Below, piece after piece: positions 1 to 64,000 of a stretch of 64,000 nt of DNA. Origin of the DNA: an uncultured Actinomycetes bacterium (GTDB lineage Bacteria > Actinomycetota > Thermoleophilia > Solirubrobacterales > Solirubrobacteraceae). Location of the stretch: positions 100,050 through 164,049 of the forward strand of contig CAVPQY010000005.1 of assembly GCA_963707695.1 (NCBI GenBank). Direction: 5' to 3'. Positions within the stretch are counted from its first letter, which is position 1, and each line of letters starts with the position of its first letter. The position numbers were made by a program, and so were the translations under genes. The notes under the pieces were generated by a model. The model was not told where the DNA came from and did not search any database. It saw only the letters and a program-made list of their open reading frames with translations.

Positions 1-203
1 TCGAGGGCGGCCGGGTCGCGCACGTCGCCGCGGCGGTAGGTCATCTTCGTCCAGCCGTGCTCGAGCGGGTCGAAGGGCCGGCGGGCGATGCCGACGATCC
101 GCCCGATCCGCTCCTCGGCCTGCAGCATGGGCACGAGGCCGAAGCCGAAGGTGCCGGTCGGACCCGTCACGGCGACGGTCAGGGGAGCGGAGGGGCGGGC
201 CAC
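1..203 (-). CDS. NAD-dependent epimerase/dehydratase family protein, N-terminal fragment (continues beyond window start)
   Basis: Own translation of the minus strand from GTG at 203-201: VARPSAPLTVAVTGPTGTFGFGLVPMLQAEERIGRIVGIARRPFDPLEHGWTKMTYRRGDVRDPAAL. It has a Rossmann GxxGxxG-type motif (TGPTGTFG). It is absent from the ORF track because it has no stop in the window. Confidence 0.5.
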   Translation of the reverse strand, partial: MARPSAPLTVAVTGPTGTFGFGLVPMLQAEERIGRIVGIARRPFDPLEHGWTKMTYRRGDVRDPAAL

Positions 204-654
204 GCCCCGACGCTACCCGGGCGCGGCGCTCCCCAGGCGTCCTCGCGGCGCTCGCGGGCCCACGGCCGGCCAGAACGGGCAGGCGCCCCCGGACGCTGCG
301 CGGATGGGCACGACCGTGACCGGCGCCGCCGCCGACAAGGCCAAGGGCGGCTCGACCGGCTCGACGACCTAGCGGCGCCGCCGCCGGCGGGCAGGGGCCA
401 TCACCCCACCCGCCGCGGCGGCACCGAGCCGGCTCTGGCAGGACCCCGCGTTCGCGCGGTCCCTCGCCGGACGCCGTCCCGCCTCCAGCCGTGCTCGGGG
501 GAGGGCTCAAGGGTCGGACGGCGTGCGCGCATCGTGGCCTGTCGGCGTGGCACTGGCCATCCTCCGCCCGGAGGATCGACCGGATGGCGCGGACCCCGTC
601 CGCCCCGGCCGATCGGCCGTCCTGAGCGGGCGGGGCGCGCCGTACCATGGGCCC

Positions 655-1302
655 ATGGCCCAGCGCTCCGACCGGGTGCGGGTGCTCGTCGCCGACGACC
701 ACCCGCTGTTCCGCGAGGCCGTCGTGCGGGCCGTCAAGGACCGCCCCGACCTCGAGCTCGTCGCCGAGGCCGCCGACGGCACCGAGGCGCTGGCGGCGAT
801 CCGCGAGCACGGCCCGGACGTCGCCGTCCTCGACGTGAAGATGCCGGGCCTCGACGGCGTCCGCGTGGCCAACGCCGTCACGCGCGACCGCCTGCCGACG
901 AAGGTCGTCCTGCTCTCGGCCTTCCTCGACGGCGCGATGGCGTTCGAGGCCGTGGCGGCGGGCGCCGCGGCGTACCTCTCCAAGGACGCCGACCGCGCGC
1001 GCATCCTGGACACGATCGCCGCCGTCAGCCGCGGGGAGACGGTGCTCGCCCCCGAGGTCCAGGCCGGCCTCGCCGCCGAGATCCGCCTGCGCGGCGCCAA
1101 GGACCGCCCCGGCCTGTCCGACCGCGAGCGGCAGGTCCTGTCGATGATCGCCGAGGGCAAGAGCGCGCCGGACATCGGCCGCGAGCTCTACCTCTCCACG
1201 GCGACGATCAAGAGCCACCTCCAGGCCCTCTACGAGAAGCTCGGCGTCTCCGACCGGGCCGCCGCGGTCGCCGAGGCCATGCGCCGCGGCCTGCTCGAGT
1301 GA
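655..1302 (+). CDS. LuxR/NarL-family two-component response regulator (REC + HTH_LuxR)
   Basis: Part of track ORF 523..1302. I chose the internal ATG at 655 (MAQRSDRVRVLVADDHPLFRE...). The receiver has DVAVLDVKMPGLDG. The C-terminal LuxR HTH reads LSDRERQVLSMIAEGKSAPDIGRELYLSTATIKSHLQALYEKLGV. Confidence 0.9.
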   Translation: MAQRSDRVRVLVADDHPLFREAVVRAVKDRPDLELVAEAADGTEALAAIREHGPDVAVLDVKMPGLDGVRVANAVTRDRLPTKVVLLSAFLDGAMAFEAVAAGAAAYLSKDADRARILDTIAAVSRGETVLAPEVQAGLAAEIRLRGAKDRPGLSDRERQVLSMIAEGKSAPDIGRELYLSTATIKSHLQALYEKLGVSDRAAAVAEAMRRGLLE

Positions 1303-2549
1303 CCCCCGGCGCCGTCCTGAGCCGGCCCGGGACGGTCCTGGCGGTCATCCGCCTGGCGACGATCCCGCTGCTGGTCCTCGCCGAGCGCCTGGTCGACCAC
1401 CCCGAGCCGCGCAGCACGCCCTTCGAGGTCCTCGCCGCGCTGGCCCTCGCGTACGCCCTCGCGATGTTCGTCGCCGAGGTGCGCGGCGCGACCGCTCGGA
1501 TCCCGCCGTGGACGGCGGCGGTGGCGGACCTGGTCCTCATCAGCGTGCTCGTCTACACGAGCGGCGGCCCGTTCTCGCAGCTGCGCTTCGCCTTCTTCAT
1601 CCTGCCCGTGGGCGCCGCGCTCCTGCTGCGCCCGGCGCTCACCGCCGCCGCCTCGGGCGCATGCGTCCTGGCCTACCTCGTCATCGTGGCCGCCTATCCG
1701 GGCGGCGTGCCGGGGCAGGCCGACCCGCTGCCCTTCGAGGTCACCCAGGCGCTCTTCCTGCTCTGGATGGGCGCCGCGGCGACGCTCCTCTCGGCGGTGC
1801 TGACGCGGCGCAACCGCGACGTCGAGGACCTCGCCCGCAGCCGGGGGCGGCTCGTCGCCCAGGCGCTGGCCGCCGAGGACACGACGCGCCGGCGGCTGGC
1901 CGAGGCGCTGCACGACGACGCGCTGCAGAACCTCCTCGCCGCCCGCCAGGAGCTCGGCGCGGGCGACGACGCGTCGATCGACCTGGTGCGCGAGGGCCTC
2001 GACCAGGCGGTCGTCCAGCTCCGCGAGGCGGTGTTCGACCTGCACCCGCACCTGCTCGACCAGGCCGGGCTGCGCGCCGCCCTGCAGGCGGTGGCCGAGC
2101 GCGCCGGGCGCCGCGGCCGCTTCACGCCCGACGTCGAGGTCGACCCCGACGCCGAGGGCGTCCGCGACGACCTCGTCTTCTCCGTCGCGCGCGAGCTGCT
2201 GGCCAACGCCGCCCGCCACAGCGGCGCCGAGCACGTCCGCGTCCGCGTCCGCCGTCGCGACCGCCGGTCGCCGGAGGTCGAGCTGCTCGTCGCCGACGAC
2301 GGGGTCGGCATCGCGCCCGGGGCGCTCGAGGCCGCGCCGCGCCGGGGGCACATCGGCCTCGCCTCCGCCGCCGAGCGGGCGGAGGCGGTCGGCGGCGCGT
2401 TCACCGTCGGGTCCGGGACGGGCGGGCGGGGGACCGTGGTCCGGGTGACCGTCCCCGCGGCCCCGCCGGCCGGCGCCCCGGGCGGGGCCGGGCGCGAGGG
2501 GTCGATCGGCGGACCGCCGGTCGCCGCCGGGACCTCGCGCCCGGAGTAG
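1299..2549 (+). CDS. NarX/DesK-type sensor histidine kinase (HisKA_3 + HATPase_c), multi-pass membrane N-terminus
   Basis: C-terminal 416 aa of track ORF 57..2549. GTG at 1299 overlaps the regulator stop (GTGA). Several hydrophobic segments are present, then the H-box RRRLAEALHDDALQNL and the ATPase motifs ELLANAARHSGA and DDGVGI. Confidence 0.85.
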   Translation: MTPGAVLSRPGTVLAVIRLATIPLLVLAERLVDHPEPRSTPFEVLAALALAYALAMFVAEVRGATARIPPWTAAVADLVLISVLVYTSGGPFSQLRFAFFILPVGAALLLRPALTAAASGACVLAYLVIVAAYPGGVPGQADPLPFEVTQALFLLWMGAAATLLSAVLTRRNRDVEDLARSRGRLVAQALAAEDTTRRRLAEALHDDALQNLLAARQELGAGDDASIDLVREGLDQAVVQLREAVFDLHPHLLDQAGLRAALQAVAERAGRRGRFTPDVEVDPDAEGVRDDLVFSVARELLANAARHSGAEHVRVRVRRRDRRSPEVELLVADDGVGIAPGALEAAPRRGHIGLASAAERAEAVGGAFTVGSGTGGRGTVVRVTVPAAPPAGAPGGAGREGSIGGPPVAAGTSRPE

Positions 2550-2596
2550 GCGCCCGCCCCATCCCGGGCGGGGCGGCCGTCCGCGAGCCTGGGTCC

Positions 2597-3091
2597 ATGA
2601 CGATCATCGCGCGCCACGGGACCGACAGCGGCGCGGCGGGGCGGACCGACCCGCACCTCGACGCCGTGCGCCGCGAGGCCGAGCCGCTCCGGGTCCTCGT
2701 CGCCGACGACCATCCGCTGTTCCGCCGCGGCGTCGCGCGCACGGTCCAGCGCCGCGCCGGCCTGGAGCTCGTCGCCGAGGCCGCCGACGGCCGCCAGGCG
2801 CTCGAGCTCATCGACGCCCTCCAGCCCGACGTCGCCGTGCTCGACCTCCGCATGCCGCGGCTCACGGGCCTCGACGTCTGCGCCGAGCTGCGGGCGCGCC
2901 CGGCGCCGCCGCCGACGCGCGTGCTCATCCTCAGCGCCTTCGAGGACGCCGCCCTCGTCTGGGACGCCCTCTCCGCCGGCGCGTCGGGCTTCGTCGGCAA
3001 GGAGGCCGCGCCCGGCGACGTGTGCGCGGCGATCGAGGCGGTCGGCCGCGGCGAGGCGGCCTTCGGCACCGTCGGGCGCGGCGCGCTCTAG
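2597..3091 (+). CDS. Stand-alone receiver-domain protein (REC only, no output domain)
   Basis: Tail of track ORF 1508..3091 from ATG 2597. It reads LRVLVADDHPLFRRGVARTV...DVAVLDLRMPRLTGLDV...ILSAFEDAALVWDALSAGASGFVGKEA and ends shortly after the receiver fold, with no HTH. Confidence 0.8.
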   Translation: MTIIARHGTDSGAAGRTDPHLDAVRREAEPLRVLVADDHPLFRRGVARTVQRRAGLELVAEAADGRQALELIDALQPDVAVLDLRMPRLTGLDVCAELRARPAPPPTRVLILSAFEDAALVWDALSAGASGFVGKEAAPGDVCAAIEAVGRGEAAFGTVGRGAL

Positions 3092-4140
3092 GCGGTGACG
3101 AGCGGGTGGGCGGCGTCCGGCCGCGAGGCCACGCGGTTGCGGCCGGCGTGCTTGGCCGCGTAGAGCGCCGCGTCCGCCCGGGCCAGGAGCTCCGCGTTGC
3201 GGGCGTCGGCACCGCTGGCGCTGGCCACCCCGAAGGACATCGTCACGCGCAGGCCGCCGGCGGGCGTGGACTCGACGGCCTCCCGGAGGCGCTCGGCCAG
3301 CATCTCGGCGTCGGTGAGCGTCGCTCCCGGGAGCATCACGAGGAACTCCTCGCCGCCGAGGCGGTAGGCGAGGTCGAAGGCGCGCAGCTCCTTGCGCAGC
3401 GTGTAGGCGACGTCGACGAGGACCGCGTCGCCGCGCTGGTGGCCGTGCTCGTCGTTGACGGCCTTGAAGTGGTCGAGGTCGGCGACGATCACGCCGATCG
3501 ACTGGCCCGTCAGCGCGGCCTGCTCGTCGAGCTCCGCCGCGCGCGCGGTGAGCGAGCGGCGGTTGAGCATCCCGGTCAGGCCGTCGAGCACCGACTCGCT
3601 GCGGTGCTCGCGGTCGGAGGACATGAGCGGCGTGGTCAGCAGCGTCGCGGCCATGAGCACCGCCAAAGGCAGGACGAGCAGCGCGGGCCGGTCCGCGACC
3701 GCCCCGGGATCGACCCCGAGCGTCGCGGCCAGCATGAGCACGACGAGGAGGGCGAGGCCGGCCGCGACGCCGCGGCCGTCGAAGCGGGCGGCGAGCGTGA
3801 CCGCCGGGATCGCCAGCCAGGACGCGGCCGGGCTGGTCGGGCCGCCGGTGAGGGCGACCGAGACCGCGATGGCGACCGAGGACAGGACCCAGGCCCCGGC
3901 CATGACGTACTCGGGGTGGCTGACGCGGTGGACGAAGGGGCCGGTGATCGCGAAGCCGGCGAAGGCGATCGCGAGCACGGCGAGGGTCCACCACCCCTCC
4001 CAGTGGCCGACGGCGACGAGGGCGATCGCGAGCACGGCCAGGGCGGCGGCGCGCGCTCCGCGCAGGCGGCGGTCCATGTCGAGCAGCCGCTCGCGGGCCT
4101 GCTCGTCGCGGCACAGCCAGGAGAGGCGGTCCTTCCCCAT
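3088..4140 (-). CDS. Membrane-anchored diguanylate cyclase (GGDEF domain)
   Basis: Track ORF 3088..4449 trimmed to the ATG at 4140 (MGKDRLSWLCRDEQ...). It has about 5-6 hydrophobic helices, then LDGLTGMLNRRSL...VIVADLDHFKAVNDEHGHQRGD...RLGGEEFLVMLPG...SFGVA...ADAALYAAKHAGRNR. Confidence 0.9.
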   Translation of the reverse strand: MGKDRLSWLCRDEQARERLLDMDRRLRGARAAALAVLAIALVAVGHWEGWWTLAVLAIAFAGFAITGPFVHRVSHPEYVMAGAWVLSSVAIAVSVALTGGPTSPAASWLAIPAVTLAARFDGRGVAAGLALLVVLMLAATLGVDPGAVADRPALLVLPLAVLMAATLLTTPLMSSDREHRSESVLDGLTGMLNRRSLTARAAELDEQAALTGQSIGVIVADLDHFKAVNDEHGHQRGDAVLVDVAYTLRKELRAFDLAYRLGGEEFLVMLPGATLTDAEMLAERLREAVESTPAGGLRVTMSFGVASASGADARNAELLARADAALYAAKHAGRNRVASRPDAAHPLVTA

Positions 4141-4290
4141 GGGCACGTTGTCGGCGCGCCCACGCTCCACCTTGAGGGGCGGTGCCCCACCGTTCGTCGA
4201 GGAAGGGTCCAGAAGCCGTCCCCGAGCCCTTGCGCCGCGAGCCTCGCGGGCGCTACCGTGCCGCCGCGCGATGGACGGCACGGGGGCACG

Positions 4291-4518
4291 ATGGACGGGG
4301 AGCGGACGCCGATGATCGGGACGGCGCACTGGCGGGCGGACGCCACGGCGACGCAGATGCTGCGCGCCGCCAGGGGCCTGGAGGAGATCGCCGCGACCTG
4401 CACCGGCATCCGCCGCGAGGAGCTCCTGGAGATGGTCGACGACCTGCACGCCCGGGCCCGGGCCCGCCGGGCCGTCGAGCGCGCCGTCGCCGCGCCCGAG
4501 CGCGCGACGCTGCGCTGA
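4291..4518 (+). CDS. Hypothetical small protein
   Basis: Tail of track ORF 3022..4518 from ATG 4291 (MDGERTPMIGTAHWRADATATQMLRAARGLEEIAATCTGIRREELLEMVDDLHARARARRAVERAV...). Third-position GC is very high and it lies in an otherwise empty gap. I recognise no family. Confidence 0.3.
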   Translation: MDGERTPMIGTAHWRADATATQMLRAARGLEEIAATCTGIRREELLEMVDDLHARARARRAVERAVAAPERATLR

Positions 4519-4543
4519 CGACGCCCCGGCTCCGCCCGGCGCA

Positions 4544-5404
4544 TCAGGAGGTCCGGCGCTCCTCTGCGGGCGCCTCGGTGGCGTCCTCGGACCGCGTGTC
4601 GGCCGCGCTCGGCGCCGCGCGCACGACCCGTTCGCAGGACCCGTTCGGGGTCGCTGGCGTCGCGTCGGCGATGACGTCGACGAGGTCCAGGCGGGCGTCG
4701 TCGGTGCCCGGTCCGCAGTCGACGCGGTCGACCTCGCCGTCGCGCGTGCGCAGCGTGTCGTCGCCGGGGCCGCCGTGCAGGGTGTCGCCCGTCGGGTCGC
4801 CGGGACCGCTCACGTCGCCCTGGGCCAGGGCCCACAGGTCGTCGTCCCCGGCGCCGCCGGAGGTGGCGTCGACGCCGCGGTTGGCGAAGATCCGGTCGTT
4901 CCCGGGGCCGCCGTCCTGGACGTCGTCGCCGGCGCCGCCGGCCATGAGGTCGCGGCCGCCCTGGCCCCAGGACCGGTCGTCGCCCGTGCCGCCGAAGACC
5001 CGGTCGCGCGCGTCGCCGCCGCGCAGCGTGTCGTCGCCCGCCGCGCCGAAGAGCCGGTCGTAGGACGTCCGGTCGCCCACGCGGGCGGCGTCGCCGATGA
5101 CCGTGTCGGCCCCCGGCCCGCCGTTGAGCCAGTCGTTCCCGGCGTTGCCGAAGAGGCGGTCGTCGCCACGGCCGCCGAACAGGCGGTCGGGTCCGGCGCC
5201 GCCGTCGAGGGCGTCGGCCCCGCGGAGGCCGAAGAGGCGGTCGGCGCCACCGGCGCCGTCGATGGCGTCCGCGGCGTTCGTGCCGCGGAGGCGCTCGCCG
5301 TGCGCACCGCCCGTGATCTGGGCGGCGAGGGCGACCGAGCTCGTGAGGCACAGGGCGGCGACCAGCGCCGCAAGCCCCACCGTGGACCTGCGCTTGGTGT
5401 TCAT
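4544..5404 (-). CDS. Secreted calcium-binding protein with hemolysin-type (RTX-like) GGxGxD repeats
   Basis: Track ORF 4544..5404. The signal-like N-terminus reads MNTKRRSTVGLAALVAALCLTSSVALAA. Many nonapeptide-like repeats follow (GGAGPDRLFGGRGDDRLFGNAGNDWLNGGPGADTVIG, GGTGDDRSWG, GGPGDDTLR). Confidence 0.8.
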   Translation of the reverse strand: MNTKRRSTVGLAALVAALCLTSSVALAAQITGGAHGERLRGTNAADAIDGAGGADRLFGLRGADALDGGAGPDRLFGGRGDDRLFGNAGNDWLNGGPGADTVIGDAARVGDRTSYDRLFGAAGDDTLRGGDARDRVFGGTGDDRSWGQGGRDLMAGGAGDDVQDGGPGNDRIFANRGVDATSGGAGDDDLWALAQGDVSGPGDPTGDTLHGGPGDDTLRTRDGEVDRVDCGPGTDDARLDLVDVIADATPATPNGSCERVVRAAPSAADTRSEDATEAPAEERRTS

Positions 5405-5464
5405 GCCATCTCAACACGCGGCGGCGCGCCGGTGGTGCGGTCCGGCGCGTAGGGTCCGACCGCG

Positions 5465-6553
5465 ATGGCCCGCACCCTGACGTCGACCCCGGCCGCGGAC
5501 GGCTTCCGGATGCCCGCGGAGTGGGAGCCCCACGACGGCTGCTGGATGCTCTGGCCGCAGCGTCCCGACACCTGGCGCTGGGGCGGCAAGCCGGCGCAGG
5601 AGGCGTTCGCCGCGGTGGCCGCCGCCGTCGCCGCGGGCGGCGACCCGGTCACGATGGGCGCGGGCGCGCGCCAGTACGCGACGGCGCGCGCGGTGCTCCC
5701 CCCGGAGGTCCGCGTCGTCGAGCTCTCGAGCGACGACGCGTGGATGCGCGACGTCGGCCCGACCTTCGTCGTCGACGGCCGCGGCGGCCGGCGCGCGGTC
5801 GACTGGCCCTTCAACGCCTGGGGCGGCCTGCGCGGCGGCCTGTACTTCCCGTGGGACCGCGACGACCAGGTGGCCCAGAAGGTCGCCGAGGTCGAGGGCG
5901 CCGACCGCCATCGCGCCCCGCTCGTGCTCGAGGGCGGCTCCATCCACGTCGACGGGGCGGGCACCTGCCTGACGACGGAGGAGTGCTTGCTGAACCCCAA
6001 CCGCAACCCGCAGCTGGGGCGTGAGGAGGTCGAGCGCCACCTGCGCGACCACCTCGGCGTCGAGCGCGTGGTGTGGCTCGGGGCCGGGGTGGTGGAGGAC
6101 GAGACCGACGGGCACGTCGACAACCTCGCCTGCTTCACCGCGCCCGGCGTCGTCGCGCTCACCTGGACCGACGACCGCGACGATGCCCAGCACGCCGTCT
6201 CCGCCGACGCGCGGGCACGGCTCGAGGGCGCCGGGCTCGAGGTCCACCTCCTCCACCAGCCCGGCCCGCTGGTCCTCACCGAGGACGAGGCCCGCGGCGT
6301 CGACCCGGTCACCGGGACGAAGCCGCGCCGGGCCGGCGACCGCCTCGCGGGCTCCTACGTGAACTTCTACGTCGCGAACGACGCGGTCGTCGTGCCGCTG
6401 CTCGACGAGCGCCGCGACGACGACGCCCTGGCGACGATCGCGGGGCTGTTCCCGGGTCGCCGCGTCGTGGGCGTGCCGGCACGCGAGATCCTCCTCGGGG
6501 GCGGCAACGTGCACTGCATCACCCAGCAGGTCCCGAGCGCGCCGAGCCGCTGA
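5465..6553 (+). CDS. aguA: Agmatine deiminase (PAD_porph family)
   Basis: Track ORF 5465..6553. It reads [25 protein letters not shown]..., [67 protein letters not shown], and the C-terminal catalytic [11 protein letters not shown]. Confidence 0.9.
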
Positions 6554-6624
6554 GGTCGCGCCGCGCGGACGCCGAGGCGGGCGCTGCGCGCCCGGCTGGC
6601 CCTTTGCCATACTGGCCGCAGTCC

Positions 6625-6698
<74 letters not shown>

Positions 6699-6705
6699 TC
6701 AGCAA

Positions 6706-6729
6706 GAAGCCCCGCTGGTGCGGGGCTTC
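6706..6729 (+). terminator. Stem-loop directly after tRNA-Asp (10-bp perfect stem, 4-nt loop)
   Basis: GAAGCCCCGC-TGGT-GCGGGGCTTC, followed by TCGCGTTC. Confidence 0.6.
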
Positions 6730-6751
6730 TCGCGTTCGGGTGGCGGGTGGC

Positions 6752-7129
6752 GCTAGCCGTCGGACGCCAGATCAACGCCCAGAACGTCGCGTGCTCGCCG
6801 CGTTGCGCGAGGTCTACGACGGCGACTGGACCCGCCCGCTGGGCATCGACGGCGACCGGTCGCTGCGCTGAGAGGGCAAGGCCGGATTGGTCGGCGGCGT
6901 CACCTACGAGATCGACCGTCAGCACATGGTGATGGCCAGGATGGGTGAGCGGCTGCTGCTGTACCGGCTGCCGCGCGGCCAGGAGGACGACGCTGTCGAC
7001 CGGGCCGTGAGCAACCTCCGGCGGCTCGACGTGATGCGTCAGAAGCTGCGCGCGCCCCGCCGGGGGTCAACGGCGGGGCGCTCGAAGCCTCTTGTGAGGA
7101 GGCGGGTGTGTATCGCAGAGGAAGTCTAG
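6752..7129 (+). pseudogene. 5'-truncated, stop-interrupted remnant of a mobile-element-type gene (plasmid/prophage replication/primase-associated ATPase-like C-terminus)
   Basis: One frame reads ...VLAALREVYDGDWTRPLGIDGDRSLR*EGKAGLVGGVTYEIDRQHMVMARMGERLLLYRLPRGQEDDAVDRAV.... The in-frame TGA at 6869-6871 sits where related proteins, as I remember them, have Trp (TGG). There is no N-terminal half. It lies immediately 3' of a tRNA, in lower-GC DNA. Confidence 0.4.
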
Positions 7130-7275
7130 ACCGCCGACCGGCGGGCGAGAATCAGGCGATGTCGATCACCATCAAGCCGGCGTGTCGCCCCGCGGACCTT
7201 CTACGGCTGCGCCACCTCGCCGGCGGGGACAGGGGACGTACTGGACGGATCTAGGGAGAGGAGACAGAGGGACCC

Positions 7276-7479
7276 ATGCGGAAGACGTTTAGGATCAAGG
7301 AGACGACGGTCTACGAGGTCGACGCGGAGAGCGAGCCGGAGGCCGAGGCGCTCTTCGAGGACCGTGGCCCGGAGGTCACGAGCGTTATGAGGCCGATCCG
7401 GTTCGTCCGGGTCGAGGACCGCGACGTCGTCGAGACGCGGAACGAGCGGGGGCTCCCCGTCGTCGTCGTCGGTCAGTAA
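7276..7479 (+). CDS. Hypothetical small acidic protein
   Basis: Track ORF 7276..7479 (MRKTFRIKETTVYEVDAESEPEAEALFEDRGPEV...). A strong SD-like GGGAGAGGAG lies a few nt upstream of the ATG. I recognise no family. Confidence 0.4.
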   Translation: MRKTFRIKETTVYEVDAESEPEAEALFEDRGPEVTSVMRPIRFVRVEDRDVVETRNERGLPVVVVGQ

Positions 7480-8117
7480 CAAGCCCGAGCGCCCCGTGCG
7501 CTAGCGCTGCCGCTGGCGCTGCCGATCGAGCAGGAGGTACCAGCGCCTCCTGCCCTCGACCGTGTCGGCCGCGTCGAGGTCGCGCCACTCCGGCGTCGCG
7601 GGCCAGTCCGACATGAGGACCGTCTCGCTCGGATCGCGATCCTCGCTGAACAAGTGCTCGATCGCCACGACTGCGCCGACGGCGGCAGCAACGCCGCCAC
7701 GGCCCCCGCTGATCTTCTGGGTCGGGCGGGCTCCGTCGGTGGAGCTGTTGCAGTTCGCGCCGGACGTGCTCGACGCGATCATCGAGGAGTAGCAGCCCCT
7801 GCAGTGCCGGCTGTTGATCGGCCGGCAGCGTCACTCCCCTCAGGAGTGGCGCTCCCGCTCCCCGGAAGCCCCGTCCAGCACAGGGCTTTCGCGTTCGAGG
7901 ACCCCCGAGGCGGCTTGGTCCAGGCGGGGCGTCGAGGCTGCTGGACCGGCGGGCTCGCGCGACGGAGTTGCGGTCGCACGGCGAGGTGGACCGCACGGAC
8001 CTGAACGTGTGGGCCGAGCGGCTTGCATGTTGGTTTGGAACGGAGGACCGTTGGGCCGTCGAGTTGGCGCGGCAGCGATCGGAGCGGACGGCGCCGCGCC
8101 GGAGAAGGGGGACGCCC

Positions 8118-8318
8118 ATGTCCCTGGCGCAAGAGTTCGAGCTTCGCTGCTCGGACGTCCATCCGAATGGTTGCCGCACGGTGGTGTGCGGGTCCGACAT
8201 GAACGAGGTCATGGTCGACCTGCAACTGCACGGCGAGTTCATGCACGGGTACACCCCGGCGTTCTATGAGACGGCATGGCCGCGCATGCGGTCGACGCTG
8301 ATGGAGCAGGCACGCTGA
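8118..8318 (+). CDS. DUF1059-like small metal-binding protein
   Basis: Internal ATG of track ORF 7968..8318, preceded by GAGAAGGGGGA. MSLAQEFELRCSDVHPNGCRTVVCGSDMNEVMVDLQLHGEFMHGYT fits the DUF1059 pattern (C-x-D...C...G...E-V/I...H...HG). Confidence 0.55.
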   Translation: MSLAQEFELRCSDVHPNGCRTVVCGSDMNEVMVDLQLHGEFMHGYTPAFYETAWPRMRSTLMEQAR

Positions 8319-8562
8319 CGGCCTGATCCGTGTCGTCTGCTCGAGCGTCGGCGCGGCGTACGGGCCGGCCCAGGGGTGCCCGGAGGCGCGGCCGGCGCCT
8401 GCGTGCCCGGCGCTACGGACGGCGGCGAGCTGTGCGTCCCCTCCGGCGACGCTCGGTGCTCGCCGCTACGTTTGGGCCGAACCCAGGTCGACTGACAGGG
8501 AGGCCAACCATGCTTTCGGCGCTCTTGATGATGCGGCGACTGGCCGGAGCCTTGCGCGTCGG

Positions 8563-8907
8563 TTGCGGGAGGAGGGCTTCGCCCGAGTCCTGTCCGCGGG
8601 AGTTCTCCTGATCGTGATCGGCACCCTCTCGTACTCGCTGGGCGCGGGGTGGAGCCTCGTGGACGGTCTGTACGTCGCGGTGGCGACCCTCACGACGTCG
8701 AGCGTCCTCGATCCGAAGCTGACGATCACCGATCCCTGGCTGAAGGTCTTCACGGCGGGGTACGTGCTCGTCGGCATCGGCATCTTGGTCGAGGTCGCCC
8801 GCCGGCTCGGCATGGGGTTCATCGCGGCGAGAGCGGAGGTGGAGGAGGCGAAGACCACGGCGAAGGCGGAAGCCGAGCAGGGCGCCGTGGCGAGGCGCGC
8901 GACGTGA
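8563..8907 (+). CDS. Two-TM ion-channel-like protein (Ion_trans_2 fold) with a degenerate selectivity filter
   Basis: Track ORF 8563..8907 (TTG start). TM1 is VLSAGVLLIVIGTLSYSL. The pore-helix-like segment is WSLVDGLYVAVATLTTSSVLD (canonical is TLTTVGYGD). TM2 is VFTAGYVLVGIGILVEV. A well-placed ATG at 8510, preceded by GGGAGG, opens MLSALLMMRRLAGALRVG in another frame, which suggests a 1-nt indel near 8561-8565. Confidence 0.55.
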   Translation: MREEGFARVLSAGVLLIVIGTLSYSLGAGWSLVDGLYVAVATLTTSSVLDPKLTITDPWLKVFTAGYVLVGIGILVEVARRLGMGFIAARAEVEEAKTTAKAEAEQGAVARRAT

Positions 8908-8985
8908 CCGCCCTCCGCGACTGGATGGTCCTCCCGCACGACGCGCCGGGTTGCGCCGGCGTCTCCGGTCCGAGTACAAGACGTC

Positions 8986-9183
8986 ATGGCCGGCTTCATG
9001 AAGTCCATCCAGAAGTTCGCCCGGAGCCCGCAGGGCAAGAAGACGATCTCCGAGGCGGAGCGCGTGGCGAAGGACCCCGCCACGAAGGAGAAGGTCCGTG
9101 GCGTGCGTGACCGGTTCGCGGCGCGCCGCGGCGGATCCGGCGACGCGGGACCGACGGGGGGAGACGCGCCGCCGCCGCGGTAG
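8986..9183 (+). CDS. Hypothetical small basic protein
   Basis: Track ORF 8986..9183 (MAGFMKSIQKFARSPQGKKTISEAERVAKDPATKEKVRGVRDRF...). Its third-position bias is coding-like. I recognise no family. Confidence 0.4.
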   Translation: MAGFMKSIQKFARSPQGKKTISEAERVAKDPATKEKVRGVRDRFAARRGGSGDAGPTGGDAPPPR

Positions 9184-9304
9184 CGGCCCTGCGTGGACGG
9201 TCCGGCGGCGACGCGCCTAGGCACGCGTTGCCCCCGCCGACCGTCCGGCGTAGCGTCGCCGCACCGGGCTCGGGGGGCGAGCCCCGTCCACTGGGGGAAC
9301 ATCG

Positions 9305-10012
9305 ATGCTCACGCGTCGCCGCTGGGGCCCGCCGTCGACCGCGCGCCGACGGGGGCGCCGCCTCGTCGCCGCGGTGGCGGTCGCGGGCGTGGCGAGCGCG
9401 GTGGGGGCGTCCGGTGCGCTGGCCGCCACGACCGTCGCGCTGTGGCGGATGGACGAGCGCTCCGGCACCTCGATGCTCGACAGCGCGCGCGGCCACACCG
9501 GGACGCTGCACGGCGGCATCAAGCTCTTCCAGCCGGGCTGGAACGCCCTCTCGGCGAGCTACCTCTTCAGCGGCTCGGGCAGCTACGTCTCCGTCCCGTC
9601 CGCGGCCGACCTCAACCCCGGCGCCGCGAACATCACGATCGGAGTCCACCTCAAGACGACGACCGCCCCGGCCTCGCCGGACTGGGACCTCGTCCGCAAG
9701 GGCCTCTACACGACCTCCGGCGGCGAGTGGAAGGTCGAGTACCAGCCGACGGGCCAGGCGTCCTGCGGCTTCAAGGGGTCCTCCGGCTACGCCGAGCTGC
9801 AGGCCGGGCCGTCGCTGAAGGACGGCAAGTTCCACTTCGTCCAGTGCGGGAAGACGAGCACCCAGATCAAGCTCGTCGTCGACGGCGTGACCTACGCCAA
9901 GTCGGCCAAGGTCGGCTCGATCGCGAACAGCGTCGCGGTGGCGGTGGGGGCGCGCCCGGGCGCGGAGTACTTCAAGGGCTACCTCGACGAGGCGAGCATC
10001 GCCGTCGGCTAG
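9305..10012 (+). CDS. Secreted LamG/concanavalin-A-like lectin domain protein
   Basis: Track ORF 9305..10012. The RR-containing signal is RRRGRRLVAAVAVAGVASAVGASGALA. The rest is Laminin_G_3-like: LWRMDERSGTSMLDSARGHTGTLHG...LFSGSGSYVSVPSAADLNPGAANITIGVHLK...KFHFVQCGKTSTQIKLVVDGV...YFKGYLDEASIAV. Confidence 0.75.
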   Translation: MLTRRRWGPPSTARRRGRRLVAAVAVAGVASAVGASGALAATTVALWRMDERSGTSMLDSARGHTGTLHGGIKLFQPGWNALSASYLFSGSGSYVSVPSAADLNPGAANITIGVHLKTTTAPASPDWDLVRKGLYTTSGGEWKVEYQPTGQASCGFKGSSGYAELQAGPSLKDGKFHFVQCGKTSTQIKLVVDGVTYAKSAKVGSIANSVAVAVGARPGAEYFKGYLDEASIAVG

Positions 10013-10019
10013 GCGGGGG

Positions 10020-10505
10020 CTACCGCCCGGCGGTCCCCAGGCCGTCGGCCGCGCCCGCGTCGCGCTGGGCGCGGTCCACGGCGACGACGACGCTGCCCGG
10101 GTCCGCGATGCCGACGAAGCGGAACTCGCTGTCGTCGGTGCCCGCCGTGTCGAAGTCCACGACCCCGACGCCGAGGACCCGCTCGAAGAAGCTCTGGCTC
10201 GTGTTCACGTTCTGCACGCGCTCGATGCGGGTCTGCTGCTCGCGCTTGGCCAGGAGGCCGCGCCGGATGTACAGGCGCTGGGACGTGACGATGTACCGCG
10301 TCGCCATCCGCCGGACGTAGCCCACCACGACGAGCGCGGCCAGCAGGACCACGCCGACGAGCACGCCGAGCCCGACCGACGCGACGAGCGCCACGAGCAC
10401 CGCGAGGACGGCGACGCCCAGCGCGCCGCCGAGGTAGAAGGCGAGCAGCGCCCGCCAGCTCGGGTGGCCCTCGAAGACCATCTGCTCGCTCGGGTGGAGG
10501 TCCAC
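10020..10505 (-). CDS. Membrane protein with bacterial PH domain (bPH_2 / YdbS-YdbT-like)
   Basis: C-terminal part of track ORF 10020..11618. It reads VDLHPSEQMVFEGHPSWRALLAFYLGG, then two TM helices, then YVRRMATRYIVTSQRLYIRRGLLAKREQQTRIERVQNVNTSQSFFERVLGVGVVDFDTAG. The start is GTG 10505, with ATG 10481 as the alternative. Confidence 0.75.
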   Translation of the reverse strand: MDLHPSEQMVFEGHPSWRALLAFYLGGALGVAVLAVLVALVASVGLGVLVGVVLLAALVVVGYVRRMATRYIVTSQRLYIRRGLLAKREQQTRIERVQNVNTSQSFFERVLGVGVVDFDTAGTDDSEFRFVGIADPGSVVVAVDRAQRDAGAADGLGTAGR

Positions 10506-10534
10506 AGGAGGACCGTACCGGTAGCGTCGCGGCG

Positions 10535-11738
10535 ATGGCGCGCGCGCCGGACCTCGAGGCCATCCGAGCCGACGTCGACGCGCTCGCCGGTCCCGGTGCC
10601 CCCGCGCGGACGTCGGCGCGCGCCGGCGAGCGTGCCGCCGCGCAATGGGCTCGCGACCGCCTCGACGCGGCCGGCGCATGCGACGCGCGGGTCCTGCCGT
10701 ACCGCGGTCGCGACGACCTACGGCTGGAGCTTCGCCGCCCACGCGCTCGCCGGCCTGGCGGGCGTGGTCCTCGGCGGTGCGCGGGGGGCCGCCCTCGCGC
10801 TCGCGGCCGGGTGGTCGCTCGAGCGCGACGCGAGCGGGCGCCCGCCCTGGCGCCGACGGCCGCCCCTCGGGCGTCCGACCGGGGCGGCGGCGCTCGCGCG
10901 CGTGCCCGCGTCGGACGGCGAGCGGCGGGCGACGATCGTCCTCGTGGCCCACGTCGACGCGGCCCGGACGGGGCTCGTCTGGGATCCGCGGGTGGTCCGC
11001 CTGGGCGCCGGCCGCCACCTGCGGCGCCGGTCCGTGGACGCGTTCCTGGGGCCGGTCGCCGGCGCCCTCGTCCTGGGGGCGGCCGGGTCGCTGGCCCGCG
11101 CGCGCGTCGCGCGCGTGACCGCGGGGGCCGTGCTCGCCGTCGCCGCGGCGCTCAACGCGCAGGTCGCCCGCGGCGCCACGGTGCCCGGGGCGAGCGACAA
11201 CGCCACCGGGGTGGCCGTGCTCCTCGACCTCGTCCGCGGGCTCGCCGCCGAGCCGCTGCCGGGGGTGGAGGTGCTCGCCGTCGCCCCGGGCGGGGAGGAG
11301 GCCGGGATGGGGGGCTTCCACGCGGCGCTCGACGCGCTCGCGCCGGAGCTCGACCCCGCCACGACGCTCGTCCTCGGGCTCGACACCCTCGGCGCGGGCC
11401 GGCCGGTCGTCGCCGCGAGCGAGGGCGCGGTCCGGACCCACCGCTACGTACCCGAGGACCTGGCGCTGGCCGACGCCGGCGCCGCCCGGGCGGGGGAGCC
11501 GGCGCCGGAGCGCTGGCGGATCGGCGGCTGGACGGACCCGGTCCTCGCGCGCCATCGCGGGCTGCGGGCGCTGTCGCTGCTGTCGATGGGCCCGGGGTAC
11601 TTCCCCGGCTACCACCACCCGACCGACGTGCCCGCGCGCGTCGACTGGGCGTCGGTGCAGGCCTGCGCGCGGGTCGCGGCGGGGGTGGTGGCCGTCGCCG
11701 CCGAGGCCCTCACAGGCCCGGCGGGTGGCGGACCGTGA
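10535..11738 (+). pseudogene. M28-family peptidase, frameshifted as sequenced (indel near 10706-10718)
   Basis: The N-terminus is in the frame of ORF 10535.. (MARAPDLEAIRADVDALAGPGAPARTSARAGERAAAQWARDRLDAAGACDARVLPYRG). The rest is in the frame of ORF 10464..11738 (TTYGWSFAAHALAGL...IVLVAHVDAA...PGASDNATGVAVLLDLVRGL...GGEEAGMGG...YHHPTD). Beyond the junction, each frame reads as Arg-rich nonsense. Confidence 0.7.
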
Positions 11739-12444
11739 ACCCGGAGACGGTGCGCAGCTCGGTCTGCCAGCGCGTCCCGGTGCCCTGGCGGCCGGACGTG
11801 TCGAAGCGCAGCCCCGCGACGGTCATGAAGGCGTGGCCGGCGTTGGCGAAGATCGTCACCCAGCGCCCGGGGCCGGGCCTCCCCCACCGGGCGAGCGCGG
11901 TGGAGTCCATCGGCTGGTCCACGAGGCCGGCTGTCGCGAGCGCGAACGAGACCGACCCCGAGCAGTCGTAGGCGGTGTCGATCCACGTCTCGCCGGCCAG
12001 GCGGCCGTGGCCGCCGCCGTAGACGTAGGGCTTGCGGGCGACCTCGTTGCCGCCGCGGATGATGTCGGCCACCCGCGCGGGCGCGCCCGGGGGCACCGTG
12101 GCCAGGCCGTCGGCGCGGACGCTGGCCGCGTCGACGAGGGCCTGCGTGGAGGCGCTCCCGCTCACCCCCAGGGCGCGACGCAGCTCGCGCGCGACCTCGG
12201 CGTCGGACGGCGCGCCGGCCGGAGGGACGGACGGCGCCTGCGCCACGGGCGTGGCCGGCCCGCTCGCGGCCCGCGGGCGCTCGGAGGCGTACGCCGACGG
12301 GTCGGGCGGGGGCAGCGCCGGGGCGCCCGTGGGCCAGGCCCGCAGGGCGGCCGACGGGCCGGAGCCCGACCCCTCCTGCGCGCAGCCCGAGGCGGCCGCC
12401 GCGAGGGCCAGCAGCACGACGGGCAACAGGACGACGCGCGCCAC
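11710..12444 (-). CDS. NlpC/P60 (C40)-like lipoprotein, putative cell-wall hydrolase
   Basis: Track ORF 11710..12597 trimmed to GTG 12444, giving the lipoprotein signal VARVVLLPVVLLALAAAASGC. The C-terminal domain reads KPYVYGGGHG...AYDCSGSVSFALATAGLV...ANAGHAFMTVAGLRFD. The start could instead be ATG 12504. Confidence 0.6.
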   Translation of the reverse strand: MARVVLLPVVLLALAAAASGCAQEGSGSGPSAALRAWPTGAPALPPPDPSAYASERPRAASGPATPVAQAPSVPPAGAPSDAEVARELRRALGVSGSASTQALVDAASVRADGLATVPPGAPARVADIIRGGNEVARKPYVYGGGHGRLAGETWIDTAYDCSGSVSFALATAGLVDQPMDSTALARWGRPGPGRWVTIFANAGHAFMTVAGLRFDTSGRQGTGTRWQTELRTVSGFTVRHPPGL

Positions 12445-12502
12445 GTGGGCAGGATGCCACGCCTCGGCGGTTGTCCCGCCCGTGCGGGGGTAGCGCCTGC
12501 CC

Positions 12503-13903
12503 ATGACCGCGCAAGACAAGCTCCTGCAGTACCTGAGCGAGGCCCACGCCCTCGAGGGTGCGCTCGTGCAGACCCTGACCGTGCACATCGCCGTCACCCC
12601 CGACGGGGCGTATCGCGACGTCCTCGAGCGTCACCTCCGGGAGACCCGTGACCAGGCGCAGGCGATCGAGCAGCGCCTCGGCGAGCTCGGCGTCACCCGC
12701 AACCCCTTCGCCCTCGGCCTCGGCATCCTCGAGGCCGTCATCGGCCAGGCCGTGGCCTTCGGCAAGGCGCCGCTGGATCTCGTGCGCGGCAGCGGCGGCG
12801 AGGAGAAGCTGCTGAAGAACGCCAAGGACGAGATCGCCTCGGAGGCGCTCGAGATCGCCACGTACGACGGTCTCGAGGCGCTGGCGGAGGCGGTCGGCGA
12901 CTCCCGGACGGCCGACCTCGCCCGCCGCCACCGCGCCCAGGAGGAGCGGGCGCTGCAGCAGCTCCGCGAGCTCATCCCGTCGCTGACGGAGGCCGTCGTG
13001 GCGTCCGACGTCCTCGGGATCGACACGTACGACGCGTCGGCGACCGGGGCGGCCGACGCCGCGCGCGCCGTCGCCCGCACCACGCGCGACAAGGCGGGCG
13101 ACGCGGCCCAGGCCGTCGAGGACACCGCATCGGACGCCACCTCGACGGCGCGCCGGACGGCGAGCCGCGCGCGCAGCGCCGCGCGCCGCACCACGTCGGG
13201 CTCGAGCTCGTCGCGGTCGCGCAGCGGCAGCGGCTCGTCGAGTCGCAGCACGTCGCGCGGCTCGGGCTCGCGCAGCTCGGGCGCCCGCAGCTCGGGCTCG
13301 CGCAGCACCGGCTCCCGGTCGGGCGGCTCGGCCTCGCGGGCCTCGTCGAGCGGCTCGTCGTCGCGCAGCACCCCGGCGCGCAGCTCCGGATCGTCGTCGC
13401 GGGCCGCCGGCTCGCGCAGCAGTGGCTCGTCCTCGCGGGCCAGCGGGTCGTCGTCGCGCAGCGGCGGGTCGAGCTCGCGGGCCAGCGGGTCGTCGTCGCG
13501 GGCCAGCGGGTCGTCGTCGCGCAGCGGCTCGTCCTCGCGGGCCAGCGGGTCGTCGTCGCGCAGCGGCTCGGGCTCGCGGAGCGGCGGCTCGTCGTCGCGG
13601 AGCAGCGGCTCGGGCTCGCGGAGCGGCGGCTCGTCCGCGCGGGCCAGCGGGTCGTCCTCGCGCGCCAGCGGGTCGTCGTCGCGCGGCAGCGGCTCGGGCT
13701 CGCGGAGCGGCGGCTCGTCCTCGCGCGGCAGCGGCTCGTCCGCGCGCAGCGGCGGCTCCGCCTCCCCGAGCACGGGCTCCTCGTCGGGCACGTCGTCCGG
13801 CTCGACGGGCACGTCCGGGTCGTCGGGCGCGTCGCGCGGCGGCTCCTCGTCGTCGGGTGGCTCGGGCGCCGGCACCAACGGGGCGTCGTCCTCGGGCTCG
13901 TAG
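12503..13903 (+). CDS. DUF892 (YciE/YciF ferritin-like) domain protein fused to a Ser/Arg/Gly-rich low-complexity tail of about 235 aa
   Basis: Track ORF 12503..13903. The N-terminus reads MTAQDKLLQYLSEAHALEGALVQTLTVHIAV...HLRETRDQAQAIEQRLGELG...AKDEIASEALEIATYDGLEALAEAVGD.... From about nt 13193 the same frame continues without a stop as reiterated SSSR[A/S]SG heptads (SGSSSRASGSSSRSGGSSSRASGSSSRASG...). Confidence 0.7.
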   Translation: MTAQDKLLQYLSEAHALEGALVQTLTVHIAVTPDGAYRDVLERHLRETRDQAQAIEQRLGELGVTRNPFALGLGILEAVIGQAVAFGKAPLDLVRGSGGEEKLLKNAKDEIASEALEIATYDGLEALAEAVGDSRTADLARRHRAQEERALQQLRELIPSLTEAVVASDVLGIDTYDASATGAADAARAVARTTRDKAGDAAQAVEDTASDATSTARRTASRARSAARRTTSGSSSSRSRSGSGSSSRSTSRGSGSRSSGARSSGSRSTGSRSGGSASRASSSGSSSRSTPARSSGSSSRAAGSRSSGSSSRASGSSSRSGGSSSRASGSSSRASGSSSRSGSSSRASGSSSRSGSGSRSGGSSSRSSGSGSRSGGSSARASGSSSRASGSSSRGSGSGSRSGGSSSRGSGSSARSGGSASPSTGSSSGTSSGSTGTSGSSGASRGGSSSSGGSGAGTNGASSSGS

Positions 13904-13928
13904 CACCGGAATCCGGTCTGAACTCGGT

Positions 13929-13954
13929 CCGCCGGCGCCCTGGGGTGCCGGCGG
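13929..13954 (+). terminator. GC-rich hairpin downstream of the DUF892 gene
   Basis: CCGCCGGC-gccctggggt-GCCGGCGG, an 8-bp stem, about 25 nt after the stop. There is no clear T-tract. Confidence 0.35.
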
Positions 13955-14026
13955 ACGCCGTTCGGGCACGGTCCGCGTCGGGACGGCCGTGCTTGGGCGG
14001 CCACCGCGACCGGGCAGCCACCTCCC

Positions 14027-14443
14027 ATGGCCCACGACACCCGCAGCGCGCCGGGCGACGTGCTCGTCGCCCTCGATCCGCGGCCGGAGGCGGGGCGGCG
14101 CGCGCGTCAGGCGCTCGTCGACGCGGGCTTGGCGGAGGACATCGCGCACGCCGTCGACCTGCTCTCGACCGAGCTCGTGGCCAACGCCGTGCGCCACGCC
14201 GACATCCCCGAGGGCGGCCAGATCATGTTCTTCGCCCACCTCGAAGGGGACTTCGCCCGCGTCGAGGTCGCCGACCCCGGCGCCGGGTTCGACCCCGACG
14301 CCGTCGATCACGGGTTCGGCCTGCGCCTGGTCGACAAGGTCGCCAGCGCCTGGGGCGTGGACGCCACGAAGGGGTGCCGGGTCTGGTTCGAGGTCGACCG
14401 GCGGACGCGGAAGTTCCGCCGCGCCGTCGGCGCCGCGCCCTAG
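14027..14443 (+). CDS. ATP-binding protein, anti-sigma-factor/RsbW-like serine kinase fold (HATPase_c_2)
   Basis: Track ORF 14027..14443. It reads AVDLLSTELVANAVRHA...ARVEVADPGAGF...GFGLRLVDKVASAWGV...VWFEV. Confidence 0.6.
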   Translation: MAHDTRSAPGDVLVALDPRPEAGRRARQALVDAGLAEDIAHAVDLLSTELVANAVRHADIPEGGQIMFFAHLEGDFARVEVADPGAGFDPDAVDHGFGLRLVDKVASAWGVDATKGCRVWFEVDRRTRKFRRAVGAAP

Positions 14444-14453
14444 CGGGCCCGCC

Positions 14454-14915
14454 TCACCAGCCCGCCGTCCCGGGGCCGCCCTTGAACGGCCCCCGCAGGT
14501 CGGCGGTGACCCAGCCGCCGTAGAAGTCGCCGGCCTGCGCCTGGACGCGCTCGTCGTCGAGCCAGCAGGCGTCCATGCGGCCGGGGTAGAACGCGACGTG
14601 GTCGCGCAGCGCCGCGTAGCCGGGCGCCGGGTCGCGGTAGGTCCACGCCCCCGCCGGGACGCTCCGGCCGCCGGCGGCGACGTCCAGGGCGGTCGCGACG
14701 CCCTTGAACTCGCAGAAGGTCCGCCCCCGCGCCTCGCGCAGGACGCCGTCGAGGACGTCGTCCGCCGGGAGGTAGAGGACCGGCGGATGGCTCGTCTCGA
14801 GGACGCGCAGGGCCCGGGACGAGTCGGCGACCACGACGCCGCCGAGCTCGACGCGTGCGCGCCTGACGGCGGGCTCGACTCGGGGTGGTCGCGGGAAGTC
14901 CCAGACGCTCTCCAT
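14454..14915 (-). CDS. DUF427 domain protein
   Basis: Track ORF 14454..14960 trimmed to ATG 14915. It reads MESVWDFPRPPRVEP...VVVADSSRALRVLETSHPPVLYLP...TFCEFKGVA...YRDPAPGYAALRDHVAFYP. Confidence 0.7.
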   Translation of the reverse strand: MESVWDFPRPPRVEPAVRRARVELGGVVVADSSRALRVLETSHPPVLYLPADDVLDGVLREARGRTFCEFKGVATALDVAAGGRSVPAGAWTYRDPAPGYAALRDHVAFYPGRMDACWLDDERVQAQAGDFYGGWVTADLRGPFKGGPGTAGW

Positions 14916-14971
14916 GACCGCTGCTACGGCGCCGGGGCCGCCGCGGCTCGTCGCTGCCACAATGTGGCCCC

Positions 14972-15778
14972 ATGAGCACCCCGACGAAGCGCGAGCGGCG
15001 GGAGACCGCGCGTCAGGCCCGCCTCGACCGCGAGGCGGCGGAGGCCGCGGCGGCGCGCCGCAAGCGGCGCACCTACCAGCTCCTCGCGGCCCTCGGCGCC
15101 GCTGCGGTCCTCGTCGTGGTCGCGGTGCTCATCAGCACGAGTGGCGGGGACAAGAGCAAGAACGCCTCGAGCGGCGGCGGCCTGGCCGGCCTCTCCGAGA
15201 CGAAGGCCATGCTCAGCGACGTGCCGCAGAGCGGCGACACGCTCGGCAAGCCGACCGCCCCGGTGACGATCTACGAGTTCGCCGACCTCCAGTGCCCGTT
15301 CTGCGCCGAGTTCGCCAAGAACAACCTGCCGCTCCTGGTCCGCGACTACGTCGCGACGGGCAAGGCGAAGCTCGTCTATCAGGACATGGCCTTCATCGGT
15401 CCCGACTCGGAGACCGCGGCGGCCGCGGCCGAGGCGGCCGCGCAGCAGGACAAGCTCCATTACTTCACCAACCTCATGTACTGGAACCAGGGCGAGGAGA
15501 ACTCGGGGTACGTCACCGACGCCTTCATCACGAAGCTCTACAACGCGATCCCCGGCCTCGACGTGGCCAAGGCCAACGCCGCGCGCAAGCGGCCGCCCGC
15601 GACGCAGGCCTTCGAGGAGCCGCGCACCCTGTCCAAGCAGTACGGCGTGTCGTCGACGCCGACCTTCGTCGCGGGCCCCACCGGCGGGACGCTGAAGACG
15701 CTCAACGCGTCCGGGTCCGACTACAGCTCGATCAAGAAGGCGCTCGACCCGATCGTCGCCGCCGCCCCGCAGAGTTGA
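14972..15778 (+). CDS. Membrane-anchored DsbA-family thiol:disulfide oxidoreductase (thioredoxin fold)
   Basis: Track ORF 14972..15778. The TM anchor is LLAALGAAAVLVVVAVLI. It also reads PVTIYEFADLQCPFCAEF (CPFC) and VSSTPTFV. Confidence 0.8.
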   Translation: MSTPTKRERRETARQARLDREAAEAAAARRKRRTYQLLAALGAAAVLVVVAVLISTSGGDKSKNASSGGGLAGLSETKAMLSDVPQSGDTLGKPTAPVTIYEFADLQCPFCAEFAKNNLPLLVRDYVATGKAKLVYQDMAFIGPDSETAAAAAEAAAQQDKLHYFTNLMYWNQGEENSGYVTDAFITKLYNAIPGLDVAKANAARKRPPATQAFEEPRTLSKQYGVSSTPTFVAGPTGGTLKTLNASGSDYSSIKKALDPIVAAAPQS

Positions 15779-15871
15779 CGTCCGGGCGGCCGCGGTGGAT
15801 CGCCGGAACGCGCGCGGGACCGCTCGCCGCACGCGTCGCCTCTCGTTCCCACCCCCTCGCCCAGGAGACCC

Positions 15872-18723
<2,852 letters not shown>

Positions 18724-18727
<4 letters not shown>

Positions 18728-19872
18728 CCGACGTCCTGATCGTCGGCGACACGCTGCGCTCCCCCGAGCTGCGTCACGAGCTGCCGATCGCGATCGGCGA
18801 CCCGTTCCTCTACGCCGAGCACGACGGGCGCCGGATCGTGCTCACCAACGTCCTGGAGGCCGACCGGCTCGCGGCGGCGGCCCCGGACGTCGACCGCCTC
18901 CTCGGTGAGGAGCTGGGCCGGGGCGAGCTCATCGCCCAGGGCCTCCCGCGCCACGAGGTGGAGCTCGAGGTCCTCGCGCGCGCGGTCGAGCGCGTGGGCG
19001 TGCGGTCGGCACTCGTCCCGCCCGGCTTCCCGGTCGCGGTCGCCGACCTGCTGCGCGCCCGAGGTGTCGAGCTGGACGTCGACCACGAGGGGTTCGACCT
19101 GCGCCGCCGCCGCAAGACCGAGGCCGAGCTCGCCGGGATCCGCCGGGCCACCGAGGCCGGGCTGGCGTCGCTCGCCGAGGCGGCCCGCGTCCTGCGCGAG
19201 GCGCACCCGCGCGACGGCGTCCTGGAGTGGGAGGGCGAGGCGCTCACCTCCGAGCGCCTGCGCGCGCGGCTGGCCGAGCTCTGCGCGCGCCTGGGCGCGA
19301 CGCTGCCCCCCGACGTCATCGTCGCCACGATGGGCCCCGGCGACGCGATCGGGCACGAGTCCGGGTCCGGCCCCCTGAAGCCCGACACGCCGATCTGCTT
19401 CGACCTGTGGCCGCAGGACGACGCCTCCGGCTGCTGGACGGACATGACGCGCACCTTCGTCGTGGGCGAGGTCAGCGACGCCGTCGGCGACCTGCACCGG
19501 CTCGTCCGCGAGGCGCACGAGCGCTCCCTGGAGCAGCTGCGGGCAGGTGCCGTGGCGGAGGCGTCCTACGACGCGGCGTGCGACGTCTTCGAGGCGGCCG
19601 GCCACCCGACGCAGCGCACGGCCAGACCGGGCGAGCCGCTGACCCACGGCTTCTACTTCAGCCTCGGGCACGGCGTCGGCCTCGAGGTCCACGAGGCGCC
19701 GCTGCTGAGCCGCAGGGTCGCGACGGAGCTCGTCGCCGGCGACGTGCTGGCGGTCGAGCCGGGGCTCGTCGTCCCGGGCCTGGGCGGGATGCGCGTGGAG
19801 GACCTCGTGCTCGTCGGCGACGACGGCGCCGAGAACCTCACCGGCGCCGCGCCGGACGACCTGCGCCCCTAG
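18724..19872 (+). CDS. M24-family Xaa-Pro peptidase/aminopeptidase P-like
   Basis: Track ORF 18724..19872. The GTG start overlaps the acnA stop (GTGA). It reads [49 protein letters not shown] and MRVEDLVLV. Confidence 0.8.
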
Positions 19873-19939
19873 CGCGGCGCGGCGAGCCGCGGCCCGGCCG
19901 CCGGGCGTCGGCCGTCAGCCGCCGGCCGCCGGCCCGCGC

Positions 19940-20329
19940 CTAGCCCTGCTTGCGCGCGATCGCCTTCGCGAGCTCGGTCTTCGTCATCCGCGAGCGGCCG
20001 CGCACGCCGGCCCGCCGGGCCCGCTCGTAGAGCTCCTGCTTGGAGTTGCCCACGACGTCGACGCCGCCGTAGGTCTCCTTGGGGGCGTCGCGGGCGCGCC
20101 GGCCGCCCTGCTCGGCCTGCGGGTCAGAGGGCCCCTTGCGGTCCTTGAGCTCCCAGTGGTCGCCGCGCTTCTCGGCGACGTGCTTGACCGCGGCGAAGGC
20201 GGTGCGGTGCGCGCGCTCCTCGGAGTCGTACTCCTCGTGGGCGCTGTCGAGGGTCTCGCTGTACGTGCGCTGGACCTTGGCCGGGGACCGCTTGATCGTC
20301 CCCGGGAGGTCCTCCTTCTTCGTCGGCAT
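19940..20329 (-). CDS. ChaB-family protein with C-terminal Rho_N/SAP-like helix-extended-helix
   Basis: Track ORF 19940..20329. MPTKKEDLPGTIKRSPAKVQRTYSETLDSAHEEY...ERAHRTAFAAVKHVAEKRGDHW parallels E. coli ChaB as I remember it. The C-terminus reads SKQELYERARRAGVRGRSRMTKTELAKAI. Confidence 0.7.
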   Translation of the reverse strand: MPTKKEDLPGTIKRSPAKVQRTYSETLDSAHEEYDSEERAHRTAFAAVKHVAEKRGDHWELKDRKGPSDPQAEQGGRRARDAPKETYGGVDVVGNSKQELYERARRAGVRGRSRMTKTELAKAIARKQG

Positions 20330-20338
20330 GCTCCCGGG

Positions 20339-20725
20339 CTACCCGTCCGCACCAGGCGCGATCCGGCGCGCCGCGAGGCGCACGGTGTCGAAGAGCGCAT
20401 CGACGTCGGCGGACTTGATCACGGCCGCGAACGCCCCCGCGGCGCGGGCCGCGTCGGCCAGCCCGTCGTCGTCGACCGCGGTGTAGACGACGACCTGCGG
20501 GGGGTCCGGCTCGGCCCGCAGCGTGTGGCACAGGGCCAGGCCGTCCTCGTCGCCCAGCCGGCGGTCGAGGACGACGACGTCGGGCCGGGTGCGGCGCAGG
20601 AGGCGCAGCGTCTCGTCGCCGTCGGCGGCGGCGCCCACCGGGATGAAGCCCGGCTCAGCGCGCAGGACCGCCTCGAGCCCCGCCCGCAGCACGGGGTGGT
20701 CGTCGACCACGAGGACCCGGATCAC
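20339..20725 (-). CDS. Stand-alone receiver-domain protein (CheY-like)
   Basis: Part of track ORF 20339..20839 from GTG 20725 (SD-like GGAAGGA is 7 nt upstream). It reads VIRVLVVDDHPVLRAGLEAVL...DVVVLDRRLGDEDGLALC...VVVYTAVDD...AGAFAAVIKSADVD. There is no output domain. Confidence 0.75.
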   Translation of the reverse strand: MIRVLVVDDHPVLRAGLEAVLRAEPGFIPVGAAADGDETLRLLRRTRPDVVVLDRRLGDEDGLALCHTLRAEPDPPQVVVYTAVDDDGLADAARAAGAFAAVIKSADVDALFDTVRLAARRIAPGADG

Positions 20726-20865
20726 GGCGTGATCCTTCCAGGTCGCCCGTGCCGGCCGGGTACGGCCAGCCCCCGGCGCAGAGCGGCGGCGCGCCGCGCC
20801 GACGTGGCGTGCCGCCGCTCCAGCGCGCGTGCGCCACATCCAAGCGACCGCCGTAGCGCGTACAG

Positions 20866-21534
20866 ATGCCCGAGATGCCGAGCGAGGCCCTCATGTCGCC
20901 CCCCAGGTCGTCGCACACCCTGCCGTCCGCCCGGCTCGCCGCCGTCCCCGGCCGTGAGGACGCGGTGCCGGCCCGCCGCCCCGACCGGGCCGAGCGCCGC
21001 CTGGCCGCGCGCCTGCGCGCGGGGGACCCGGACGCGCTCGCGGGGGTCTACGAGCGCTGCGCCGCGGCGACCTTCGGCTTCCTCGTGCGCCTGATCGGCG
21101 ATCGCGCCGCCGCGGAGGACGTCCAGCAGCAGGTGTTCACCGAGGTCTGGCGCCGCGGCGCCGAGTACGACCCGGCCCGCGCCGGGCTCCTGACCTGGGT
21201 CATGACGATCGCCCGCAGCCGTGGCATCGACCATCTGCGCCGGCGCGTGCCCGAGCCGACCGACCCGCATGGCCCGCTCGCCCAGGCCGAGGCCGACCAC
21301 ACCGCGCCGCTCGAGGCGGACCGGCTGCTCGACCGCTGGCGGATGGCCGCCCACCTGCAGCGCATCCCGTCCGAGGAACGCCACCTGCTGCGGCTCCGCT
21401 TCTACGACGGGCTCACGCAGGCCGAGATCGCGGAGGCGACCGGGATCGCCCTGGGCACCGTCAAGACGCGGATGGTCCGCGGGCTGGCGCGGTTGCGCGA
21501 CCTGCTCGAGGCGGAGGAGGGTCCGGCGGCGTGA
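20866..21534 (+). CDS. ECF-type RNA polymerase sigma-70 family factor
   Basis: Track ORF 20866..21534. Region 2 reads AEDVQQQVFTEVWRRGAEYDPARAGLLTWVMTIARSRGIDHLRRR. Region 4 reads LRLRFYDGLTQAEIAEATGIALGTVKTRMVRGLARLR. Confidence 0.85.
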   Translation: MPEMPSEALMSPPRSSHTLPSARLAAVPGREDAVPARRPDRAERRLAARLRAGDPDALAGVYERCAAATFGFLVRLIGDRAAAEDVQQQVFTEVWRRGAEYDPARAGLLTWVMTIARSRGIDHLRRRVPEPTDPHGPLAQAEADHTAPLEADRLLDRWRMAAHLQRIPSEERHLLRLRFYDGLTQAEIAEATGIALGTVKTRMVRGLARLRDLLEAEEGPAA

Positions 21535-22298
21535 CCCGCGAGCCCGACCTGGTCGCGTACGTCACGGGCGAGCTGCCCGCCGACCAGGCGGCCGCCCTGG
21601 AGCGCCGCGAGCGCGACGACCCCGCCTTCGCCGCCGAGGTGGCGGCGCTGCGGCGCGTCGTGGTGCGGCTCGCCGACGTCGAGGCGGAGGGCTGGGCGCC
21701 GGCGTCGCCGCCGCCCCTGACGGTGGACCTGGACCCCTCCACGCGCGAGCCCGCCGCGCGCGAGCCCGCCGCTCCTCGCGGTCGCCTCGCCGCCCTGGGC
21801 GCCCGGCTCCTCGGCCGAGCCCCCGGCCGGCCTGTCGTGCTGCGCCCGGGCCTCGCCGCGGGCCTGGCCGCCGTGCTGCTGCTCGTGGGCGCGGGCGCGG
21901 GCGCCGTCGTGCGCGGCGGCGGCGACGATGGCGCCGGCCGCCCGCCGGCCGCGGCCGCACCGCCGGCCCGGACCGTCGTGGCGCTGCACACCGTGGGCGA
22001 GGGCCCGCCGGGCGCCGGCGCGGAGGCGGCCATGGCGGCGGGCCGCATGACGCTGGACGTCCACGGCCTGCGGCGCACCGCCCAGGGGGCCTTCTACGAG
22101 GTCTGGCTCCTGCGCACGCCCGAGCACCTCGTGAGCCTCGGCACCTTCAGGGTCGACGCCGCGGGGCGCGCGACGGTCATGCTGCCGGTCTCCGTCGACC
22201 CGCACCGCTTCCCGGTCGTCGACGTGTCGGTCGAGCCGGCGAACGGCGACCCGGCCCACTCGGCGCGCTCCGTGCTGCGCTCGGCGCCCATCACCTAG
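21531..22298 (+). CDS. Anti-sigma factor, RskA-like (zinc-less N-terminus, one TM helix, extracytoplasmic RskA domain)
   Basis: Track ORF 21531..22298. The GTG overlaps the sigma stop (GTGA). The TM helix is LAAGLAAVLLLVGAGAGAVV. The C-terminus is typical of anti-sigma-K C-terminal domains: FYEVWLLRTPEHLVSLGTFRVDAAGRATVMLPVSVDPHRFPVVDVSVEPANGDP. Confidence 0.75.
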   Translation: MTREPDLVAYVTGELPADQAAALERRERDDPAFAAEVAALRRVVVRLADVEAEGWAPASPPPLTVDLDPSTREPAAREPAAPRGRLAALGARLLGRAPGRPVVLRPGLAAGLAAVLLLVGAGAGAVVRGGGDDGAGRPPAAAAPPARTVVALHTVGEGPPGAGAEAAMAAGRMTLDVHGLRRTAQGAFYEVWLLRTPEHLVSLGTFRVDAAGRATVMLPVSVDPHRFPVVDVSVEPANGDPAHSARSVLRSAPIT

Positions 22299-22397
22299 GG
22301 GACTGAGATCGGCCGGGATGTCCCCCGGCGGGTTGCGCGCGGCCGCGATGGGGCGCACGCTCGCGATGCACCACCTGCCTGACCGCCGGGAGACCCC

Positions 22398-23339
22398 GTG
22401 CCCCAGCCGCTGCGCGTCCCGTCACGCGCCACCGCCATCGTCCTGGCCGCGCTCGTCAGCGTGGCCGCCGCCCTCGCCGTCCTCGCCGTCCTCGCCGCGC
22501 CGGCCGCGCACGCCGCCGACCGCCTGACCTGCGCGGGCTACGCCGAGCACCGCCAGTTCGTCGACGCGCAGTCGTGGTGGCTGCGGACCCCGGGCCGGTC
22601 GGGCACGAGCTTCGGCCACGTCCACCTCGGCGGCTGCATCCCCGAGCGCGAGGTGCAGCGCGGGACGATCGGCCTCGACGTGCGCCTCGTGCTGCACGAC
22701 AACCCCGGCAAGGTCGCGGAGGCGGTGCTCGTCACGAAGACGAACTCGTCCGAGGTCACGCGCATCCACGACCGCAGCCTGCGGGGCCTGACGTGCCCGC
22801 GCGGCACCTGCGAGCGGTGGATGCACTGGAACGTGCCGCTGAGCTGGTTCGACCGCTCCGGGCTGCAGGAGATCCGCTACCGCGCCTACGTCGACGTGCC
22901 CGACGGCAACCGCATGATCGTGTCGCTGAACTTCCAGACGACGATCGTCAACGGCCGGTCGCGCAGCACCTTCTCGCGGATGCCCTACCTCCGCGCCAAG
23001 GGCTGGTACACGCGGTCGGGGTACTGCGAGGCGTCCCTGCGCGAGCCGCTGCCCGACGCGGCCGTGCCCTGGTCGCACCGGTTCCCCGTCGCCGTCGTCG
23101 ACCACGGGTCCGGCGACCTGAACCCGACCCACGCCATCGCCCTACGCGACGCGGACTTCCACGCCGGGATCCCGGGCGTCCGCTACGCCGAGTCCAACGG
23201 GCCGCTCGGCGTGCGCGCCGTCCCCTTCGCGGCCTTCGCGCCGCTCGGGCGCCACAAGGCGCTGGTCCGCGCGGACTGCCGCGACCCGCGCGGGTCGACG
23301 AACTCCGGGGTGCTGGTCTTCCCCTACACGGTCCGTTGA
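22398..23339 (+). CDS. Secreted Cys-containing hypothetical protein
   Basis: Track ORF 22398..23339. The signal peptide is ATAIVLAALVSVAAALAVLAVLAAPAAHA. The mature part (ADRLTCAGYAEHRQFVDAQSWWLRTPGRSGTSFGHVHLGGCIPE...) matches no family I recognise. Confidence 0.6.
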   Translation: MPQPLRVPSRATAIVLAALVSVAAALAVLAVLAAPAAHAADRLTCAGYAEHRQFVDAQSWWLRTPGRSGTSFGHVHLGGCIPEREVQRGTIGLDVRLVLHDNPGKVAEAVLVTKTNSSEVTRIHDRSLRGLTCPRGTCERWMHWNVPLSWFDRSGLQEIRYRAYVDVPDGNRMIVSLNFQTTIVNGRSRSTFSRMPYLRAKGWYTRSGYCEASLREPLPDAAVPWSHRFPVAVVDHGSGDLNPTHAIALRDADFHAGIPGVRYAESNGPLGVRAVPFAAFAPLGRHKALVRADCRDPRGSTNSGVLVFPYTVR

Positions 23340-23398
23340 GCCTGGTCGCGGTGCGCTGAGCAGGGCCGCGCGGCCGGTCGCAGTACCCTCCCGCGGCC

Positions 23399-24454
23399 AT
23401 GCCGATCCCTGACGTCCTGCGCAGCCTGCTCACCGCCACCGGCCCGTCGGGCTACGAGACCGCCCCCGCGCGCGCCTTCGCCGAGGCGGCGTCGGCCTTC
23501 GCGGAGGTGACGACCGACGTCATGGGCTCCGTGTGGGCCCGGGTGCCCGGCACGGGCGGTGGGCCCACGCTGGCGATCGTCGGCCACATCGACGAGATCG
23601 GCCTCATCGTCACCCACATCGAGGACACGGGCTTCCTGCGCTTCATCGGCGTGGGTGGCTGGGACCCGCAGATCCTCATCGGCCAGCGGGTCGAGGTCAG
23701 CACGAAGGACGGCCCCATCCCCGGCGTCATCGGCAAGAAGCCGATCCACGTGCTCTCGCCGGAGGACCGCAAGAAGGTGCCCGACCTCAAGGAGCTCCAC
23801 CTCGACATCGGCGCGAAGGACGGCGACGAGGCCCGCGCGATGGTCCGCGCCGGCGACGTCGCGGTCATCGCCGGCGACCCGATGGAGCTGCCGCACGGGC
23901 GCGCCGTGTCGCGCTCGATGGACAACCGCCTCGGCTGCTACGTCGCCTACGAGGCGGCGCGCCTGGTGGCCGAGGCCGGCGGCGCGCCGGGCGACGTCGT
24001 GGCCGTGGCCGCGGTCCAGGAGGAGACGACGTTCGGCGGCTCGACGACGACGGCCTACAGCCTGCGCCCCGACGTCGCCCTGGTCGTCGACGTCACCCAC
24101 GCGACCGACGCGCCCGGCGTCGACGCGACCGAGATCGGCGCGCACCCGTTCGGGTCGGGCCCGGTCATCGAGCGGGGGTCGAACGTCCACCCGGCGGTCT
24201 TCGAGGCCCTGGCCGCGACGGCCGCCGAGGCGTCGATCCCCTACACGATCCAGGCCTCGGCCCGGCACACGGGCACCGACCTCGACGCCTTCCACGTCAG
24301 CCGCGGGGGCATCCCGAGCGGCGGCCTCGGCCTCCCGCTGCGCTACATGCACTCCCCGGTCGAGATGGTGGACCTGGCCGACATCGAGCAGGCTGCGCGG
24401 CTCGCCGCGGCCTTCGCGCAGCGCCTGGCCGCCGGGACGGTCTTCGCCCGCTAG
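23399..24454 (+). CDS. M42-family metallopeptidase (glutamyl aminopeptidase / FrvX-like)
   Basis: Track ORF 23399..24454. It reads [65 protein letters not shown] and [11 protein letters not shown]. Confidence 0.85.
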
Positions 24455-25887
24455 CGCTGGACGCTCTTGACGGTCGTCAGCTCGACCATGCCCCACGGCC
24501 CGTACTCACGGCCGTGCCCGGACTGCTTGACGCCCCCGAACGGCGCGAGCGGGTTGTGGGCGGCGCCGTTGAGCTCGACCTGTCCGGTGCGCAGGCGGCG
24601 CGCGACGCGCAGCGCGCGCTCCTCGTCGGCCGACCACACGCCGCCGGCCAGCCCGTAGGGCGAGTCGTTGGCGATCCGGACCGCGTCGTCCTCGTCGTCG
24701 TAGGGCAGGATCGACAGGACCGGGCCGAAGATCTCCTCCCGTGCGATCGTCATGCCCGGCTCGACGCCGCCGAAGACGGTGGGGCGGACGAAGAAGCCCC
24801 GCTCGAGGCCCCGGGGCGGCTCGGACCCGCCCGCGAGCAGGCGCGCTCCCTCCGCCTCGCCGGCGGCCAGGTGGCCGAGGACGCGGTCGCGCTGCACGGC
24901 GCTGACGAGCGGGCCGAGGTCCGTCGCGGGGTCGAAGGGATCGCCGACGACGACCGCGTCCGCGACCGCGACCGCGATCGCCTCGGCCTCGGCGGCCCCC
25001 GCCCGAGGCACGAGCATGCGGGTCAGCGCGCTGCAGGTCTGCCCGCTGTTGAGGAAGCACTTCGCGACGCCGTCCGGGACGGCGACGGCGAGGTCGGCGT
25101 CCTCGAGCAGGACGTTGGCCGACTTGCCGCCGAGCTCCAGCGCGACCGGCTTGACCGTCGCCGCGGCCAGCTCGCTCACGCGCCGGCCGGCGCGGGTCGA
25201 GCCGGTGAAGGAGACGAGGTCGACGTCGGGGTGGGCGGCCAGGGCCTCGCCGACGACCGGCCCGGTCCCCGTGACGAGGTTGAAGACGCCGGGCGGCAGG
25301 CCGGCGGCCTCGACGACCTCGGCCAGCACGAAGGCGTTCAGGGGGGTGACCTCGCTCGGCTTGACCACGACGGTGCAGCCGACCGCCAGGGCCGCCGCGA
25401 CCTTCGCCGCGATCTGGTGCAGGGGGTAGTTCCACGGCGTGATGCAGCCGACGACGCCGACCGGCTCGCGCAGGACGAGCGAGTTGCCGAGCTCGGTGCG
25501 CCACGGCACCTCCTCGACGAGCGCCGGCGCGGTCCGGAAGGTCGCCAGCGGCAGTCCGACCTGGATCGGCCGGGCCTGCAGGGCCGGCATGCCGAGCTCG
25601 GTCGCGATGAGGACGGTGAGCTCGTCGGCGCGCGCCTCGAGCCCGTCGGCGATGCGGGTCAGCGCCGCCTGGCGGACCTCGAGCGGCGCCTGCGACCACG
25701 CCGGGAAGGCGGCGCGCGCCGCCGCGACCGCGCGGTCGACGTCGGCCGGCGTCCCGAGCGGGATGCGCCCGGCGACCTCCTCCGTGGCGGGGTTGACGAC
25801 GTCGAGCACGTGGTCGGAGGACGGTGCCATCCAGGCGCCGCCGACGTAGAGGTGCTCGCGGACATGCAGGGGGGTGAGGACGCTCAT
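24451..25887 (-). CDS. NAD(P)-dependent aldehyde dehydrogenase
   Basis: Track ORF 24451..25887. It reads [67 protein letters not shown] and [13 protein letters not shown]. Confidence 0.9.
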
Positions 25888-25900
25888 GGCTCGCTCCTGG

Positions 25901-27910
25901 TCAGGCCTGGGCGGCGGCGGTGGCGCGCCCGGCGCCGGCCTCGGCCGCGATGGTGGTGGCGGTCCGGTGCGCGAGCGCCATGACCGAGATCATCGGGTTC
26001 GTCCCCGACGCGGTCGGGAACGCGCTCGCGTCGCCGATCCACACGCCGGGGGTGTCGTGCAGCTCGCCCCTGGGGTCCGCGACCGACGTCGCCGGGTCCG
26101 CGCCCATCCGCGCGCTGCCCATCTGGTGCGCCGTGAAGAGCCGCACGCCACCGGCGCGCAGCGGCAGCCGGCGCAGGCGCGCGACGAACGCCTCGAGGTC
26201 GTCGCCGCGGCGCCACGTGGGGCCGCCGGTGGCGAGGATCGCGGCGTCGCTCGCGCCCGCGGCCTCGTGGAGGCGCACGAGCGCGTCGAAGGCCCGGTGC
26301 ATCGTGGCGACGTCGACCGGGTCGGTCAGCGCGTACGTCACGACCGCCTGGCCGGCCTCGTCGACGGTCACGCGGCCGGCGCCGCGATCCCGGATGCGCC
26401 CGAGGAAGGCGCCGCCGGTGCGGAAGCGCTCCATCTGCTCCTTGTGGGCGGCCGCGGTCGTGAACGGCGCGGCCGAGCCGATGAGCCCGGGCGCGTACTG
26501 CGTGCCCTCGATGCGGAAGCCGAACCCCTCCGCGTCGGCGCCGGACTCGAACTCGTCGACGAGCAGCGCGTGCGGCGCGCCCCACCAGGCCTGGAGGTCC
26601 TCGGTGTAGCCCCCGAGGGCGGCCACCGTCGGATGCAGGTGCAGACCCTGGCCGGCGGCCGGGCCGCCGATCCCCGAGCGCAGCAGGAGCGCGGGCGTCT
26701 CCAGCGCCCCGGCCGCGACGACGACCCTGGGAGCGCGGACCTCGACCCGCGCGGGCGCGCGCGCCGGATCGTCGCGGTCGGTCCACGTGCCGGTCACGCC
26801 CGCGGCGCGGCCGTCGGCGCCGACGAGCACGCGGTCGACGGTGCAGCCCGCGACGATCCGCGCGCCGGCGTCGTGGGCGTCCTGGAGGTACGTCCGCAGC
26901 GTCGAGCGCTTCGCGCCCGAGCGGTCGCCGAAGCCGAGGTGGCCGCCTGACGCGGCGTCGTAGCGCTCCGGGTCGACGTTGCGCGCGGCGACGCTGTGCG
27001 CCCACCCCAGCGCGCGGGCGCCGTCGCGCATCCGTCGCTGGACCCCGTTGGGCTCCGAGCAGGCGTCGGTCACGCCGAGGCGCGACCAGACCGCGTCGAG
27101 GTGGGCGTCGAAGGCGCCGGTGGCGACGTCGCCGAGCCCGGCCGCGGCCCACTCGTCGCGCACCCACGGGCGGGTGCGCAGGCAGTTCGTCCAGTTCACC
27201 GTCGTCCCGCCGCCGAGCGCGGCGCCGGCCATGAGCGTGATGTTCAGGTCGGCGCTCGGCGTCGGCCCGCCACGCCAGTAGAGGTCCTGGTAGGCCGCGA
27301 GCTCGAGCCCGGTGAAGTCCTCTTCGCTGCGGTACGGCCCCGCCTCGAGGACGACGACGCGCAGCCCGCTCCCGGCCAGGACGGCGGCCGCGACGGCGCC
27401 ACCGGCGCCCGAGCCGACGACCACCGCGTCCGCCTCGAGCACGAGCTCGCCGCCGTCGGGCACGGTGACCCGGAGGTCCTGCCGCGGCGGCGGCGTGACC
27501 GCCGGCGGGCCGGGGTACCCGAGCGCCGCCCAGTTGGCGTTGAGGCCCGTCGACGGGTCCGCCATCCCGTAGGCGAGGAAGAGGACGAGGGACACGAGCG
27601 CGCCGACCCCGGCCGCGGCCGGCCCGCCGCCGAGGAGCGAGACGTTCAGCAGCGTCTGCTCGCGCGAGGCCTGCGAGCGGCCGGCGAAGCGCTGCTGGTC
27701 GAGGGCGTCGAGCAGCCCCAGCAGCCCGTCGCGCTGGGCCGGCGCGAGGGCGAGGAGCGCCTGCTCGGCGGCCACGTCGACCCCGACGCTCGTCGCGCTG
27801 CGCGCCCACAGCCCGTCCGGGTCGTGCGCGCGGGGGAGGCTGGGGACCACGGTGTCGCACAGCGCGCGCAGCACGGCGCGCCGTCGGTCGTCGAACGGCG
27901 GCTGGGACAT
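25901..27910 (-). CDS. GMC-family FAD oxidoreductase, long-chain alcohol oxidase-like
   Basis: Track ORF 25901..28237 trimmed to ATG 27910 ([20 protein letters not shown]...). It reads [32 protein letters not shown] and [13 protein letters not shown]. The C-terminal GMC signature reads [12 protein letters not shown]...[25 protein letters not shown]. Confidence 0.85.
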
Positions 27911-27914
27911 GGCC

Positions 27915-27927
27915 TGACAGCGTGTCA
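27915..27927. promoter_or_regulatory. Palindrome TGACA-GCG-TGTCA immediately upstream of the GMC oxidase start (candidate operator)
   Basis: Perfect 5-bp inverted repeat with a 3-bp spacer, 5 nt upstream of ATG 27910 in the 88-nt divergent gap to the HAD gene. Confidence 0.35.
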
Positions 27928-27998
27928 AACCACGGGGCCGCCCGCCAGCGCCGTCCACGGGCCGGCGCACCCGGCGGCGCTTCGGGCATGCTGGCGGC

Positions 27999-28682
27999 GT
28001 GGCCCGCCTCCTGCTCTTCGACATCGACGGCACGCTGCTGCTGCGCGCGAGCGCGGAGCACCGCGACGCCGTCCACGAGGCCATCCGCGTGGTCTGGCCG
28101 GCCGTCGACCCCGACGGCCTGCACGTGGAGGCGGCCGGGCGCACCGATCTCGACATCGTCCGCGACGTGCTCGTCCTGGCCGGCGTCGACGCCCGGCGGA
28201 TCGACGACGGGATGCCGAGCTTCCGCGACGCCGCCACGGAGGCCTACGCGCGCCGTTGCCCGCCGGACCTGCGCGACAAGGTCGCCCCGGGCGTGCCGGC
28301 CGTGCTCGAGGCCCTGCGCGAGCGCGGCGAGGTGCTCGCGCTGGTCACGGGCAACCTCGAGCCGATCGCGCGCCTCAAGCTCGAGCGCGCCGGCCTGGGC
28401 CGGTTCTTCGCCCGCGGCGAGGGCGGCTTCGGCTCCGACCACGAGGACCGCGCCGCGCTGCCGCCGATCGCCCGCGCCCGGGCCGGGCGCCGGGCCGGGT
28501 TGGAGCGCCCGTGGCCGCGGTCGCGAACCGTCGTGGTGGGCGACACCCCGCGCGACGTCGCCTGCGCCCGCGCCGACGGCGTCCGCGTCGTCGCCGTCAC
28601 GACGGGGCCCTTCGGCCGCGACGAGCTGACCGGGGCCGACGCCGTCGTCGACCGCGCGACCGACCTGCTCGACGTCCTCTGA
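27999..28682 (+). CDS. HAD-superfamily hydrolase (phosphoglycolate phosphatase-like)
   Basis: Track ORF 27999..28682. Motif I is LLLFDIDGTLL. It also reads LALVTGN and VVVGDTPRDVACARADG. Confidence 0.8.
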   Translation: MARLLLFDIDGTLLLRASAEHRDAVHEAIRVVWPAVDPDGLHVEAAGRTDLDIVRDVLVLAGVDARRIDDGMPSFRDAATEAYARRCPPDLRDKVAPGVPAVLEALRERGEVLALVTGNLEPIARLKLERAGLGRFFARGEGGFGSDHEDRAALPPIARARAGRRAGLERPWPRSRTVVVGDTPRDVACARADGVRVVAVTTGPFGRDELTGADAVVDRATDLLDVL

Positions 28683-28720
28683 TCCGGGCGCGCCGGCGCC
28701 GAGGGCCGGCTCGCGCGCGC

Positions 28721-29638
28721 TCAGCCGCGCAGCGCCTCGCGCTGCTCGAGCTCGCTGCGCACGGCGTCCTCGTCGAAGCGGAAGTACGAGCGCGGCGGGA
28801 GGATCCCCCAGGCGTTGGAGGCGTGCGGGTCGTCCGGGAACCGCCGCGGCTCGTGGTCGGCCTCGAGCTGCTCGAGGTCGCAGAAGAGCTCGATGAAGTG
28901 CTCCTCCTCCACCATCCGCCAGTAGGCGAAGAGGTTCTGCGCCATCGAGTGGCGCCCCGGCCCCCACACGACGTTGCGCCCGTGCTGGGCGAGGTGGTCG
29001 AGCGCGACGCGCAGCTCGCCCCAGTCCACGAGCTCGAAGGCGAGGTGGTGGAGGTGCTCGTAGCCCTTCTCCAGGAACGCCAGGACGTGGTGGTCGCGGT
29101 CGCAGTGCAGCCAGACCGCGCCGTCGCCGATCCGGTCGGTCACCGCGAGGCCGAGGACGTCGGTGTAGAAGGCGACGAGCGGCCCGACGTCCGCGGTGAG
29201 GTAGTTCACGTGCTGGAAGCGGCGCGGGTGGAACGCGGGCAGCGCGTCGGTGCGGCGGAAGACCGGCGGGGTGCGGTCCTCGGGGAGGACCCGCTCGAGC
29301 AGCGCGACGCCGTTGCCGGCGGGGTCCTGCAGCCGCAGCCCGCGGCCGCGCACGGGGACGTCGACCTCGTGCGCGTCGACGCCGTGCGCGGCCAGCCGGT
29401 CGGCGGCCTGCGCGAGCGTCGTGCCCCGGCGCAGCTCGTAGGCGACGAACTCGACGCCGGGCGCGGCGTCGTCCGCCGGCACGAGGTCGAGGCAGAAGTC
29501 CTCGTAGGCGCAGCGCAGCAGGGCGTGCCGACCGTCGCCGTCGCGCTCGCCGGTCAGCCCCAGCAGTCGCCCGTAGCGGGCCGCGGCCTCGTCGACGTCG
29601 GCCGTGCGGACGCGCGCGTGGTGGATCGAGCCGACCAT
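28721..29638 (-). CDS. Type I extradiol ring-cleavage dioxygenase (two-domain VOC fold; catechol/homoprotocatechuate 2,3-dioxygenase-like)
   Basis: C-terminal 305 aa of track ORF 28721..31303 from ATG 29638. It reads MVGSIHHARVRTADVDEAAARYGRLLGL..., FQHVNYLTADVGPLVAFYTDVLGLAVTDRI..., WLHCDRDHHVLAF, HLHHLAFEL and GPGRHSMAQNLFAYW. Confidence 0.8.
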   Translation of the reverse strand: MVGSIHHARVRTADVDEAAARYGRLLGLTGERDGDGRHALLRCAYEDFCLDLVPADDAAPGVEFVAYELRRGTTLAQAADRLAAHGVDAHEVDVPVRGRGLRLQDPAGNGVALLERVLPEDRTPPVFRRTDALPAFHPRRFQHVNYLTADVGPLVAFYTDVLGLAVTDRIGDGAVWLHCDRDHHVLAFLEKGYEHLHHLAFELVDWGELRVALDHLAQHGRNVVWGPGRHSMAQNLFAYWRMVEEEHFIELFCDLEQLEADHEPRRFPDDPHASNAWGILPPRSYFRFDEDAVRSELEQREALRG

Positions 29639-29640
29639 GG

Positions 29641-31135
29641 TCAGCGGCCCTCCTCGTAGAGCGACGTGCGCTCGCAGACGGTCTTGACGTCGCAGTAGAA
29701 GTCGAACGAGTGGTGGCCGCCCTCGCGGCCGATGCCCGAGTCCTTCGTCCCGCCGAACGGCGTCTCGAGGTCGCGGACGTAGAAGCAGTTGACCCACACC
29801 GTGCCCGCGCTGATCCGCGCGCTGAGCTCGTGGGCGCGGTCCGGGGAGCCCGTGTAGATCGTGGCGGCGAGGCCGAAGTCGGTGGCGTTGGCCAGCCGGA
29901 CGGCCTCCGCGTCGTCCTCGAAGGGCTGCAGCGCCAGGACCGGGCCGAAGACCTCCTGGCGCAGGAGCTCGGCGCCGGCGGGGACGTCGGTGAAGAGCGT
30001 CGGCGGGTAGTACAGGCCGCCGAGCGGCTCGCCCCCGAAGGCGAGCGTGGCGCCTTCCTCGAGCGCGCGGTGCGACGTGCGTGGTCACGCGCTCGAGCGC
30101 GACCGGGTGGATGAGCGGGCCGTACGTCGTGCCCGGCTCGCGCGGGTCGCCGACGCGGATGGCGCCGACGCGCGCGCTGAAGCGCTCCAGGAAGTCGTCC
30201 AGCACCGAGCGCTGGACGAGCAGCCGGGTGCCGGCGAGGCAGACCTGGCCGGAGTTGTCGTACTGGTAGGCGGCGGTCGCCGCGGCGGCGTCGAGGTCGG
30301 CGTCGTCGAGGACGACGAAGGGCGACTTGCCCCCGAGCTCGAAGGAGACGGGCGTCAGCTGGGCGGCGGCGTCGCGGTACACGGTGCGCGCGGTCGCCGG
30401 CGAGCCGGTGAAGGCCACGCGGTCGACGCCGGGGTGGCCGGTGAGCGGCGCGCCCGCCTCCGCGCCGGTGCCGTGCACGACGTTCAGGACTCCGGGCGGC
30501 AGGCCCGCCTCCAGGGCGAGGTCGCCGAGCATGGAGCAGGTCAGCGGGGCCCACTCCGGCGGCTTGAGCACGACGGTGTCCCCCGCCGCCAGCGCGGGCC
30601 CGACGCGCCAGGTGGCGAGCATGAACGGCGCGTTCCAGGGCGTGGAGACGGCGACGACGCCGGCCGGGTCGTGCCGGACGGCGTTGCGCTCGCCGCCGGG
30701 CAGGGTGCGGGGCGCCTCGGCCAGGCGCTCGACGGCGAAGTCGGCGAAGAAGCGGATGTTGCTCGCGCCGCGCGGCAGGACGCGCAGGCGCATCGCCTCC
30801 AGCAGCGACCCGTTGTCGACCGTCTCGACGGCCGCGAGGTCGGGCACCGCCGCGGCGATCGCCTCCGCGAAGCGCGACAGGAGCGGGCGCCGGCCCTCGG
30901 GGCCGAGCGCCGCCCACGCGGGGAAGGCGGCGCGCGCGGCCGCCACGGCCGCGTCGACCTCGGCCGGGCCGCCGGCCGCGACGTCGGCCAGGCGCCGGTC
31001 CCAGCTCAGGGGCGAGCGCACCTCGAAGGTCCGCCCGCCGGCGCTGGGCACGCGCTCGCCGCCGATGAGGTGGTCGGTCGGGACGGCGACGCCCTCGACG
31101 GTGGCCGTGCGGCCGGTGGTCGTCGTGCTGCTCAT
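29641..31135 (-). pseudogene. Aldehyde dehydrogenase, hydroxymuconic/5-carboxymethyl-2-hydroxymuconic semialdehyde dehydrogenase-like; frameshifted as sequenced (extra base near 30069-30070)
   Basis: The N-terminal 355 aa are in the frame of ORF 28721..31303 from ATG 31135 (MSSTTTTGRTATVEG...STPWNAPFMLATWRVGPALAAGDTVVLKPPEWAP...FELGGKSPFVV...NSGQVCLAGTRLLV...HPVALERVTTHVA). My own translation of the next frame gives a perfect ALDH C-terminus: RALEEGATLAFGGEPLGGLYYPPTLFTDV...QEVFGPVLALQPFEDDAEAVRLANATDFGLAATIYT...VWVNCFYVRDLETPFGGTKDSGIGREGG...YEEGR, with the stop at 29643-29641. Confidence 0.8.
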
Positions 31136-31680
31136 GGCCGGCCGAGCTCCTGGGCGTCGCGGACGACCCGCCGCAGCAGGCGGGCCAGGGTGGCGCGCTC
31201 CTCGGGATCCAGGCCCGCGGTGAGGGCGGACTCGCCCGCGTTGAACTCCGGGAAGAGCGCCTGGATGAGCCGCTCGCCGTCGTCGGTCAGGGCCAGGCGG
31301 CACAGCCGCCGGTCGGTCTCGTGGCCCTCGCGGCGCACGAGGCCCCGGCGCTCGAGCGTGTCCGCGACGCCGGAGATCGTCGGGCGGGCGACGCCCGTCG
31401 AGTCCGCCAGGGCGCGGACCTCCCGCGGTCCCCAGACCCAGACCGTGAAGAGCGTCGCGAAGCCGGTCCAGCTCAGGTCGTGGCGGCGCAGGACGGTCCG
31501 CTCGAGATGCGAGCGGACGCCCTGGGCGGCGCGGAACACGTTGGCGCAGACCGCCATCGCCGCGAGGTCGACGGGGAGATCGCCGACGCGCGCGAGGACG
31601 TCGGCCTCGGCGGGGACGAGCGGGTCGGCCTGGGCGGCGCGGGGGCCGGCCGGGTCGTGGGGCGGGCGCTGGACGGCCAC
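31132..31680 (-). CDS. MarR-family transcriptional regulator
   Basis: Track ORF 31132..31680. The winged HTH reads LSWTGFATLFTVWVWGPREVRALADSTGVARPTISGVADTLERRGLVRREGHETDRRLCRLALTDDG. The stop overlaps the ALDH start (ATGA). The true start may be internal. Confidence 0.85.
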   Translation of the reverse strand: MAVQRPPHDPAGPRAAQADPLVPAEADVLARVGDLPVDLAAMAVCANVFRAAQGVRSHLERTVLRRHDLSWTGFATLFTVWVWGPREVRALADSTGVARPTISGVADTLERRGLVRREGHETDRRLCRLALTDDGERLIQALFPEFNAGESALTAGLDPEERATLARLLRRVVRDAQELGRP

Positions 31681-31691
31681 GACCGCAGACG

Positions 31692-31703
31692 TTAGGCTCC
31701 TAA
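31692..31703. promoter_or_regulatory. Palindrome TTAGG-CT-CCTAA in the marR / GATase divergent gap (candidate MarR operator)
   Basis: AT-rich 12-bp perfect palindrome in a very short intergenic region. It stands out against the GC-rich background. Confidence 0.4.
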
Positions 31704-31707
31704 TGAG

Positions 31708-32433
31708 ATGCGGTCAAGGGACCGAGGGACGCCGGGTCGGCCCGGGCTCGTGCTCCAGCACGGGGCCACCGGGCCGCCGGACCTGCTCGAGCGCTGGCTG
31801 CGGACGCGCGGCGTGCCCTTCGACGTGCACCACGCCGACCGCGACGCGCTGCCCGCCGACGTCCGCGGGCGCGCCTTCGTCGCGTCGCTGGGCTCGCGGC
31901 ACTCGCCCGCCGGCGGCGGCCCCGCCTGGGTCGGACAGGAGGTCGAGCTCCTGCGCGGCGCCGTGGCCCACGACGTCCCCGTCCTCGGCCTGTGCTTCGG
32001 CGGACAGGCACTGGCCGCCGCCCTCGGCGCGCCGGTGCGCCGGGCCGCGCGCGGCGAGGTGGGGTGGGCGGACGTCGAGACGGACGACCCCGGGCTCGTC
32101 CCGTCCGGGCCGTGGCTCTGGTTCCACTGGGACGTCTTCGCCGTCCCGTCCGGGGCGACGGAGGTCGCGCGCTCGCCTGCGGGCCCCGCGGCCTTCACCC
32201 ACGGCCCGCACCTCGGCGTCCAGTTCCACCCCGAGACCGGGCCCGACGTCGCCGACGCCTGGGCGCGCAAGGAGGTCGAGCGCCTCGCCGCCCTCGGCCT
32301 GACGCCGGACGTCCTGCTGGCCCAGGGCCGCGCCGTCGCCGACCGCGCGGCCGCCCAGGCCGCGCGCCTCTTCGACGCCTGGTGGGCGCGGGCGCGCGCC
32401 GTGCGGGCGGCGACGCCGGAGGGCGTCGCGTGA
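31708..32433 (+). CDS. Class I glutamine amidotransferase-like protein (possible gamma-glutamyl-amide hydrolase)
   Basis: Track ORF 31708..32433. It reads LVLQHGATGPPDLLERWL, the nucleophile elbow PVLGLCFGGQALA, and VQFHPE. The alternative start is GTG 31750. Confidence 0.75.
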   Translation: MRSRDRGTPGRPGLVLQHGATGPPDLLERWLRTRGVPFDVHHADRDALPADVRGRAFVASLGSRHSPAGGGPAWVGQEVELLRGAVAHDVPVLGLCFGGQALAAALGAPVRRAARGEVGWADVETDDPGLVPSGPWLWFHWDVFAVPSGATEVARSPAGPAAFTHGPHLGVQFHPETGPDVADAWARKEVERLAALGLTPDVLLAQGRAVADRAAAQAARLFDAWWARARAVRAATPEGVA

Positions 32434-33807
32434 CCGCTGCGGCCTCGCCGGCCGGCCTCCGCGCGCTGCTCGCGCAGGAGGAGGAGCGCTTCGTGGCAGC
32501 GCGCCCGGCCTCCGCCCGCCTCGCCGCCGAGGCGTCGGGGTCGCTGCTCGGCGGCGTGCCGATGACGTGGATGGCGAAGTGGCCCGGGCCCTTCCCGCTC
32601 TTCCTGGAGCGCGCGCGCGGCGCCCGGCTCGAGGACGTCGACGGCCACACCTACGTCGACCTGTGCCTGGGCGACACCGGCGCGATGGCCGGCCACAGCC
32701 CGCGGCCGGTCGCGGACGCGGTGACGGAGCGCCTGACGCACCGCGGCGGCGCCACGACGATGCTCCCCACGGAGGACGCCGCGCGGGTGGCGGGGCTGCT
32801 GGCCGACCGCTTCGGCCTCCCGACGTGGAGCTTCGCGCTGTCGGCGACCGACGCCAACCGCTGGGTCCTGCGCCTGTGCCGGCACCTCTCGGGACGACGG
32901 AAGGTCCTCGTGTTCGACGGCTGCTACCACGGCACGGTGGACGAGACCTTCGCGGTCCTCCGCGACGGGCGGGTCGTCGCCCGGGACGGCAACGTCGGCG
33001 CCCCGGCCGACCTCACGACGCACGACGCGCGTGTGCGCGTTCAACGACCTCGGCGCCGTCGAGCGCGAGCTCGCCCACGGCGACGTCGCGTGCGTGCTCA
33101 CCGAGCCGGCGTTGACGAACATCGGGATCGTCCTGCCCGAGCCGGGGTTCCTGGACGGGCTCGCCGCGGCCTGCCGGCGGACCGGGACGCTGCTCGTGAT
33201 CGACGAGACGCACACGCTCAGCGCCGGCTACGGCGGGTGCACGCGCGCCTGGGGCCTCGAGCCGGACGTCGTCACGATCGGCAAGGCGATCGCCGGCGGC
33301 GTCCCGATCGGCGCCTTCGGGCTGACCGCCGAGCTCGCGGCGCGCGTCACCGCCCTGCGGGACGCCGACCTCGTCGACACCGGCGGGGTGGGCGGCACGC
33401 TGGCCGGCAACGCGCTGTCGCTGGCCGCGGCCCGCGCGACCCTGTCCGAGGTCCTGACCGAGGGCGCGATGGCGCGAATGGTCGCCCTGGGCGAGCGCTA
33501 CGCCACCGGGCTGCGCGCCGTGCTGGCCGAGGCCGGCCTGGCCTGGTCGGTCGTCGGGCTCGGGGCCCGGGCCGAGTTCTCCTTCGCGGCGACGCCGCCG
33601 CGCGACGGCGCCGCGGCGGCCGCGACCCACGACGACGACCTCGACCGCTACGTCCACCTCGCGCTCCTGAACCGCGGCGTGCTGCTCACGCCCTTCCACG
33701 CGATGGCTCTCATGAGCCCGGCGACGACCGCCCAGGACGTCGACGCCGCGCTGACGGCCTTCGCCGAGGTGCTCGCGCCGCTCCGGCCGGACGTCAGAGC
33801 GCGCTGA
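32430..33807 (+). pseudogene. Class III (GSA-aminomutase-like) PLP aminotransferase; frameshifted as sequenced (indel near 33030-33040)
   Basis: The GTG overlaps the GATase stop (GTGA). The N-terminal part is in the frame of ORF 31992.. (VTAAASPAGLRALLAQEEERF...YVDLCLGDTGAMAGHSP...FALSATDANRWVLRL...FDGCYHGTVDE...APADLTTHDARV). The remainder is in ORF 33031..33807 (AFNDLGAVERELAHGDVACVLTEPALTNIGIVLPEPGFL...LLVIDETHTL...VTIGKAIAGGVPIGAFG...GGTLAGNALS). Confidence 0.8.
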
Positions 33808-34723
33808 CGCGCGTGACGACGTCCCGGCACCACCCCGCGAACGCGGCGCGGTCGTCGAGGAACTGGCTCGGCTTGAGGCAGATCGAGCCGAAGCCGCGGG
33901 CGACCTGGGCCGGGATCGTCGCCAGCGCCTCGTCGAGGTCGGCGACCCCGTCGGCCGTCGGGAAGCGGCCGCGCACGCCGCCGACGAGCTCGAGGGCGTC
34001 CGGGTCGCGCCCGGCGTCGCGGAGCGCCGCGCGCACGCGCGCGAGGTCCTCGTCGCCGAGCGGGCCGAGCGGGTTGAGCCCATGGCCGTGGCGGACGAGG
34101 CGCCGCAGCAGCCGGGGGTGCAGCGAGCTGCCGCCGAACCACAGCCGCACGCCGTCGGGCCGCCACGGCTTGGGCTCGACGACGACGTCCGCGAAGGCGT
34201 AGTGGGCGCCGCGGAAGGACGACGGCGTCGTCGTCCACGCGGCCTCCCAGGCGGCGAGGTGCTCGTCGAGCAGCGCGCCGCGCGCCGCGAAGTCGACGCC
34301 GAGCGCGTCGTACTCGGCGCGGTGCCAGCTCACGGTCGGCAGCACGACGAGCCGCCCCTCGCTGAGCAGGTCGAGCGTCGCGAGGTCCTTGGCGAGCAGG
34401 AGCGGGTGGCGCAGCGGGGCGATGACGGCGGCGGCGGCGAGGCGGATCCGCGTCGTGGCGGAGGCGATCGCGGCGAGCAGGACCGTCGAGCTCGGCCAGG
34501 GCATGCGCGGGTCCTGGTTGCCGGGCAGCGCGTACTCGCGCGGGTTGGCCATCGGGCCGCCGGCGTCCGCCCCAGGCCCGAGGACGACGTGCTCGCTGAG
34601 CATCACCGCGTCGAAGCCCGCGTCCTCGGCCTCGGCGGCCATGCGCACGAGGCCGCGCAGATCGCGCGGGTCGGCGAGCGTCCAGTTCTCGCTCAGGACG
34701 AGGACGAGCCGGACGCCGGTCAT
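33794..34723 (-). CDS. Luciferase-like monooxygenase (LLM) class, probably F420-dependent oxidoreductase
   Basis: Track ORF 33794..34723. It reads LVRMAAEAEDAGFDAVMLSEHVV, IRLAAAAVIAPLRHPLLLAKDLATLDLLSEGRLVV and WFGGSS. Confidence 0.75.
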   Translation of the reverse strand: MTGVRLVLVLSENWTLADPRDLRGLVRMAAEAEDAGFDAVMLSEHVVLGPGADAGGPMANPREYALPGNQDPRMPWPSSTVLLAAIASATTRIRLAAAAVIAPLRHPLLLAKDLATLDLLSEGRLVVLPTVSWHRAEYDALGVDFAARGALLDEHLAAWEAAWTTTPSSFRGAHYAFADVVVEPKPWRPDGVRLWFGGSSLHPRLLRRLVRHGHGLNPLGPLGDEDLARVRAALRDAGRDPDALELVGGVRGRFPTADGVADLDEALATIPAQVARGFGSICLKPSQFLDDRAAFAGWCRDVVTRVSAL

Positions 34724-35514
34724 GCCGGCGGCAGGTCCTGGAAGGTCGTGGTCGCGACGTCGACGACGCTCGAGCCGCCGTCGACCGCGAGCACCGCCCC
34801 CGTGACGAACGACGCGTCGTCGCCGGCCAGGAACGCCACCGCCGCGGCGATCTCGGCAGGATCGGCCGCCCGGCGCAGCGGCGTGTGGCGCACGGACGCG
34901 GCGTAGGCGGCCTCCCGGTCGAGCCCGAGCCCGGCGCCGAGCTCGTCCATCTCGCCGTCCGCCATCGGCGTGCGGACCCAGCCCGGGGCGACCGCGTTGA
35001 CGCGCACCTCCGGGCCGTAGTCGAGCGCCGCCTGCCGGGTCAGCATGAGCAGCGCGGCCTTCGCCGTCGCGTACGGCGCGACGCCGGGGCCGGCGCGCAG
35101 CCCGGCCACGGAGCTGACGTTGACGACCGCCCCGCGCGTGGACCGCAGCACCGGCAGCGCGGCGCGCAGCACGAGGAAGGCGCCGGTGAGGTTGAGCTCG
35201 AGCGCGGTGCGCCAGTCGGCCGGGGTGACGTCGGCCACGGCGCCGGCGCCGCCCGCGCCGGCGTTGTTGACGACGACGTTCAGCGCGTCCCCGGCCACCG
35301 CGACGGCCCGCGCCACGTCGTCCTCGTCGGTCACGTCGCCGGCGACCGCCACGCCCCGGCCGTCGGGGAGCGCCGCCGCGGCGCGCTCGACGAGCTCGGC
35401 GCGCCGGCCGACCAGCACGACGCGCGCCCCCTCGCCGGCCAGCCGCCGGGCGACGGCCAGCCCGATGCCGGTGGCGCCGCCGGTGACGAGCGCCGTGCGC
35501 CCGGCGAACCTCAC
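34720..35514 (-). CDS. Short-chain dehydrogenase/reductase (SDR)
   Basis: Part of track ORF 34720..35838 from GTG 35514. It reads RTALVTGGATGIGLAVARRLA, NNAGA, VNVSSVAG, YATAKAAL and NAVAPGWVRTPM. It has 4-nt overlaps with both neighbouring genes. Confidence 0.85.
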   Translation of the reverse strand: MRFAGRTALVTGGATGIGLAVARRLAGEGARVVLVGRRAELVERAAAALPDGRGVAVAGDVTDEDDVARAVAVAGDALNVVVNNAGAGGAGAVADVTPADWRTALELNLTGAFLVLRAALPVLRSTRGAVVNVSSVAGLRAGPGVAPYATAKAALLMLTRQAALDYGPEVRVNAVAPGWVRTPMADGEMDELGAGLGLDREAAYAASVRHTPLRRAADPAEIAAAVAFLAGDDASFVTGAVLAVDGGSSVVDVATTTFQDLPPA

Positions 35515-36053
35515 GGCGCCGCCCCGCGCAGGCTTCGCGTCCACCGGCGCTCGCCGTCCTCGCGCGCGCCGCCCGGCGCCAGCCCGAGGTGCTGGGCGAC
35601 GGCCTCCGACGCGCGGTGCCCGGGCGCGATGTGGGCGACGAGCTCCTCGACGCCCTGGGTGGCCAGCCAGCCTGCGACCGCCGTGGCCGCCTCGGTCGCC
35701 AGGCCCTGCCCCTGGTGCGCGGTCGCGACCACCCAGGCCAGCTCGGCGCGGCGGCGCCCGTCGGCCTCGGTGACGGTCGCCTGCACCGTGCCCGCGGGCG
35801 GGCCGCCGGCGGCCGGCCGCAGGACCCAGTTCAGCCATGCGGCGCGGCCGTCGGGCGACACGCCGCCCTCGCGCCGCGCGTAGGCGGCGCGCAGCTCCCC
35901 CGCGGTCGCAGGCGCGCCGCCCGTGAAGGCGTGCAGCGCCGGGTCGTCGAGGACGGGGGCGAGCTCGTCGGCGTGGCCGGCCCGCAGCGGGTCGAGCACG
36001 AGGCGCGCGGTCGCCAGGGTGACGGCCCGCGGGTGGCCGGCGGGCGCGCTCAC
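35511..36053 (-). CDS. GNAT-family N-acetyltransferase (RimJ/RimL-like)
   Basis: C-terminal 180 aa of track ORF 35511..37745 from GTG 36053 (GTGA overlap with the decarboxylase stop). It reads LATARLVLDPLRAGHADEL...AELAWVVATAHQGQGLATEAATAVAGWL...ELVAHIAPGHRASEAVAQHLG. Confidence 0.75.
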   Translation of the reverse strand: MSAPAGHPRAVTLATARLVLDPLRAGHADELAPVLDDPALHAFTGGAPATAGELRAAYARREGGVSPDGRAAWLNWVLRPAAGGPPAGTVQATVTEADGRRRAELAWVVATAHQGQGLATEAATAVAGWLATQGVEELVAHIAPGHRASEAVAQHLGLAPGGAREDGERRWTRSLRGAAP

Positions 36054-37495
36054 CCGGCCAGGCGCTCGCCCAGCTCGCGGACGACGTCGAGGATCGAGGC
36101 GACCTCGTCGTCGCGCGTGCGGAAGTTCACGAAGCACACCCGCAGGCAGACCTGCCCGTCGACGACGGCGGGCGCCAGGTAGACGCGGCCGTCCGCCTGG
36201 ACGGCGTGGGCGAGCTCGCGGTTGTGGGCGTCGAGCTCGCCCGGCGTCCGGCCGGGCGGCGCGTGGCGGAAGCAGACCGTCGAGAGCTGTGGCCGGTGCA
36301 GCAGGGCGAAGGCGTCGTCGGCCTCGATGAGCGCCTCCAGCCGCCGGGCCAGGCCGATCGTGTGCTCGATCCACCCGCGGTAGGCCGCGGCGCCGTGGAT
36401 CCGGAAGGCGAGCCACAGCTTCACCGACCGGAACGGCCGCGAGTACTCGAGCGTGCGATCGACCGCGTTCGTCGTGCCGTCGCGGTGCAGCATGTAGCGC
36501 TCCTCGTGGCCGAAGGCCGCCTCCAGGGCGGTGCCGTCGGCCAGCAGGACGAGCGAGCAGCTCTTCTGCACCCCGAGCCACTTGTGGGCGTCGAGCGTCA
36601 GCGAGTCGGCGCGCTCGAGGCCCGCGAAGAGCGGGCGGCCGGTCGGCGTGGCCGCGGCCGGCAGGCCGTAGGCGCCGTCGACGTGCAGCCAGACGCCGTG
36701 GCGGGCGCAGACCTCGGCGATGGCGTCGAGCGGGTCGACGGCCCCGGTGAGCGTCGTGCCGCCGTTGGCGACCACGGCGACGGGCGTCACGCCGGCCGCG
36801 ACGTCGGCCGCGATCGCCGCGTCGAGGTCGGCCGGGCGCATCCGGCGGAGGTCGTCGAGGGCCAGGTGCCGGACCGCGGCGCCGCCGAGGCCGGCGGCCT
36901 CGACCGCGCGCACGACGGAGTGGTGCGCCTCCTCCGAGCAGTAGACGGCGCCGCGGTGGCCGGCGAGGCCGTCGTGGCGGCTGCCGGGCAGGGCGCGCTC
37001 GCGGGCGGCGAGCAGGGCGGTGAGGTTCGACGTCATCCCGCCGCTCGTGAAGGCCCCGAAGGCGTGCGGGTAGCCGACGAAGCTCGCGACCCACGCGAGG
37101 GCCTGGCGCTCGACCAGGTCCGCGCCGCCGGCCGTGGTGGCGAGGTTGACGTCGTAGGTCGCCGCGAGCGCCTCCCCGAGCACCCCGACCTCGAGGCCCG
37201 TCGAGCCGATGTAGGCGAGGTACAGCGGGCGGGCGGGGGACACGCTGGCGTCCAGCACGCGGACGGCGTCGTCGAGGACGCCCTCGGGCGCGCTGCCGTG
37301 CTCGGGGAGCCCCTCGCGCAGCCGGGCCGCCAGGTCGTCGTCGACGGGGGGCTCCTCGGGGCGGGGCTCGTCGAAGGAGCGCCAGGCCTCGGCGATGCGG
37401 CGGGAGAGCAGCGCGAGCACGGCCTCGCGGTCGGCCAGGTCGGGGCGGTCCAGGCGGGGCTCCAGCTGTCCGGCGTCGGTCACGGTCGGGCCCAT
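36050..37495 (-). CDS. Group II PLP-dependent amino-acid decarboxylase (aromatic-L-amino-acid / diaminobutyrate decarboxylase-like)
   Basis: Track ORF 36050..37573 trimmed to ATG 37495. It reads FTSGGMTSNLTALLAARE, HVDGAYG, the PLP lysine motif SLTLDAHKWLGVQKSCS, and RPFRSVKLWLAF. Confidence 0.85.
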   Translation of the reverse strand: MGPTVTDAGQLEPRLDRPDLADREAVLALLSRRIAEAWRSFDEPRPEEPPVDDDLAARLREGLPEHGSAPEGVLDDAVRVLDASVSPARPLYLAYIGSTGLEVGVLGEALAATYDVNLATTAGGADLVERQALAWVASFVGYPHAFGAFTSGGMTSNLTALLAARERALPGSRHDGLAGHRGAVYCSEEAHHSVVRAVEAAGLGGAAVRHLALDDLRRMRPADLDAAIAADVAAGVTPVAVVANGGTTLTGAVDPLDAIAEVCARHGVWLHVDGAYGLPAAATPTGRPLFAGLERADSLTLDAHKWLGVQKSCSLVLLADGTALEAAFGHEERYMLHRDGTTNAVDRTLEYSRPFRSVKLWLAFRIHGAAAYRGWIEHTIGLARRLEALIEADDAFALLHRPQLSTVCFRHAPPGRTPGELDAHNRELAHAVQADGRVYLAPAVVDGQVCLRVCFVNFRTRDDEVASILDVVRELGERLAG

Positions 37496-37552
37496 GCCCA
37501 CGGGGCTCGGACTTGACGCTCCCTCCCGGTCCCGGTAGACCATCGCACCGAT

Positions 37553-37567
37553 TGGATACATTATCCA
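37553..37567. promoter_or_regulatory. Operator-like perfect palindrome TGGATA-CAT-TATCCA (copy 1), overlapping a -10-like CATTAT
   Basis: It lies in the 95-nt divergent gap between the decarboxylase operon and the APC permease operon. TAGACC-N17-CATTAT is readable in the + orientation. An identical 15-mer recurs at 52461-52475. Confidence 0.6.
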
Positions 37568-37590
37568 TCTCACCCTGGGGAGGGGAGAAG

Positions 37591-39111
37591 ATGTCCGACG
37601 TGCCGCAGTCCGGCGCCGCGCCCGCCCACCTCGGCGAGAAGCGGCTGTCCACGATCCACGCGATCGGCCAGTCGCTGGCCGTGGGCCCCATCTTCTCGGT
37701 CGGGGCCATCTCGGGCCTCATCGCGGGCAAGGCCGGGTTCAACACCCCCCTCTCCGTCCTCTTCGGGGCGATCGGCGCGCTGTGCCTGGGCTACGTGATC
37801 TCGGTCTACGCGCGGCGCTACGCGGGCGCGGGGGCGATCTACGAGTACGTCGTCCGCGGCGGCCACCCCGACGTCGGCGTCGTCGCAGCCGGCCTCTACG
37901 CGCTGGGCCTCCTCTTCCTGGGTGGCGGCGGCGTGTTCATCGCCATCGGCTTCCTGTCGCAGGGCTTCTTCGCCGCCCACTGGACGGCGCTCGACGGGGT
38001 GCAGTGGTGGATCTGGGGCGCCATCGGCCTGGTCATCGCGACGGGCCTGAACCACTTCGGCGTCCGCCTGGCCGTGCGCGGCGTGCTCCTGCTCGCCGCG
38101 CTGTCGTCGATCCCGCTCGTCATCACGGCGATCATCGTGATCCTCAAGGGCGGCGCCGACGTGAACACGCTGAAGGTCTTCGACCCGGGACAGACCTCCT
38201 GGAACAGCGTCTTCAACGGCATCCTCTTCGCGGTCACGCTCTTCATCGGCTTCGAGATCGCCGCGTCGATCGGCGAGGAGGCGCACGACCCGCAGCGCGC
38301 CATCCCGCGCGCGGTCATCGGGACGATCCTCCTCTCGGGCGCCTTCTACCTCCTGGTCACCTACGCCGCGACGATCGGCTTCGGCGCCGCCGACGTGCAG
38401 CAGGCCTACGCCTCGTCGCCCAGCCCGATCGGCGAGATCGCGGGCCGCTACGTCGGCCGCGGCATGTCGACGATCGTCGACCTCGTCATCGTGCTCGACG
38501 CGATCTCCGTCGCGATCGCCTTCACCGTCGGCGCCTCCCGCATCTTCTTCGCCCTCGGCCGCGACCGGCTGCTGCCCTCCTGGTTCGCGCGCACGACGCG
38601 CTACGACACACCGCTGGGCGGGAACCTCGTCGTGGTCGCCGCGGGCGTCGTCGCGCTCGTGTGGGCCGGGCGGACGAACTACGGCGGGCCGGTGCAGCTC
38701 CCCGACGAGATCGAGGCGTTCTCGATCTCGGCCGCCGCCGGCTCGTACCTCGTCGAGGCGATCTACGTGCTGCTCGCGCTCTTCGCGCTGCGGATCGTGT
38801 GGAAGGCCGGGCGCGACGGGCTGTGGTGGAAGGTCCCGGTGATCCTCCTCGGCCTGGCCACGCCGCTGCTGGCGTACAAGGGCTCGCTGGATCCGTGGCC
38901 CACCTATCCCAACAACCGCGGCATCATCCTGGCCCTGGTGTCCGTCGGGCTCGTCGCCGTCTGGTACGCCTACCTCAAGGTGCGCCACCCCGACCGGATC
39001 CGGAACGCCGCCTCGCACGCCATCGAGCACCACGGCGTGCCGCCGCTGGACGAGACCCTGGAGTTCGAGCCCACGCCGTCGGACACGCTCCTGCGGCCCA
39101 AGGAGGTCTAG
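37591..39111 (+). CDS. APC-superfamily amino acid/polyamine permease
   Basis: Track ORF 37513..39111 from ATG 37591 (SD-like GGGGAGGGGAG upstream). It has about 12 hydrophobic helices and motifs such as FIGFEIAASIGEEAHDPQRAIPRAV. Confidence 0.85.
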   Translation: MSDVPQSGAAPAHLGEKRLSTIHAIGQSLAVGPIFSVGAISGLIAGKAGFNTPLSVLFGAIGALCLGYVISVYARRYAGAGAIYEYVVRGGHPDVGVVAAGLYALGLLFLGGGGVFIAIGFLSQGFFAAHWTALDGVQWWIWGAIGLVIATGLNHFGVRLAVRGVLLLAALSSIPLVITAIIVILKGGADVNTLKVFDPGQTSWNSVFNGILFAVTLFIGFEIAASIGEEAHDPQRAIPRAVIGTILLSGAFYLLVTYAATIGFGAADVQQAYASSPSPIGEIAGRYVGRGMSTIVDLVIVLDAISVAIAFTVGASRIFFALGRDRLLPSWFARTTRYDTPLGGNLVVVAAGVVALVWAGRTNYGGPVQLPDEIEAFSISAAAGSYLVEAIYVLLALFALRIVWKAGRDGLWWKVPVILLGLATPLLAYKGSLDPWPTYPNNRGIILALVSVGLVAVWYAYLKVRHPDRIRNAASHAIEHHGVPPLDETLEFEPTPSDTLLRPKEV

Positions 39112-39118
39112 GCCCACG

Positions 39119-40471
39119 ATGGCCCTCACGGAGCAGCCCAGCGCGCACGACGTGCGCGCCGCCCTGCCGGCCGAGGTCACGGCGGTGCGCGTGACCTACG
39201 CCGACCTGCACGGCGTGCAGCGCGGCAAGGACGTCCCCGTCGCCGAGCTGGAGCACGTGCTGCGCTCGGGCTTGGCCTTCTGCTGGGCGGTCATGGGCAC
39301 CGACCTGCGTCACACGCCCGTCGTCGGGGGCGAGCTGGGCTACCCGGACATGATCGCGCGGCTGGACCCGTCGACGCTCGTGCAGGTCCCCTGGGAGCCG
39401 AGCGTCGCCGTGGGCCTGGCCGACCTCGAGCGCGCCCTCACGCACGAGCCCGAGCCGACCGACCCGCGTCACGCGGTGCGCCGCGCGGTGGAGGCGTTCG
39501 CCGAGCTGGGGTTCGTCCCGGTCGTCGGCCCCGAGCTCGAGTTCTTCCTCCTGCGCCCCGACGTCGACGCCCCCGGCGGGGCGTCCAAGCGCCATGTCGA
39601 CCACCTCTCGATGGTCTACACCGTCGGCGCGCAGGCGGATCCCAACGGCGTCGTCCGCACGCTGCTGGAGGGCTGCGCGGCGCTCGGCCTGGGCGCGTTC
39701 GCGGCCAACCACGAGTTCATGAACAGCCAGTACGAGATCAACCTCCGCGAGTCGGAGGCCCTCGACGCGGCCGACCGCGCGTTCCGCCTGAAGTCCGCGG
39801 TGAAGGACGCCGCCGCCCAGCGCGGGCTGCACGCGACGTTCATGGGCAAGCCCTTCAACGACCAGGGCGGGTCGGGGTTCCACGTCCACCTCTCGCTGGC
39901 CAGGGACGGCGAGAACGCCTTTCCCGACGAGGACGACGAGCGCGGCGTGGCCCCCGAGCTGCGCCACTTCACGGCGGGGGTCCTGGCGCACGCGCCCGCG
40001 TGCATGGCCTTCCTGAACCCGACGGTCAACGCCTACCGGCGGATCCTGCCCGACTCGCTGGCCCCGACCCACGCCAACTGGGGCTTCGACAATCGCACGA
40101 CGTACGTTCGCATCCCGCCCGAGCGCGGCGGCGCGACGCGCCTGGAAGTCCGCGTGGGCGACGGCTCGTCGAACCCGTACCTCGGGATCGCGGCGGTGCT
40201 CTTCGCCGGCCTCGACGGCGTGCGCCGCGGCCTGGACCCGGGCGAGCCGCTCTCCGGCGACGCCTACACCGCGCCCGAGGACCGGGCCGGCGGACGGCTG
40301 CCCCCGTCGCTCGACGACGCGCTCGACGCCCTCGAGGGCGACGAGGTCATCGCCGAGGCGATGGGGCGCGAGCTCGTCGAGACGTTCGTCGCCGTCAAGC
40401 GCTTCGAGCTCGAGCGCCACCGGGCCCACGTGTCCGAGTGGGAGCTCGAGGAGTACCTCCACCACCTGTAG
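39119..40471 (+). CDS. Glutamine synthetase-family protein, gamma-glutamyl-amine (PuuA/GlnA3-like) synthetase candidate
   Basis: Track ORF 39119..40471. It reads VRVTYADLHGVQRGKDV, GPELEFFLL, ANHEFMNSQYEINL, ATFMGKPF...GSGFHVHLSL, LNPTVNAYRR, NRTTYVRIP and EVRVGDGSSNPYL. Confidence 0.8.
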   Translation: MALTEQPSAHDVRAALPAEVTAVRVTYADLHGVQRGKDVPVAELEHVLRSGLAFCWAVMGTDLRHTPVVGGELGYPDMIARLDPSTLVQVPWEPSVAVGLADLERALTHEPEPTDPRHAVRRAVEAFAELGFVPVVGPELEFFLLRPDVDAPGGASKRHVDHLSMVYTVGAQADPNGVVRTLLEGCAALGLGAFAANHEFMNSQYEINLRESEALDAADRAFRLKSAVKDAAAQRGLHATFMGKPFNDQGGSGFHVHLSLARDGENAFPDEDDERGVAPELRHFTAGVLAHAPACMAFLNPTVNAYRRILPDSLAPTHANWGFDNRTTYVRIPPERGGATRLEVRVGDGSSNPYLGIAAVLFAGLDGVRRGLDPGEPLSGDAYTAPEDRAGGRLPPSLDDALDALEGDEVIAEAMGRELVETFVAVKRFELERHRAHVSEWELEEYLHHL

Positions 40472-41731
40472 GTGCAGACGACCATGGGCATCGCCACCGA
40501 CCTGCGGCTCGAGGACGTCGACCTCGCCGACCACGACAACTTCGTCGAGCGCGTCCCGCACGAGATGTTCGCGCTCCTGCGCCGCGAGGACCCCGTGTTC
40601 TTCCAGCACGAGGCCGACGGTCCGGGCTTCTGGTGCATCACGCGCTACGACGACATCAACGCCGTGCACCGCGACTGGGAGACGTTCTCGTCCGAGACCG
40701 GCGGGACGTCGCTGCAGGACCTGCGCCCCGACGAGATCGAGGCGCGCAAGTCGATGATCGACATGGACCCCCCGCGCCACAACCAGCTGCGCGCGCTGGT
40801 GGCCAAGGGCTTCACGCCGCGGGCGGTCCGGGCCTACGAGCTGAAGATCCGCGAGCTCATCGACGGCATCCTCGACGACGCGCTGCCGCTCGGCGAGTTC
40901 GACTTCGTCGAGCACGTCGCCGCCGAGCTGCCGATGCGGGTGTTCGCCGAGATGCTCGGCGCCCCGCAGGAGGACCGGCGCCACATCGTCGACCTCGGTG
41001 ACCGCCTTCTGGGCAACACCGACCCCGAGTTCGCCACGCCCGAGGAGCTCGAGCGCCACCGTCACCTGCCCTTCTCGTCACCCGTCGCGCTCGAGATGTT
41101 CGAGTACGGCCGCAAGCTCGCCGCCGACCGGCGCGAGCACCCGCGCGACGACATCGTCACGAAGCTCGTGCAGGCGCAGATCGACGGCGAGCCGCTGACC
41201 CAGCGCGAGTTCGACGTCTACTTCCTCCTGCTGGCCACGGCCGGCAACGAGACCACGCGCCACACGATCTCCAGCGGCCTGGTGGCGCTCATGGAGTTCC
41301 CCGAGCAGCTCGACCGCCTGCGGCGCGAGCCCGACCTGCACGCGACCGCGGCCGAGGAGATGCTGCGCTGGGCCACGCCCGTGCACCACTTCCGCCGAAC
41401 CTCCACGAAGGACGTCCAGTTCGGCGGCAAGCTCATCCGCCGCGGCGACAAGGTCGTGACGTGGTTCACGTCGGGCAACCGCGACGAGGACTACTTCCCC
41501 GACGGCGACCGCTTCGACGTCGCGCGTGCCCCGAACCCGCACCTCACCTTCGGCCCGGGCGGCGTGCACTTCTGCATGGGCGCGCACCTCGCGCGGCTCG
41601 AGGTGCGCATCGCCTTCGAGGAGCTGCTCCCGCGGGTCCGGTCGATCGAGCCGGCCGGCCCGCACGAGCGCCTGCGGTCGAACTTCTTCAACGGCATCAA
41701 GCGGCTCCCCGTGCGGGTGGAGGCGTCCTGA
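40472..41731 (+). CDS. Cytochrome P450
   Basis: Track ORF 40472..41731 (GTG directly after the GS-like stop, alternative ATG 40484). The I-helix is LLLATAGNETTRH. It has ExxR (EEMLRW) and the heme loop FGPGGVHFCMGAHLAR. Confidence 0.9.
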   Translation: MQTTMGIATDLRLEDVDLADHDNFVERVPHEMFALLRREDPVFFQHEADGPGFWCITRYDDINAVHRDWETFSSETGGTSLQDLRPDEIEARKSMIDMDPPRHNQLRALVAKGFTPRAVRAYELKIRELIDGILDDALPLGEFDFVEHVAAELPMRVFAEMLGAPQEDRRHIVDLGDRLLGNTDPEFATPEELERHRHLPFSSPVALEMFEYGRKLAADRREHPRDDIVTKLVQAQIDGEPLTQREFDVYFLLLATAGNETTRHTISSGLVALMEFPEQLDRLRREPDLHATAAEEMLRWATPVHHFRRTSTKDVQFGGKLIRRGDKVVTWFTSGNRDEDYFPDGDRFDVARAPNPHLTFGPGGVHFCMGAHLARLEVRIAFEELLPRVRSIEPAGPHERLRSNFFNGIKRLPVRVEAS

Positions 41732-42393
41732 GGCGCGACCTCGACGTCGTCACCGTCGTCGACCGGGCCTACGCCGCCCTGCGCGAGCGGATCCTCTCCG
41801 GCGACCTGCCGCACCACGCCAAGCTGCGCCAGGAGGACCTCGCGGCCGAGCTCGGCGTGTCGCGCACGCCGGTGCGCGAGGCGCTCGGGCGCCTGGCGGC
41901 GGACGGGCTCGTCGAGCTGCTGCCCAACCGGGGCGCGCGCGTCGCCGACATCAGCCCCGAGGACATGCGCGCGTCCTACGAGGCGCGCCTCCTCGTCGAG
42001 CCGGCCGCCGCCGGCCTGGCGGCCGCGCGCCGTGACCCGCGCGCGCTCGCGGCGATGCGCGCCGCGGTGGCGGCCCACCGCGCCTGCGCCGGTGACGTCC
42101 GGGCCGCCTTCGGCGCCAACCGCGACTTCCACGTCGCGCTCGTCGCGGGAGCGGGCAACCCGTTCCTGGGGCGGTTCGTCGAGGGCCTGTGGGCGCGCCG
42201 CGTCGGGCTGCGGATCTACGAGGCCCAGCGCGAGTCCCCGGACCTCATCGCGCTCGACGCCGACCAGCACGAGGCGATCGCCGACGCGGTCGCCCGGGGT
42301 GCCGCCGACGAGGCGGAGCGGCTCACGCGCGAGCACATCGGCGGGGCCATGCGGGTGCTGCTCGAGGCCCTCGGCGACGACGCCGCGGCATGA
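41728..42393 (+). CDS. GntR-family regulator, FadR subfamily (wHTH + FCD domain); start codon unresolved
   Basis: Frame of track ORF 41461..42393. It reads AYAALRERILSGDLPHHAKLRQEDLAAELGVSRTPVREALGRLAADGLVELLPNRGARVA, then an FCD-like helical domain. No ATG/GTG/TTG lies between the P450 stop and the HTH, so I placed the start at CTG 41728, which overlaps the P450 TGA. Confidence 0.7.
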   Translation: MRRDLDVVTVVDRAYAALRERILSGDLPHHAKLRQEDLAAELGVSRTPVREALGRLAADGLVELLPNRGARVADISPEDMRASYEARLLVEPAAAGLAAARRDPRALAAMRAAVAAHRACAGDVRAAFGANRDFHVALVAGAGNPFLGRFVEGLWARRVGLRIYEAQRESPDLIALDADQHEAIADAVARGAADEAERLTREHIGGAMRVLLEALGDDAAA

Positions 42394-43472
42394 GCGAGCT
42401 GCGCAAGCGCCCCGACCTCGTCGTCCACGAGCGCGAGCCCCTCAACGCCGAGACGCCACGCGCGGTCCTGGGCGCCGCGTCGCTGACGCCCACCGACGCG
42501 TTCTTCGTGCGCGACCACGGCCCGGTGCCCGGAGCCCGGTCCGACTGGCGCGTCGAGGTCGGCGGGCTCGTCGACGCGCCGCTGTCGCTCGGCCTCGACG
42601 ACCTGCAGAACGGGCGCTTCGCGCGTCGCGAGGTCGCGGCGACGCTCCAGTGCGCGGGCAACCGGCGGGCCGCGCTGCTGGCGGTGGGCGACGTCCCCGG
42701 CGAGGCGCCCTGGGGCCCGGGCGCGACCGGGACCGCCGTCTGGGGCGGCGTCGCGCTCGCCGACGTGCTGCGCGCCGCCGCGCCGCGGGCGGCCGCCGCG
42801 CACGTGGCCGCCGTCGGCGCCGACCGCTCCCAGGAGGCCCGGCCGCCGCAGCCCTTCGGCGCCTCCATCCCGCTGCGCAAGGCCCTGGGTGACGAGGTCC
42901 TCCTCGCCTGGGAGATGAACGGCGCCCCGCTGCCCGCCGCGCACGGCGCCCCCGTGCGGCTCGTGGTCCCGGGGTGGATCGGCGCGCGCAGCGTCAAGTG
43001 GCTACGGCGGATCGAGCTGCGCGAGCGGCCCTTCGACGGCTGGTTCCAGGACGTCGCCTACCGCCTGCTCGCGCCCGGCGAGGAGCCCGGGCCCGGCGTC
43101 GGCGTCGCCCTGGGCGAGGTGGCGCTGAACGCCGACGTGCTCGTCCCGGGCGACGGCGCGACGGTCGGCCCGGGCCCGTTCGGGGTGCGCGGGTACGCCT
43201 ACGCGGGTGGTGACCGCACGGTCGCGCGGGTCGAGGTCTCGTCCGACGGCGGGCGCTCGTGGCGCCGGGCCGAGCTGCTCGAGGACCTCGGCCGGTGGGC
43301 GTGGCGGCTGTGGCGCACCGAGCTCGAGCTCCCGGCGGGCGACCACGAGGTCGTCGTGCGGGCGTGGGACAGCGCGGCGGCGACCCAGCCCGAGCGTCCC
43401 GAGACCGTGTGGAACCCCAAGGGCTACGTCAACAACGCCTGGGGGCGGATCTCCGTGCGGGTGGCGCCGTGA
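42390..43472 (+). CDS. Sulfite oxidase-family molybdopterin oxidoreductase
   Basis: Track ORF 42189..43472 from ATG 42390 (ATGA overlap with the gntR stop). It reads PLNAETP, FFVRDHGPVP, the Mo-ligand motif TLQCAGNRR, MNGAPLPAAHGAPVRLVVPGWIGARSVKWL, and the dimerisation domain GYAYAGGDRTVARVEVSSDGGRSW. Confidence 0.85.
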   Translation: MSELRKRPDLVVHEREPLNAETPRAVLGAASLTPTDAFFVRDHGPVPGARSDWRVEVGGLVDAPLSLGLDDLQNGRFARREVAATLQCAGNRRAALLAVGDVPGEAPWGPGATGTAVWGGVALADVLRAAAPRAAAAHVAAVGADRSQEARPPQPFGASIPLRKALGDEVLLAWEMNGAPLPAAHGAPVRLVVPGWIGARSVKWLRRIELRERPFDGWFQDVAYRLLAPGEEPGPGVGVALGEVALNADVLVPGDGATVGPGPFGVRGYAYAGGDRTVARVEVSSDGGRSWRRAELLEDLGRWAWRLWRTELELPAGDHEVVVRAWDSAAATQPERPETVWNPKGYVNNAWGRISVRVAP

Positions 43473-43882
43473 GCGGGGACGACCCACGGGCGGCCGGGTC
43501 GGGCGGCCGAGGGCCGTACGACCCCGAGCGGCCCCTCGACCCGCGCGACTACAGCCGCCGCACGCTCCTGGCCAACGAGCGGACCTTCCTGGCCTGGTGG
43601 CGCACGGGGCTGGCCGCGCTCACCGTCGGGCTGGCGTGCGCGCGGATCATCCCCATCGTGGGCGAGGTCCGGGCGCAGTGGCCGTACACCGTGATCGGCG
43701 TGCTGTTCGCGGCGCTGGGCATCGTGTGCCTCGTCTACGGCGAGCGCCGCCGCCGGGCGGTCGACGCGGCCGTGCGGCGGGCGGACTACGTCGATCCCGA
43801 CGACCGCCTGCTGCTCCTGCTCACGGTGCTCGCCGCGCTGGCCGGCCTCGGCCTCGTCGTGGTCTTCCTCGTCGACGCCTGA
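43469..43882 (+). CDS. DUF202 (YidH-like) membrane protein
   Basis: Tail of track ORF 43259..43882 from GTG 43469 (GTGA overlap). It reads LANERTFLAWWRTGLAALTVGLA and has two further TM helices. Confidence 0.7.
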   Translation: MSGDDPRAAGSGGRGPYDPERPLDPRDYSRRTLLANERTFLAWWRTGLAALTVGLACARIIPIVGEVRAQWPYTVIGVLFAALGIVCLVYGERRRRAVDAAVRRADYVDPDDRLLLLLTVLAALAGLGLVVVFLVDA

Positions 43883-43964
43883 GGGCGACCGATGAGTCCC
43901 GGGCCGCCTCGCCGTCTGTGGGGGCATGGGCGTGCGCGCAGCGGAGGGGCCGGGACCGGTGGGG

Positions 43965-43986
43965 GAGGTGCGGCTCGCCGCACCTC
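43965..43986 (+). terminator. Perfect 9-bp hairpin after the DUF202 gene
   Basis: GAGGTGCGG-ctcg-CCGCACCTC. There is no T-tract. Confidence 0.4.
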
Positions 43987-44026
43987 GTGACGCCGGGTAC
44001 CGGCCGGGCCGGCGGACCCCCGGATC

Positions 44027-45271
44027 GTGAGACTCAAGCGCATGGCAGTCTCCGTCGCATCCGCGCACCTGGCCCCGGCCCCCGACGCCCCGGCGCTGCC
44101 CCTCGAGGGCATCGACGTTCCGGCGTTGGCCCGCCGCGCGGCCGTGCCCGCGGCGCTTGCCGCCGCCGCAGCCGCGGCGCTCGTGGTCGCCGGCGGTCCG
44201 CTGCATGCCTTCCTCGACGCCATCGACCGCGCCGTGCAGGCCGACCCGCGCTGGGTCATCGCCGCCGGCGTCTTCGAGCTCCTCTCCTTCGTCGGCTACA
44301 TCGGCCTCTTCTGGATGGTCGGGTCGCGGGCGACGTCGCGCCTCGGCGTGCGCGCGAGCGCCTACATCACGCTCGGCGGCGCGGGCGCCACGCGGCTGCT
44401 GCCGACCGCCGGCGTCGGCGGCGCGGCCCTGACGCTCTGGAGCCTGCGGCGCGCCGGCCTGGGCACGCGCGGGGCGACGAGCACGCTGCTGAGCTTCCTC
44501 GTCCTGCAGTACGCCGTCTTCCTCGGCGCGCTGGTCGTCGCGGGCGGTCTCCTCGCCGTCGGCGTCTCGGGCCACGCGCCCCTCGGCATCAGCGCGGTGC
44601 CGGCCGGCGCGGCGGCGCTCGCGATCGCCGCCGCGCTCGTCTTCGCGGCCCGGCGCCCCGCGCCGGCGGCGGAGCTCGCCGCCGACGCCTCCCGCGCCAC
44701 CCGGGTCCGCGGCCGCCTGCGCGAGGCGCGCGGCGTCGTCGGCGCCGGCGTGCGCGACGGCATCGCCCTCCTGCGGTCCGGCGACGTGCGCCTGCTCGGC
44801 GCCCCCGCCTACTGGGCCTTCGACGCGGCCGTCCTCTGGGCGATGCTCCAGGCGTTCGGCGCGGCCCCCGCGTTCGCCGTCGTCGTCCTGGCCTACTTCG
44901 TCGGCCAGGTCGGCAACACCCTGCCCATCCCGGGCGCCGTGAGCGGCGGGATGGCCGGCGTGCTGATCGCGTGCGGCGTGCCCGCGGACCTCGCCCTCGT
45001 CTCCGTGCTGGCCTACCGCTCCATCGCGATCTGGCTGCCGGCGCCGGTCGGCCTGGCCGCCCTGCGCCCGCTGCGCCGCACCGTCGCCGCGTGGGCGCGC
45101 GAGGACCAGGCCGGCACCGTCGAGCCCGCGACCGAGGTCGTCGCCCCCGAGGTCGTCGCCCCCGAGCTGGTCGCGCCCGAGCTGGTCGCGCCCGAGCTGG
45201 TCGCGCCCGAGCTGGTGGTGTCGGCCCCCCGCGTCGTGCGCGAGCGCGACGCCCTCGCGCTCGCCGCCTAG
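44027..45271 (+). CDS. Lysylphosphatidylglycerol-synthase-TM-region (UPF0104, flippase-like) membrane protein with a C-terminal pentapeptide repeat tail
   Basis: Track ORF 44027..45271. It has multiple TM helices and reads YFVGQVGNTLPIPGAVSGGMAGVLIACGV...VLAYRSIAIWLPAPVG. The tail is (E/A)VVAPEVVAPELVAPELVAPELVAPELV. Confidence 0.7.
   Translation: MRLKRMAVSVASAHLAPAPDAPALPLEGIDVPALARRAAVPAALAAAAAAALVVAGGPLHAFLDAIDRAVQADPRWVIAAGVFELLSFVGYIGLFWMVGSRATSRLGVRASAYITLGGAGATRLLPTAGVGGAALTLWSLRRAGLGTRGATSTLLSFLVLQYAVFLGALVVAGGLLAVGVSGHAPLGISAVPAGAAALAIAAALVFAARRPAPAAELAADASRATRVRGRLREARGVVGAGVRDGIALLRSGDVRLLGAPAYWAFDAAVLWAMLQAFGAAPAFAVVVLAYFVGQVGNTLPIPGAVSGGMAGVLIACGVPADLALVSVLAYRSIAIWLPAPVGLAALRPLRRTVAAWAREDQAGTVEPATEVVAPEVVAPELVAPELVAPELVAPELVVSAPRVVRERDALALAA
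45134..45220 (+). repeat. 15-nt tandem repeat, about 6 copies (GAGSTSGTCGCSCCC), coding for VVAPE/LVAPE
   Basis: The direct reading is gaggtcgtcgccccc x2, then gagctggtcgcgccc x3, plus a partial copy. Confidence 0.85.
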
Positions 45272-45487
45272 GCGGCGAGCCGCCCGTTCGGACGGCGCAC
45301 CGCAGCGGCCGCGGCCCGAGCTGCGCGTGCCGCGCCGGACCGCGCGACGCAGGATGGTCGCACGGGGGCCGGGCGGCCCATCGGCGTCCCCGGCGCCCCG
45401 CCCGCACCGCCGGCCGGAGGAGGACCGTCATCGGGTCCGGGGGGCTGCCGCACCCTCGTGGCGGCGTCTCGGTGCCAGCCTCCTCGC

Positions 45488-46051
45488 ATGCCCTTCACCC
45501 GTCCCGCCCTCGTGGACCTGCGCCCGCTCGACGCGCGCGACGGCGCGGCGTTCGCCACGTTCGTCGACGGGCTGAGCGCCGAGTCGCGAAGCCGCCGCTT
45601 CCTCGGGCCGAAGCCCCGGCTGACCGCCAAGGAGCTCGCGTACCTCACCGACGTCGACGGGGTCACCCACGGCGCCTTCGCCGCGATCGACCCGCGCACC
45701 GGCGCGATCGTGGGCGAGGCCCGCTACGCGCCGTGGCCCGGCCGCCCGTCGGTGGCCGACCTCGCGGTGACGGTGGCCGACGAGCTCCAGCGCCGCGGGA
45801 TCGGCACGGCCCTCGCCGTCGCCACGGTGGAGGCGGCGCGCGCGAACGGCGTGCGCACCCTGACCGCGAGCACGCTCTGGGAGAACGTGCCGGCCCGGGC
45901 GCTCCTGCGTGGCCTCGGCTTCCGCCCCACCGGCAGCGGCGACGGCGTCGTCGAGCTCGAGCTCGACCTCGCGACCGCGGCCTCCCGCCCGGGCGTCGTG
46001 GCCCGAGTGCCGGCCGCCTCGCTGCCCGCGGTGGCGGCGGGCGCGGCCTGA
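45488..46051 (+). CDS. GNAT-family acetyltransferase
   Basis: Track ORF 45458..46051 from ATG 45488. It reads VADLAVTVADELQRRGIGTALAVATVEAARANGVRTLTASTLWENVPARALLRGLGF. Confidence 0.75.
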   Translation: MPFTRPALVDLRPLDARDGAAFATFVDGLSAESRSRRFLGPKPRLTAKELAYLTDVDGVTHGAFAAIDPRTGAIVGEARYAPWPGRPSVADLAVTVADELQRRGIGTALAVATVEAARANGVRTLTASTLWENVPARALLRGLGFRPTGSGDGVVELELDLATAASRPGVVARVPAASLPAVAAGAA

Positions 46052-46095
46052 GCGGTGGCGCCGGGCATGTGGGACCCTCGGCCAGGGAGGATCCC

Positions 46096-46773
46096 GTGAC
46101 CGACGCCCTGCGCCCCGGACCGCTGCGGACCGCCGGCCACCTCGCGGTGGCGCTGCGGCGCAGCACGGCGCTGCGCCGCCGGCGCTGGACGCTCTGCGCG
46201 GCGCTCGTCGTCGCCGGCGTCGTCCTGGGCGGGCCGGGCGGGGTGCTGCTCGGCCTGACCGCCGCGGTGCTGGCGCTCGACGCGCTCATCCCCATGCCGG
46301 GGACCACGGTGGGCGAGGCCGACGACCGCTTCTGGCGGCTCGTGCGGCAGCGCGCCCGGGTGCGCCGGTGGCGGCGCCTGCGCCGACTGCCGCCGGAGGC
46401 GCTCGAGCTCGTCGACGACCGCCACGGCCCTCTGTCGGTCGCGGCGCGCCGGGACCTCGGGGTCCTGCCGATCCCCCTCCGCTCGATCACCGGCACCGTC
46501 GAGGGGGCCAAGGCGGCGAGCTTCGACGGTGCCTTCCGGCCCGACCCGTCGTCGCGCGCCCGCTGGGTCCGGCTGTGGCTCGCGCAGGCCCACGACGCCC
46601 CGCTGCCGCCGATCAGCGTCTTCCGCGTCGCGGGCGACCACGTCGTGCGCGACGGGCACCACCGGGTCTCCGTCGCCCGTGACCACGGGCGGCCCACGAT
46701 CGACGCCGAGGTCGTCGAGCTCGTGCCCCGCTCTCGCGGCGGCCGGCCGCCCGGGCCGCCGCCGGCGGGCTAG
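46096..46773 (+). CDS. Membrane-associated protein with a C-terminal ParB/sulfiredoxin-like nuclease domain
   Basis: Tail of track ORF 43207..46773 from GTG 46096 (SD-like GGGAGGA upstream). The TM segments are LCAALVVAGVVLGGPGGVLLGLTAAVLAL. The C-terminus reads PPISVFRVAGDHVVRDGHHRVSVARDHGRPTIDAEVVEL (DGHHR motif). Confidence 0.6.
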   Translation: MTDALRPGPLRTAGHLAVALRRSTALRRRRWTLCAALVVAGVVLGGPGGVLLGLTAAVLALDALIPMPGTTVGEADDRFWRLVRQRARVRRWRRLRRLPPEALELVDDRHGPLSVAARRDLGVLPIPLRSITGTVEGAKAASFDGAFRPDPSSRARWVRLWLAQAHDAPLPPISVFRVAGDHVVRDGHHRVSVARDHGRPTIDAEVVELVPRSRGGRPPGPPPAG

Positions 46774-46782
46774 GTTGGGGCG

Positions 46783-47592
46783 GTGCTCCCCCCGGTCGTC
46801 GAGGCCGCCGACGTGCGCCGGCGCGCGGACGTCGTGCTCGCCGACGTGCGCTGGTACCTCGACGGGCGCTCCGGCCGCGCGGCCTACGACGCGGGCCACC
46901 TGCCCGGGGCGGTCTTCGTCGACCTCGACGCCTGGCTCGCCGCGCCGCCCGGTGCGGCCGGGCGCCACCCGCTGCCCGACCCGGCGACGTTCGCGCGCGG
47001 GATGGCCGGGCTCGGCGTCGGGGACGACGACGCCGTCGTGGCCTACGACGACGCGGGCGGCGTCGTCGCGGCGCGGCTCGTGTGGATGCTGCGCGCCACC
47101 GGCCGCGACGCCGCGCTGCTCGACGGCGGCCTCGCCGCCTGGGACGGCCCGCTCGAGACCGCGACGCCACCGCGGCCGCGGGCGCGCTTCACGGCGGTGC
47201 CGTGGCCGGACGCGCTCCTGGCCTCGATCGGCGAGGTGGCCGGAGGGCGCGCCGTCCTGCTCGACGCGCGCGAGCGCGCGCGCCACCTGGGCCTGGAGGA
47301 GCCCGTCGACCCGCGCGCCGGGCACATCCCGGGCGCGCTCAGCCTGCCGGCCGGCGAGCTCCTCGACGACGCCGGGCGCCTCCTCGCGGCCGCGGACCTG
47401 CGGGCCCGCTTCGCGGCCGCCGGCGTGGAGGACGCCACCGCGGTCGTCGCGTCGTGCGGCTCGGGGGTGACCGCCTGCCACACCCTGCTGGCGCTCGAGC
47501 ACGCCGGGCTGGGCCGGGGCCGCTTGTTCCCGGGGTCGTTCTCGCAGTGGAGCCGCGACCCGGCGCGGCCGGTCGCGACCGGCGAGGGCTAG
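46783..47592 (+). CDS. sseA: Tandem-rhodanese sulfurtransferase (thiosulfate/3-mercaptopyruvate sulfurtransferase)
   Basis: Track ORF 46783..47592. It reads YDAGHLPGAVFVD, RHPLP, GHIPGAL, the active-site loop VVASCGSGVTAC, and FPGSFSQW. Confidence 0.8.
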   Translation: MLPPVVEAADVRRRADVVLADVRWYLDGRSGRAAYDAGHLPGAVFVDLDAWLAAPPGAAGRHPLPDPATFARGMAGLGVGDDDAVVAYDDAGGVVAARLVWMLRATGRDAALLDGGLAAWDGPLETATPPRPRARFTAVPWPDALLASIGEVAGGRAVLLDARERARHLGLEEPVDPRAGHIPGALSLPAGELLDDAGRLLAAADLRARFAAAGVEDATAVVASCGSGVTACHTLLALEHAGLGRGRLFPGSFSQWSRDPARPVATGEG

Positions 47593-47885
47593 GGCCGGCG
47601 CGCCACGACGCGGACCTCGACGCGGGCGGGCCGCGTCGGGTCGCCGAGGGAGAGGAAGTCGCGCACCCGCGCGGCGTGCGCGCAGAAGGGGCAGGCCATC
47701 GCGTCGGCCGGCGCGGCGCCACCGGGCGGGAGCGCGACCGGCGCGTCGCAGGCCGGGCAGGCGAGGGTCCCCCGGGCGACCGGGGCCGTCCGGCCGACCC
47801 GGCGCAGCTCGCGCTCGCCGCCGAGGTCGCCGACGCGGTCGGGACCGACGGGCTCGGGACCGCCCAGGCCACGGTGCAGGCTCAC
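47589..47885 (-). CDS. Hypothetical small zinc-ribbon-like protein
   Basis: Tail of track ORF 47589..48821 from GTG 47885. It reads ...GTLACPACDAPVALPPGGAAPADAMACPFCAHAARVRDF... (CPxC...CPxC). There is no clear RBS. Confidence 0.3.
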   Translation of the reverse strand: MSLHRGLGGPEPVGPDRVGDLGGERELRRVGRTAPVARGTLACPACDAPVALPPGGAAPADAMACPFCAHAARVRDFLSLGDPTRPARVEVRVVARRP

Positions 47886-48017
47886 GGACAGGAGTCTAGG
47901 CCGCCGTTGGCCGCTCCTCACCGGCCGCTCGCCGCGCTGCCGTGGCCGCGAGCGCAACTCCGGGTCGGGGTGGCCGGTTGGGGCCTGCGTACCCCGACCA
48001 AGGAGCAGTCCCTCCCC

Positions 48018-48704
48018 ATGCCCTCCCGTCTCTCCCGCCTGCGCGCCCGGCTGAGCTTCGCCAACGTGACGTCCGCCGTCGCCCTGTTCATCGCGCTCGG
48101 CGGCACGAGCTACGCCGCCGTCAGCGTCGGCTCCGCCGAGATCCGCACCGACGCCGTCGGCGCGTCCGAGCTCCGCCGCGACGCGGTCGGCGCCTCGGAG
48201 ATCCGCCGCAACGCGGTCGGCACGTCGGAGGTCCGCACGAACGGCGTCGGCAAGTCCGAGATCAAGACCGGCGCGGTCGGCCGCGCCGAGCTCGGCGCCG
48301 ACACGGTCTTCTCCTCCGAGCTCGCCCCGGGCTCCGTCGGCTCGGACGAGCTGCGCGACGGCCAGGTCGCCCTGGCGGACCTCTCGACGGAGGCGCGGAC
48401 GGCGCTGACCCAGGCCGATCGGGCGATGGTGAGCTCGGGCGGCGCGCTCGCCGGCGGGACCGCCAAGCTCGCCACCCGCACCGCGACGGGCACCTACACG
48501 GTGACCTTCGCGCGGGACGTGAGCGCCTGCACCTACACGGCGACGCTCGCCGGCGTGAAGAGCGGGACGACGGTCGAGCAGCCCGCCGCGGGCAGCGTCA
48601 CGGTCGCCCCCGCGACGAGCCCGGCGACCGACGTCGTGGTGAAGACCTACGACGCGACCGGGACCGCCGCCGACGGCCCGTTCCACGTCCTGGCGACCTG
48701 CTGA
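48018..48704 (+). CDS. N-terminally anchored/secreted protein with seven 10-aa tandem repeats
   Basis: Tail of track ORF 47082..48704 from ATG 48018 (AAGGAG upstream). The anchor is [24 protein letters not shown]. The repeats are [71 protein letters not shown] beta-rich C-terminal domain ends in C. Confidence 0.65.
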
Positions 48705-48714
48705 CGAGCGGTGC

Positions 48715-48813
48715 GGCGGGGTGGCGCTCCGGCGCCGCCCCGGCCACCGGCGGGGTGGCGCTTCGGCGCCGCCCCGGCCACCGGCGGGGTGGCGCTCCGG
48801 CGCGGTTCCACCC
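48715..48813 (+). repeat. 34-bp tandem direct repeat (2.9 copies); each unit forms a GC hairpin
   Basis: The unit is GGCGGGGTGGCGCT(C/T)CGGCGCCGCCCCGGCCACC, at 48715-48748 and 48749-48782, with a partial copy at 48783-48813. The stem within each unit is GGGGTGGCGC / GCGCCGCCCC (one G-T pair) with a T(C/T)CG loop. Confidence 0.8.
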
Positions 48814-48850
48814 GCGTGCAACGTGTGGCGACGCTCCTAGACTGGAGAGC

Positions 48851-49483
48851 ATGCTCTTCTCGCGCGACAAGGAGCGCTCCGCGGCCACGCTTCCGGGCCG
48901 CGACGCCTCGCCGTTCCCGATCCCGGAGCGCCACGCCGTCCTCGGCACGCCGCTCCAGCCGCCGTTCCCCGAGGGGCTCGAGGTCGCGTACTTCGCCCTC
49001 GGGTGCTTCTGGGGGGCCGAGCGCCTCTTCTGGCGCCTGGACGGCGTCTACTCGACCGCAGTCGGCTACGCCGGCGGCCGCACGCCGTTCCCCACCTACC
49101 GGGAGACGTGCACCGGCCGCACGGACCACACGGAGACCGTGCAGGTCGTCTACGACCCGGCCAAGATCTCCTACGCCGACCTGCTGAAGGTCTTCTGGGA
49201 GGAGCACGACCCGACCCAGGGCGACCGGCAGGGCAACGACGTCGGCACGCAGTACCGCTCGGCGATCTTCACGACGACCGAGGCGCAGGCCGCCGACGTC
49301 GAGCGCACCCGCGCCGCCTTCGAGGAAGGGCTGCGCGCCGCCGGGCACGGGTCGATCACGACCGAGGTCGCCCCGGCCGGCCCGTTCTACTACGCCGAGG
49401 CCGACCACCAGCAGTACCTCCACAAGGTGCCCCACGGCTACTGCGGCCTGAAGGGCACCGGCGTCAGCTGCGCGATCGCCTAG
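48851..49483 (+). CDS. msrA: Peptide-methionine (S)-S-oxide reductase
   Basis: Part of track ORF 47942..49483 from ATG 48851. It reads [51 protein letters not shown] and HQQYL. Confidence 0.9.
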
Positions 49484-49502
49484 CGGCGGGGAGGCGCCCG
49501 GA

Positions 49503-50396
49503 CTAGGCCCGGCAGCGCAGCGTCCCGCGGTCGAGCGTCCGCCCGGCCGCGCCGACGAAGGCCCAGCGGGCTCTCCCGCGCCGCAGCTGCAGCCGCAGCG
49601 CGCCGTACGTCGAGTCGTTCCCGAACGCCAGCCGGCGGTCGTCGCGCAGCGGGTAGAGGCCGCGGCCGCCGGCGCCGGAGACGAACTGCGTCAGCCCGCC
49701 GGAGGGCCGGAAGCGCTGCAGGTCGTGGTCGTGCCCGCTGAGGACGATCGTCGCGTGACCGCGCAGCGCGTCCCAGAGCGGGGCCATGTCGGCCTGGTCG
49801 CCGTGCAGCCCGGCGCTGAGGCGCGCGCGGTGCCAGAACGCGATCCGGCACGTGCCGCGATCCCGCAGCTGGCGCCGCAGCCAGCGCTCCTGCGGCGAGC
49901 CCCGGTCGTGCGCGGCCTCGGAGTCGAGCGCCAGCAGCGTCCACCCGCCCGCCGAGAAGCGGTACCAGTCCGGCGGCGTCCGGCCGTGCACCCGCCGCCA
50001 GTAGGGGTCGTAGCCCGAGCGCTGGCTGCGCGCGTCGTGGTTGCCCGGCACGGGCGCGGTGATCCGCGCCAGGCGCCCGTAGCTCGGCGCGTAGCCCGTC
50101 CGGAACTCCGCGGCCGTCCCGCTCTCGTAGACGTCGCCGAGGTAGAGGAAGCGGTCCGGCCGCCCGCGCGCGATGCGCGCCGCGACAGCGCGCCCGTCCG
50201 CGCGGGCGTCGCCGTCGCCGACCGCCCAGACCGTCGCCGTCGCCCCCGGGACCGATCGCACGAACGGCCCGCCGCCCGAGCCCGGGACCCGGTCGCCGGA
50301 GCCGCCTCCGAGGCGGCCGCTCGCGACGGCCACGGCGGCGAGGACCACGACGAGCAGGGCGGTGAGCGCGACGAGGACCGGGTGCCGGCGGGCCAT
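49503..50396 (-). CDS. Calcineurin-like metallophosphoesterase, membrane-anchored/secreted
   Basis: Track ORF 49503..50396. The anchor is VLVALTALLVVVLAAVAVA. It reads WAVGDGD, YLGDVYE, PGNHD, FWHRA and SGHDHDLQR. Confidence 0.8.
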   Translation of the reverse strand: MARRHPVLVALTALLVVVLAAVAVASGRLGGGSGDRVPGSGGGPFVRSVPGATATVWAVGDGDARADGRAVAARIARGRPDRFLYLGDVYESGTAAEFRTGYAPSYGRLARITAPVPGNHDARSQRSGYDPYWRRVHGRTPPDWYRFSAGGWTLLALDSEAAHDRGSPQERWLRRQLRDRGTCRIAFWHRARLSAGLHGDQADMAPLWDALRGHATIVLSGHDHDLQRFRPSGGLTQFVSGAGGRGLYPLRDDRRLAFGNDSTYGALRLQLRRGRARWAFVGAAGRTLDRGTLRCRA

Positions 50397-50434
50397 CGCG
50401 CGGAGTCTGGCAGCCGGGCGGACGGGCCGTGGCG

Positions 50435-50677
50435 CTAGCGGTCGAGCAGGTGGTCGAGGCTCGGCTGCGCCGGATCGGCGGCCGGTCCCGGCACCCCGGC
50501 CGCTCGCCAGTGGAACGTCACGTCGGCGGCCTTGACGGTCGTGGCGCGCAGCCCCGGCTCGAGCGGCTGGACCTGGAAGCCGCCGGGCACGCGCCCGCGG
50601 ACGAGGGCGTGGAAGACGCGCCCGCGCCGCGCGACGCGGACGACGTCCTGCGGGTGGATGTCCTCGTGCGCGGCCAC
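50435..50677 (-). CDS. Hypothetical small protein downstream of the FAH-family gene
   Basis: Tail of track ORF 50435..51067 from GTG 50677 (VAAHEDIHPQDVVRVARRGRVFHALVRGRVPGGFQVQPLEPGLRATTVKAADVTFHW...). It begins 14 nt after the FAH stop. There is no SD and I recognise no family. Confidence 0.3.
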   Translation of the reverse strand: MAAHEDIHPQDVVRVARRGRVFHALVRGRVPGGFQVQPLEPGLRATTVKAADVTFHWRAAGVPGPAADPAQPSLDHLLDR

Positions 50678-50691
50678 GGCGGCCGCAGAGG

Positions 50692-51579
50692 CTACCCGGC
50701 GCGGTCGGCGTCGCCCGTGCTCGCGCGGGTGGCGGCCGCCTCGCGCTCCGCCTCGTCCTCGGGCATCGCGAGCGCCACGTGCAGCGTGGCGGCGGTCACC
50801 CGCGGCTGCTCGCCCACGGGCTCGAGGTCGCGGTCGAGCTCCACGACGGGGTTGCTCAGGCGGCCGATGCCCTCGATCTCGACGTCGACGACCTGGCCCG
50901 GCTGGACGGGGCGCGAGCGGGCCGGGGTGCCGGTCAGCAGGACGTCGCCGGGCTCGAGCGTCATGAGCCGCGCCGCGTCGGCGACCTGGTAGGCGGCGCT
51001 GAAGACGAGGTCGGTGCCCGTGTGCGCCTCCTGGACGAGCTCGCCGTCGACGTAGGTCCGCAGCCACAGGTCGTCGGGATCGACGTCCTGCGCGTCGACG
51101 AGCACCGGGCCCAGCGGGCAGAAGCCGTCCTGGCCCTTGACGCGCAGCATCGCCCCGCGGTCGGCGTGGCGGAAGTCGTGGACGCCCCAGTCGTTGGCGA
51201 CGGTGTAGCCGCGGACGTAGCGCAGCGCGTCGGCGACGGAGGTCCCCAGGCAGCGCTCGCCGATGACGACGGCCAGCTCACCCTCGTAGTTCAGGAAGCG
51301 GCAGCCCCGGGGCCGCGCCACGGGCGCGCGGTGGGCGCTCACCGACGACGGCGGCTTGAGGAAGAAGGCGGGCGCCTCGAGCGGGTGCGCCATCGCGTAC
51401 TCCTCCATGCGGGAGCGGTAGCTGAGGTGCGTCGCCACGATCTTCGACGGCGGGGGCACGGCGGGCAGCCAGACGGCGCCGGCGGTCGCCACCGTGCGCC
51501 CGTCCGGCAGCGTGATGACGTCGCCGTCGACCGTGCCCTCGACGGCCTGCCCGTCCACCTCGATCCGCGCGTGCCTCAC
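50692..51579 (-). CDS. Fumarylacetoacetate hydrolase (FAH)-family enzyme (HpaG / oxo-acid decarboxylase-isomerase-hydratase-like)
   Basis: C-terminal 295 aa of track ORF 50692..52518 from GTG 51579 (GTGA overlap with the upstream stop). It reads KIVATHLSYRS, FFLKPPSSV, LNYEGELAVVIG, GYTVANDWGVHDF, KGQDGFCPLGP and GDVLLTGTP. Confidence 0.8.
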   Translation of the reverse strand: MRHARIEVDGQAVEGTVDGDVITLPDGRTVATAGAVWLPAVPPPSKIVATHLSYRSRMEEYAMAHPLEAPAFFLKPPSSVSAHRAPVARPRGCRFLNYEGELAVVIGERCLGTSVADALRYVRGYTVANDWGVHDFRHADRGAMLRVKGQDGFCPLGPVLVDAQDVDPDDLWLRTYVDGELVQEAHTGTDLVFSAAYQVADAARLMTLEPGDVLLTGTPARSRPVQPGQVVDVEIEGIGRLSNPVVELDRDLEPVGEQPRVTAATLHVALAMPEDEAEREAAATRASTGDADRAG

Positions 51580-52385
51580 GGCCGCATCGCCTCCTTGTCG
51601 TGCTGGGCGACGACCTCGCCGCCGTCCACCGTGTACCCGAAGGAGAAGCGGAAGCCCTTGAGCACCTCGTGGGGCGCGATCGCCTGCAGGTCCTCGAGCG
51701 TGTCGTCGTAGAGCCGCAGCTCCGCGCTGCCCTCCCAGACCTCGGTCGCCTCGCGGTCGGTCCCGCCGGCCCGGACGAGCTCGGCCACGGCCGGCACGAC
51801 GCCGTCGTAGGCCGGGAAGTGGCGGGTGTTGTGCATGGGCGGGTCGTTGACGGTGGGGCCGGTCTCCGACACGCGCTCGAGCGTCACGACCGCGCGCGCC
51901 ACCTGCCGGTCGTTCGCGGCGCAGGTCGCCCCGAAGCGCGCGCCCGCGGCCATGCCGTGCGGCGCCGCCCTCCCCACCGGGAAGGTCCGCGTGACGTGGA
52001 TCGAGCCGAGCTTCTTCGGGAAGCCCTGGATCCAGCCGCGGTACATCGCGAAGTCCTTGTCGACCCAGATGTAGACGCACCGGCTGACCGGCTGACCGCG
52101 GAACGTGGCCCCGACCACGAGGAAGAACTCCTTGTACTGGCTCTGGATCGGGTCGACGAGCTCGTGGAAGTCGCCGCTGCACGACTGCCAGTCGGCGAAG
52201 ATCGCGGCGACCGCGCCCGCGTCGGCGGCGGGCTCGAGCTCGGGCGGCAGCAGCGCGGCGACCGCGGCCGGGTCGGTGCGGTACTCGACGATGAGGAAGT
52301 CGCCCGAGTAGTGCCACGGCGGCGGCGGGACGAGGCTCGCGCGGCCATCGGGGGAGAGGGGTGCGGTGTAGCCCTTGGGCGGCAT
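51576..52385 (-). CDS. Acetoacetate decarboxylase (ADC)-family protein
   Basis: Track ORF 51576..52637 trimmed to ATG 52385. It reads PKGYTAPLSPDGRASLVPPPPWHYSGDFLIVEYRTDPAAVAALLP, EFFLVVGATFRG, YIWVDKDFAMYRGWIQGFPKKLG and GFRFSFGYTV. Confidence 0.7.
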   Translation of the reverse strand: MPPKGYTAPLSPDGRASLVPPPPWHYSGDFLIVEYRTDPAAVAALLPPELEPAADAGAVAAIFADWQSCSGDFHELVDPIQSQYKEFFLVVGATFRGQPVSRCVYIWVDKDFAMYRGWIQGFPKKLGSIHVTRTFPVGRAAPHGMAAGARFGATCAANDRQVARAVVTLERVSETGPTVNDPPMHNTRHFPAYDGVVPAVAELVRAGGTDREATEVWEGSAELRLYDDTLEDLQAIAPHEVLKGFRFSFGYTVDGGEVVAQHDKEAMRP

Positions 52386-52460
52386 GGTCAGCGGGCCACG
52401 ATGACCGACTCGGGCGCGGCGCGCGTCCGGCCCTCCCCGACCTTGACCGCCATGCAGGAA

Positions 52461-52475
52461 TGGATACATTATCCA
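52461..52475. promoter_or_regulatory. Operator-like perfect palindrome TGGATA-CAT-TATCCA (copy 2), overlapping a -10-like CATTAT
   Basis: It lies in the 147-nt divergent gap between the ADC-like/FAH operon and the ferredoxin gene. TTGACC-N18-CATTAT is readable in the + orientation. The sequence and orientation are identical to the copy at 37553-37567. Confidence 0.6.
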
Positions 52476-52532
52476 AAGACCGTCCGCAACCGGGCCGCCC
52501 CGGCCCACCGCGGGCCACCGGAAGGGAGCCTG

Positions 52533-52727
52533 ATGGCGCTGAAGGTCGACGTCGACATGGACCTCTGCCAGTCGCACGGCGAGTGCGTGTTCGCCGCGCC
52601 GGAGGTGTTCGAGCTCGACGACGACGACCAGCTGCACTGGGTCGCCGAGCCCGACGAGTCGCTGCGCGAGAAGGTCCAGCAGGCCGAGAAGGTCTGCCCC
52701 GTCTCCGCCATTCGGGTCACCGGGTAG
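52533..52727 (+). CDS. Small [3Fe-4S]-type ferredoxin (P450 redox-partner type)
   Basis: Tail of track ORF 51600..52727 from ATG 52533 (GGAAGGGAG upstream). It reads MALKVDVDMDLCQSHGECVFAAPEVFELDDDDQ...KVCPVSAIRV (CxxHxxC...CP pattern). Confidence 0.8.
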   Translation: MALKVDVDMDLCQSHGECVFAAPEVFELDDDDQLHWVAEPDESLREKVQQAEKVCPVSAIRVTG

Positions 52728-52738
52728 CCTCCGGCGCC

Positions 52739-53965
52739 ATGGACCGCGTCGTCGTCGTCGGCGCGTCGCTCGCGGGTCTGCGCGCCGCCGAGGCGGTGCG
52801 CGAGCAGGGCCACGAGGGGGCGCTCGTGGTCGTGGGCGACGAGCCCCACGCGCCCTACACGCGTCCGCCGCTCTCCAAGCAGCTCCTCGCCGGCGCGTGG
52901 GAGCGCGAGAAGGTCGACCTGCGCTGGCGCGAGGTCGAGGCCGAGTGGCGCCTCGGCGTCGGGGCGACCGGCCTGGACGCCGCGCGCCGCCGCGTGGCGC
53001 TCGCCGACGGCGACGAGGTCCCCTACGACGGGCTCGTGGTCGCCACCGGGGCGCGGCCGCGGCCGTGGCCGGGCGCCCACGCGCCGCCCGACGGGGTCTT
53101 CACCCTGCGCGGCGTCGACGACGCGCTCGCGCTGCGCGACGCGCTCGGGACGGCGGGCCGGATCGTCATCGTCGGGGCGGGCTTCATCGGCTGCGAGGTG
53201 GCCGCCACCGCGCGGGCCCGCGGGGTGGACGTCGTCCTCTGCGACGTCGCGGCCACGCCCATGGCGGTGCTCGGGCCCGAGCTCGGCGCCGCGTGCGCCG
53301 CGCTCCAGCTCGACCACGGCGTGGAGCTCGCCCTCGGGCGCGGCGTGGAGCGCTTCGAGGCCGACGGCGCCGGCCGGCTCGCGCGCGTCGTGCTGGCCGA
53401 CGGCGCCGCCGTCGAGGCGGAGGTCGCGCTCGTCGCGCTCGGCGCGCTGCCGAACGTCGGCTGGCTCGACGGCTCGGGCCTCGACGTCTCGCAGGGCCTC
53501 GTGTGCGACGTCCACTGCGCGGCGGTCGGCCACCCGGAGGTCGTCGGCGCCGGCGACGTCGCCGCCTGGCCGCACCCCCTCGCCGGAGGCGACCTCGTCC
53601 GCGTCGAGCACTGGAGCAACGCCGCCGAGCAGGGCACGCTGGCGGGGGCGAACCTCCTGCGCGCGCCGGCCGACCGCGAGCCGTACGACGCGGTGCCCGC
53701 GTTCTGGTCGGACCAGTACGACGTCAAGGTCCAGTCCGTCGGCTTCCCCACGCACGCCGAGCGCGTCCGGGTGCTCGAGGGCTCGATCGCCGAGCGCCGC
53801 TTCGTCGCCGCCGGGGAGCGCGACGGGCGCGTGATCGCCGCGATCGGCTTCAACGCCGCCCGCCGCATGCCCGCCTACCGGCGCCACATCGCCGAGCGGG
53901 CGTCCTTCGACGACCTCGTCGCCGCGCTGGCCGACGACGAGCGCGCCCTGCCCGTCGCCGGCTGA
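52739..53965 (+). CDS. FAD-dependent ferredoxin-NAD(P)+ reductase (putidaredoxin-reductase-like)
   Basis: Track ORF 52361..53965 from ATG 52739. It reads RVVVVGASLAGLRAAEAVR, PYTRPPLSK, IVIVGAGFIGCEVAATAR, GAGDVAAW, VEHWSNA and FWSDQYD. Confidence 0.85.
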   Translation: MDRVVVVGASLAGLRAAEAVREQGHEGALVVVGDEPHAPYTRPPLSKQLLAGAWEREKVDLRWREVEAEWRLGVGATGLDAARRRVALADGDEVPYDGLVVATGARPRPWPGAHAPPDGVFTLRGVDDALALRDALGTAGRIVIVGAGFIGCEVAATARARGVDVVLCDVAATPMAVLGPELGAACAALQLDHGVELALGRGVERFEADGAGRLARVVLADGAAVEAEVALVALGALPNVGWLDGSGLDVSQGLVCDVHCAAVGHPEVVGAGDVAAWPHPLAGGDLVRVEHWSNAAEQGTLAGANLLRAPADREPYDAVPAFWSDQYDVKVQSVGFPTHAERVRVLEGSIAERRFVAAGERDGRVIAAIGFNAARRMPAYRRHIAERASFDDLVAALADDERALPVAG

Positions 53966-53975
53966 AGGGGCGCGG

Positions 53976-54761
53976 ATGGCCGGCGACGAGCGCGTGGTGA
54001 CGGCCCGTGGCCGCGCCGTGCCGCGGATCGGCCTGGGAACCTGGCAGCTCCACGGCCGGGCGGCCCGCGACGGGGTGGCCGACGCGCTCGCCCTCGGCTA
54101 CCGCCACCTCGACACGGCGTCGATGTACGGCAACGAGGAGGAGGTCGGTGCGGGGCTGCGCGCGAGCGGGGTCGACCGCGACGAGGTCTGGATCACGACG
54201 AAGGTCTGGCGCACCGACCTCGCGCCGGCCCGGCTGCGGGCCAGCGCGGAGGCCTCGCGGCGGCGCCTCGGCGTCGAGCGGATCGACCTGCTGCTGGTGC
54301 ACTGGCCCGACGGCGCCGGCACGTGGCGCGCCGGCCTGGAGGAGCTCGCGGCGCTGCGCGAGGAGGGCGTCATCGCCGAGCTCGGCGTGAGCAACTTCGA
54401 CGCGTCGCTGCTGGAGGAGGCGCTCGTCCGCGCGCCGGTCTTCGCCGACCAGGTCGAGCACCACGTCGGGCGGCGCCAGGACGCCCTCGAGGGCCTCGCG
54501 GCCGACCGCGACCTGGTCCTGACGGCGTACTCGCCGCTGGGGCAGGGCGGCCTGCTGCGCGACCCCGTGCTGAACGAGGTCGCCGCCGCCCACGGCGTGT
54601 CGCCCGCCCAGGTGGCGCTGCGCTGGCTCGTCGAGCAGGACCGCTGGACGGCGATCCCGCGATCGTCCTCGCACGAGCGCCGCGGCGAGGACCTCGACGT
54701 CTTCTCGTTCGTGCTGTCGGCCGAGGAGCGTGCGCGGCTGGAGCGGGTCGTCGCGCCGTGA
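53976..54761 (+). CDS. Aldo/keto reductase
   Basis: Track ORF 53976..54761. It reads GLGTWQL, GYRHLDTASMYGNEEEVG, WITTKVW, IDLLLVHWP, GVSNF, AYSPLGQG and LRWLVEQ...IPRSS. Confidence 0.85.
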   Translation: MAGDERVVTARGRAVPRIGLGTWQLHGRAARDGVADALALGYRHLDTASMYGNEEEVGAGLRASGVDRDEVWITTKVWRTDLAPARLRASAEASRRRLGVERIDLLLVHWPDGAGTWRAGLEELAALREEGVIAELGVSNFDASLLEEALVRAPVFADQVEHHVGRRQDALEGLAADRDLVLTAYSPLGQGGLLRDPVLNEVAAAHGVSPAQVALRWLVEQDRWTAIPRSSSHERRGEDLDVFSFVLSAEERARLERVVAP

Positions 54762-55717
54762 GGCCCGCGGTCGCCCTCGTCGCGCTGCCGGCGGTCGCGG
54801 TGCTCGCCGTGGCGACCGGGCCGGCCGCCTCGCGGGCGAGCTCGCGCGTCGGCGGCTGCCCGCTCTTCCCGCGCTCCTCGCCCTGGCATCGGCGCGTGGA
54901 CCGGCTGCCCGTCCTGCCGGGCTCGGACCGCATGGTCGAAGCGGTCGGGCGCGACGCGCCGCTGCACGCCGACTTCGGCGCGGGCCGGGACGCGGGCGGC
55001 CCGATCGGCATCCCGTACGTCGTGGTGCCGCGGACCCAGCGCCGGGTCCCCGTGCGCTTCGGCGACGCGGACGAGTCCGACCGCGGGCCGTACCCGATCC
55101 CGCCCCGCGCCCCCGTCGAGGGCGGCCGCGCCGCGACGGGCGACCGCCACGTCGTCGTCGTCCAGCGAGGCACGTGCCGCCTCTTCGAGCTCTTCGACGC
55201 CCGGCCGGTCGGGGGCTCGGCGCATCCGCGTCGCTGGCGCGCCGGCTCCGGCGCGACGTGGTCGCTGCGCTCGACGAGGCTGCGCCCGTTCGGCTGGACC
55301 TCGGCCGACGCCGCCGGGCTGCCCATCCTCCCGGGCCTGGCGCGGTGGCCCGAGGTGCGCTCGGGCCGGATCGACCACGCCCTGCGCCTGACCGTGCCGC
55401 GCACCCGGCGCGCGGCGATCCTCCCGGCGCGGCACGTCGCCTCGGGCTCCGCCGACCCCGAGCTGCCGGCGATGGGCCAGCGGCTGCGCCTGAAGGCGTC
55501 GGTCGACCTGGCGCGGTTCCCGCGCCACGCGCGCGTCGTCCTGCGGGCGCTGCGCGAGTACGGCGGGATCGTGGCCGACAACGGCTCGGCCTGGTTCGTC
55601 TCCGGCGCGCCCGACCGCCACTGGGACGACGACGCGCTGCACGCGCTCTCGCGGCTGACGGGCGACGACCTCGAGGTCGTCGACACCGGGCACGCCGCCC
55701 GCACGCCACCGGCCTAG
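54758..55717 (+). CDS. Secreted conserved hypothetical protein
   Basis: Tail of track ORF 54323..55717 from GTG 54758 (GTGA overlap with the AKR stop). It has a signal-like N-terminus, then GIPYVVVPRTQRRVPVRFGDADESDRGPYPIP...GDRHVVVV...CRLFELF...FGWTSADAAGLPILPGL...IDHALRLTV...LRLKASV...YGGIVADNGSAWFVSGAPDRHWDD. I cannot name the function. Confidence 0.6.
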   Translation: MRPAVALVALPAVAVLAVATGPAASRASSRVGGCPLFPRSSPWHRRVDRLPVLPGSDRMVEAVGRDAPLHADFGAGRDAGGPIGIPYVVVPRTQRRVPVRFGDADESDRGPYPIPPRAPVEGGRAATGDRHVVVVQRGTCRLFELFDARPVGGSAHPRRWRAGSGATWSLRSTRLRPFGWTSADAAGLPILPGLARWPEVRSGRIDHALRLTVPRTRRAAILPARHVASGSADPELPAMGQRLRLKASVDLARFPRHARVVLRALREYGGIVADNGSAWFVSGAPDRHWDDDALHALSRLTGDDLEVVDTGHAARTPPA

Positions 55718-55764
55718 GCACCGGCCGGCGCCCGCGAGGGGCGCGGCCCCGTAGGCTCGCCCGC

Positions 55765-57288
55765 GTGCGCCGCCCGGTCGTCCTGCTCACCCTGCTGCTC
55801 GCGGCCGTCGTCGCGGCGCCCGCGACCGCCTCGGCGGCCGTCCCCGGCGCCGCGGCCGTCCGGCCGCTGCACGCCGTGCCGGACCCGGTGGCGGGCGGCC
55901 GGCTCGTGGACGACCGCGGGCGCGAGGTGCTCCTGCGCGGGGTCAACGTCAACGCCCTCGCCGAGTACTGGAAGGGCACGCCCTTCGCGACGACGTTCCC
56001 GCTCGCCCCGCAGGACCCGGCGCGGATGCGCCGCATCGGGTGGAACGCGGTGCGCCTGCTGGTCTCGTGGTCGCGCGTGGAGCCCGCCCCCGGCCGCTAC
56101 GACGAGCGCTACCTGGCCCTCGTCGCGCGGACGGCGCGCCGGCTGGGCCGCGAGGGGCTCGCCGTCGTCGTCGACGCGCACCAGGACGCGTGGGGCGCGT
56201 CGCTCGCCGCGCCGGCCGGGACGGCGTGCCCGCCGGGCTGGACGCCGGCGCTCGGCTGGGACGGGGCTCCGGCGTGGGCGACCGCGGACGGTGGCGCCTT
56301 GCGCTGCGACCCCGGCGTCCGGGAGGCGGTGCCCGCGGTCCTCGCCGCGTGGCGGGCCTTCTTCGCCGACCAGGGCGGCGTGCGGCGGCGGTTCGTGGCC
56401 ATGTGGGGCCATGTCGCTCGCCGCCTGCACGGCGTCGGCGCGGTCGTGGGCTACGACCTCCTCAACGAGCCCGGCGCGCTGGACCCCGCAGCCCAGCAGG
56501 CACTGTCCGGCGTCTACGCCGACGCGCTGGCCGCGATCCGCCGGGCGCCCGGCCCGCGGAAGCTCGTCCTGTTCGAGCCCTCGGTGGCCTGGTCGGCCAC
56601 GGGTCGCGGCGCGCCGCCCGCCTTCGCCCACGACGCCGACGTCGTCTACGCGCCCCACCTCTACACGGGCGGCTTCACGGCGAACGACCCGATCACCGCG
56701 GCCGCCTTCCAGGTGGCCCGCGACGAGGCGCGCGGCTTCGGCGGGGCGCCGGTGCTGTCGGGCGAGTGGGGGACCGGCCCCGAGCGGGCCGGCACGCCCG
56801 ACGACTACTTCGCCGCCCACCAGGCGCTGCAGGACCGCTTTCGGTTCTCGGCGACGCTCTGGACCTGGCGCGAGAGCTGCGGCGACCCGCACAAGGTCGG
56901 CGACCTCCGCGCCGGACGGGTGCCGGAGGTCTGGGGGCTCTTCGACGTCGACTGCCGCACGAACGCCGTCCGCGGCGTCCGCACGGCGCTCGCCCGGACC
57001 CTGACGCGCGGCTACGTCCGCGCCGCACCGGGGCGCCTGGCGAGCACGGCGTGGGATCCGGTCGCGCGGACGCTGCGCGGCGCGGGCGCCGGCGCGCGCC
57101 GGCGCGACGGCCACCTCGTCGCCTTCTGGCCCCGCGCGGGCGGCCCCGCGCCGCGCGTCCGGGCGCGCGGCCTGCGGTCCGTGCGGGTGCGCGGCGACCT
57201 CGTGCTCGCCCGCCCCCGCGGCGGCAGGTGGTCGCTCGTCGTCGGCCCGCGGGTCACCTCCGCGCGGGCGGCGTCCAGCGGGCGGTGA
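55765..57288 (+). CDS. Secreted glycoside hydrolase family 5 (cellulase/endoglycoceramidase-like)
   Basis: Tail of track ORF 54730..57288 from GTG 55765. The signal is VRRPVVLLTLLLAAVVAAPATASA. It reads LRGVNV, GWNAVRLLVSWSRVEP, VVVDAHQD, GYDLLNEP (acid/base Glu) and SGEWG (nucleophile Glu). Confidence 0.75.
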   Translation: MRRPVVLLTLLLAAVVAAPATASAAVPGAAAVRPLHAVPDPVAGGRLVDDRGREVLLRGVNVNALAEYWKGTPFATTFPLAPQDPARMRRIGWNAVRLLVSWSRVEPAPGRYDERYLALVARTARRLGREGLAVVVDAHQDAWGASLAAPAGTACPPGWTPALGWDGAPAWATADGGALRCDPGVREAVPAVLAAWRAFFADQGGVRRRFVAMWGHVARRLHGVGAVVGYDLLNEPGALDPAAQQALSGVYADALAAIRRAPGPRKLVLFEPSVAWSATGRGAPPAFAHDADVVYAPHLYTGGFTANDPITAAAFQVARDEARGFGGAPVLSGEWGTGPERAGTPDDYFAAHQALQDRFRFSATLWTWRESCGDPHKVGDLRAGRVPEVWGLFDVDCRTNAVRGVRTALARTLTRGYVRAAPGRLASTAWDPVARTLRGAGAGARRRDGHLVAFWPRAGGPAPRVRARGLRSVRVRGDLVLARPRGGRWSLVVGPRVTSARAASSGR

Positions 57289-57883
57289 GCTCCTCGTCGG
57301 TCGCCGGCGGCCCGGGGAGCGGCTCGCCGGCCGGCGCGCGCAGGCCGTCGAGGGCGAGCGCGAGCGAGCGCCGCCGGAGCTGCCGGGTGCGCTCCTCGTC
57401 GCCGAGGCGGATGGACGCGACCTGCTCGAAGACGAGCGCGAGGTCGTTGACGCTCGCGTCGCGGCGGATCGCGCCCGCGTCCTGCGCCGCGCCGAAGAGC
57501 TCGACGTTCAGCCGTCCCGCCTCCTCCGCCGCGGCGTACAGCGCCGGTGTCGGCACGAAGGTGCCGGCCAGGCGCTGGGTCAGGGTGCTGGCGTCGGCCT
57601 CGACCGCGGCCCGCATGAACGCCGCGAAGCGCTCCCACGGGTCCGCGGGGAGCGCGAGGGCGGACCGTGCCGCGGCGATGTACCGCCGCAGGCCGTCCGC
57701 GCACAGCGCGCGCAGCAGGTCGTCCTTGCTCGCGTAGCGCGCGTAGAGCGCGCTCATCCCGACGCCGGCGTGGCGGGCGACCGCCGCGACCGGGGCTGAC
57801 GGGTCGGCCACGAAGACCGCCCGCGCGGACGCGAGGATGCGCTCGTCGTTGCGCGCGCGGCGCTCGCCCCGAGGCTGCGGCAT
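57254..57883 (-). CDS. TetR-family transcriptional regulator
   Basis: Track ORF 57254..58168 trimmed to ATG 57883. It reads RNDERILASARAVFVADPSAPVAAVARHAGVGMSALYARYASKDDLL. Confidence 0.8.
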   Translation of the reverse strand: MPQPRGERRARNDERILASARAVFVADPSAPVAAVARHAGVGMSALYARYASKDDLLRALCADGLRRYIAAARSALALPADPWERFAAFMRAAVEADASTLTQRLAGTFVPTPALYAAAEEAGRLNVELFGAAQDAGAIRRDASVNDLALVFEQVASIRLGDEERTRQLRRRSLALALDGLRAPAGEPLPGPPATDEELTARWTPPARR

Positions 57884-57898
57884 GGCCCCATCATAACT

Positions 57899-57913
57899 GG
57901 AATGGAACATTCC
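57899..57913. promoter_or_regulatory. Palindrome GGAATG-GAA-CATTCC between tetR and the VOC gene (candidate TetR operator)
   Basis: Perfect 6-bp inverted repeat with a 3-bp spacer, inside an unusually AT-rich 78-nt divergent intergenic region. Confidence 0.5.
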
Positions 57914-57961
57914 GTTCTGATAAGCTGAAGCCCGTCTTCTCCCCGTCCCAAGGAGCGCCTC

Positions 57962-58333
57962 ATGGACTTCAAGCTCGAGCTCGTGGCCGTCCCCGTCAGC
58001 GACGTGGACCGCGCCAAGGCCTTCTACACCGACCGGCTCGGCTTCACGGCCGACCACGACCACCAGGTCGACGAGCACGTGCGCTTCGTGCAGCTCACGC
58101 CGCCCGGCTCGGCGTGCTCCATCGCGATCGGGACGGGCGTCGTCGACACCGAGCCCGGGTCCGTGCACGGCCTGCAGCTCGTCGTCGACGACATCGAGGC
58201 GGCGCGGGCCGAGCTCCGCGCGCGCGGCGCCGAGCCCGGCGACGTCCAGGACTTCCCGTGGGGGCGCTTCCTGTTCCTCGCCGACCCCGACGGCAACCGC
58301 TGGGCCGTCCAGGAGGTCCCCGTGCGCCGCTGA
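57962..58333 (+). CDS. Glyoxalase/bleomycin-resistance (VOC) family protein
   Basis: Track ORF 57962..58333. It reads VPVSDVDRAKAFYTDRLGF and FLFLADPDGNRWAVQE. Confidence 0.8.
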   Translation: MDFKLELVAVPVSDVDRAKAFYTDRLGFTADHDHQVDEHVRFVQLTPPGSACSIAIGTGVVDTEPGSVHGLQLVVDDIEAARAELRARGAEPGDVQDFPWGRFLFLADPDGNRWAVQEVPVRR

Positions 58334-58349
58334 GCTCCGCCGTGCTGCC

Positions 58350-58371
58350 GCGCCGCCGGGACCGGCGGCGC
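58350..58371. terminator. Perfect 10-bp GC palindrome/hairpin between the convergent VOC and ettA genes
   Basis: GCGCCGCCGG-GA-CCGGCGGCGC, located between the two stop codons (58333 and 58398). Confidence 0.45.
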
Positions 58372-58397
58372 GTCCGCCGGATCGCGCGCTCGGTCCG

Positions 58398-60057
<1,660 letters not shown>

Positions 60058-60077
60058 CGGGGATCTAGGCTACTGCC

Positions 60078-61499
60078 GTGTCGCCGCGGCCCCGCCTGCG
60101 CCTGCGTGAGGACGACGCGCCCCCATTGCTCCTGGGCGTGGCCGTCGCCGCGGCGGCGGTGGCGCTCACGACGCTGCTGATCTACGCGCTCGACAACGTC
60201 GCGCCCGTCGTGTCGCTCGGCGTCGTCTACCTCGTCGCCGTGCTGCTCGTGTCCTCGATCTGGGGCTGGGCGCTCGGCGTGGCGACCGCCGTGGCCAGCG
60301 CGCTGGCCTTCAACTTCTTCCACATCCCGCCCACGGGCCGGTTCACGATCCGCGAGGGCGAGAACTGGGTCGCGCTCGTCGTCTTCCTCATCGCCGCGGT
60401 CCTGGCCAGCACGCTCGCCGAGCAGGCGCGCGTCCGGGCGCGCGACGCGGACCAGCGCCGCCAGGAGGCCGACCTGGCCGCCGAGATGGCCCGGCTGCTG
60501 CTGCGCGGCGGCCGGCTGGAGGAGGCGCTGCCGCTCGTCGCCCACCGCCTGGCCCAGGGGCTCGACCTGCCGTCCGTCGCGCTCGAGCTGCGCGCCGTCG
60601 ACGGCGACGAGCGGCGCGTCGCCTTCCCGCTGCGCGAGCACACCCGGCAGATCGGGACGCTGCTCGTCCCGGCCTCCCTGTCGGAGGCGGTCCTGCACCG
60701 CCTCCAGCGCCGGGTCGTCCCGCAGCTCGAGGCGCTGCTGGCGGCGGCGCTCGAACGCGACGAGCTGCTCGGCGACGCCGTCGAGACGGCCGCGCTGCGC
60801 CGCTCCGACGTCCTGAAGACGGCGCTGCTGCGTGCCGTCTCGCACGACCTGCGCTCCCCGCTGACGGCGATCCTGGCCGCCGTCGACGCGCTCGGCTCGG
60901 CGGGGATCACCGACGCCGAGCGCCAGGAGCTCGTCGACGACGTCGGCACGGAGGCGACCCGGCTCTCGCGCCTCATCGACAACCTGCTGGACCTCTCGCG
61001 GCTGGAGGCGGACGCGGCCGAGCCGCGGCGCGAGTGGTGCTCGGTCGGCGAGGTGCTCGAGGCCGCCGCCGAGGACCTCGGGCTGCCCGACGGGACGTTC
61101 CGGCTGTCGATCGACCCGGACCTCCCGCAGGTGCGGGCCGATGCGGCCCAGCTCGAGCGCGCCTTCGCCAACCTGCTGGAGAACGCCAGCCGGCACGGCG
61201 GCGGCCACCCGGTCTCCGTCCGCGCCCGCGCGGTCGGTCCGCGGATCATCGTCCGCGTCGTCGACCGCGGCCCGGGCATCCCTTCCGCGCAGCGCGACCG
61301 GATCTTCGAGCCGTTCTACCGCTCCGGCACCGAGCGCACGGGGCACCGCGGCTCGGGCCTTGGACTGGCCATCACCCGCGGCTTCGTCGAGGTCAACGGC
61401 GGGACGGTGTCGGTCGAGTCGCTCCCGGGGCAGGGCACGACGTTCGTCGTGGAGCTGCCGCTCGACGCGCCAGTCCCGGCGCCGGTCGCGACCCCGTGA
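60078..61499 (+). CDS. kdpD: KdpD-like sensor histidine kinase lacking the N-terminal KdpD/Usp sensor modules (DUF4118 TM + HisKA + HATPase_c)
   Basis: Track ORF 60078..61499 (473 aa). The TM block reads VSLGVVYLVAVLLVSSIWGWALGVATAVASALAFNFFHIPP...WVALVVFLIAAVLAS. The H-box is LLRAVSHDLRSPLTAI. It also reads NLLENASRH, DRGPGIP and GSGLGLAI. Confidence 0.8.
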   Translation: MSPRPRLRLREDDAPPLLLGVAVAAAAVALTTLLIYALDNVAPVVSLGVVYLVAVLLVSSIWGWALGVATAVASALAFNFFHIPPTGRFTIREGENWVALVVFLIAAVLASTLAEQARVRARDADQRRQEADLAAEMARLLLRGGRLEEALPLVAHRLAQGLDLPSVALELRAVDGDERRVAFPLREHTRQIGTLLVPASLSEAVLHRLQRRVVPQLEALLAAALERDELLGDAVETAALRRSDVLKTALLRAVSHDLRSPLTAILAAVDALGSAGITDAERQELVDDVGTEATRLSRLIDNLLDLSRLEADAAEPRREWCSVGEVLEAAAEDLGLPDGTFRLSIDPDLPQVRADAAQLERAFANLLENASRHGGGHPVSVRARAVGPRIIVRVVDRGPGIPSAQRDRIFEPFYRSGTERTGHRGSGLGLAITRGFVEVNGGTVSVESLPGQGTTFVVELPLDAPVPAPVATP

Positions 61500-62170
61500 G
61501 CCGGCGCGTCCTCGTCGTCGACGACGAGCCGCAGATCCTGCGCGCGCTGCGCATCGTGCTGCGCGAGGCGGACTTCGACGTGCTGCCGGCCACCACGGCG
61601 AAGGAGGCGCTGGACGCCGCCGCGCTCCGCCCGCCCGACGCCGCGATCGTCGACCTCGTGCTGCCCGACGGCGACGGCATCGAGGTCACGCGCTCCCTGC
61701 GCGAGTGGACGGCGGCGCCGATCATCGTGCTCAGCGCCGTCGGCGAGGAGGACGAGAAGGTCCGCGCCCTGCAGGCCGGCGCCGACGACTACGTGACCAA
61801 GCCGTTCGGGCCGCGCGAGCTCGTCGCGCGGCTGGAGGCGGTCCTGCGCCGCAGCGCGCAGGCGCCGGACGAGCCGGTCCTGCGGGCCGAAGGCCTCGAG
61901 CTCGACCTCGCCGCGCACGAGGTCCGCGTCGGCGGGGAGGTCGTGCGCCTCACCCCGAAGGAGTTCGACCTGCTGACGACGCTCATGCGCCACCGCGGAC
62001 GGCTCATGACGCACCGCGCGCTGCTCACCGAGGTCTGGGGTCCGGCCTACGCCGACGACGTCGGGACGCTGCGCACGCACATGTCGAACCTGCGCCGCAA
62101 GGTCGAGCCGCCCGGCGCGCCGCGGCTGCTGAGCACCGACGCCGGGGTCGGCTACCGCCTGGCGGGCTGA
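61496..62170 (+). CDS. kdpE: OmpR-family response regulator KdpE
   Basis: Tail of track ORF 61034..62170 from GTG 61496 (GTGA overlap). It reads RVLVVDDEPQILRAL, DAAIVDLVLPDGDG, IIVLSAVGEEDEKVRALQAGADDYVTKPF, LTPKEFDLL and GVGYRL. Confidence 0.85.
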   Translation: MSRRVLVVDDEPQILRALRIVLREADFDVLPATTAKEALDAAALRPPDAAIVDLVLPDGDGIEVTRSLREWTAAPIIVLSAVGEEDEKVRALQAGADDYVTKPFGPRELVARLEAVLRRSAQAPDEPVLRAEGLELDLAAHEVRVGGEVVRLTPKEFDLLTTLMRHRGRLMTHRALLTEVWGPAYADDVGTLRTHMSNLRRKVEPPGAPRLLSTDAGVGYRLAG

Positions 62171-62200
62171 CAGCGCCCCACGGGGCCGCCTCGTGGCGGT

Positions 62201-62217
62201 CTTGACGCGTCCTTGAT
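62201..62217 (+). promoter_or_regulatory. Direct repeat CTTGAC-N5-CTTGAT (11-bp phasing) upstream of the kdpF region; candidate KdpE box
   Basis: cttgacgcgtccttgat. A third CTTGAC lies at 62244-62249. OmpR-family regulators typically bind direct repeats with about one helical turn of spacing. Confidence 0.3.
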
Positions 62218-62273
62218 GGCGGCGAGCCGGATCCGAATACGGCCTTGACGACGGCGCGCCTAGGGTCGGATCC

Positions 62274-62396
62274 ATGCCCTTCCCCGCGGTGCTCGCCTCG
62301 GTGCTGGACTCGCTCCAGGACGTGTCCTCCCTGGCGTTCGGGGTTCTCGCCTTCGCCGCCCTGTTCCTGGTGCTCGTGGGGCTCGACCGCGTATGA
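62274..62396 (+). CDS. Hypothetical 40-aa membrane peptide immediately upstream of kdpF
   Basis: Own translation: MPFPAVLASVLDSLQDVSSLAFGVLAFAALFLVLVGLDRV. The stop overlaps the kdpF ATG (ATGA). It is below the ORF-track size cutoff. Confidence 0.35.
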   Translation: MPFPAVLASVLDSLQDVSSLAFGVLAFAALFLVLVGLDRV

Positions 62397-62482
62397 GCAC
62401 CGTCGAGCTCGTCGGGCTGATCGTGTCGGTGCTCGTCTTCGCCTACCTGCTCGTGGCGCTCCTGCGCCCGGAGCGCTTCTAG
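62393..62482 (+). CDS. kdpF: K+-transporting ATPase subunit F
   Basis: Own translation: MSTVELVGLIVSVLVFAYLLVALLRPERF. It has the classic KdpF length and the YL..ALLRPE(R/K)F ending, and lies 3 nt upstream of kdpA. Confidence 0.75.
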   Translation: MSTVELVGLIVSVLVFAYLLVALLRPERF

Positions 62483-62485
62483 GCC

Positions 62486-64000
62486 ATGACCGTCTCCGGC
62501 TGGGTCGAGATCCTCCTCTTCCTGGCGGTCCTGACCGCCCTGACCCCCGTGTTCGGGGGCTACATGGCCCGGGTCTTCGCAGGCGAGCACGTCGCCCTGA
62601 GCCGCGTGATGGCGCCGGTCGAGCGCGGCCTCTACCGCGTGCTGGGGGTCGACCCCGAGCGCGGCCAGGACTGGAAGGCCTACGCCCGTTCGGTACTGGT
62701 CCTGAGCGCCGCCTTCGGCGTGCTGCTCTACGTGATCCTGCGGACCCAGACGCTGCACCCGTGGAACCCGCGGAACCTCAGCTCGGGCACCTGGGACGTC
62801 TCCTTCAACACCGCCTCGGCGTTCCTGACGAACACGAACTGGCAGTTCTACGCGGGCGAGACGACGCTGTCCTACTTCTCGCAGATGGCCGGCCTGGCCG
62901 TCCAGAACTTCGTCTCCGCGGGCGTCGGCATCGCGGTGCTGATCGCCTTCATCCGCGGGCTGGCCTCGCGCTCGGGCAAGGAGCTCGGCGTCTTCTACGT
63001 CGACTTCACGCGCTGCGTCGCTCTACGTCCTCCTGCCGATCTCGGTGCTGCTCGGGCTGTTCCTGGTCAGCCAGGGGGCCCTGCAGACCCTCGGCGGCCC
63101 GATCCACGCCACGGGGCTGACCGGCCTCGCTCAGACGTTCGCGCGCGGGCCCGTCGCGAGCCAGGAGTCGATCAAGATGCTCGGGACGAACGGCGGCGGC
63201 TTCTTCAACGTCAACTCGTCGATGCCGTTCGAGAACCCGACGTGGGTGACGAACTTCGTCGTGATGCTGTCGGTCCTCTCGATCCCGGCGGCGCTCACGG
63301 CGACCTACGGGCGCATGGTCGACAACCGCCGTCAGGGCTGGATGGTCTTCGGCGCGATGATGGCCCTCTTCGTCGTCGCGGTGGTCATCGTCTACGTCAA
63401 CGAGGCGGGCTCGACGCCGGCGATGCACGCGGCCGGCCTGACGGGCGACAACCTCGAGGGCAAGGAGCAGCGCTTCGGGATCGGCTCCACGTCGCTGTTC
63501 GTCGCCGTCACGACGGCCGCCTCCTGCGGCGCGGTCAACGGCGCGATGGAGTCGCTGAGCGGCCTCGGCGGCGCGGTCCCGATGGCGCAGATGATGACCG
63601 GCGAGGTCATCTGGGGCGGCGTCGGCTCGGGCCTGTACTCGATGCTCCTCTTCGTCATCCTCGGCGTCTTCATCTCGGGCCTGATGGTCGGCCGTACGCC
63701 CGAGTTCCTGGGCAAGAAGATCGAGGCGCGGGAGGTCAAGCTGACGATCATCGGCTCGATCACCGTGCCGATGATGGTCCTGGCCGCCACGGCCTTCGCG
63801 ATCGGCTCGAAGTGGGGGACGCCGTCGATCTCCAACTCGGGGCCGCAGGGCTTCTCCGAGACGCTCTACGCCTACACGTCGCAGAGCAACAACAACGGCT
63901 CGGCCTTCGCCGGCTACACGGGCTACCTGCAGCCCAACGGCACGAACCACGGCGCCTTCGGGATCTCCTTCGCCGACGTCGTGGGCGGCCTGGCGATGCT
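62486..64000 (+). pseudogene. kdpA: K+-transporting ATPase subunit A (partial, continues past window end); frameshifted as sequenced (extra base near 63017-63021)
   Basis: Own translation from ATG 62486: MTVSGWVEILLFLAVLTALTPVFGGYMARVFAGE...NTNWQFYAGETTLSYFSQMAGLAVQNFVSAGVGIAV...VFYVDFTRCV. The next frame continues LYVLLPISVLLGLFLVSQGALQTL...SQESIKMLGTNGGGFFNVNSSMPFENPT...TTAASCGAVNGAMESL...MVGRTPEFLGKKIE...NNNGSAFAG. It is not in the ORF track because it has no stop in the window. Confidence 0.85.

Follow-up and report, generated by a model that had tools for sequence, protein, structure and literature searches.

A DUF892 ferritin-like protein with a long, basic Ser/Gly/Arg tail encoded by length-variable repeats in a member of the Solirubrobacteraceae

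The gene, its ferritin-like head and its tail

The window (the whole stretch of 64,000 nucleotides that was analysed) contains a complete coding sequence in which a DUF892 domain is followed by a linker and by a tail consisting almost exclusively of Ser, Gly and Arg (Table 1). The first-pass annotation had proposed a single gene, and comparative sequence evidence, detailed below, confirms that this is one genuine gene, 466 residues long, with no stop between domain and tail, and that its tail is encoded in the Ser/Arg frame. Its N-terminus (MTAQDKLLQ) is common to relatives with 75–96% identity in the domain, while the C-terminus and the stop are common to the sister haplotype from the same assembly (C3) and to the nearest relative (L021).

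Table 1. Position of the gene, its parts and the adjoining hairpin within the window
Feature	Position	Strand	Description	Evidence
Complete CDS	12503..13903	+	466 codons plus TAG stop; DUF892 domain, helical linker, Ser/Gly/Arg tail	ORF list
DUF892 domain	12506..12994	+	YciE/YciF-type ferritin-like four-helix bundle, aa 2–164	Pfam PF05974, AlphaFold2, Foldseek
Linker	12998..13189	+	aa 166–229	Composition; AlphaFold2 helix; motif conservation
Low-complexity tail	13190..13900	+	aa 230–466	Composition; pLDDT <50
15-nt tandem repeat	13253..13314	+	4.1 copies, xSGSR pentads	Tandem Repeats Finder; unit parse
21-nt tandem repeat	13411..13786	+	~18 copies, heptads [A/S/G][S/G]GS[S/G][S/A]R	Tandem Repeats Finder; unit parse
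Nearly uncharged end	13748..13900	+	Ser/Gly/Thr, aa 416–466, one Arg; closes with ...NGASSSGS	Composition; homologue endings
Hairpin	13927..13956	+	GC-rich, 13-bp stem, 4-nt loop, no T-run; starts 24 nt after the stop	RNA fold

The assignment of about the first 165 residues to DUF892 was borne out by a Pfam match (PF05974, E 1.5e-12; 48.3 bits against a gathering score of 23.7) that covers positions 1–156 of the 159 in the model and is the sole Pfam domain of the protein. In the AlphaFold2 model, helices span residues 3–171 with pLDDT >90 except for the loop at 65–100, and the best Foldseek matches in the PDB are 3hiu, YciF (2gs4, 4eru) and YciE (3ogh), with a target-normalised TM of 0.70–0.90 at an identity of only ~17–23%; as modelled, the head has a four-helix-bundle fold of the YciE/YciF type. 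Across 26 homologues no substitution is seen at E13, E18, H44 or E147, and conservation is 90% or higher at E47, E114, E117 and E148. The motifs EAHALE, ERHLRET, EALEIATY and QEE align with DAHAME, EQHLSET, EQFEIACY and EE of YciE, and by this alignment the carboxylate and His ligands of the predicted di-metal site are retained.

The linker continues in the same open frame and is rich in Ala, Thr and Asp, as had been described (Ala 20, Arg 9, Asp 8 and Thr 8 of 64 residues). Its subfamily motif, Y-D-x3-TGAADAAR, has been kept in relatives from the same genus as well as in homologues from metagenomes, and residues 183–229 are predicted to form a long helix (pLDDT 70–83) that turns Arg-rich (ARRTASRARSAARR). 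The tail, first described as about 235 residues of nearly nothing but Ser, Arg and Gly, comprises 237 residues, 87% of which are Ser (122; 51.5%), Gly (54; 23%) or Arg (30; 12.7%), the others being Ala (18), Thr (10), Pro (2) and Asn (1). Asp, Glu and Lys do not occur, and Arg, spaced at 5–7 residues, is the only basic residue; the pI is 12 and the net charge is ~+30, or ~+0.13 per residue. Apart from being highly basic, the tail had been presumed to be disordered, and the AlphaFold2 model agrees, predicting no secondary structure and pLDDT <50 from residue 232. The terminal ...NGASSSGS recurs in the C3 copy, in one further close relative (P0006) and in L021, and more loosely in another (P0009). 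There is hardly any charge in the final 50 residues, a property that a pure DNA-tether model does not explain.

Reiterated units had been said to begin at about position 13193. The Ser/Arg composition does start near 13190, but the regular 21-nt array is found at 13411–13786, preceded by the 15-nt array. The 21-nt array scores 311/346 in Tandem Repeats Finder, contains a 42-nt super-period with 8.4 copies and has units that are 75–81% alike; parsed by Arg spacing, the tail yields 16 heptads and 6 pentads. Those parts of the tail that are not repetitive have the same composition, with Ser encoded by codons of the AGC as well as the TCG/TCC family.

For RNA from the end of the gene and beyond (13895–14030), the predicted folding energy is -82.8 kcal/mol (z -2.85). 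The hairpin listed in Table 1 is followed by a second one, up to ~14001, and an equivalent hairpin sequence has been kept after the stop in C3 and L021. To judge from its sequence, the first hairpin is likely to represent the transcript end; a scan for consensus terminators, which requires a T-run, found none. The flanking genes encode an NlpC/P60-like lipoprotein, an RsbW-like HATPase_c_2 protein (123 nt downstream, and also present in L021), a DUF427 protein, a DsbA-like protein and an M28-like peptidase. They are shared only with L021, apart from the NlpC/P60-like gene, which also matches a distant relative (L022), and they give no functional clue.

Reading frame and length variation

The first-pass annotation had cautioned that all frames are open over the repeat, and a six-frame check indeed found no stop across the tail. 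Codon-position GC was tried for the choice of frame and rejected as uninformative, as GC3 is ~1.0 in four of the six frames and it is the antisense frame that displays the usual pattern of the genome (GC1/GC2/GC3 of 1.00/0.44/0.98, compared to 0.44/1.00/0.98 in the Ser/Arg frame). Substitutions between the two haplotypes at codon positions 1/2/3 are clear for the domain (9/2/27) and ambiguous for the tail (15/6/12), where the repeat alignment is unreliable. We assign the Ser/Arg frame on comparative grounds: in five homologues (P0012, P0014, P0023, P0030, P0034) the S/R tract leads, in the same frame, into a conserved ‘PWPGYD...YER.H..R’ domain; the window, C3 and L021 all end with GASSSGS-TAG followed by the conserved hairpin; and the C3 copy, ~90% identical, has exactly 131 codons fewer, most of the 21-nt array being absent from it.

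It is extremely unlikely that the protein ends near residue 230 with the tail belonging to the antisense ORF 12631..14040, or that the continuity of the frame is an error of long-read assembly. The normal codon-position GC of the antisense frame could be taken in favour of such an artefact, as could the frameshifts inside the tail in assemblies of near relatives (P0005, P0006, L021) and the absence of the exact 466-aa product from the public protein collection searched, which thus provides no independent gene call. However, that antisense ORF (469 aa, rich in Asp, Glu, Pro and Leu) has no Pfam match and would have to cross the DUF892 domain for at least 370 nt, while its upstream part spans the intergenic hairpin, where L021 has a 1-nt indel; moreover, antisense frames are interrupted by stops in some relatives of lower GC. 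The sense frame, in contrast, is stop-free after the domain in both the window and C3, its continuation into a folded domain in homologues has been described above, and a Ser/Arg composition unbroken over 237 codons implies that there is no internal frameshift in the window. Six open frames and a repeat that is error-prone in assemblies are the reason why gene callers make frameshifted chimeras at such loci (P0005, P0006, P0004), so that their annotation requires comparative checks.

The repeat DNA had also been suspected as a site of length variation, and the gene does vary among close relatives, with 466, 335, ~427 codons and shorter forms. A comparison of orthologues, which had been recommended, revealed S/R tails throughout the clade (P0001–P0010), down to 75% identity in the domain. 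Judged by these sequences, tail length changes fast. In-frame repeats of 15 and 21 nt would gain and lose units through slippage or unequal recombination, so that the length drifts quickly but composition and the sign of the charge stay the same.

Such rapid change might be ascribed to a neutral process, in which the gene acquired an expanded, GC-rich in-frame microsatellite at its 3' end that is translated and tolerated rather than selected. The genome has ~75% G+C and few stop codons, leaving all six frames open, the array is young to judge by the similarity of its units and is mostly absent from a ~90% identical haplotype, and the quickly evolving tail lacks the clear third-position excess of the domain. 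We nevertheless regard a neutral run-on as distinctly unlikely, as S/R tails have been kept across the clade to 75% domain identity and arise again in a paralogous subfamily, the C-terminal ...GASSSGS has been retained along with the stop, and acidic and hydrophobic residues are kept out of a tail of 237 codons; the uniform composition of the non-repetitive parts, with Ser from two codon families, also argues against it.

Tails and modules among DUF892 relatives

The tail had been considered very unusual for a bacterial protein, a view that fails within its own lineage. In a search biased towards tails, extensions with a net charge of at least +10 are present in 103 of the 120 best homologues, and in 93 of the 120 the extension consists of at least 60% S/R/G/T/K. 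Hundreds of DUF892 proteins from Thermoleophilia have basic tails, which are of the Ser/Arg, the Thr/Arg or the H1-like AKP repeat type. A second DUF892 subfamily of this class has S/R-rich tails as a rule, and paralogous subfamily B, which occurs in the same genus and order, has tails with charges of +9 to +36 that consist of S/R, T/R or AKP/AKAKPA repeats; one homologue has a tail with a sub-threshold match to the histone-H1-like HC2 family. What is conserved, as far as sequence comparison can tell, is positive charge together with the absence of acidic residues, not serine.

Within the 4.3-Mb assembly, a strict screen located long pure S/G/R tracts only in the two DUF892 copies, and four shorter matches look like off-frame translations. 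Looser S/R-tract criteria returned hundreds of off-frame artefacts genome-wide, so that the strict screen alone is usable. A protein database search with the tail alone gave no matches, probably because of its low complexity.

A tail of this kind could also act without any specific ligand, as a hydrophilin/LEA-like or “entropic bristle” extension that confers solubility and serves as a water-replacing, anti-aggregation shield in desiccation, osmotic stress or stationary phase. Its glycine content, its GRAVY of -0.99 and its predicted disorder would suit this role; DUF892 proteins belong to the stress proteins, the organisms are Solirubrobacterales from soil, and in E. coli yciE and yciF form one operon with yciG, which encodes a small, Gly-rich hydrophilic protein. 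Still, the trait found family-wide is a net positive charge with Asp and Glu nearly excluded, whereas known hydrophilins and LEA proteins are usually of mixed charge, and relatives use AKP/H1-like repeats that are typical of DNA binders. With a GRAVY of -0.64 the whole protein falls short of the hydrophilin definition (Gly >6% and a mean hydrophilicity index >1 over the whole protein), the tail alone being borderline. We consider a ligand-free shield unlikely.

A different C-terminus is found in 74 of 80 species-representative genomes of the nearest relatives, which encode a folded module of ~45 residues (‘GYD...YER’) instead of a basic tail. The closest relatives of head and linker (50–64% identity, with the same TGAADA motif) are Thermoleophilia DUF892 proteins of this type, having one or two such three-helix modules (‘GYD...YER.H..R’, pLDDT ~90) in place of the Ser/Arg tail, and some DUF892 homologues carry both an S/R tract and the module. 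By precomputed assignment the module is PF26450; it has a weak, partial match to NCBIfam NF033649 (LipDrop_Rv1109c, the Rv1109c lipid-droplet-associated protein) and no significant sequence match in the PDB, and whole-model Foldseek searches are dominated by the ferritin-like head. The DUF892 domain in Thermoleophilia is, on this sequence evidence, almost never alone but accompanied by either a polycationic disordered tail or a small folded module.

A possible tethered ferroxidase and its known counterparts

We tentatively favour, with a probability of roughly 0.45, a Dps-like division of labour between a di-iron four-helix bundle and a polycationic disordered tail that tethers it to the nucleoid, to RNA or to polyphosphate. 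In Salmonella, YciF acts as an oligomeric ferroxidase and needs its di-metal site to do so (bioRxiv 10.1101/2023.01.20.524870), and from this analogy we infer that the head would likewise oligomerise and that it would bind Fe(II) and oxidise it. The tail would bind polyanions electrostatically and with no sequence specificity, in the first place chromosomal DNA, with RNA or polyphosphate as alternative partners. In this way an oligomeric, iron-detoxifying head might be held on the very material that it protects, and perhaps condense it, in analogy to Dps with its Lys-rich tails and to actinobacterial Hlp and MLDS with their PAKKA tails.

H1- or PAKKA-type tails carry roughly +0.4 charge per residue. 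As the density here is only ~+0.13, binding may be weak or may need the avidity of an oligomer, and the folded module in most of the nearest relatives raises the possibility that the C-terminal partner is something other than DNA. The genome encodes three canonical ferritin-family (PF00210) proteins and thus has no functional gap for the protein to fill; replacement of a missing Dps is ruled out for this reason.

A more elaborate idea, which we regard as highly improbable, sees in the Ser/Arg/Gly tail a bacterial version of phospho-tunable condensate scaffolds. In the unphosphorylated tail, some 30 evenly spaced arginines would, under stress, bring the oligomeric ferroxidase into condensates with DNA, RNA or polyphosphate; once some of the 122 serines were phosphorylated, the charge would be reversed and the condensates would dissolve. 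Tail length, set by the repeats, would tune the threshold. Candidates for the kinase would be Ser/Thr kinases or, as a more speculative choice, the RsbW-like HATPase_c_2 protein.

DUF892 is a widespread and poorly understood stress family, for which we found one functional study in the literature, that of Salmonella YciF. The coupling of its members to tails or modules provides a testable idea of where they act, namely tethered to a polyanionic cell structure. Arg in a Ser/Gly context is a rare composition among bacterial cytoplasmic proteins, and these tails offer a natural series for the effects of charge density in disordered tethers. Literature searches on DUF892 in combination with Solirubrobacter and on ferritin-like proteins with Ser/Arg tails returned nothing relevant and no description of such tails.

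Compared to YciE/YciF of Enterobacteria (PDB 3ogh, 2gs4, 4eru), the N-terminal 165 residues agree with both the Pfam model and the fold. The enterobacterial proteins, however, are tail-less and have ~165–170 residues, while 300 are added here, a helical linker plus the polycationic tail. A likeness to eukaryotic SR domains, drawn in the first-pass annotation, turned out to be superficial. Like SR proteins the tail is Ser/Arg-rich, disordered and potentially phosphorylatable, but this likeness is compositional only: RS domains are defined by consecutive RS/SR dipeptides at ~40% or more, with Arg near Ser in abundance, and an N-terminal RRM, whereas 30% of residues are in RS/SR dipeptides here, Arg is far less frequent than Ser, nearly a quarter of the tail is Gly and there is no RRM.

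With Hlp/HupB and MLDS, also from Actinomycetota, the protein shares a C-terminal low-complexity polycation on an unrelated N-terminal domain, and the same-genus DUF892 paralogues L109 and L110 even have AKAKPA-type repeats. The tail itself is not of the PAKKA/H1 type, having no Lys, no PAKKA motif, two Pro and a charge density about three times lower. The PAKKA tail of MLDS from Rhodococcus jostii binds DNA with no sequence specificity; its N-terminus, which precedes the PAKKA repeats, targets lipid droplets, and no link to ferritin or DUF892 is mentioned (PMC5504291). MLDS was therefore dropped as a homologue and is retained as an analogy only.

The closest parallel in design is Dps. The protein is not itself a Dps: a PF00210 (Ferritin/Dps) search gave no match at E <= 0.01, some homologues having weak, sub-threshold ones, YciE/YciF outrank the Dps structures in Foldseek, and the protein belongs to a different family and probably forms a different oligomer. 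With ~10–50 residues the tails of Dps are short, and they are rich in Lys, in contrast to 237 residues with Arg alone, diluted in Ser and Gly. Yet the head has the same superfamily fold by Foldseek, and both proteins join a ferritin-like head to a disordered basic tail. For Dps, non-specific DNA binding through disordered N- or C-terminal tails has been described (PMC13319912, PMC9103930). Should the proposed role prove true, the Dps principle of a ferritin-like head with a basic tail would extend to a second branch of the superfamily.

A DUF892 protein with a Ser/Gly/Arg-rich tail

The window derives from a metagenome-assembled genome (MAG) of high GC (contigs 70-76% G+C), and the N-terminal head of the encoded protein (aa 2-164) matches DUF892 (PF05974) in Pfam with an E-value of 1.5e-12 and a score of 48.3 bits (cut-off 23.7). 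In an AlphaFold2 model computed from a 26-sequence alignment, residues 3-171 are helical, with pLDDT >90 save for the loop at 65-100, and a second long helix spans 183-229 (pLDDT 70-83); residues 232-466 are without secondary structure and have pLDDT <50. The best Foldseek matches in the PDB were XCC3681 (3hiu), YciF (2gs4, 4eru) and YciE (3ogh), with target-normalised TM-scores of 0.70-0.90, and Dps and bacterioferritins ranked after these YciE/YciF-type structures. E13, E18, H44 and E147 are invariant among the aligned homologues, E47, E114, E117 and E148 nearly so, and these Glu/His columns align with the corresponding YciE motifs. Judged by sequence, predicted fold and ligand columns, the 466-aa protein is a DUF892 family member. 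The sole characterised member that we found is YciF of Salmonella, an iron-binding ferroxidase that forms oligomers and requires these sites for its activity (bioRxiv 10.1101/2023.01.20.524870).

The tail (Table) is composed of Ser (122), Gly (54), Arg (30), Ala (18), Thr (10), Pro (2) and Asn (1). It contains no Asp or Glu, has a pI of 12, a net charge of ~+30 and a GRAVY of -0.99, and carries a single Arg in its final 51 residues. Parsed on arginine it yields 16 heptads [A/S/G][S/G]GS[S/G][S/A]R and 6 pentads xSGSR, so that one positive charge occurs per 5-7 residues. ORF, Pfam, composition and repeats bear out the description of gene and tail in the first-pass annotation; the 21-nt repeats that it had beginning with the tail are present, but strict periodicity begins ~200 nt after the onset of the Ser/Arg composition.

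The divergent upstream gene had no match in Pfam or NCBIfam. At its longest, the ORF extends over the beginning of the DUF892 gene; were translation to begin at a GTG near 12447 (MARVVLLPVVLL...), a divergent gap of 55 nt would remain, in which no sigma-70-type promoter was recognisable. The arrangement with a downstream HATPase_c_2 gene recurs in L021, an independent metagenome contig, and is absent in more distant relatives.

Coordinates of the gene, its neighbours and related sequences (window positions unless a contig is named)
Feature	Position	Strand	Description
DUF892 gene	12503..13903	+	ORF, 466 aa
Linker	aa 166-229	+	in frame after DUF892; Ala/Arg/Asp/Thr-rich
Tail	aa 230-466, nt 13190-13900	+	237 residues, same frame as head
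15-nt array	13253-13314	+	Tandem Repeats Finder
21-nt array	13411-13786	+	~18 copies, super-period 42 nt; Tandem Repeats Finder
Hairpin 3' of stop	13927-13956	+	13-bp stem
Folded region	13895-14030		-82.8 kcal/mol, z -2.85
Antisense shadow ORF	12631-14040	-	469 codons; Asp/Glu/Pro/Leu-rich 'DDDPLAR(E/D)' repeat
Upstream gene	11710-12597	-	read from sequence as NlpC/P60-like lipoprotein: 'DCSG' motif, lipobox LAAAASGC
HATPase_c_2 gene	14027-14443	+	138 aa, RsbW/anti-sigma-type Ser kinase fold; 123 nt downstream of DUF892 gene
C3 copy	C3:1125333-1126340		335 aa
'GYD...YER' module, own genome	C2:525135-526017, C3:605893-606186, C5:31493-31636, C7:161619-161780		

Reading frame of the tail

As the first-pass annotation had cautioned, the tail region is stop-free in all six frames. 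GC3 is near 1 in four frames because two of three codon positions are ~100% G+C, and codon statistics are unable to choose the frame here. The genome's usual GC1/GC2/GC3 pattern is seen in the antisense ORF, which a gene finder could wrongly favour. This ORF had no match in Pfam and would need at least 370 nt antisense through the DUF892 domain, and its upstream part spans the intergenic hairpin region, where L021 has a 1-nt indel.

The choice of frame is settled by comparative sequence evidence. In five homologues (P0012, P0014, P0023, P0030, P0034), DUF892 is followed by an S/R-rich tract and then, in frame, by a conserved 'PWPGYD...YER.H..R' domain, so that the S/R frame is the one translated in the family. 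The C3 copy, a sister haplotype of the gene on another contig of the same assembly, has head and linker as in the window and an S/G/R tail exactly 131 codons shorter; both genes terminate in ...GASSSGS-TAG. L021, with a domain ~96% identical and the same neighbours, shows one frameshift in the S/R frame, which is then resumed and ends ...NGASSSGS-TAG (1282 nt from start to stop, or 427 codons + 1 nt, 3n+1). A GC-rich hairpin after the stop is common to all three. We therefore consider the 466-aa product very probably real, although it was not found as such in the public protein collection searched, and an origin of the tail as an artefact or from an antisense gene highly improbable.

Near relatives in other assemblies (P0004, P0005, P0006) are frameshifted chimeric gene calls, which indicates that the repeat is error-prone. 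These calls (P0004 from L021) leave the Ser/Arg frame within the tail, sometimes re-enter it, and yield Ala/Arg/Leu-rich chimeras; the switches are either assembly errors in the GC-rich repeat or real frameshift alleles.

Tail variation among relatives

The window's 167-kb contig (C5) is colinear over ~158 kb with the end of C3 (G000:C3:1005488-1176468) at 86-97% identity; the MAG (6.8% contamination) therefore contains two related haplotypes or strains of the region, and some apparent 'paralogues' in the assembly may in fact be alleles. The last 9 kb of C5 also match C1:28889-37864 at 97.8%. Between the haplotypes, substitutions at codon positions 1/2/3 number 9/2/27 in the domain, 10/6/17 in the more relaxed linker and 15/6/12 in the tail, where the alignment is unreliable. 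The length variation predicted by the first-pass annotation is seen among relatives with heads at least 90% identical (466, ~427 and 335 codons; shorter calls, down to 282-294 codons, are possibly partial or frameshifted). Repeat units of 15 and 21 nt mean that slippage alters the length of the tail and not its frame, and the repeats are no phase-variation switch. That the tail is a near-neutral microsatellite run-on appears quite unlikely to us. A strict S/G/R screen of the 4.3-Mb assembly gave six matches, with long pure tracts only in the two DUF892 copies; the remaining four resemble short translations out of frame.

The relatives, almost all from Solirubrobacterales or Thermoleophilaceae MAGs with Conexibacter and Paraconexibacter, fall into two subfamilies. 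Subfamily A has a TGAADA linker motif, includes the window gene and usually ends in a folded 'GYD...YER' module of three helices (pLDDT ~90), present once or twice. In the clade P0001-P0010 (75-96% domain identity) an S/R tail stands in place of this module. Subfamily B, ~45% identical and with 'EIPAxER' immediately ahead of the tail, has basic tails of 40-150 residues as a rule: S/R (e.g. P0059, P0097), T/R (e.g. L014), Ala/Lys/Pro 'AKAKPA' (L109, L110, from same-genus genomes) or RKAST repeats (P0046, with a sub-threshold match to HC2, histone-H1-like). All these basic tails are positively charged overall, of low complexity and almost devoid of acidic residues; their Ser content varies. No subfamily-B paralogue was present in the window's assembly (89% complete).

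The module is a conserved ~45-residue unit, '(P)W/I-x-GYD ... YER-x-H-x-x-R', often in tandem, which takes the place of the S/R tail in most of the nearest relatives (P0015, P0034 and L002-L010 bear it). In the window's own genome it also makes up small genes by itself and is attached to other N-terminal regions. The one hint from annotation is its weak and partial similarity to NCBIfam NF033649, the Rv1109c lipid-droplet-associated family of mycobacteria, which at 34 bits falls far short of the cut-off of 110 despite an E-value of 2e-8.

With the full-length protein as query, 790 homologues of 256 aa or more were recovered; being word-seeded and length-limited, this search is biased to tailed proteins, and among its 120 best matches 103 extensions had a net charge of +10 or higher, while S/R/G/T/K made up 60% or more of 93. 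An unbiased search with a 192-aa query, comprising the head and some of the linker, gave 1009 matches among 1.84 billion cluster representatives. Among the best 150 of these, at least 57 carry the module (several binned as 'other' bear variants of it), 14-19 a basic tail and 13 no tail. The 80 best species-representative genomes show the module in 74, a basic tail in ~5 and a pure S/G/R tail of the kind found in the window in none.

Possible role of the tail

The best-supported reading, to which we give a probability somewhat below one half (about 0.45), is a Dps-like division of labour. An oligomeric di-iron head would detoxify Fe(II) and peroxide chemistry, and a disordered polycationic tail would hold it non-specifically on a polyanion, most likely the nucleoid, with RNA or polyphosphate as alternatives. 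The tail is a low-complexity appendage, and its tethering role is suggested by analogy: DNA binding by Dps tails is described in two papers (PMC13319912, PMC9103930), and MLDS of Rhodococcus binds DNA through its PAKKA tail irrespective of sequence (PMC5504291). H1-like and S/R tails are interchangeable within the DUF892 family, which we count as a precedent.

Several features weaken the case for tethering. The charge density of the tail is low (~0.13 per residue) and its terminal ~50 residues are almost uncharged; most nearest relatives have the folded module instead, which is also free-standing and on other proteins in the genome; and three ordinary members of the ferritin family are encoded in the genome. 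A hydrophilin-like tail acting as solubiliser or protectant is an unlikely alternative by our estimate, and the 466-aa protein as a whole was rejected as a hydrophilin.

Public databases hold this architecture under 'DUF892 family protein' or 'ferritin-like metal-binding protein YciE', and our literature search found no paper on these tails or on the two tail types. Such a composition is rare for a bacterial cytoplasmic protein, and the tail offers a testable lead on the site of action of DUF892 proteins. The protein has no PF00210 match and is not a Dps; the tail, with 12.7% Arg, 30% of its residues in RS/SR dipeptides and no RRM in the protein, is not a eukaryotic RS domain; and, being without Lys, it is not a PAKKA tail. 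Compared with Dps or Hlp, the DUF892 protein plausibly works as a similar tethered protector.

Follow-up and report, generated by a model that had tools for sequence, protein, structure and literature searches.

A widely conserved operon linking a glutamine synthetase-like ligase and a cytochrome P450 to homoprotocatechuate-type ring-cleavage enzymes: a candidate system for aromatic alkylamine catabolism

Introduction

Amines can be gamma-glutamylated in an ATP-dependent reaction by homologues of glutamine synthetase (GS) that lack residues D50 and E327, as in the Puu system (PuuA-D), Streptomyces GlnA2/3/4 and P. aeruginosa PauA7 (PMC6529630). PauA7 glutamylates aromatic monoamines, and the Puu, GlnA and PauA7 systems have neither a P450 nor ring cleavage. 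In the Ipu pathway of Pseudomonas sp. KIE171 and Arthrobacter aurescens TC1, a permease, the GS-like IpuC, the GATase-type IpuF and an aldehyde dehydrogenase (ALDH) are accompanied by a P450 that acts as hydroxylase on the gamma-glutamyl amide and is served by a separate ferredoxin and reductase (PMC6776027). That pathway degrades a small aliphatic amine and has no ring-cleavage enzymes. The AtdA1-A5, TdnQTA1A2B and NpaA1-A5 systems act on aromatic amines (aniline, 1-naphthylamine), which are glutamylated by a GS-like 'GoaS' protein because the oxygenase, a Rieske dioxygenase that takes the nitrogen off a ring carbon, acts on the gamma-glutamyl form only; a GAT-like hydrolase is encoded adjacently but is dispensable, and the product is catechol, which is then ring-cleaved (PMC11335346).

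For ring cleavage itself, the closest described system is the homoprotocatechuate (HPC) pathway encoded by hpa/hpc genes. A further point of comparison is 'family V' of the ADC superfamily, which comprises MppR, Sbi00515 and Swit_4259. Swit_4259 hydrates 2-oxo-hex-3-enedioate and is encoded within an aromatic-degradation cluster, but to our knowledge the family has no member whose physiological role in meta-cleavage is established.

Here, we describe a locus that shares features with each of these systems. Compared by description, it resembles the Ipu pathway in its permease, GS-like ligase, P450 with ferredoxin and reductase, GATase and ALDH, but this module is interleaved with genes for an extradiol dioxygenase, an HpaE-like ALDH and HpcE-like and ADC-like enzymes, which are often joined by one for an amino-acid decarboxylase. 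In contrast to the Atd/Tdn/Npa systems, the oxygenase is a P450 monooxygenase and the lower pathway is of the HPC type. HpaD, HpaE and HpcE/HpaG are the best matches of its dioxygenase, ALDH and FAH-family enzyme, yet HpaBC hydroxylase, HpaF isomerase, HpaH hydratase and HpaI aldolase are absent, and an ADC-superfamily enzyme stands in the place of the hydratase and aldolase.

Results

The window is a 64,000-nt stretch of DNA, and all coordinates are positions within it. At its G+C content of ~76%, ORF listing alone is uninformative (it yields 108 ORFs of at least 100 aa), and genes were called from codon and GC3 statistics and then scanned against Pfam and NCBIfam. The families named in the initial annotation of 28721-54761 are all present where it had placed them, and both limits are true gene ends, the stop codons of the dioxygenase and of an AKR. 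However, the region is not the single 26-kb island that had been described. It is divided by ~8 kb (42390-50396) of unrelated genes, assigned from Pfam scans and from their rarity beside the P450 orthologue, which encode a sulfite-oxidase-like enzyme, a DUF202 protein, an LPG-synthase TM protein, a GNAT, an unknown protein, a rhodanese, a second unknown, MsrA and a metallophosphoesterase. Each occurs near a P450 orthologue in only 0-3 of 80 genomes, and these genes are not part of the system.

To define the system, we used a sample of 80 species-representative genomes, dominated by Solirubrobacterales, Conexibacter, Rubrobacter and Gaiella but including some Acidobacteriota, and counted a partner when it lay within 10 kb of the P450 orthologue. 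The GS-like ligase was found in 71/80 genomes, the extradiol dioxygenase in 66, the FAH-family and ADC-like enzymes in 64 each and the ALDH in 63, followed by an APC permease (53), the decarboxylase (38), a GntR/FCD regulator (32), the GATase (30), the ferredoxin reductase (28), an SDR (23) and an F420-type LLM oxidoreductase (13). Since the core families recur in 63-71 of the 80 genomes and the interrupting genes in 0-3, the grouping is far beyond chance, which bears out the functional link that had been suggested for these genes. Elsewhere these genes mostly lie interleaved in one operon, and at least three different gene orders are conserved (Solirubrobacterales, Gaiellales and Acidobacteriota), for example FAH-Fdx-FdR-GATase-GS-P450-DIOX-ADC-ALDH or APC-P450-GS-FAH-DIOX-ADC-ALDH. 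Orthologues are thus co-localised in related genomes and across several phyla. In L001, the closest relative with a long contig (P450 76% identical), all units are contiguous over ~16 kb and the 42390-50396 stretch is missing. Capillimicrobium carries one operon, FAH-Fdx-FdR-[GATase::GS]-P450-dioxygenase-ADC-ALDH-M20-permease, and a Streptomyces canus plasmid bears the same gene set. The flagged genes are a fragmented copy of one widely conserved, uncharacterised operon, of which we found no published description.

The GS-like protein (39119-40471, + strand; Pfam Gln-synt_C, 7e-104), a putative gamma-glutamyl-amine ligase of the 'GoaS' type, retains the ATP, glutamate and metal motifs of GS. 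In contrast, the FDGSS motif (D50/S53) is replaced by AFCWAV with an 8-residue insertion, and the flap PGYEAP (E327) by PDSLAP, changes that recur in 51-60 of 60 orthologues. Judged by its residues, the protein lacks the ammonia site and is not a bona fide GlnA, as had been proposed; the same losses are reported for GlnA4 and PauA7 (PMC6529630). All of its scores on NCBIfam equivalog models lie under the cut-off. The GATase-type amidohydrolase (31750-32433, + strand; Pfam GATase and Peptidase_C26) belongs to the same family as PuuD and has the triad motifs GLCFGGQ and QFHPE, which make it a candidate gamma-glutamyl-amide hydrolase or glutaminase. In 25 loci its gene immediately precedes the GS-like gene, and 4 further genomes encode the two as a fusion.

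The P450 (40472-41731, + strand) was placed in the CYP125/CYP268 clan by identity to solved P450s: 54% to a reconstructed CYP125 ancestor, 44% to CYP268A2 and 38.5% to extant CYP125. A motif, LPF(S/R)(S/N)P, is found in 72/72 orthologues and in the GS-linked P450s of Streptomyces, Mesorhizobium and Sagittula, but is missing from 13/15 second P450 copies. On sequence grounds, the P450 belongs to a GS-linked clade that spans three phyla and is marked by this LPFSSP insertion, which is probably located in the F-G loop. The lipid/sterol omega-hydroxylases CYP125, CYP124 and CYP268, the closest solved P450s, lack the insertion, and the P450 here lies outside any cholesterol or lipid catabolic context. 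These relatives hydroxylate the aliphatic ends of lipids and sterols rather than aromatic rings (PMC12100521), which counts against the aromatic-amine reading proposed below. A small single-cluster ferredoxin (52533-52727, + strand; Pfam Fer4_13 and Fer4_15) and an FAD ferredoxin-NAD(P) reductase (52739-53965, + strand; Pfam Pyr_redox_2 and Reductase_C) are the putative redox partners of the P450, and in many genomes the ferredoxin sits in a FAH-Fdx-FdR-GATase-GS-P450 run.

The second half of the gene set is consistent with the HPC-like lower pathway that had been proposed, at the level of best matches. The two-domain, 305-aa VOC (type I) extradiol dioxygenase (28721-29638, - strand; two stretches of Pfam Glyoxalase) scores best on HpaD (TIGR02295; 118 bits against a cut-off of 321), and its alignment to 3b59 shows the His, His, GPGRH..Y and Glu positions to be kept. 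In S. canus this slot is occupied by a LigB-type dioxygenase of unrelated fold, best matched by HpaD_Fe; this replacement is a further likeness to hpa/hpc and points to an HPC-like catechol as the target of extradiol cleavage. The NAD(P)-dependent ALDH (29641-31135, - strand; Pfam Aldedh, 1e-146 on the fused protein) has HpaE as its best NCBIfam match (506 bits against 638). The FAH-family protein (50692-51579, - strand), a putative HpcE/HpaG-like isomerase/decarboxylase, is closest in the PDB to E. coli HpcE (1gtt, 229 bits), then T. thermophilus HpcE (180 bits), and scores 216 bits on HpaG-C against 276. The adjacent ADC-superfamily protein (51576-52385, - strand) matches MppR (228 bits), Sbi00515 (206) and Swit_4259 (124), with a Schiff-base lysine in a GFPKKLG motif, identical to that of Sbi00515, that aligns with MppR K156 and Sbi00515 K122. 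With 256 bits on TIGR04460 against 380, it does not qualify as an MppR equivalog, and it may be a hydratase-aldolase; in S. solfataricus, MppR-like proteins are co-induced with catechol meta-cleavage genes and were proposed as an aldolase (PMC7820114). Since the equivalog cut-offs for HpaD, HpaE, HpaG, PuuA and MppR are reached by no protein of the locus, all of these enzymatic assignments are analogies at the family level.

Two genes would connect the operon to its substrate, the APC-family amino-acid/amine permease (37591-39111, + strand; Pfam AA_permease) and the group II PLP-dependent amino-acid decarboxylase (483 aa; 36050-37501, - strand; Pfam Pyridoxal_deC). The latter has the DAHKW PLP-lysine motif, and its best PDB matches are Trp decarboxylase (4obu, 205 bits), DesA (198), DOPA decarboxylase (195) and Tyr decarboxylase (190). 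It is no closer to any one of the Trp, Lys, DOPA, Tyr and diaminobutyrate decarboxylases than to the others, which, together with its presence in 38/80 clusters, counts against a reading in terms of tyramine or dopamine.

Discussion

Based upon these similarities and the operon-level linkage, we propose, with a probability of about 0.6, that the operon serves the catabolism of an aromatic alkylamine or its parent amino acid, the amine most likely being tyramine- or dopamine-like. The compound would be imported by the APC permease and, where needed, converted from amino acid to amine by the decarboxylase. The GS-like ligase, no longer using ammonia, would then join the amine to the gamma-carboxyl of glutamate with ATP, and the resulting amide would be oxidised by the dedicated P450 with its ferredoxin and reductase; oxygenases that act exclusively on gamma-glutamylated aromatic amines have precedent (PMC11335346). 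The extradiol dioxygenase would open the resulting 4-substituted catechol, the HpaE-like ALDH would oxidise the ring-fission semialdehyde, and the HpcE-like enzyme would isomerise and decarboxylate the product. Finally, the MppR/Sbi00515-like enzyme, in place of HpaH and HpaI, would hydrate and cleave the chain to release pyruvate, and glutamate would be recovered by a GATase, Peptidase_C26 or M20 hydrolase.

We infer the substrate, the action and regiochemistry of the P450 and the point at which the glutamyl group leaves, and for the last two the scheme allows alternatives. Hydroxylation by the P450 could take place on the ring, giving the catechol, or on the alpha-carbon, giving an aryl-acetaldehyde and glutamine. 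Loss of the glutamyl group could precede ring cleavage or follow it, in the latter case as gamma-glutamyl-GABA, or the group could be released as glutamine. The order suggested in the initial annotation, in which the glutamyl group is removed first and oxidation then yields an aromatic acid, fits the data poorly: it requires a deaminating enzyme, and no such enzyme is a conserved partner; moreover, a gamma-glutamyl hydrolase is absent from 12 of the 31 complete clusters. Both observations also weigh against the aromatic alkylamine pathway proposed here, as do the lack of a conserved HpaF-type tautomerase and frameshifts in this copy of the operon. In the ALDH gene, the frame switches by a single base at ~30070-30073, and the L001 orthologue aligns in two pieces 4 nt apart, at 84% in frame -1 and at 81% in frame -2. 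The aminotransferase gene switches frame at ~33010-33030.

The aliphatic chemistry typical of the P450 clan would also fit two independent neighbouring pathways, an Ipu-type aliphatic amine module (permease, GS-like ligase, P450, ferredoxin, reductase and GATase) beside an HPC-type module for a separately imported aromatic acid. Modules of GS, GATase and P450 without ring-cleavage genes do occur in Mesorhizobium loti pML2037 and Sagittula stellata, with P450s 43-46% identical to that of the window, and the units in the window are physically separate transcription units. Yet in most genomes the genes of both modules are interleaved and co-directional, their association has outlasted three gene orders and an inter-phylum transfer, and the P450 is the only conserved hydroxylase able to make a catechol. 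We therefore regard two separate pathways as improbable.

We also think it unlikely that the operon encodes an aniline or aminophenol pathway, in which the P450 would replace the Rieske dioxygenase of Atd/Tdn/Npa and convert a gamma-glutamyl anilide to catechol or aminophenol for meta-cleavage. The layout, with GS-like and GATase-like genes next to oxygenase and catechol-cleavage genes, is that of Atd/Npa, and the dispensability of the GAT-like protein there (PMC11335346) would fit the patchy presence of the hydrolase here. However, Rieske oxygenase subunits are absent, an anilide cannot be turned into catechol by a single P450 monooxygenation, and HpcE and HpaE as best matches indicate a lower pathway of the HPC rather than the catechol type. 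The recurrent amino-acid decarboxylase (38/80) and permease (53/80) suggest, moreover, an amine probably carried by a side chain.

A biosynthetic role, such as making a tyrosine/DOPA-derived unit by extradiol cleavage (as for the alkylproline of lincomycin and pyrrolobenzodiazepines) or MppR-type amino-acid tailoring, is very unlikely. Alkylproline biosynthesis likewise combines an F420-dependent LLM oxidoreductase with an extradiol dioxygenase, and the ADC-like protein is best matched by the enduracididine enzyme MppR. But the LLM gene is present in just 13/80 clusters, the MppR equivalog cut-off is missed, NRPS, PKS, resistance and export genes are not conserved nearby, and the partners are typically catabolic (permease, GntR/LysR repressor-type regulators, NAD-ALDH and HpcE-like decarboxylase). 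Least likely of all is a generic GlnA3/Puu-type locus for polyamine or monoamine detoxification with unrelated neighbours, which could claim the 287 bits of the GS-like protein on the gamma-glutamylputrescine synthetase (PuuA) model and the PuuC-like and PuuD-like proteins of the S. canus and Acidobacteriota versions, but that score falls far short of the cut-off (650), a PuuB-type oxidase is absent, and tight linkage to the P450, extradiol dioxygenase, HpcE-like and ADC-like enzymes in more than 60 genomes would be left unexplained.

Accessory genes

Three genes within the limits of the region, those for the class III aminotransferase, a MarR regulator and the AKR, are not conserved with the cluster. 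The aminotransferase (32430-33807, + strand; Pfam Aminotran_3), whose start overlaps the GATase stop, passes the cut-off of PRK07046 (633 bits against 425); it is found near the P450 orthologue in 0/80 genomes and is probably accessory. The AKR is found in 0-1/80, and the MarR regulator (31132-31680, - strand; Pfam MarR) in 1/80; with its presence in L001, the latter is local to this lineage. The MarR-ALDH-dioxygenase order here echoes hpaR-hpaE-hpaD. Several further features had not been noted before, namely the 8-kb interruption, the ALDH and aminotransferase frameshifts and four genes. The latter encode the accessory F420-dependent LLM-class oxidoreductase (33794-34723, - strand; TIGR03619, 180 bits, above the cut-off of 167), also present in the S. 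canus cluster, the accessory SDR oxidoreductase (34720-35514, - strand; Pfam adh_short_C2), a GNAT acetyltransferase (35511-36053, - strand; Pfam Acetyltransf_3) that lies in the decarboxylase operon here only (0/80 near the P450 orthologue), and the GntR/FCD regulator (41728-42393, + strand; Pfam GntR and FCD). In a start-codon scan, this last gene has no canonical start codon, and a CTG overlaps the P450 stop.

Gene content of the region

The window has a G+C content of about 76%, so that long open reading frames occur in all frames; genes were therefore called from codon and GC3 statistics, and their products were scanned against Pfam and NCBIfam. The initial annotation had proposed an amine-degrading island between 28721 and 54761, combining gamma-glutamylation and a P450 with a homoprotocatechuate-like meta-cleavage module. 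Both of these limits are true gene ends, and every family it listed was found in the region. On the minus strand, the region begins with genes for a VOC-type extradiol dioxygenase (28721-29638), an ALDH (29641-31135) and a MarR regulator (31132-31680), followed on the plus strand by a class I GATase (31750-32433) and a class III aminotransferase (32430-33807). A second minus-strand unit encodes an F420-type LLM protein (33794-34723), an SDR (34720-35514), a GNAT (35511-36053) and a group II decarboxylase (36050-37501), and a plus-strand unit encodes an APC permease (37591-39111), the glutamine-synthetase-like (GS-like) protein (39119-40471), the P450 (40472-41731) and a GntR/FCD regulator (~41728-42393). 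About 8 kb of unrelated genes on mixed strands (42390-50396) then precede the FAH-family enzyme (50692-51579, minus), an ADC-family protein (51576-52385, minus), a ferredoxin (52533-52727, plus), a ferredoxin reductase (52739-53965, plus) and an AKR (53976-54761, plus). The intervening stretch encodes a sulfite-oxidase-like enzyme, a DUF202 protein, an LPG-synthase TM protein, a GNAT, a rhodanese, MsrA and a phosphoesterase, as well as two proteins without a family match.

Three genes within the 64 kb switch frame without a stop codon: the HpaE-like ALDH (at ~30070-30073), the class III aminotransferase (at ~33010-33030) and a minus-strand ABC-F/EttA-like ATPase (58398 to ~59870, switching at ~59020). 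Because the housekeeping ABC-F/EttA-like gene is hit too, we rejected pathway decay as the cause and favour indel errors in the sequence over pseudogenes.

The units form a conserved cluster in relatives

The central proposal of the initial annotation, that these scattered units belong together, is one that synteny in relatives can refute. P450 homologues at 66-91% identity are numerous in Solirubrobacterales-type metagenome bins, the nearest (91%) coming from a JGI metagenome; going by these homologues, the window probably stems from a member of the Thermoleophilia. We scanned one genome per species for orthologues of the window P450, which yielded 80 loci, many on truncated contigs, and counted tblastn matches to the window proteins that covered at least 50% of the query and lay no more than 10 kb from the P450 orthologue. 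The GS-like gene was present in 71/80 genomes, the dioxygenase in 66, the FAH and ADC-like genes in 64 each, the ALDH in 63 and the permease in 53. Counts for the decarboxylase (38), GntR (32), GATase (30), ferredoxin reductase (28), ferredoxin (24), SDR (23) and LLM (13) genes were lower. MarR was found in a single genome, the aminotransferase, GNAT and AKR in none, and each gene of 42390-50396 in 0-3. Given this conservation in 0-1 of the 80 genomes, the class III aminotransferase, MarR, GNAT and AKR were rejected as pathway members and are treated as local additions. De novo clustering of all genes in the 80 loci returned no further widely recurrent family; the extra families that do recur are LysR (12), M20 (11), Peptidase_C26 (7), Amidohydro_3 (6) and Rieske ferredoxin (6).

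Three gene orders are conserved among these loci. Solirubrobacterales and Conexibacter have FAH-Fdx-FdR-GATase-GS-P450-DIOX-ADC-ALDH-(M20)-APC (Fdx, ferredoxin; FdR, ferredoxin reductase; DIOX, dioxygenase); Gaiellales have APC-P450-GS-FAH-DIOX-ADC-(SDR)-ALDH-P450b-Rieske-FdR-decarboxylase; and Acidobacteriota have APC-GS-P450-C26-ADC-FAH-ALDH-DIOX. In the closest relative with a long contig (L001, a soil metagenome contig with a 76% identical P450), all units are contiguous over ~16 kb, with no interruption, in the order dioxygenase-ALDH-MarR, GATase, permease, GS-P450-GntR-decarboxylase-SDR-LLM, FAH-ADC and Fdx-FdR. A Capillimicrobium MAG carries a single operon, FAH-Fdx-FdR-[GATase::GS fusion, 676 aa]-P450-dioxygenase-ADC-ALDH-M20 peptidase-permease, and on a third contig the GS-P450 pair adjoins decarboxylase-P450-permease-dioxygenase-FAH-Peptidase_C26-GntR. 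An equivalent gene set lies on a linear plasmid of Streptomyces canus (NZ_CP107732.1), and the GS-P450 pair is also kept in Embleya and S. lunaelactis. From the counts, the conserved orders, the fusions and the S. canus plasmid set, the linkage is real, and the copy of the cluster in the window is rearranged and interrupted.

Two further features of the relatives were recorded. In the Acidobacteriota loci L048-L053 (Holophagales, Thermoanaerobaculia and 'Ca. Multivorans'), where two Amidohydro_3 genes precede the cluster, the ALDH, ADC-like and FAH proteins are 69-75% identical to those of the window. Identities are lower for many Thermoleophilia, a pattern which suggests that the lower module has been transferred horizontally. 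A phenylalanine hydroxylase gene adjoins the L001 cluster; as it was seen in that genome only, we gave it no weight as a clue to the substrate.

The GS-like protein is a predicted gamma-glutamyl-amine ligase

Aligned to the archaeal and bacterial glutamine synthetase structures 8oow and 7tdp, the GS-like protein has AFCWAV plus an 8-aa insertion in place of FDGSS (D50/S53), and its flap reads PDSLAP instead of PGYEAP (E327). The motifs for ATP, glutamate and metal are retained (GPELEFF, NHE..QYEIN, GSGFHVHLS, NAYRR and RLEVR). Among 60 orthologues, FDGSS occurs in none and DSLAP in 51. The protein falls below all equivalog cut-offs, scoring 311 bits against 429 for GlnA (TIGR00653), 334 against 470 for the type III model and 287 against 650 for PuuA (NF045547); its PDB matches all lie at much the same distance, with PA5508 (4hpp) at 129 bits only. 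With the ammonia-site residues D50, S53 and E327 lost and the GlnA cut-offs unreached, it is not a bona fide GSI glutamine synthetase, in line with the initial annotation, which placed it in the PuuA/GlnA3 type. Loss of D50/E327 also separates GlnA4 and PauA7 from true glutamine synthetases (PMC6529630), and the combination of a lost ammonia site with kept ATP, glutamate and metal ligands is the GoaS pattern of PuuA, IpuC, AtdA1, GlnA3/4 and PauA7. We thus predict that the protein is a gamma-glutamyl-amine ligase. The GATase, which carries Cys-His-Glu motifs, is fused to the GS-like gene in 4 genomes and lies directly upstream of it in 25 more.

An insertion marks the GS-linked P450s

The P450 shares 54% identity with a reconstructed CYP125 ancestor (CYP125MRCA), 44% with CYP268A2 and 38.5% with an extant CYP125 (5dqn), where membership of the CYP125 family is set at more than 40% identity to CYP125 members. 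No sterol or lipid catabolic setting was found: in 71 of the 80 genomes, the P450 has the GS-like ligase and ring-cleavage genes as neighbours. It also carries an insertion, LPF(S/R)(S/N)P, at residues ~197-205, present in 72/72 orthologues and missing from 13 of 15 second P450 copies. In the form R(H/L)LPF(S/R/N)SP, the insertion is common to GS-linked P450s of Actinomycetota, Acidobacteriota and Alphaproteobacteria (the window and loci L086, from the S. canus plasmid, L087 and L088) and absent from CYP125 and CYP268A2. Its position before the I-helix motif indicates that it is probably the F-G loop. Because it recurs in GS-linked P450s of Streptomyces, Mesorhizobium loti (P450-reductase-permease-GS-...-PuuD-like) and Sagittula stellata (GS-GATase-P450), the insertion marks a P450 clade dedicated to GS-type ligases. 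By analogy with the Ipu pathway (PMC6776027), these P450s presumably act on gamma-glutamyl amides, and R(H/L)LPF(S/R/N)SP could serve as a sequence marker for such enzymes.

The lower module resembles homoprotocatechuate meta-cleavage

The dioxygenase shows the type I (VOC) pattern, with two Glyoxalase stretches and the metal triad and catalytic His/Tyr positions kept. It shares with 3b59 the His residues in FQHVNY and HLHHLAF, GPGRH..FAYW, and the Glu in IELF, positions that we take to correspond to the XylE 2-His-1-Glu triad and catalytic His/Tyr. Its best model is HpaD (TIGR02295; 118 bits, cut-off 321), and its match to HPCD 1f1r reaches 34 bits only. The ALDH is likewise closest to HpaE, the CHMS dehydrogenase (TIGR02299; 506 bits, cut-off 638). 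The FAH enzyme has one FAH domain rather than two; E. coli HpcE is its closest PDB match (229 bits), and it scores 216 bits against 276 for NCBIfam HpaG-C. HpaF, HpaH, HpaI and HpaBC were found neither in the window region nor among the recurrent families of the 80 loci. On the S. canus plasmid, the dioxygenase slot (8966-9901 of L086) holds a LigB-type enzyme, with HpaD_Fe as best model, in place of the VOC type: the cluster is otherwise equivalent, but a non-orthologous gene has displaced that for the dioxygenase. The use of two unrelated extradiol folds in one context speaks for extradiol cleavage of a homoprotocatechuate-like catechol as the activity needed there.

MppR/Sbi00515/Swit_4259-type enzymes interconvert pyruvate plus an aldehyde with 2-oxo-3-enoates. 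The ADC-family protein matches all three (228, 206 and 124 bits, respectively), and its GFPKKLG aligns with the Schiff-base lysines K122 of Sbi00515 and K156 of MppR; the G-(F/M)-P-K motif is found in 50 of 54 orthologues. Judged by these matches, it is not of the acetoacetate decarboxylase type, and it scores 256 bits against 380 for the MppR equivalog (TIGR04460). Since no HpaH or HpaI is conserved, the ADC-like enzyme is our candidate for the hydratase-aldolase step. In S. solfataricus, proteins of the MppR type are induced along with meta-cleavage genes and were proposed to be the aldolase (PMC7820114).

A proposed route for arylethylamine degradation

Assigned at the family level, these functions would describe a hybrid-like system, in which the 'glutamylate, then oxygenate' logic of the Ipu (PMC6776027) and Atd/Npa (PMC11335346) pathways is joined to the homoprotocatechuate meta-cleavage pathway. 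The window has the full Ipu-type set (GS-like ligase, P450, ferredoxin, ferredoxin reductase and GATase), though split over three units, whereas in relatives it is contiguous as FAH-Fdx-FdR-GATase-GS-P450. Atd/Tdn/Npa systems, in contrast, use large and small Rieske dioxygenase subunits that act on the gamma-glutamyl arylamide; the window region encodes no Rieske oxygenase subunit, and six of the 80 loci have a small Rieske ferredoxin only. No named enzyme of the Ipu, Atd/Npa or hpa/hpc pathways passed its equivalog test here, and our literature search found no description of this gene combination.

In the best-supported scheme, the substrate would be imported, decarboxylated where it is an amino acid, gamma-glutamylated at the expense of ATP and oxidised by the P450. 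Extradiol cleavage and oxidation by the ALDH would follow; the HpcE-like enzyme would then isomerise and decarboxylate the product, the ADC-like enzyme would hydrate and aldol-cleave it to yield pyruvate, and the GATase, C26 or M20 enzyme would recover glutamate. A tyramine- or dopamine-type candidate substrate fits both the decarboxylase family and the homoprotocatechuate-type lower pathway; the best matches of the decarboxylase favour no single specificity. Tentatively, and with a probability of about 0.35, we propose that, unlike in the Ipu pathway, the glutamyl group is not removed right after hydroxylation, so that it would either be retained through ring fission or take part in an alpha-hydroxylation route.

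If retained, the glutamyl group would serve as a handle that protects the nitrogen while the catechol is formed and the ring is opened by extradiol fission. Pyruvate and gamma-glutamyl-4-aminobutanal would then be released at the aldolase step, and the route would join the Puu pathway (PuuC-like ALDH, PuuD-like hydrolase, GABA); this fits the pair of a PuuC-like ALDH and a PuuD-like hydrolase in S. canus. Alternatively, the P450 could hydroxylate the carbon next to the nitrogen, upon which the amide would collapse to an aryl-acetaldehyde and glutamine, and the GATase would recycle the glutamine: in effect, an ATP-driven oxidative deamination. Such a route fits the 12 of 31 complete clusters that have no hydrolase, the GATase::GS fusions, which could recycle glutamate, and the StyD-like second ALDH in Capillimicrobium, but it would need a pre-formed catechol or a second P450. 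An Ipu-like removal of the glutamyl group straight after hydroxylation would call for a deaminase, and no such gene is conserved with the cluster. We also tested for mutual exclusion between a second P450 and a gamma-glutamyl hydrolase; the loci split 18, 7, 5 and 1, which shows no clean pattern, and the idea was dropped.

If either retention or alpha-hydroxylation is correct, the cluster would represent a new way of breaking down biogenic arylethylamines, one that would be widespread among the Actinomycetota and Acidobacteriota of soils, and an ADC-superfamily enzyme would gain its first physiological role as a meta-cleavage hydratase-aldolase, giving a role to the orphan MppR/Sbi00515-type members. 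The scheme would define a new and phylogenetically broad route by which aromatic biogenic amines or amino acids are broken down, present in over 80 species from soil lineages that have been little studied (Solirubrobacterales, Conexibacter, Gaiella, Rubrobacter and Acidobacteriota) and on Streptomyces plasmids. It would also assign a function to the whole GS-linked P450 clade recognisable by the LPFSSP insertion, and carry the principle 'glutamylate first, oxygenate second' beyond anilines and small alkylamines to the ring cleavage of side-chain amines. Conexibacter sp. S30A1 (NZ_CP097127) and DBS9H8 and S. canus NBC_00633 are cultured, sequenced hosts, which makes the idea directly testable.

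Other features of the window

The GntR/FCD gene has no ATG, GTG or TTG within 41461-41857. A CTG at 41728 shares bases with the P450 stop codon (CTGA), and a start there would give a protein of 221 aa, similar in size to the 226-aa L001 orthologue. The sulfite-oxidase-like molybdoenzyme and DUF202 membrane protein genes (42390-43882) overlap stop-to-start with GntR and with each other, which points to co-transcription with permease-GS-P450-GntR in this genome; they occur near the P450 orthologue in 0 and 3 of the 80 genomes, respectively. The LPG-synthase-TM-domain protein (44027-45271) ends in a tandem 5-residue repeat, VVAPEVVAPELVAPELVAPELVAPELV, and a 244-aa protein without a Pfam match (47970-48704) combines an N-terminal hydrophobic segment with AVGxSE(I/L)R repeats of about nine residues. 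Just outside the region, the 24451-27910 stretch encodes a second ALDH, 40% identical to that of the cluster, and a GMC oxidoreductase of 669 aa whose N-terminus carries a long extension; conservation of the cluster extends to neither of them. tRNA and Rfam scans gave nothing bearing on the cluster region. A tRNA-Asp (GTC) gene at 6624-6700 is followed by a stretch of lower G+C (~0.72) with few confident open reading frames (6700-10000), which may be an integrated element.

Follow-up and report, generated by a model that had tools for sequence, protein, structure and literature searches.

Gene organization

The window, by which we mean the whole 64-kb stretch of DNA analysed here (GC content about 76%), carries two pairs of divergent operons, and all gene identities proposed in an earlier sequence-only reading were confirmed by Pfam. 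In the first pair, the minus-strand operon encodes a PLP-dependent group II decarboxylase (36050-37501), a GNAT protein (35511-36053) and an SDR protein (34720-35544), all assigned by Pfam, and an F420-type LLM oxidoreductase (33794-34723; Pfam and NCBIfam TIGR03619). The plus-strand operon encodes an APC-family permease (37591-39111), a glutamine-synthetase-like (GS-like) ligase (39119-40471) and a cytochrome P450 (40472-41731), which were assigned by Pfam and NCBIfam, the GS-like protein scoring below every NCBIfam equivalog cut-off. Its last gene (41728-42393, plus strand) encodes a GntR-family regulator of the FadR subfamily, composed of a winged helix-turn-helix and an FCD domain (Pfam GntR 1e-20, FCD 3e-26); the apparent start codon is CTG, and because this is the sole possible start codon of the open reading frame, the level of GntR expression is uncertain.

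The second pair consists of a minus-strand operon for an acetoacetate-decarboxylase (ADC)-family protein (51576-52385; Pfam ADC 9e-60) and a FAH-family, HpaG-like protein (50692-51579; Pfam FAA_hydrolase 1e-57, with the HpaG C-terminal domain at 4e-64, below the curated cut-off), and a plus-strand operon for ferredoxin (52533-52727), ferredoxin reductase (52739-53965) and an aldo/keto reductase (AKR, 53976-54761). The pathway region further includes, on the minus strand, a VOC extradiol dioxygenase (28721-29638), an aldehyde dehydrogenase frameshifted in the window (ALDH, 29641-31135) and a MarR regulator (31132-31680), and, on the plus strand, a GATase/class-III aminotransferase split in the window (31707-33815). 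A TetR regulator gene is found at 57254-58078.

An identical 15-mer in two divergent intergenic regions

The window contains two exact copies of the 15-mer TGGATACATTATCCA and no more, one at 37553-37567 and one at 52461-52475; both are on the plus strand, as had been read from the sequence. The first copy (site 1) falls into the 89 bp that separate the decarboxylase start at 37501 from the permease ATG at 37591, and the second (site 2) into the 147 bp that separate the start of the ADC-family gene at 52385 from the ferredoxin ATG at 52533, so that both are placed in divergent intergenic regions; the sequences flanking them are unrelated to each other. Even when up to two mismatches were allowed, neither a further match to the 15-mer nor one to TGGATAnnnTATCCA was found anywhere in the window, and in 100 dinucleotide-preserving shuffles the mean number of matches was 0.00-0.01, with no shuffle giving two or more. 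By arithmetic estimate, the chance of a 15-mer with ten A/T and five G/C is about 5e-12 per position, which amounts to about 6e-7 for the two strands of the window together, and the view that the repeat is unlikely to have arisen by chance is thus well founded.

With three conserved 5' positions added, site 1 reads GATTGGATACATTATCCA (37550-37567, plus strand) and site 2, an exact match to the 15-mer, reads GAATGGATACATTATCCA (52458-52475, plus strand); both are predicted GntR operators. When scored with a weight matrix derived from 35 distinct sites of related loci, site 1 reached 34.5 bits and site 2 35.6 bits, against at most 16 bits in the rest of the window; no match was detected in front of the genes at 28721-33815. 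Site 1 is unchanged in the near-identical contig L082. The 15-mer had been described as a perfect palindrome, which is correct for its two 6-nt arms; the CAT spacer is asymmetric and takes the same orientation in both copies.

Conservation in related genomes

Conservation extends beyond the 15-mer, which forms the core of a 17-18 bp element, gAATGGATACATTATnCA, that is present before orthologous genes in many Thermoleophilia/Solirubrobacterales genomes and has the logo gAATG[G/t]ATACATT[A/c]TnCA. Its core, [GT][GT][AG]TACATT, occurs 51 times in 1.46 Mb covering 80 loci with relatives of the P450, and 49 of these copies are intergenic and adjoin APC, GS, ferredoxin, FAH, C26, ADC or GntR genes; in the related loci the central CAT always points to the downstream gene. 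Conservation before orthologous P450 and ferredoxin genes, which had been suggested as a check, was thus found. Orthologs of the permease, GS-like and P450 genes stand behind copies of the motif in L001, L003, L004, L007, L011-L014, L017, L019 and L062, and the closest relative, L001 (73% P450 identity), has the same two-site layout, with one site between C26/ADC and the ferredoxin-ferredoxin reductase genes.

A motif-first scan of metagenomic sequences gave 120 matches to the 17-mer in all, 104 of which lie in AT-rich DNA and are attributable to chance. In DNA of at least 60% GC, 11 of 16 matches flank cluster genes, and at 67% GC or higher all nine do so; the same 17-mer is located between ADC/C26 and ferredoxin-ferredoxin reductase genes in contigs L115, L127, L153 and L175. 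Because it also precedes a LysR-family gene in two unrelated contigs of about 65% GC, with no cluster genes nearby, the 17-mer is not exclusive to the cluster system.

Overlap with predicted promoters

The hexamer TACATT within the motif shows no variation in the family logo, and among related sites the start codon of a long open reading frame follows it by 5-9 nt at 17 of 51, against 5% of random positions (p=3e-10). TACATT therefore appears to behave as a -10 box, the 5-9 nt spacing being the geometry predicted for leaderless transcripts. At site 1, the family logo and the start-codon spacing predict the -10 hexamer of the permease-GS-P450-GntR promoter at 37557-37562 (plus strand), with transcription starting around 37569-37570 and a leader of about 21 nt that contains the ribosome-binding site GGGGAGGGGAG. 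At site 2, the promoter scan predicts a ferredoxin-operon promoter, TTGACC-16 nt-TACATT (52443-52470, plus strand; 0 expected in shuffles).

The sequence-only reading had chosen CATTAT as the -10 element, for which TACATT is better supported, and had placed -35-like hexamers 17-18 nt upstream. By counting, this spacing holds, TAGACC (37536-37541) lying 17 nt upstream of CATTAT at site 1 and TTGACC (52443-52448) 18 nt upstream at site 2. The consensus promoter scan accepts site 2 only, as TTGACC-16-TACATT or TTGACC-18-CATTAT, and finds no consensus-grade -35 box at site 1; nor does a conserved -35 box accompany the motif in the family logo. The more general proposal of an operator overlapping a -10 box is favoured by the conserved position and orientation before orthologous genes and by the TACATT spacing at the 17 sites. 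On the reverse strand, the motif contains a second TAnnnT hexamer, TAATGT, which is nearly superimposed on TACATT.

The invariance of TACATT may be due to promoter function no less than to protein recognition, and one could suppose that the whole block is purely a promoter element, such as an unusually strong or extended -10 that is perhaps read by a dedicated sigma factor, with no repressor and with regulation coming from elsewhere. The placement of the hexamer as a -10 box and the constant direction of CAT towards the downstream gene would suit this explanation. We consider it very unlikely, since the 17-18 contiguous conserved base pairs with dyad symmetry extend well past a -10 hexamer, the family logo shows no conserved -35 box alongside, and the motif is gone in LysR loci without GntR though these retain the enzyme genes and, presumably, the same housekeeping sigma factor.

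The GntR regulator and its putative operator

Among the 80 loci, a GntR homolog and the motif are found together in 21, GntR only in 2, the motif only in 6 and neither in 51 (Fisher p=6e-12); of the six motif-only loci, four are truncated contigs and two are chance matches. In 31 motif-free loci a divergent LysR gene takes the place of GntR, and L019, which has both LysR and GntR, carries its sites only beside the GntR and permease genes. Where a site is found, the GntR gene belongs to the transcription unit with the site or is divergent from it, and the sites occupy promoter regions both of the target genes and of the unit that encodes the regulator itself. The recognition helix G[VI]SRTPVREAL is common to all motif-linked GntR clades. 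From this co-occurrence, and from the absence of the motif in the 31 LysR loci, the GntR protein, which had been named as the obvious candidate, is predicted to be the cognate regulator. A search for a characterised ortholog gave none, the best solved-structure match being a "probable transcriptional regulator" (E=6e-18) and all NCBIfam matches falling below their cut-offs.

It is quite unlikely that the motif is instead the operator of another protein, i.e., of the MarR (31132-31680) or TetR (57254-58078) regulator, both of which are encoded in the window, or of a regulator outside it. The occurrence of the 17-mer before a LysR-family gene in the two unrelated contigs would agree with such a protein, but only the GntR homolog tracks the motif over the 80 loci, the sites inspected in related loci showed neither a MarR nor a TetR gene, and the motif type broadly suits FadR-subfamily operators.

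In the FadR-subfamily consensus, an A/T-rich palindrome, the TKGT/ACMA boxes have their GT and AC 2-3 nt apart, and an additional half-site at 7-12 nt is described for this family (PMC4494728). The inner dyad of the conserved element, AATG[G/T]A-TACATT, comes close to this consensus, with a 2-nt GT-AC spacing, and the ATnCA box, 8.5 nt from the centre of the inner dyad, fits the additional half-site. The absence of a canonical GT...AC core had been raised as an objection to GntR; this is true only for the dyad selected at that time, and the FadR/GntR-type core T-G-[G/T]-A-T-A-C-A, which is present in the element, had been missed. In 13 of the 49 sites the core is GT-AT-AC, and in L036 it gives a perfect 16-bp palindrome, GGAATGTATACATTCC. 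Both window sites read GG-AT-AC, with one deviation, a G at position -2 that breaks the canonical GT; the outer box bases are A/T-swapped relative to TKGT/ACMA, and among the four sites of the GntR clade to which the window belongs, the inner dyad shows poor conservation of its outer positions. The 15-bp 6-3-6 dyad proposed previously gives a partial fit, the conserved element being longer and position +8 being variable. Judged from these sequences, the protein may use either the inner dyad AATGGA-TACATT or TGGATA-CAT-TATCCA.

A putative split catabolic regulon

The window contains one P450, one ferredoxin and one ferredoxin reductase only, and, as had been noted, the sole ferredoxin/reductase pair is behind site 2. 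The GS-like, P450, ferredoxin, ferredoxin reductase and amidotransferase-type hydrolase genes are spread over 31.7-54 kb of the window. In relatives, the genes that the window divides between the two sites make up a single cluster, and ferredoxin, ferredoxin reductase, GATase, GS, P450 and FAH genes are contiguous in most of them: 43 of the 80 loci have homologs of ferredoxin and ferredoxin reductase no more than 5 kb from the P450 relative, usually in the order FAH-Fd-FdR-GATase-GS-P450, and FAH is within this distance in 56 of 80. Orthologs of the decarboxylase belong to motif-controlled units, as APC2-P450b-DC in L017-type loci, and also to GntR-DC units divergent from FAH (L022, L027, L029 and L046), and the dioxygenase and ALDH orthologs of L017 likewise stand in motif-controlled units.

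We propose that the two 15-mers are probably operators of the GntR/FCD regulator (41728-42393), each overlapping the TACATT -10 box of a rightward promoter, and that they define one split catabolic regulon. Without inducer, a regulator dimer would sit on the -10 box and keep RNA polymerase off, possibly as a higher oligomer via the extra ATnCA box; a pathway metabolite, such as the amine, its gamma-glutamyl amide or a derived acid, would bind the FCD domain and free the regulator. The promoter at site 1 would serve permease-GS-like-P450-GntR and that at site 2 ferredoxin-ferredoxin reductase-AKR, and because the regulator gene is in the first operon, the circuit would be autoregulated. Since TAATGT lies so near TACATT, the bound protein could switch off the divergent decarboxylase and ADC/FAH operons as well. 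A split regulon of four units had been suggested at the outset; the link of the P450 with ferredoxin and ferredoxin reductase is supported by their clustering in relatives, and control of the minus-strand operons by the single shared site is what we infer.

That the GntR protein binds the motif and activates, or plays a dual role, instead of repressing, is very unlikely. Site 1 has no -35 box, a feature common at activator-dependent promoters, but the site lies over the -10 box and, in leaderless relatives, 5-9 nt from the start codon, a geometry that occludes RNA polymerase. Moreover, repressors that are released by a ligand form the overwhelming majority of the characterised FadR-subfamily regulators that control catabolic operons. 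Finally, the idea that the copies arose by chance or are left over from a dispersed repeat or mobile element, which the AT-rich sequence and the many chance matches in AT-rich metagenomic DNA might bring to mind, is effectively refuted by two copies in 64 kb with unrelated flanks, no other copy in the window, 0 expected in shuffles and 49 of 51 copies in relatives at cluster promoters.

On the proposal of GntR operators, the regulon would represent one catabolic pathway that was split in the source genome by an insertion of about 8 kb. The pathway would start with uptake, decarboxylation of an amino acid to the amine and gamma-glutamylation, and continue with hydroxylation by P450, ferredoxin and ferredoxin reductase, de-glutamylation and HpaD/E/G-like ring-cleavage steps. 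The shared operator thus would tie the GS-like/P450 operon to ferredoxin and its reductase 15 kb away, which is a sound and fairly ordinary case of local regulation. A broader suggestion is possible but rather doubtful, and we make it tentatively: the motif might mark an uncharacterised regulon that is widespread in soil Thermoleophilia and has been passed on to Streptomyces plasmids and Acidobacteriota as well. This regulon might serve a new degradation of an aromatic amino acid, which would be decarboxylated, given gamma-glutamyl "protection" at the resulting amine and hydroxylated by the P450 on its ring to yield a catechol; HpaD/E/G-like steps would then act on the gamma-glutamylated compound by meta-cleavage. 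Its GntR protein would have an unusual three-box operator (ATGKA / TACAT / ATnCA). Such an operator, if true, would imply binding beyond a simple dimer.

Comparison with known systems

Bidirectional promoters can arise from symmetric -10 elements. As a sequence observation only, the motif resembles them in that the top-strand TACATT and the bottom-strand TAATGT overlap within it, between divergent operons at both sites.

Within the FadR subfamily, the GntR, HypR, PrpR, MdcY and HpxS groups have a 2-nt GT-AC spacing (Suvorova et al., 2015; PMC4494728). The system in the window is like these repressors (PMC4494728) in that its winged helix-turn-helix plus FCD protein is encoded within or beside the catabolic operon that it would regulate, that its A/T-rich dyad broadly follows a K-G-T-A-T-A-C-M core, that the sites are in divergent intergenic regions, that autoregulation is likely and that an extra half-site is about one helical turn off. 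It differs from them in that the outermost box bases are A...T, not T...A, that GG replaces the canonical GT in the window, and that conservation is much stronger in the right half with its 5-bp extension than in the left half, which leads to the alternative 6-3-6 dyad.

The Ipu isopropylamine pathway is known from Pseudomonas sp. KIE171 and from two clusters on plasmids of Arthrobacter aurescens TC1 (PMC6776027). The window shares with it the permease, the gamma-glutamyl-amide synthetase (GS-like), P450 with ferredoxin and ferredoxin reductase, and the glutamine-amidotransferase-type hydrolase. In contrast to Ipu, the window cluster adds the PLP-dependent decarboxylase, ADC-family, FAH (HpaG-like), extradiol dioxygenase and ALDH genes, and these accessory genes suggest a different, possibly aromatic or catecholic, amine rather than isopropylamine as the substrate.

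In the plasmid collection no close relative of the P450 was found, the best matches, in Embleya and Streptomyces records, reaching 52% identity. On the Streptomyces canus plasmid NZ_CP107732, genes for ferredoxin, an FAD oxidoreductase, an ADC-family protein, ALDH, 3,4-dihydroxyphenylacetate 2,3-dioxygenase and FAH are divergent from GS-like and P450 genes. The regulator gene of this plasmid cluster is TetR, and the locus was left out of the motif scan; unlike it, the window uses GntR, plus MarR for the dioxygenase/ALDH unit, and distributes its genes over at least five transcription units. The window has homologs of all these homoprotocatechuate (hpa) meta-cleavage and GS-P450 genes.

Two copies of the motif and the genes around them

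A search of the whole window found two exact copies of TGGATACATTATCCA, at 37553-37567 (site 1) and 52461-52475 (site 2), both on the + strand, and no third copy with up to two mismatches or with the central triplet freed. The GC content of the window is about 76%, and by our own arithmetic the expected chance count of a 15-mer with ten A/T is about 6e-7 on both strands; dinucleotide-preserving shuffles of the window gave practically zero matches. The 89-bp gap that contains site 1 separates a PLP-decarboxylase gene (- strand) from a permease gene (+ strand); the gap around site 2 is 147 bp long and separates a gene of the acetoacetate-decarboxylase (ADC) family (-) from a ferredoxin (Fd) gene (+). 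With a weight matrix built from sites in related loci, the two copies scored 34.5 and 35.6 bits and no other position of the window exceeded 16 bits. The exact repeat in two divergent intergenic regions, noticed in the sequence-only reading, was borne out by the search, the shuffles and the gene positions. The description as a perfect palindrome holds for the fully complementary arms TGGATA and TATCCA, but the CAT spacer is asymmetric, being oriented alike in both copies, and the element is longer, 17-18 bp.

Gene calls were made from GC3 bias, and identities were checked with Pfam and NCBIfam; all those assigned from the sequence alone proved correct. On the - strand, site 1 is flanked by the group II PLP-dependent decarboxylase (36050-37501), a GNAT protein (35511-36053), an SDR (34720-35544) and an LLM oxidoreductase (33794-34723), and on the + strand by an APC permease (37591-39111), a GS-like ligase (39119-40471, ATG start), a P450 (40472-41731, GTG start) and a GntR/FadR-subfamily regulator with an FCD domain (41728-42393). 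Site 2 is flanked on the - strand by the ADC-family gene (51576-52385) and an HpaG-like FAH gene (50692-51579), and on the + strand by Fd (52533-52727), ferredoxin reductase (FdR, 52739-53965) and an AKR (53976-54761). Since the window holds one P450, one Fd and one FdR, its sole Fd/FdR pair does stand behind site 2, as had been claimed. Between the GntR gene and FAH are about 8 kb of unrelated genes (42390-50677), comprising a sulfite-oxidase-like Mo-oxidoreductase, DUF202, an LPG-synthase-like membrane protein, GNAT, rhodanese, MsrA, a metallophosphoesterase and two ORFs without a family match. Farther left are a GATase/class-III aminotransferase gene (about 31707-33815, +) and a - strand unit (28721-31680) of MarR (31132-31680) as first gene, aldehyde dehydrogenase (ALDH, 29641-31135) and a two-domain VOC extradiol dioxygenase (28721-29638), an HpaR/HpaE/HpaD-like trio.

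The GntR reading frame lacks ATG, GTG and TTG upstream of the helix-turn-helix (41728-41860), and the CTG at 41728, which overlaps the P450 stop codon and has GGAGG 5 nt upstream, is the only plausible start. The same holds for a near-identical ENA metagenome contig (L082; ERZ25039585 contig_49781), and the ortholog in the closest relative (L001) has GTG at the equivalent place. The ENA contig, whose end falls inside the window, is 99.7% identical to it and differs by single G/C indels at 30073, 32334, 33020, 36984, 37500, 40625 and 41341. Those on the window side interrupt ALDH and divide a GATase/class-III aminotransferase fusion of 702 aa, and those on the contig side interrupt the decarboxylase and the P450; faulty assembly of both records seems a better explanation than true pseudogenes.

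One cluster in related genomes

A search with the P450 as query, taking one genome per species, gave 80 related loci at 53-73% identity, mostly from Solirubrobacterales/Thermoleophilia MAGs, together with Solirubrobacter soli, Conexibacter species and some Acidobacteriota. When window proteins were used as tblastn queries, the order FAH-Fd-FdR-GATase-GS-P450 on a single strand was found in most of them; within 5 kb of the P450 relative, Fd and FdR were present in 43/80 loci, FAH in 56/80 and GS in 73/80, and the decarboxylase and APC permease were frequently close. The window thus has a form of this conserved cluster in which the insertion of about 8 kb at 42390-50677 separates the two parts, and the contiguity in relatives independently supports the pairing of the P450 with the distant Fd/FdR genes. 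In the closest relative the layout of the window is repeated, with one site preceding APC-GS-P450-GntR and a second lying between C26-ADC-FAH (-; C26 is a gene label in related loci) and Fd (+). The split regulon proposed earlier, which would join the P450 to Fd/FdR, is supported by the clustering in the 80 loci and by this repeated layout.

Another relative (L017) has four sites, preceding GS-P450, APC2-P450b-decarboxylase, C26-FAH-dioxygenase (divergent from GntR) and ADC-ALDH. No GntR box precedes the MarR-ALDH-dioxygenase unit of the window, and since the dioxygenase and ALDH orthologs in L017 do have such boxes, this part of the pathway has seemingly shifted to a second regulator in the window. 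In L003, L004, L006-L008, L012, L017 (12674-15460), L025 and L062 the decarboxylase shares an operon with an additional APC permease and an additional P450, which is only distantly related (about 28% identity); the distinct box variant preceding this operon, GATGTATACATTATGTAAG, is made up of three TACAT/ATGTA half-sites and is accompanied by a -35 box, GTTGAC, on the strand of the gene. In Acidobacteriota MAGs (L063-L075; Holophagales, Thermoanaerobaculia and 'Ca. Multivorans') we observed permease-GS-P450 followed by ADC and FAH, with P450 identity of about 62% and the motif absent; these clusters suggest transfer of the pathway between phyla.

Conservation and specificity of the motif

Exact TGGATAnnnTATCCA was found in one of the 80 loci (L080), and an early reading from this exact search, that the motif is not conserved, was overturned by mismatch-tolerant searches, which recovered it in many loci, and by searches with the TACATT core. 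The core [GT][GT][AG]TACATT occurs 51 times in the 1.46 Mb of related loci, where the hexamer TACATT itself occurs 61 times in total on both strands, and 49 of the 51 core sites are intergenic and adjoin APC, GS, Fd, FAH, C26, ADC or GntR genes, so that conservation upstream of orthologous P450 and ferredoxin genes was found. The logo of the related sites extends over 17-18 bp, g-A-A-T-G-[G/t]-A-T-A-C-A-T-T-[A/c]-T-n-C-A, and shows no conserved -35 box at a fixed distance.

Metagenome contigs were scanned for exact AATGGRTACATTATCCA, and at least 120 stretches matched. Among the 120 matches listed, 104 are in DNA below 60% GC and are attributed to chance in AT-rich DNA, the high-GC subset alone being informative. 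Where the GC content is 60% or more, 11/16 of the listed matches flank cluster genes (9/9 at 67% GC or more) and three are chance-like or too short for judgement. In four of the listed contigs (L115, L127, L153 and L175) the site lies between C26/ADC and Fd-FdR, and in three the order is GntR, site and FAH-GATase(-GS-P450). Among the matches listed, the motif did not behave as a dispersed repeat. Two contigs of about 65% GC (L133, 1505-1521; L191, 69-85) have the 17-mer as a 7-3-7 palindrome, ATGGATACATTATCCAT, 28 nt upstream of a LysR-family gene and no cluster genes near the site, and may represent an unrelated system sharing the same sequence. A literature search for the motif strings returned unrelated primers and sequences only, none mentioning the motif.

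The predicted regulator

The GntR protein, already named as a candidate in the sequence-only reading, is supported as the probable cognate regulator by co-occurrence: among the 80 loci, a homolog is present in 23, 21 of them with the motif; six further loci have the motif without GntR, and 51 have neither (Fisher p=6e-12). Two loci have GntR only, and in one of these, L010, there is a variant of the box, AATGCATACAATATTCG, outside the seed pattern; Conexibacter arvalis DSM 23288 (L058) carries a GntR homolog, and none of its sequence matches the seed. Four of the six motif-only loci are on contigs ending before the GntR position of relatives, and the other two are single non-cluster matches. 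Of the motif-less loci, 31 have a divergent LysR-type gene upstream of FAH. In the set L015, L016, L019 and L023-L061 this gene stands in place of the GntR gene, and about 100-200 bp upstream of FAH the FAH-Fd-FdR-GATase-GS-P450 operon has a different conserved box, roughly ATTATCGCG-N-CGCGATAAT/CATAATCGTGCG or ATTATCGCG...CGATAAT-like. Both regulators are present in L019, LysR on the catabolic operon and GntR with the motif on the permease, and the regulator of a Streptomyces canus plasmid cluster is a TetR. By these comparisons, regulator and putative operator vary together while the enzymes stay constant. Wherever a site was found, the GntR gene belongs to a unit with a site or is divergent from one, so it is likely to be autoregulated.

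The GntR homologs form three or four clades with 40-58% identity. The usual form in clade 1 is ...TACATTCG, whereas ...TACATTAT is that of clades 2-4; we dropped co-variation of clade and motif variant as evidence, because three clade-1 loci (L018, L020, L080) have the ATTAT form and the recognition helix G[VI]SRTPVREAL is common to all clades. L018 is from Solirubrobacter soli DSM 22325, a cultured relative with the system. No characterised ortholog was found: the best solved-structure match (E=6e-18) is an unnamed regulator, and all NCBIfam matches were below cut-offs.

Operator architecture and promoter overlap

The -10 consensus of actinobacteria is TAnnnT, which is closer to TACATT than to CATTAT. 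At 17 of the 51 sites, an ATG/GTG opening the downstream gene follows TACATT by 5-9 nt, against 5% of random positions (p=3e-10), and this spacing would be the geometry of leaderless transcripts starting 6-8 nt after the -10 hexamer. The -10-like box recognized earlier within the motif can be retained in that the motif overlaps a predicted -10, but TACATT fits better than the proposed CATTAT. Of the -35-like hexamers proposed, TTGACC at site 2 was accepted by a simple promoter scan (TTGACC-16-TACATT, also TTGACC-18-CATTAT), but the same scan gave no consensus-grade promoter at site 1. In the window, leaders of about 21 nt for the permease gene and about 55 nt for the ferredoxin gene are predicted, counted to the ATG, both with a ribosome-binding site. 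An RNA element was discarded as an explanation, the predicted start of transcription being at or downstream of the motif. Since a protein occupying -7..+10 would lie over the -10 box, repression by occlusion would be the most economical reading. The bottom strand has TAATGT, overlapping TACATT with a 1-nt offset, which might act as a -10 box for the divergent operons.

Operators of the FadR subfamily are A/T-rich palindromes with TKGT/ACMA boxes, a GT-AC spacing of 3 nt (2 nt in groups such as GntR, HypR and PrpR) and often a weaker extra half-site 7-12 nt from the centre (Suvorova et al., PMC4494728). The family logo includes an inner dyad, AATG[G/T]A|TACATT, with K-G-T-A-T-A-C-M at 13/49 sites and a perfect GGAATGTATACATTCC in L036, and the centre of the ATnCA box is 8.5 nt to its right. 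The 6-3-6 dyad TGGATA-CAT-TATCCA is shifted 3.5 bp from the inner dyad and corresponds to its left half plus the ATnCA box. Clade-1 loci have the inner dyad alone (cGAATGGATACATTCg); in clades 2-4, to which the window belongs, conservation is best in the right half and extension, and position +8 is free. Judged from sequence, either the inner or the 6-3-6 dyad may be the one used by the GntR of the window. The GT...AC core, described earlier as lacking, is present in the family logo and is degenerate by one base in the window, with GG for GT, so that the earlier remark is only partly right.

The repeated motif itself is confirmed, and the main points of the interpretation are supported, with three amendments: a different hexamer as -10 box, a longer element that is less symmetric than described, and a FadR-type core that is present after all. 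We predict that the motif is the operator of an autoregulated GntR/FadR repressor controlling a split catabolic regulon.

Probable pathway and relation to known systems

The predicted regulon gives redox partners to an orphan P450, places genes 15 kb apart in a single pathway, and outlines a probable gamma-glutamylation/P450 amine-degradation pathway with decarboxylase and ring-cleavage modules. Literature searches for the pathway returned the Ipu isopropylamine system, which consists of a permease, a gamma-glutamyl-amide synthetase, a P450/Fd/FdR system and an amidotransferase-type hydrolase (PMC6776027), and did not find the present gene combination or a characterised counterpart; the pathway may be new. 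The enzyme set of the window resembles that permease/ligase/P450-Fd-FdR/hydrolase set, but adds the group II decarboxylase, the ADC-family protein, the HpaG-like FAH, the HpaD-like dioxygenase and ALDH. The decarboxylase and ring-cleavage additions hint, as speculation, at an aromatic amine derived from an amino acid as substrate. On the S. canus plasmid, Fd, FdR, ADC, ALDH, 3,4-dihydroxyphenylacetate 2,3-dioxygenase, FAH and TetR are divergent from GS-P450. As for regulation, the predicted operator-regulator pair, obtained for the poorly studied, very GC-rich soil actinobacteria of Solirubrobacterales and relatives, should be useful for annotation of this clade; the principle is ordinary and leaves the understanding of such systems unchanged, the pair appearing to behave as a standard case of the local repressors of the FadR subfamily.
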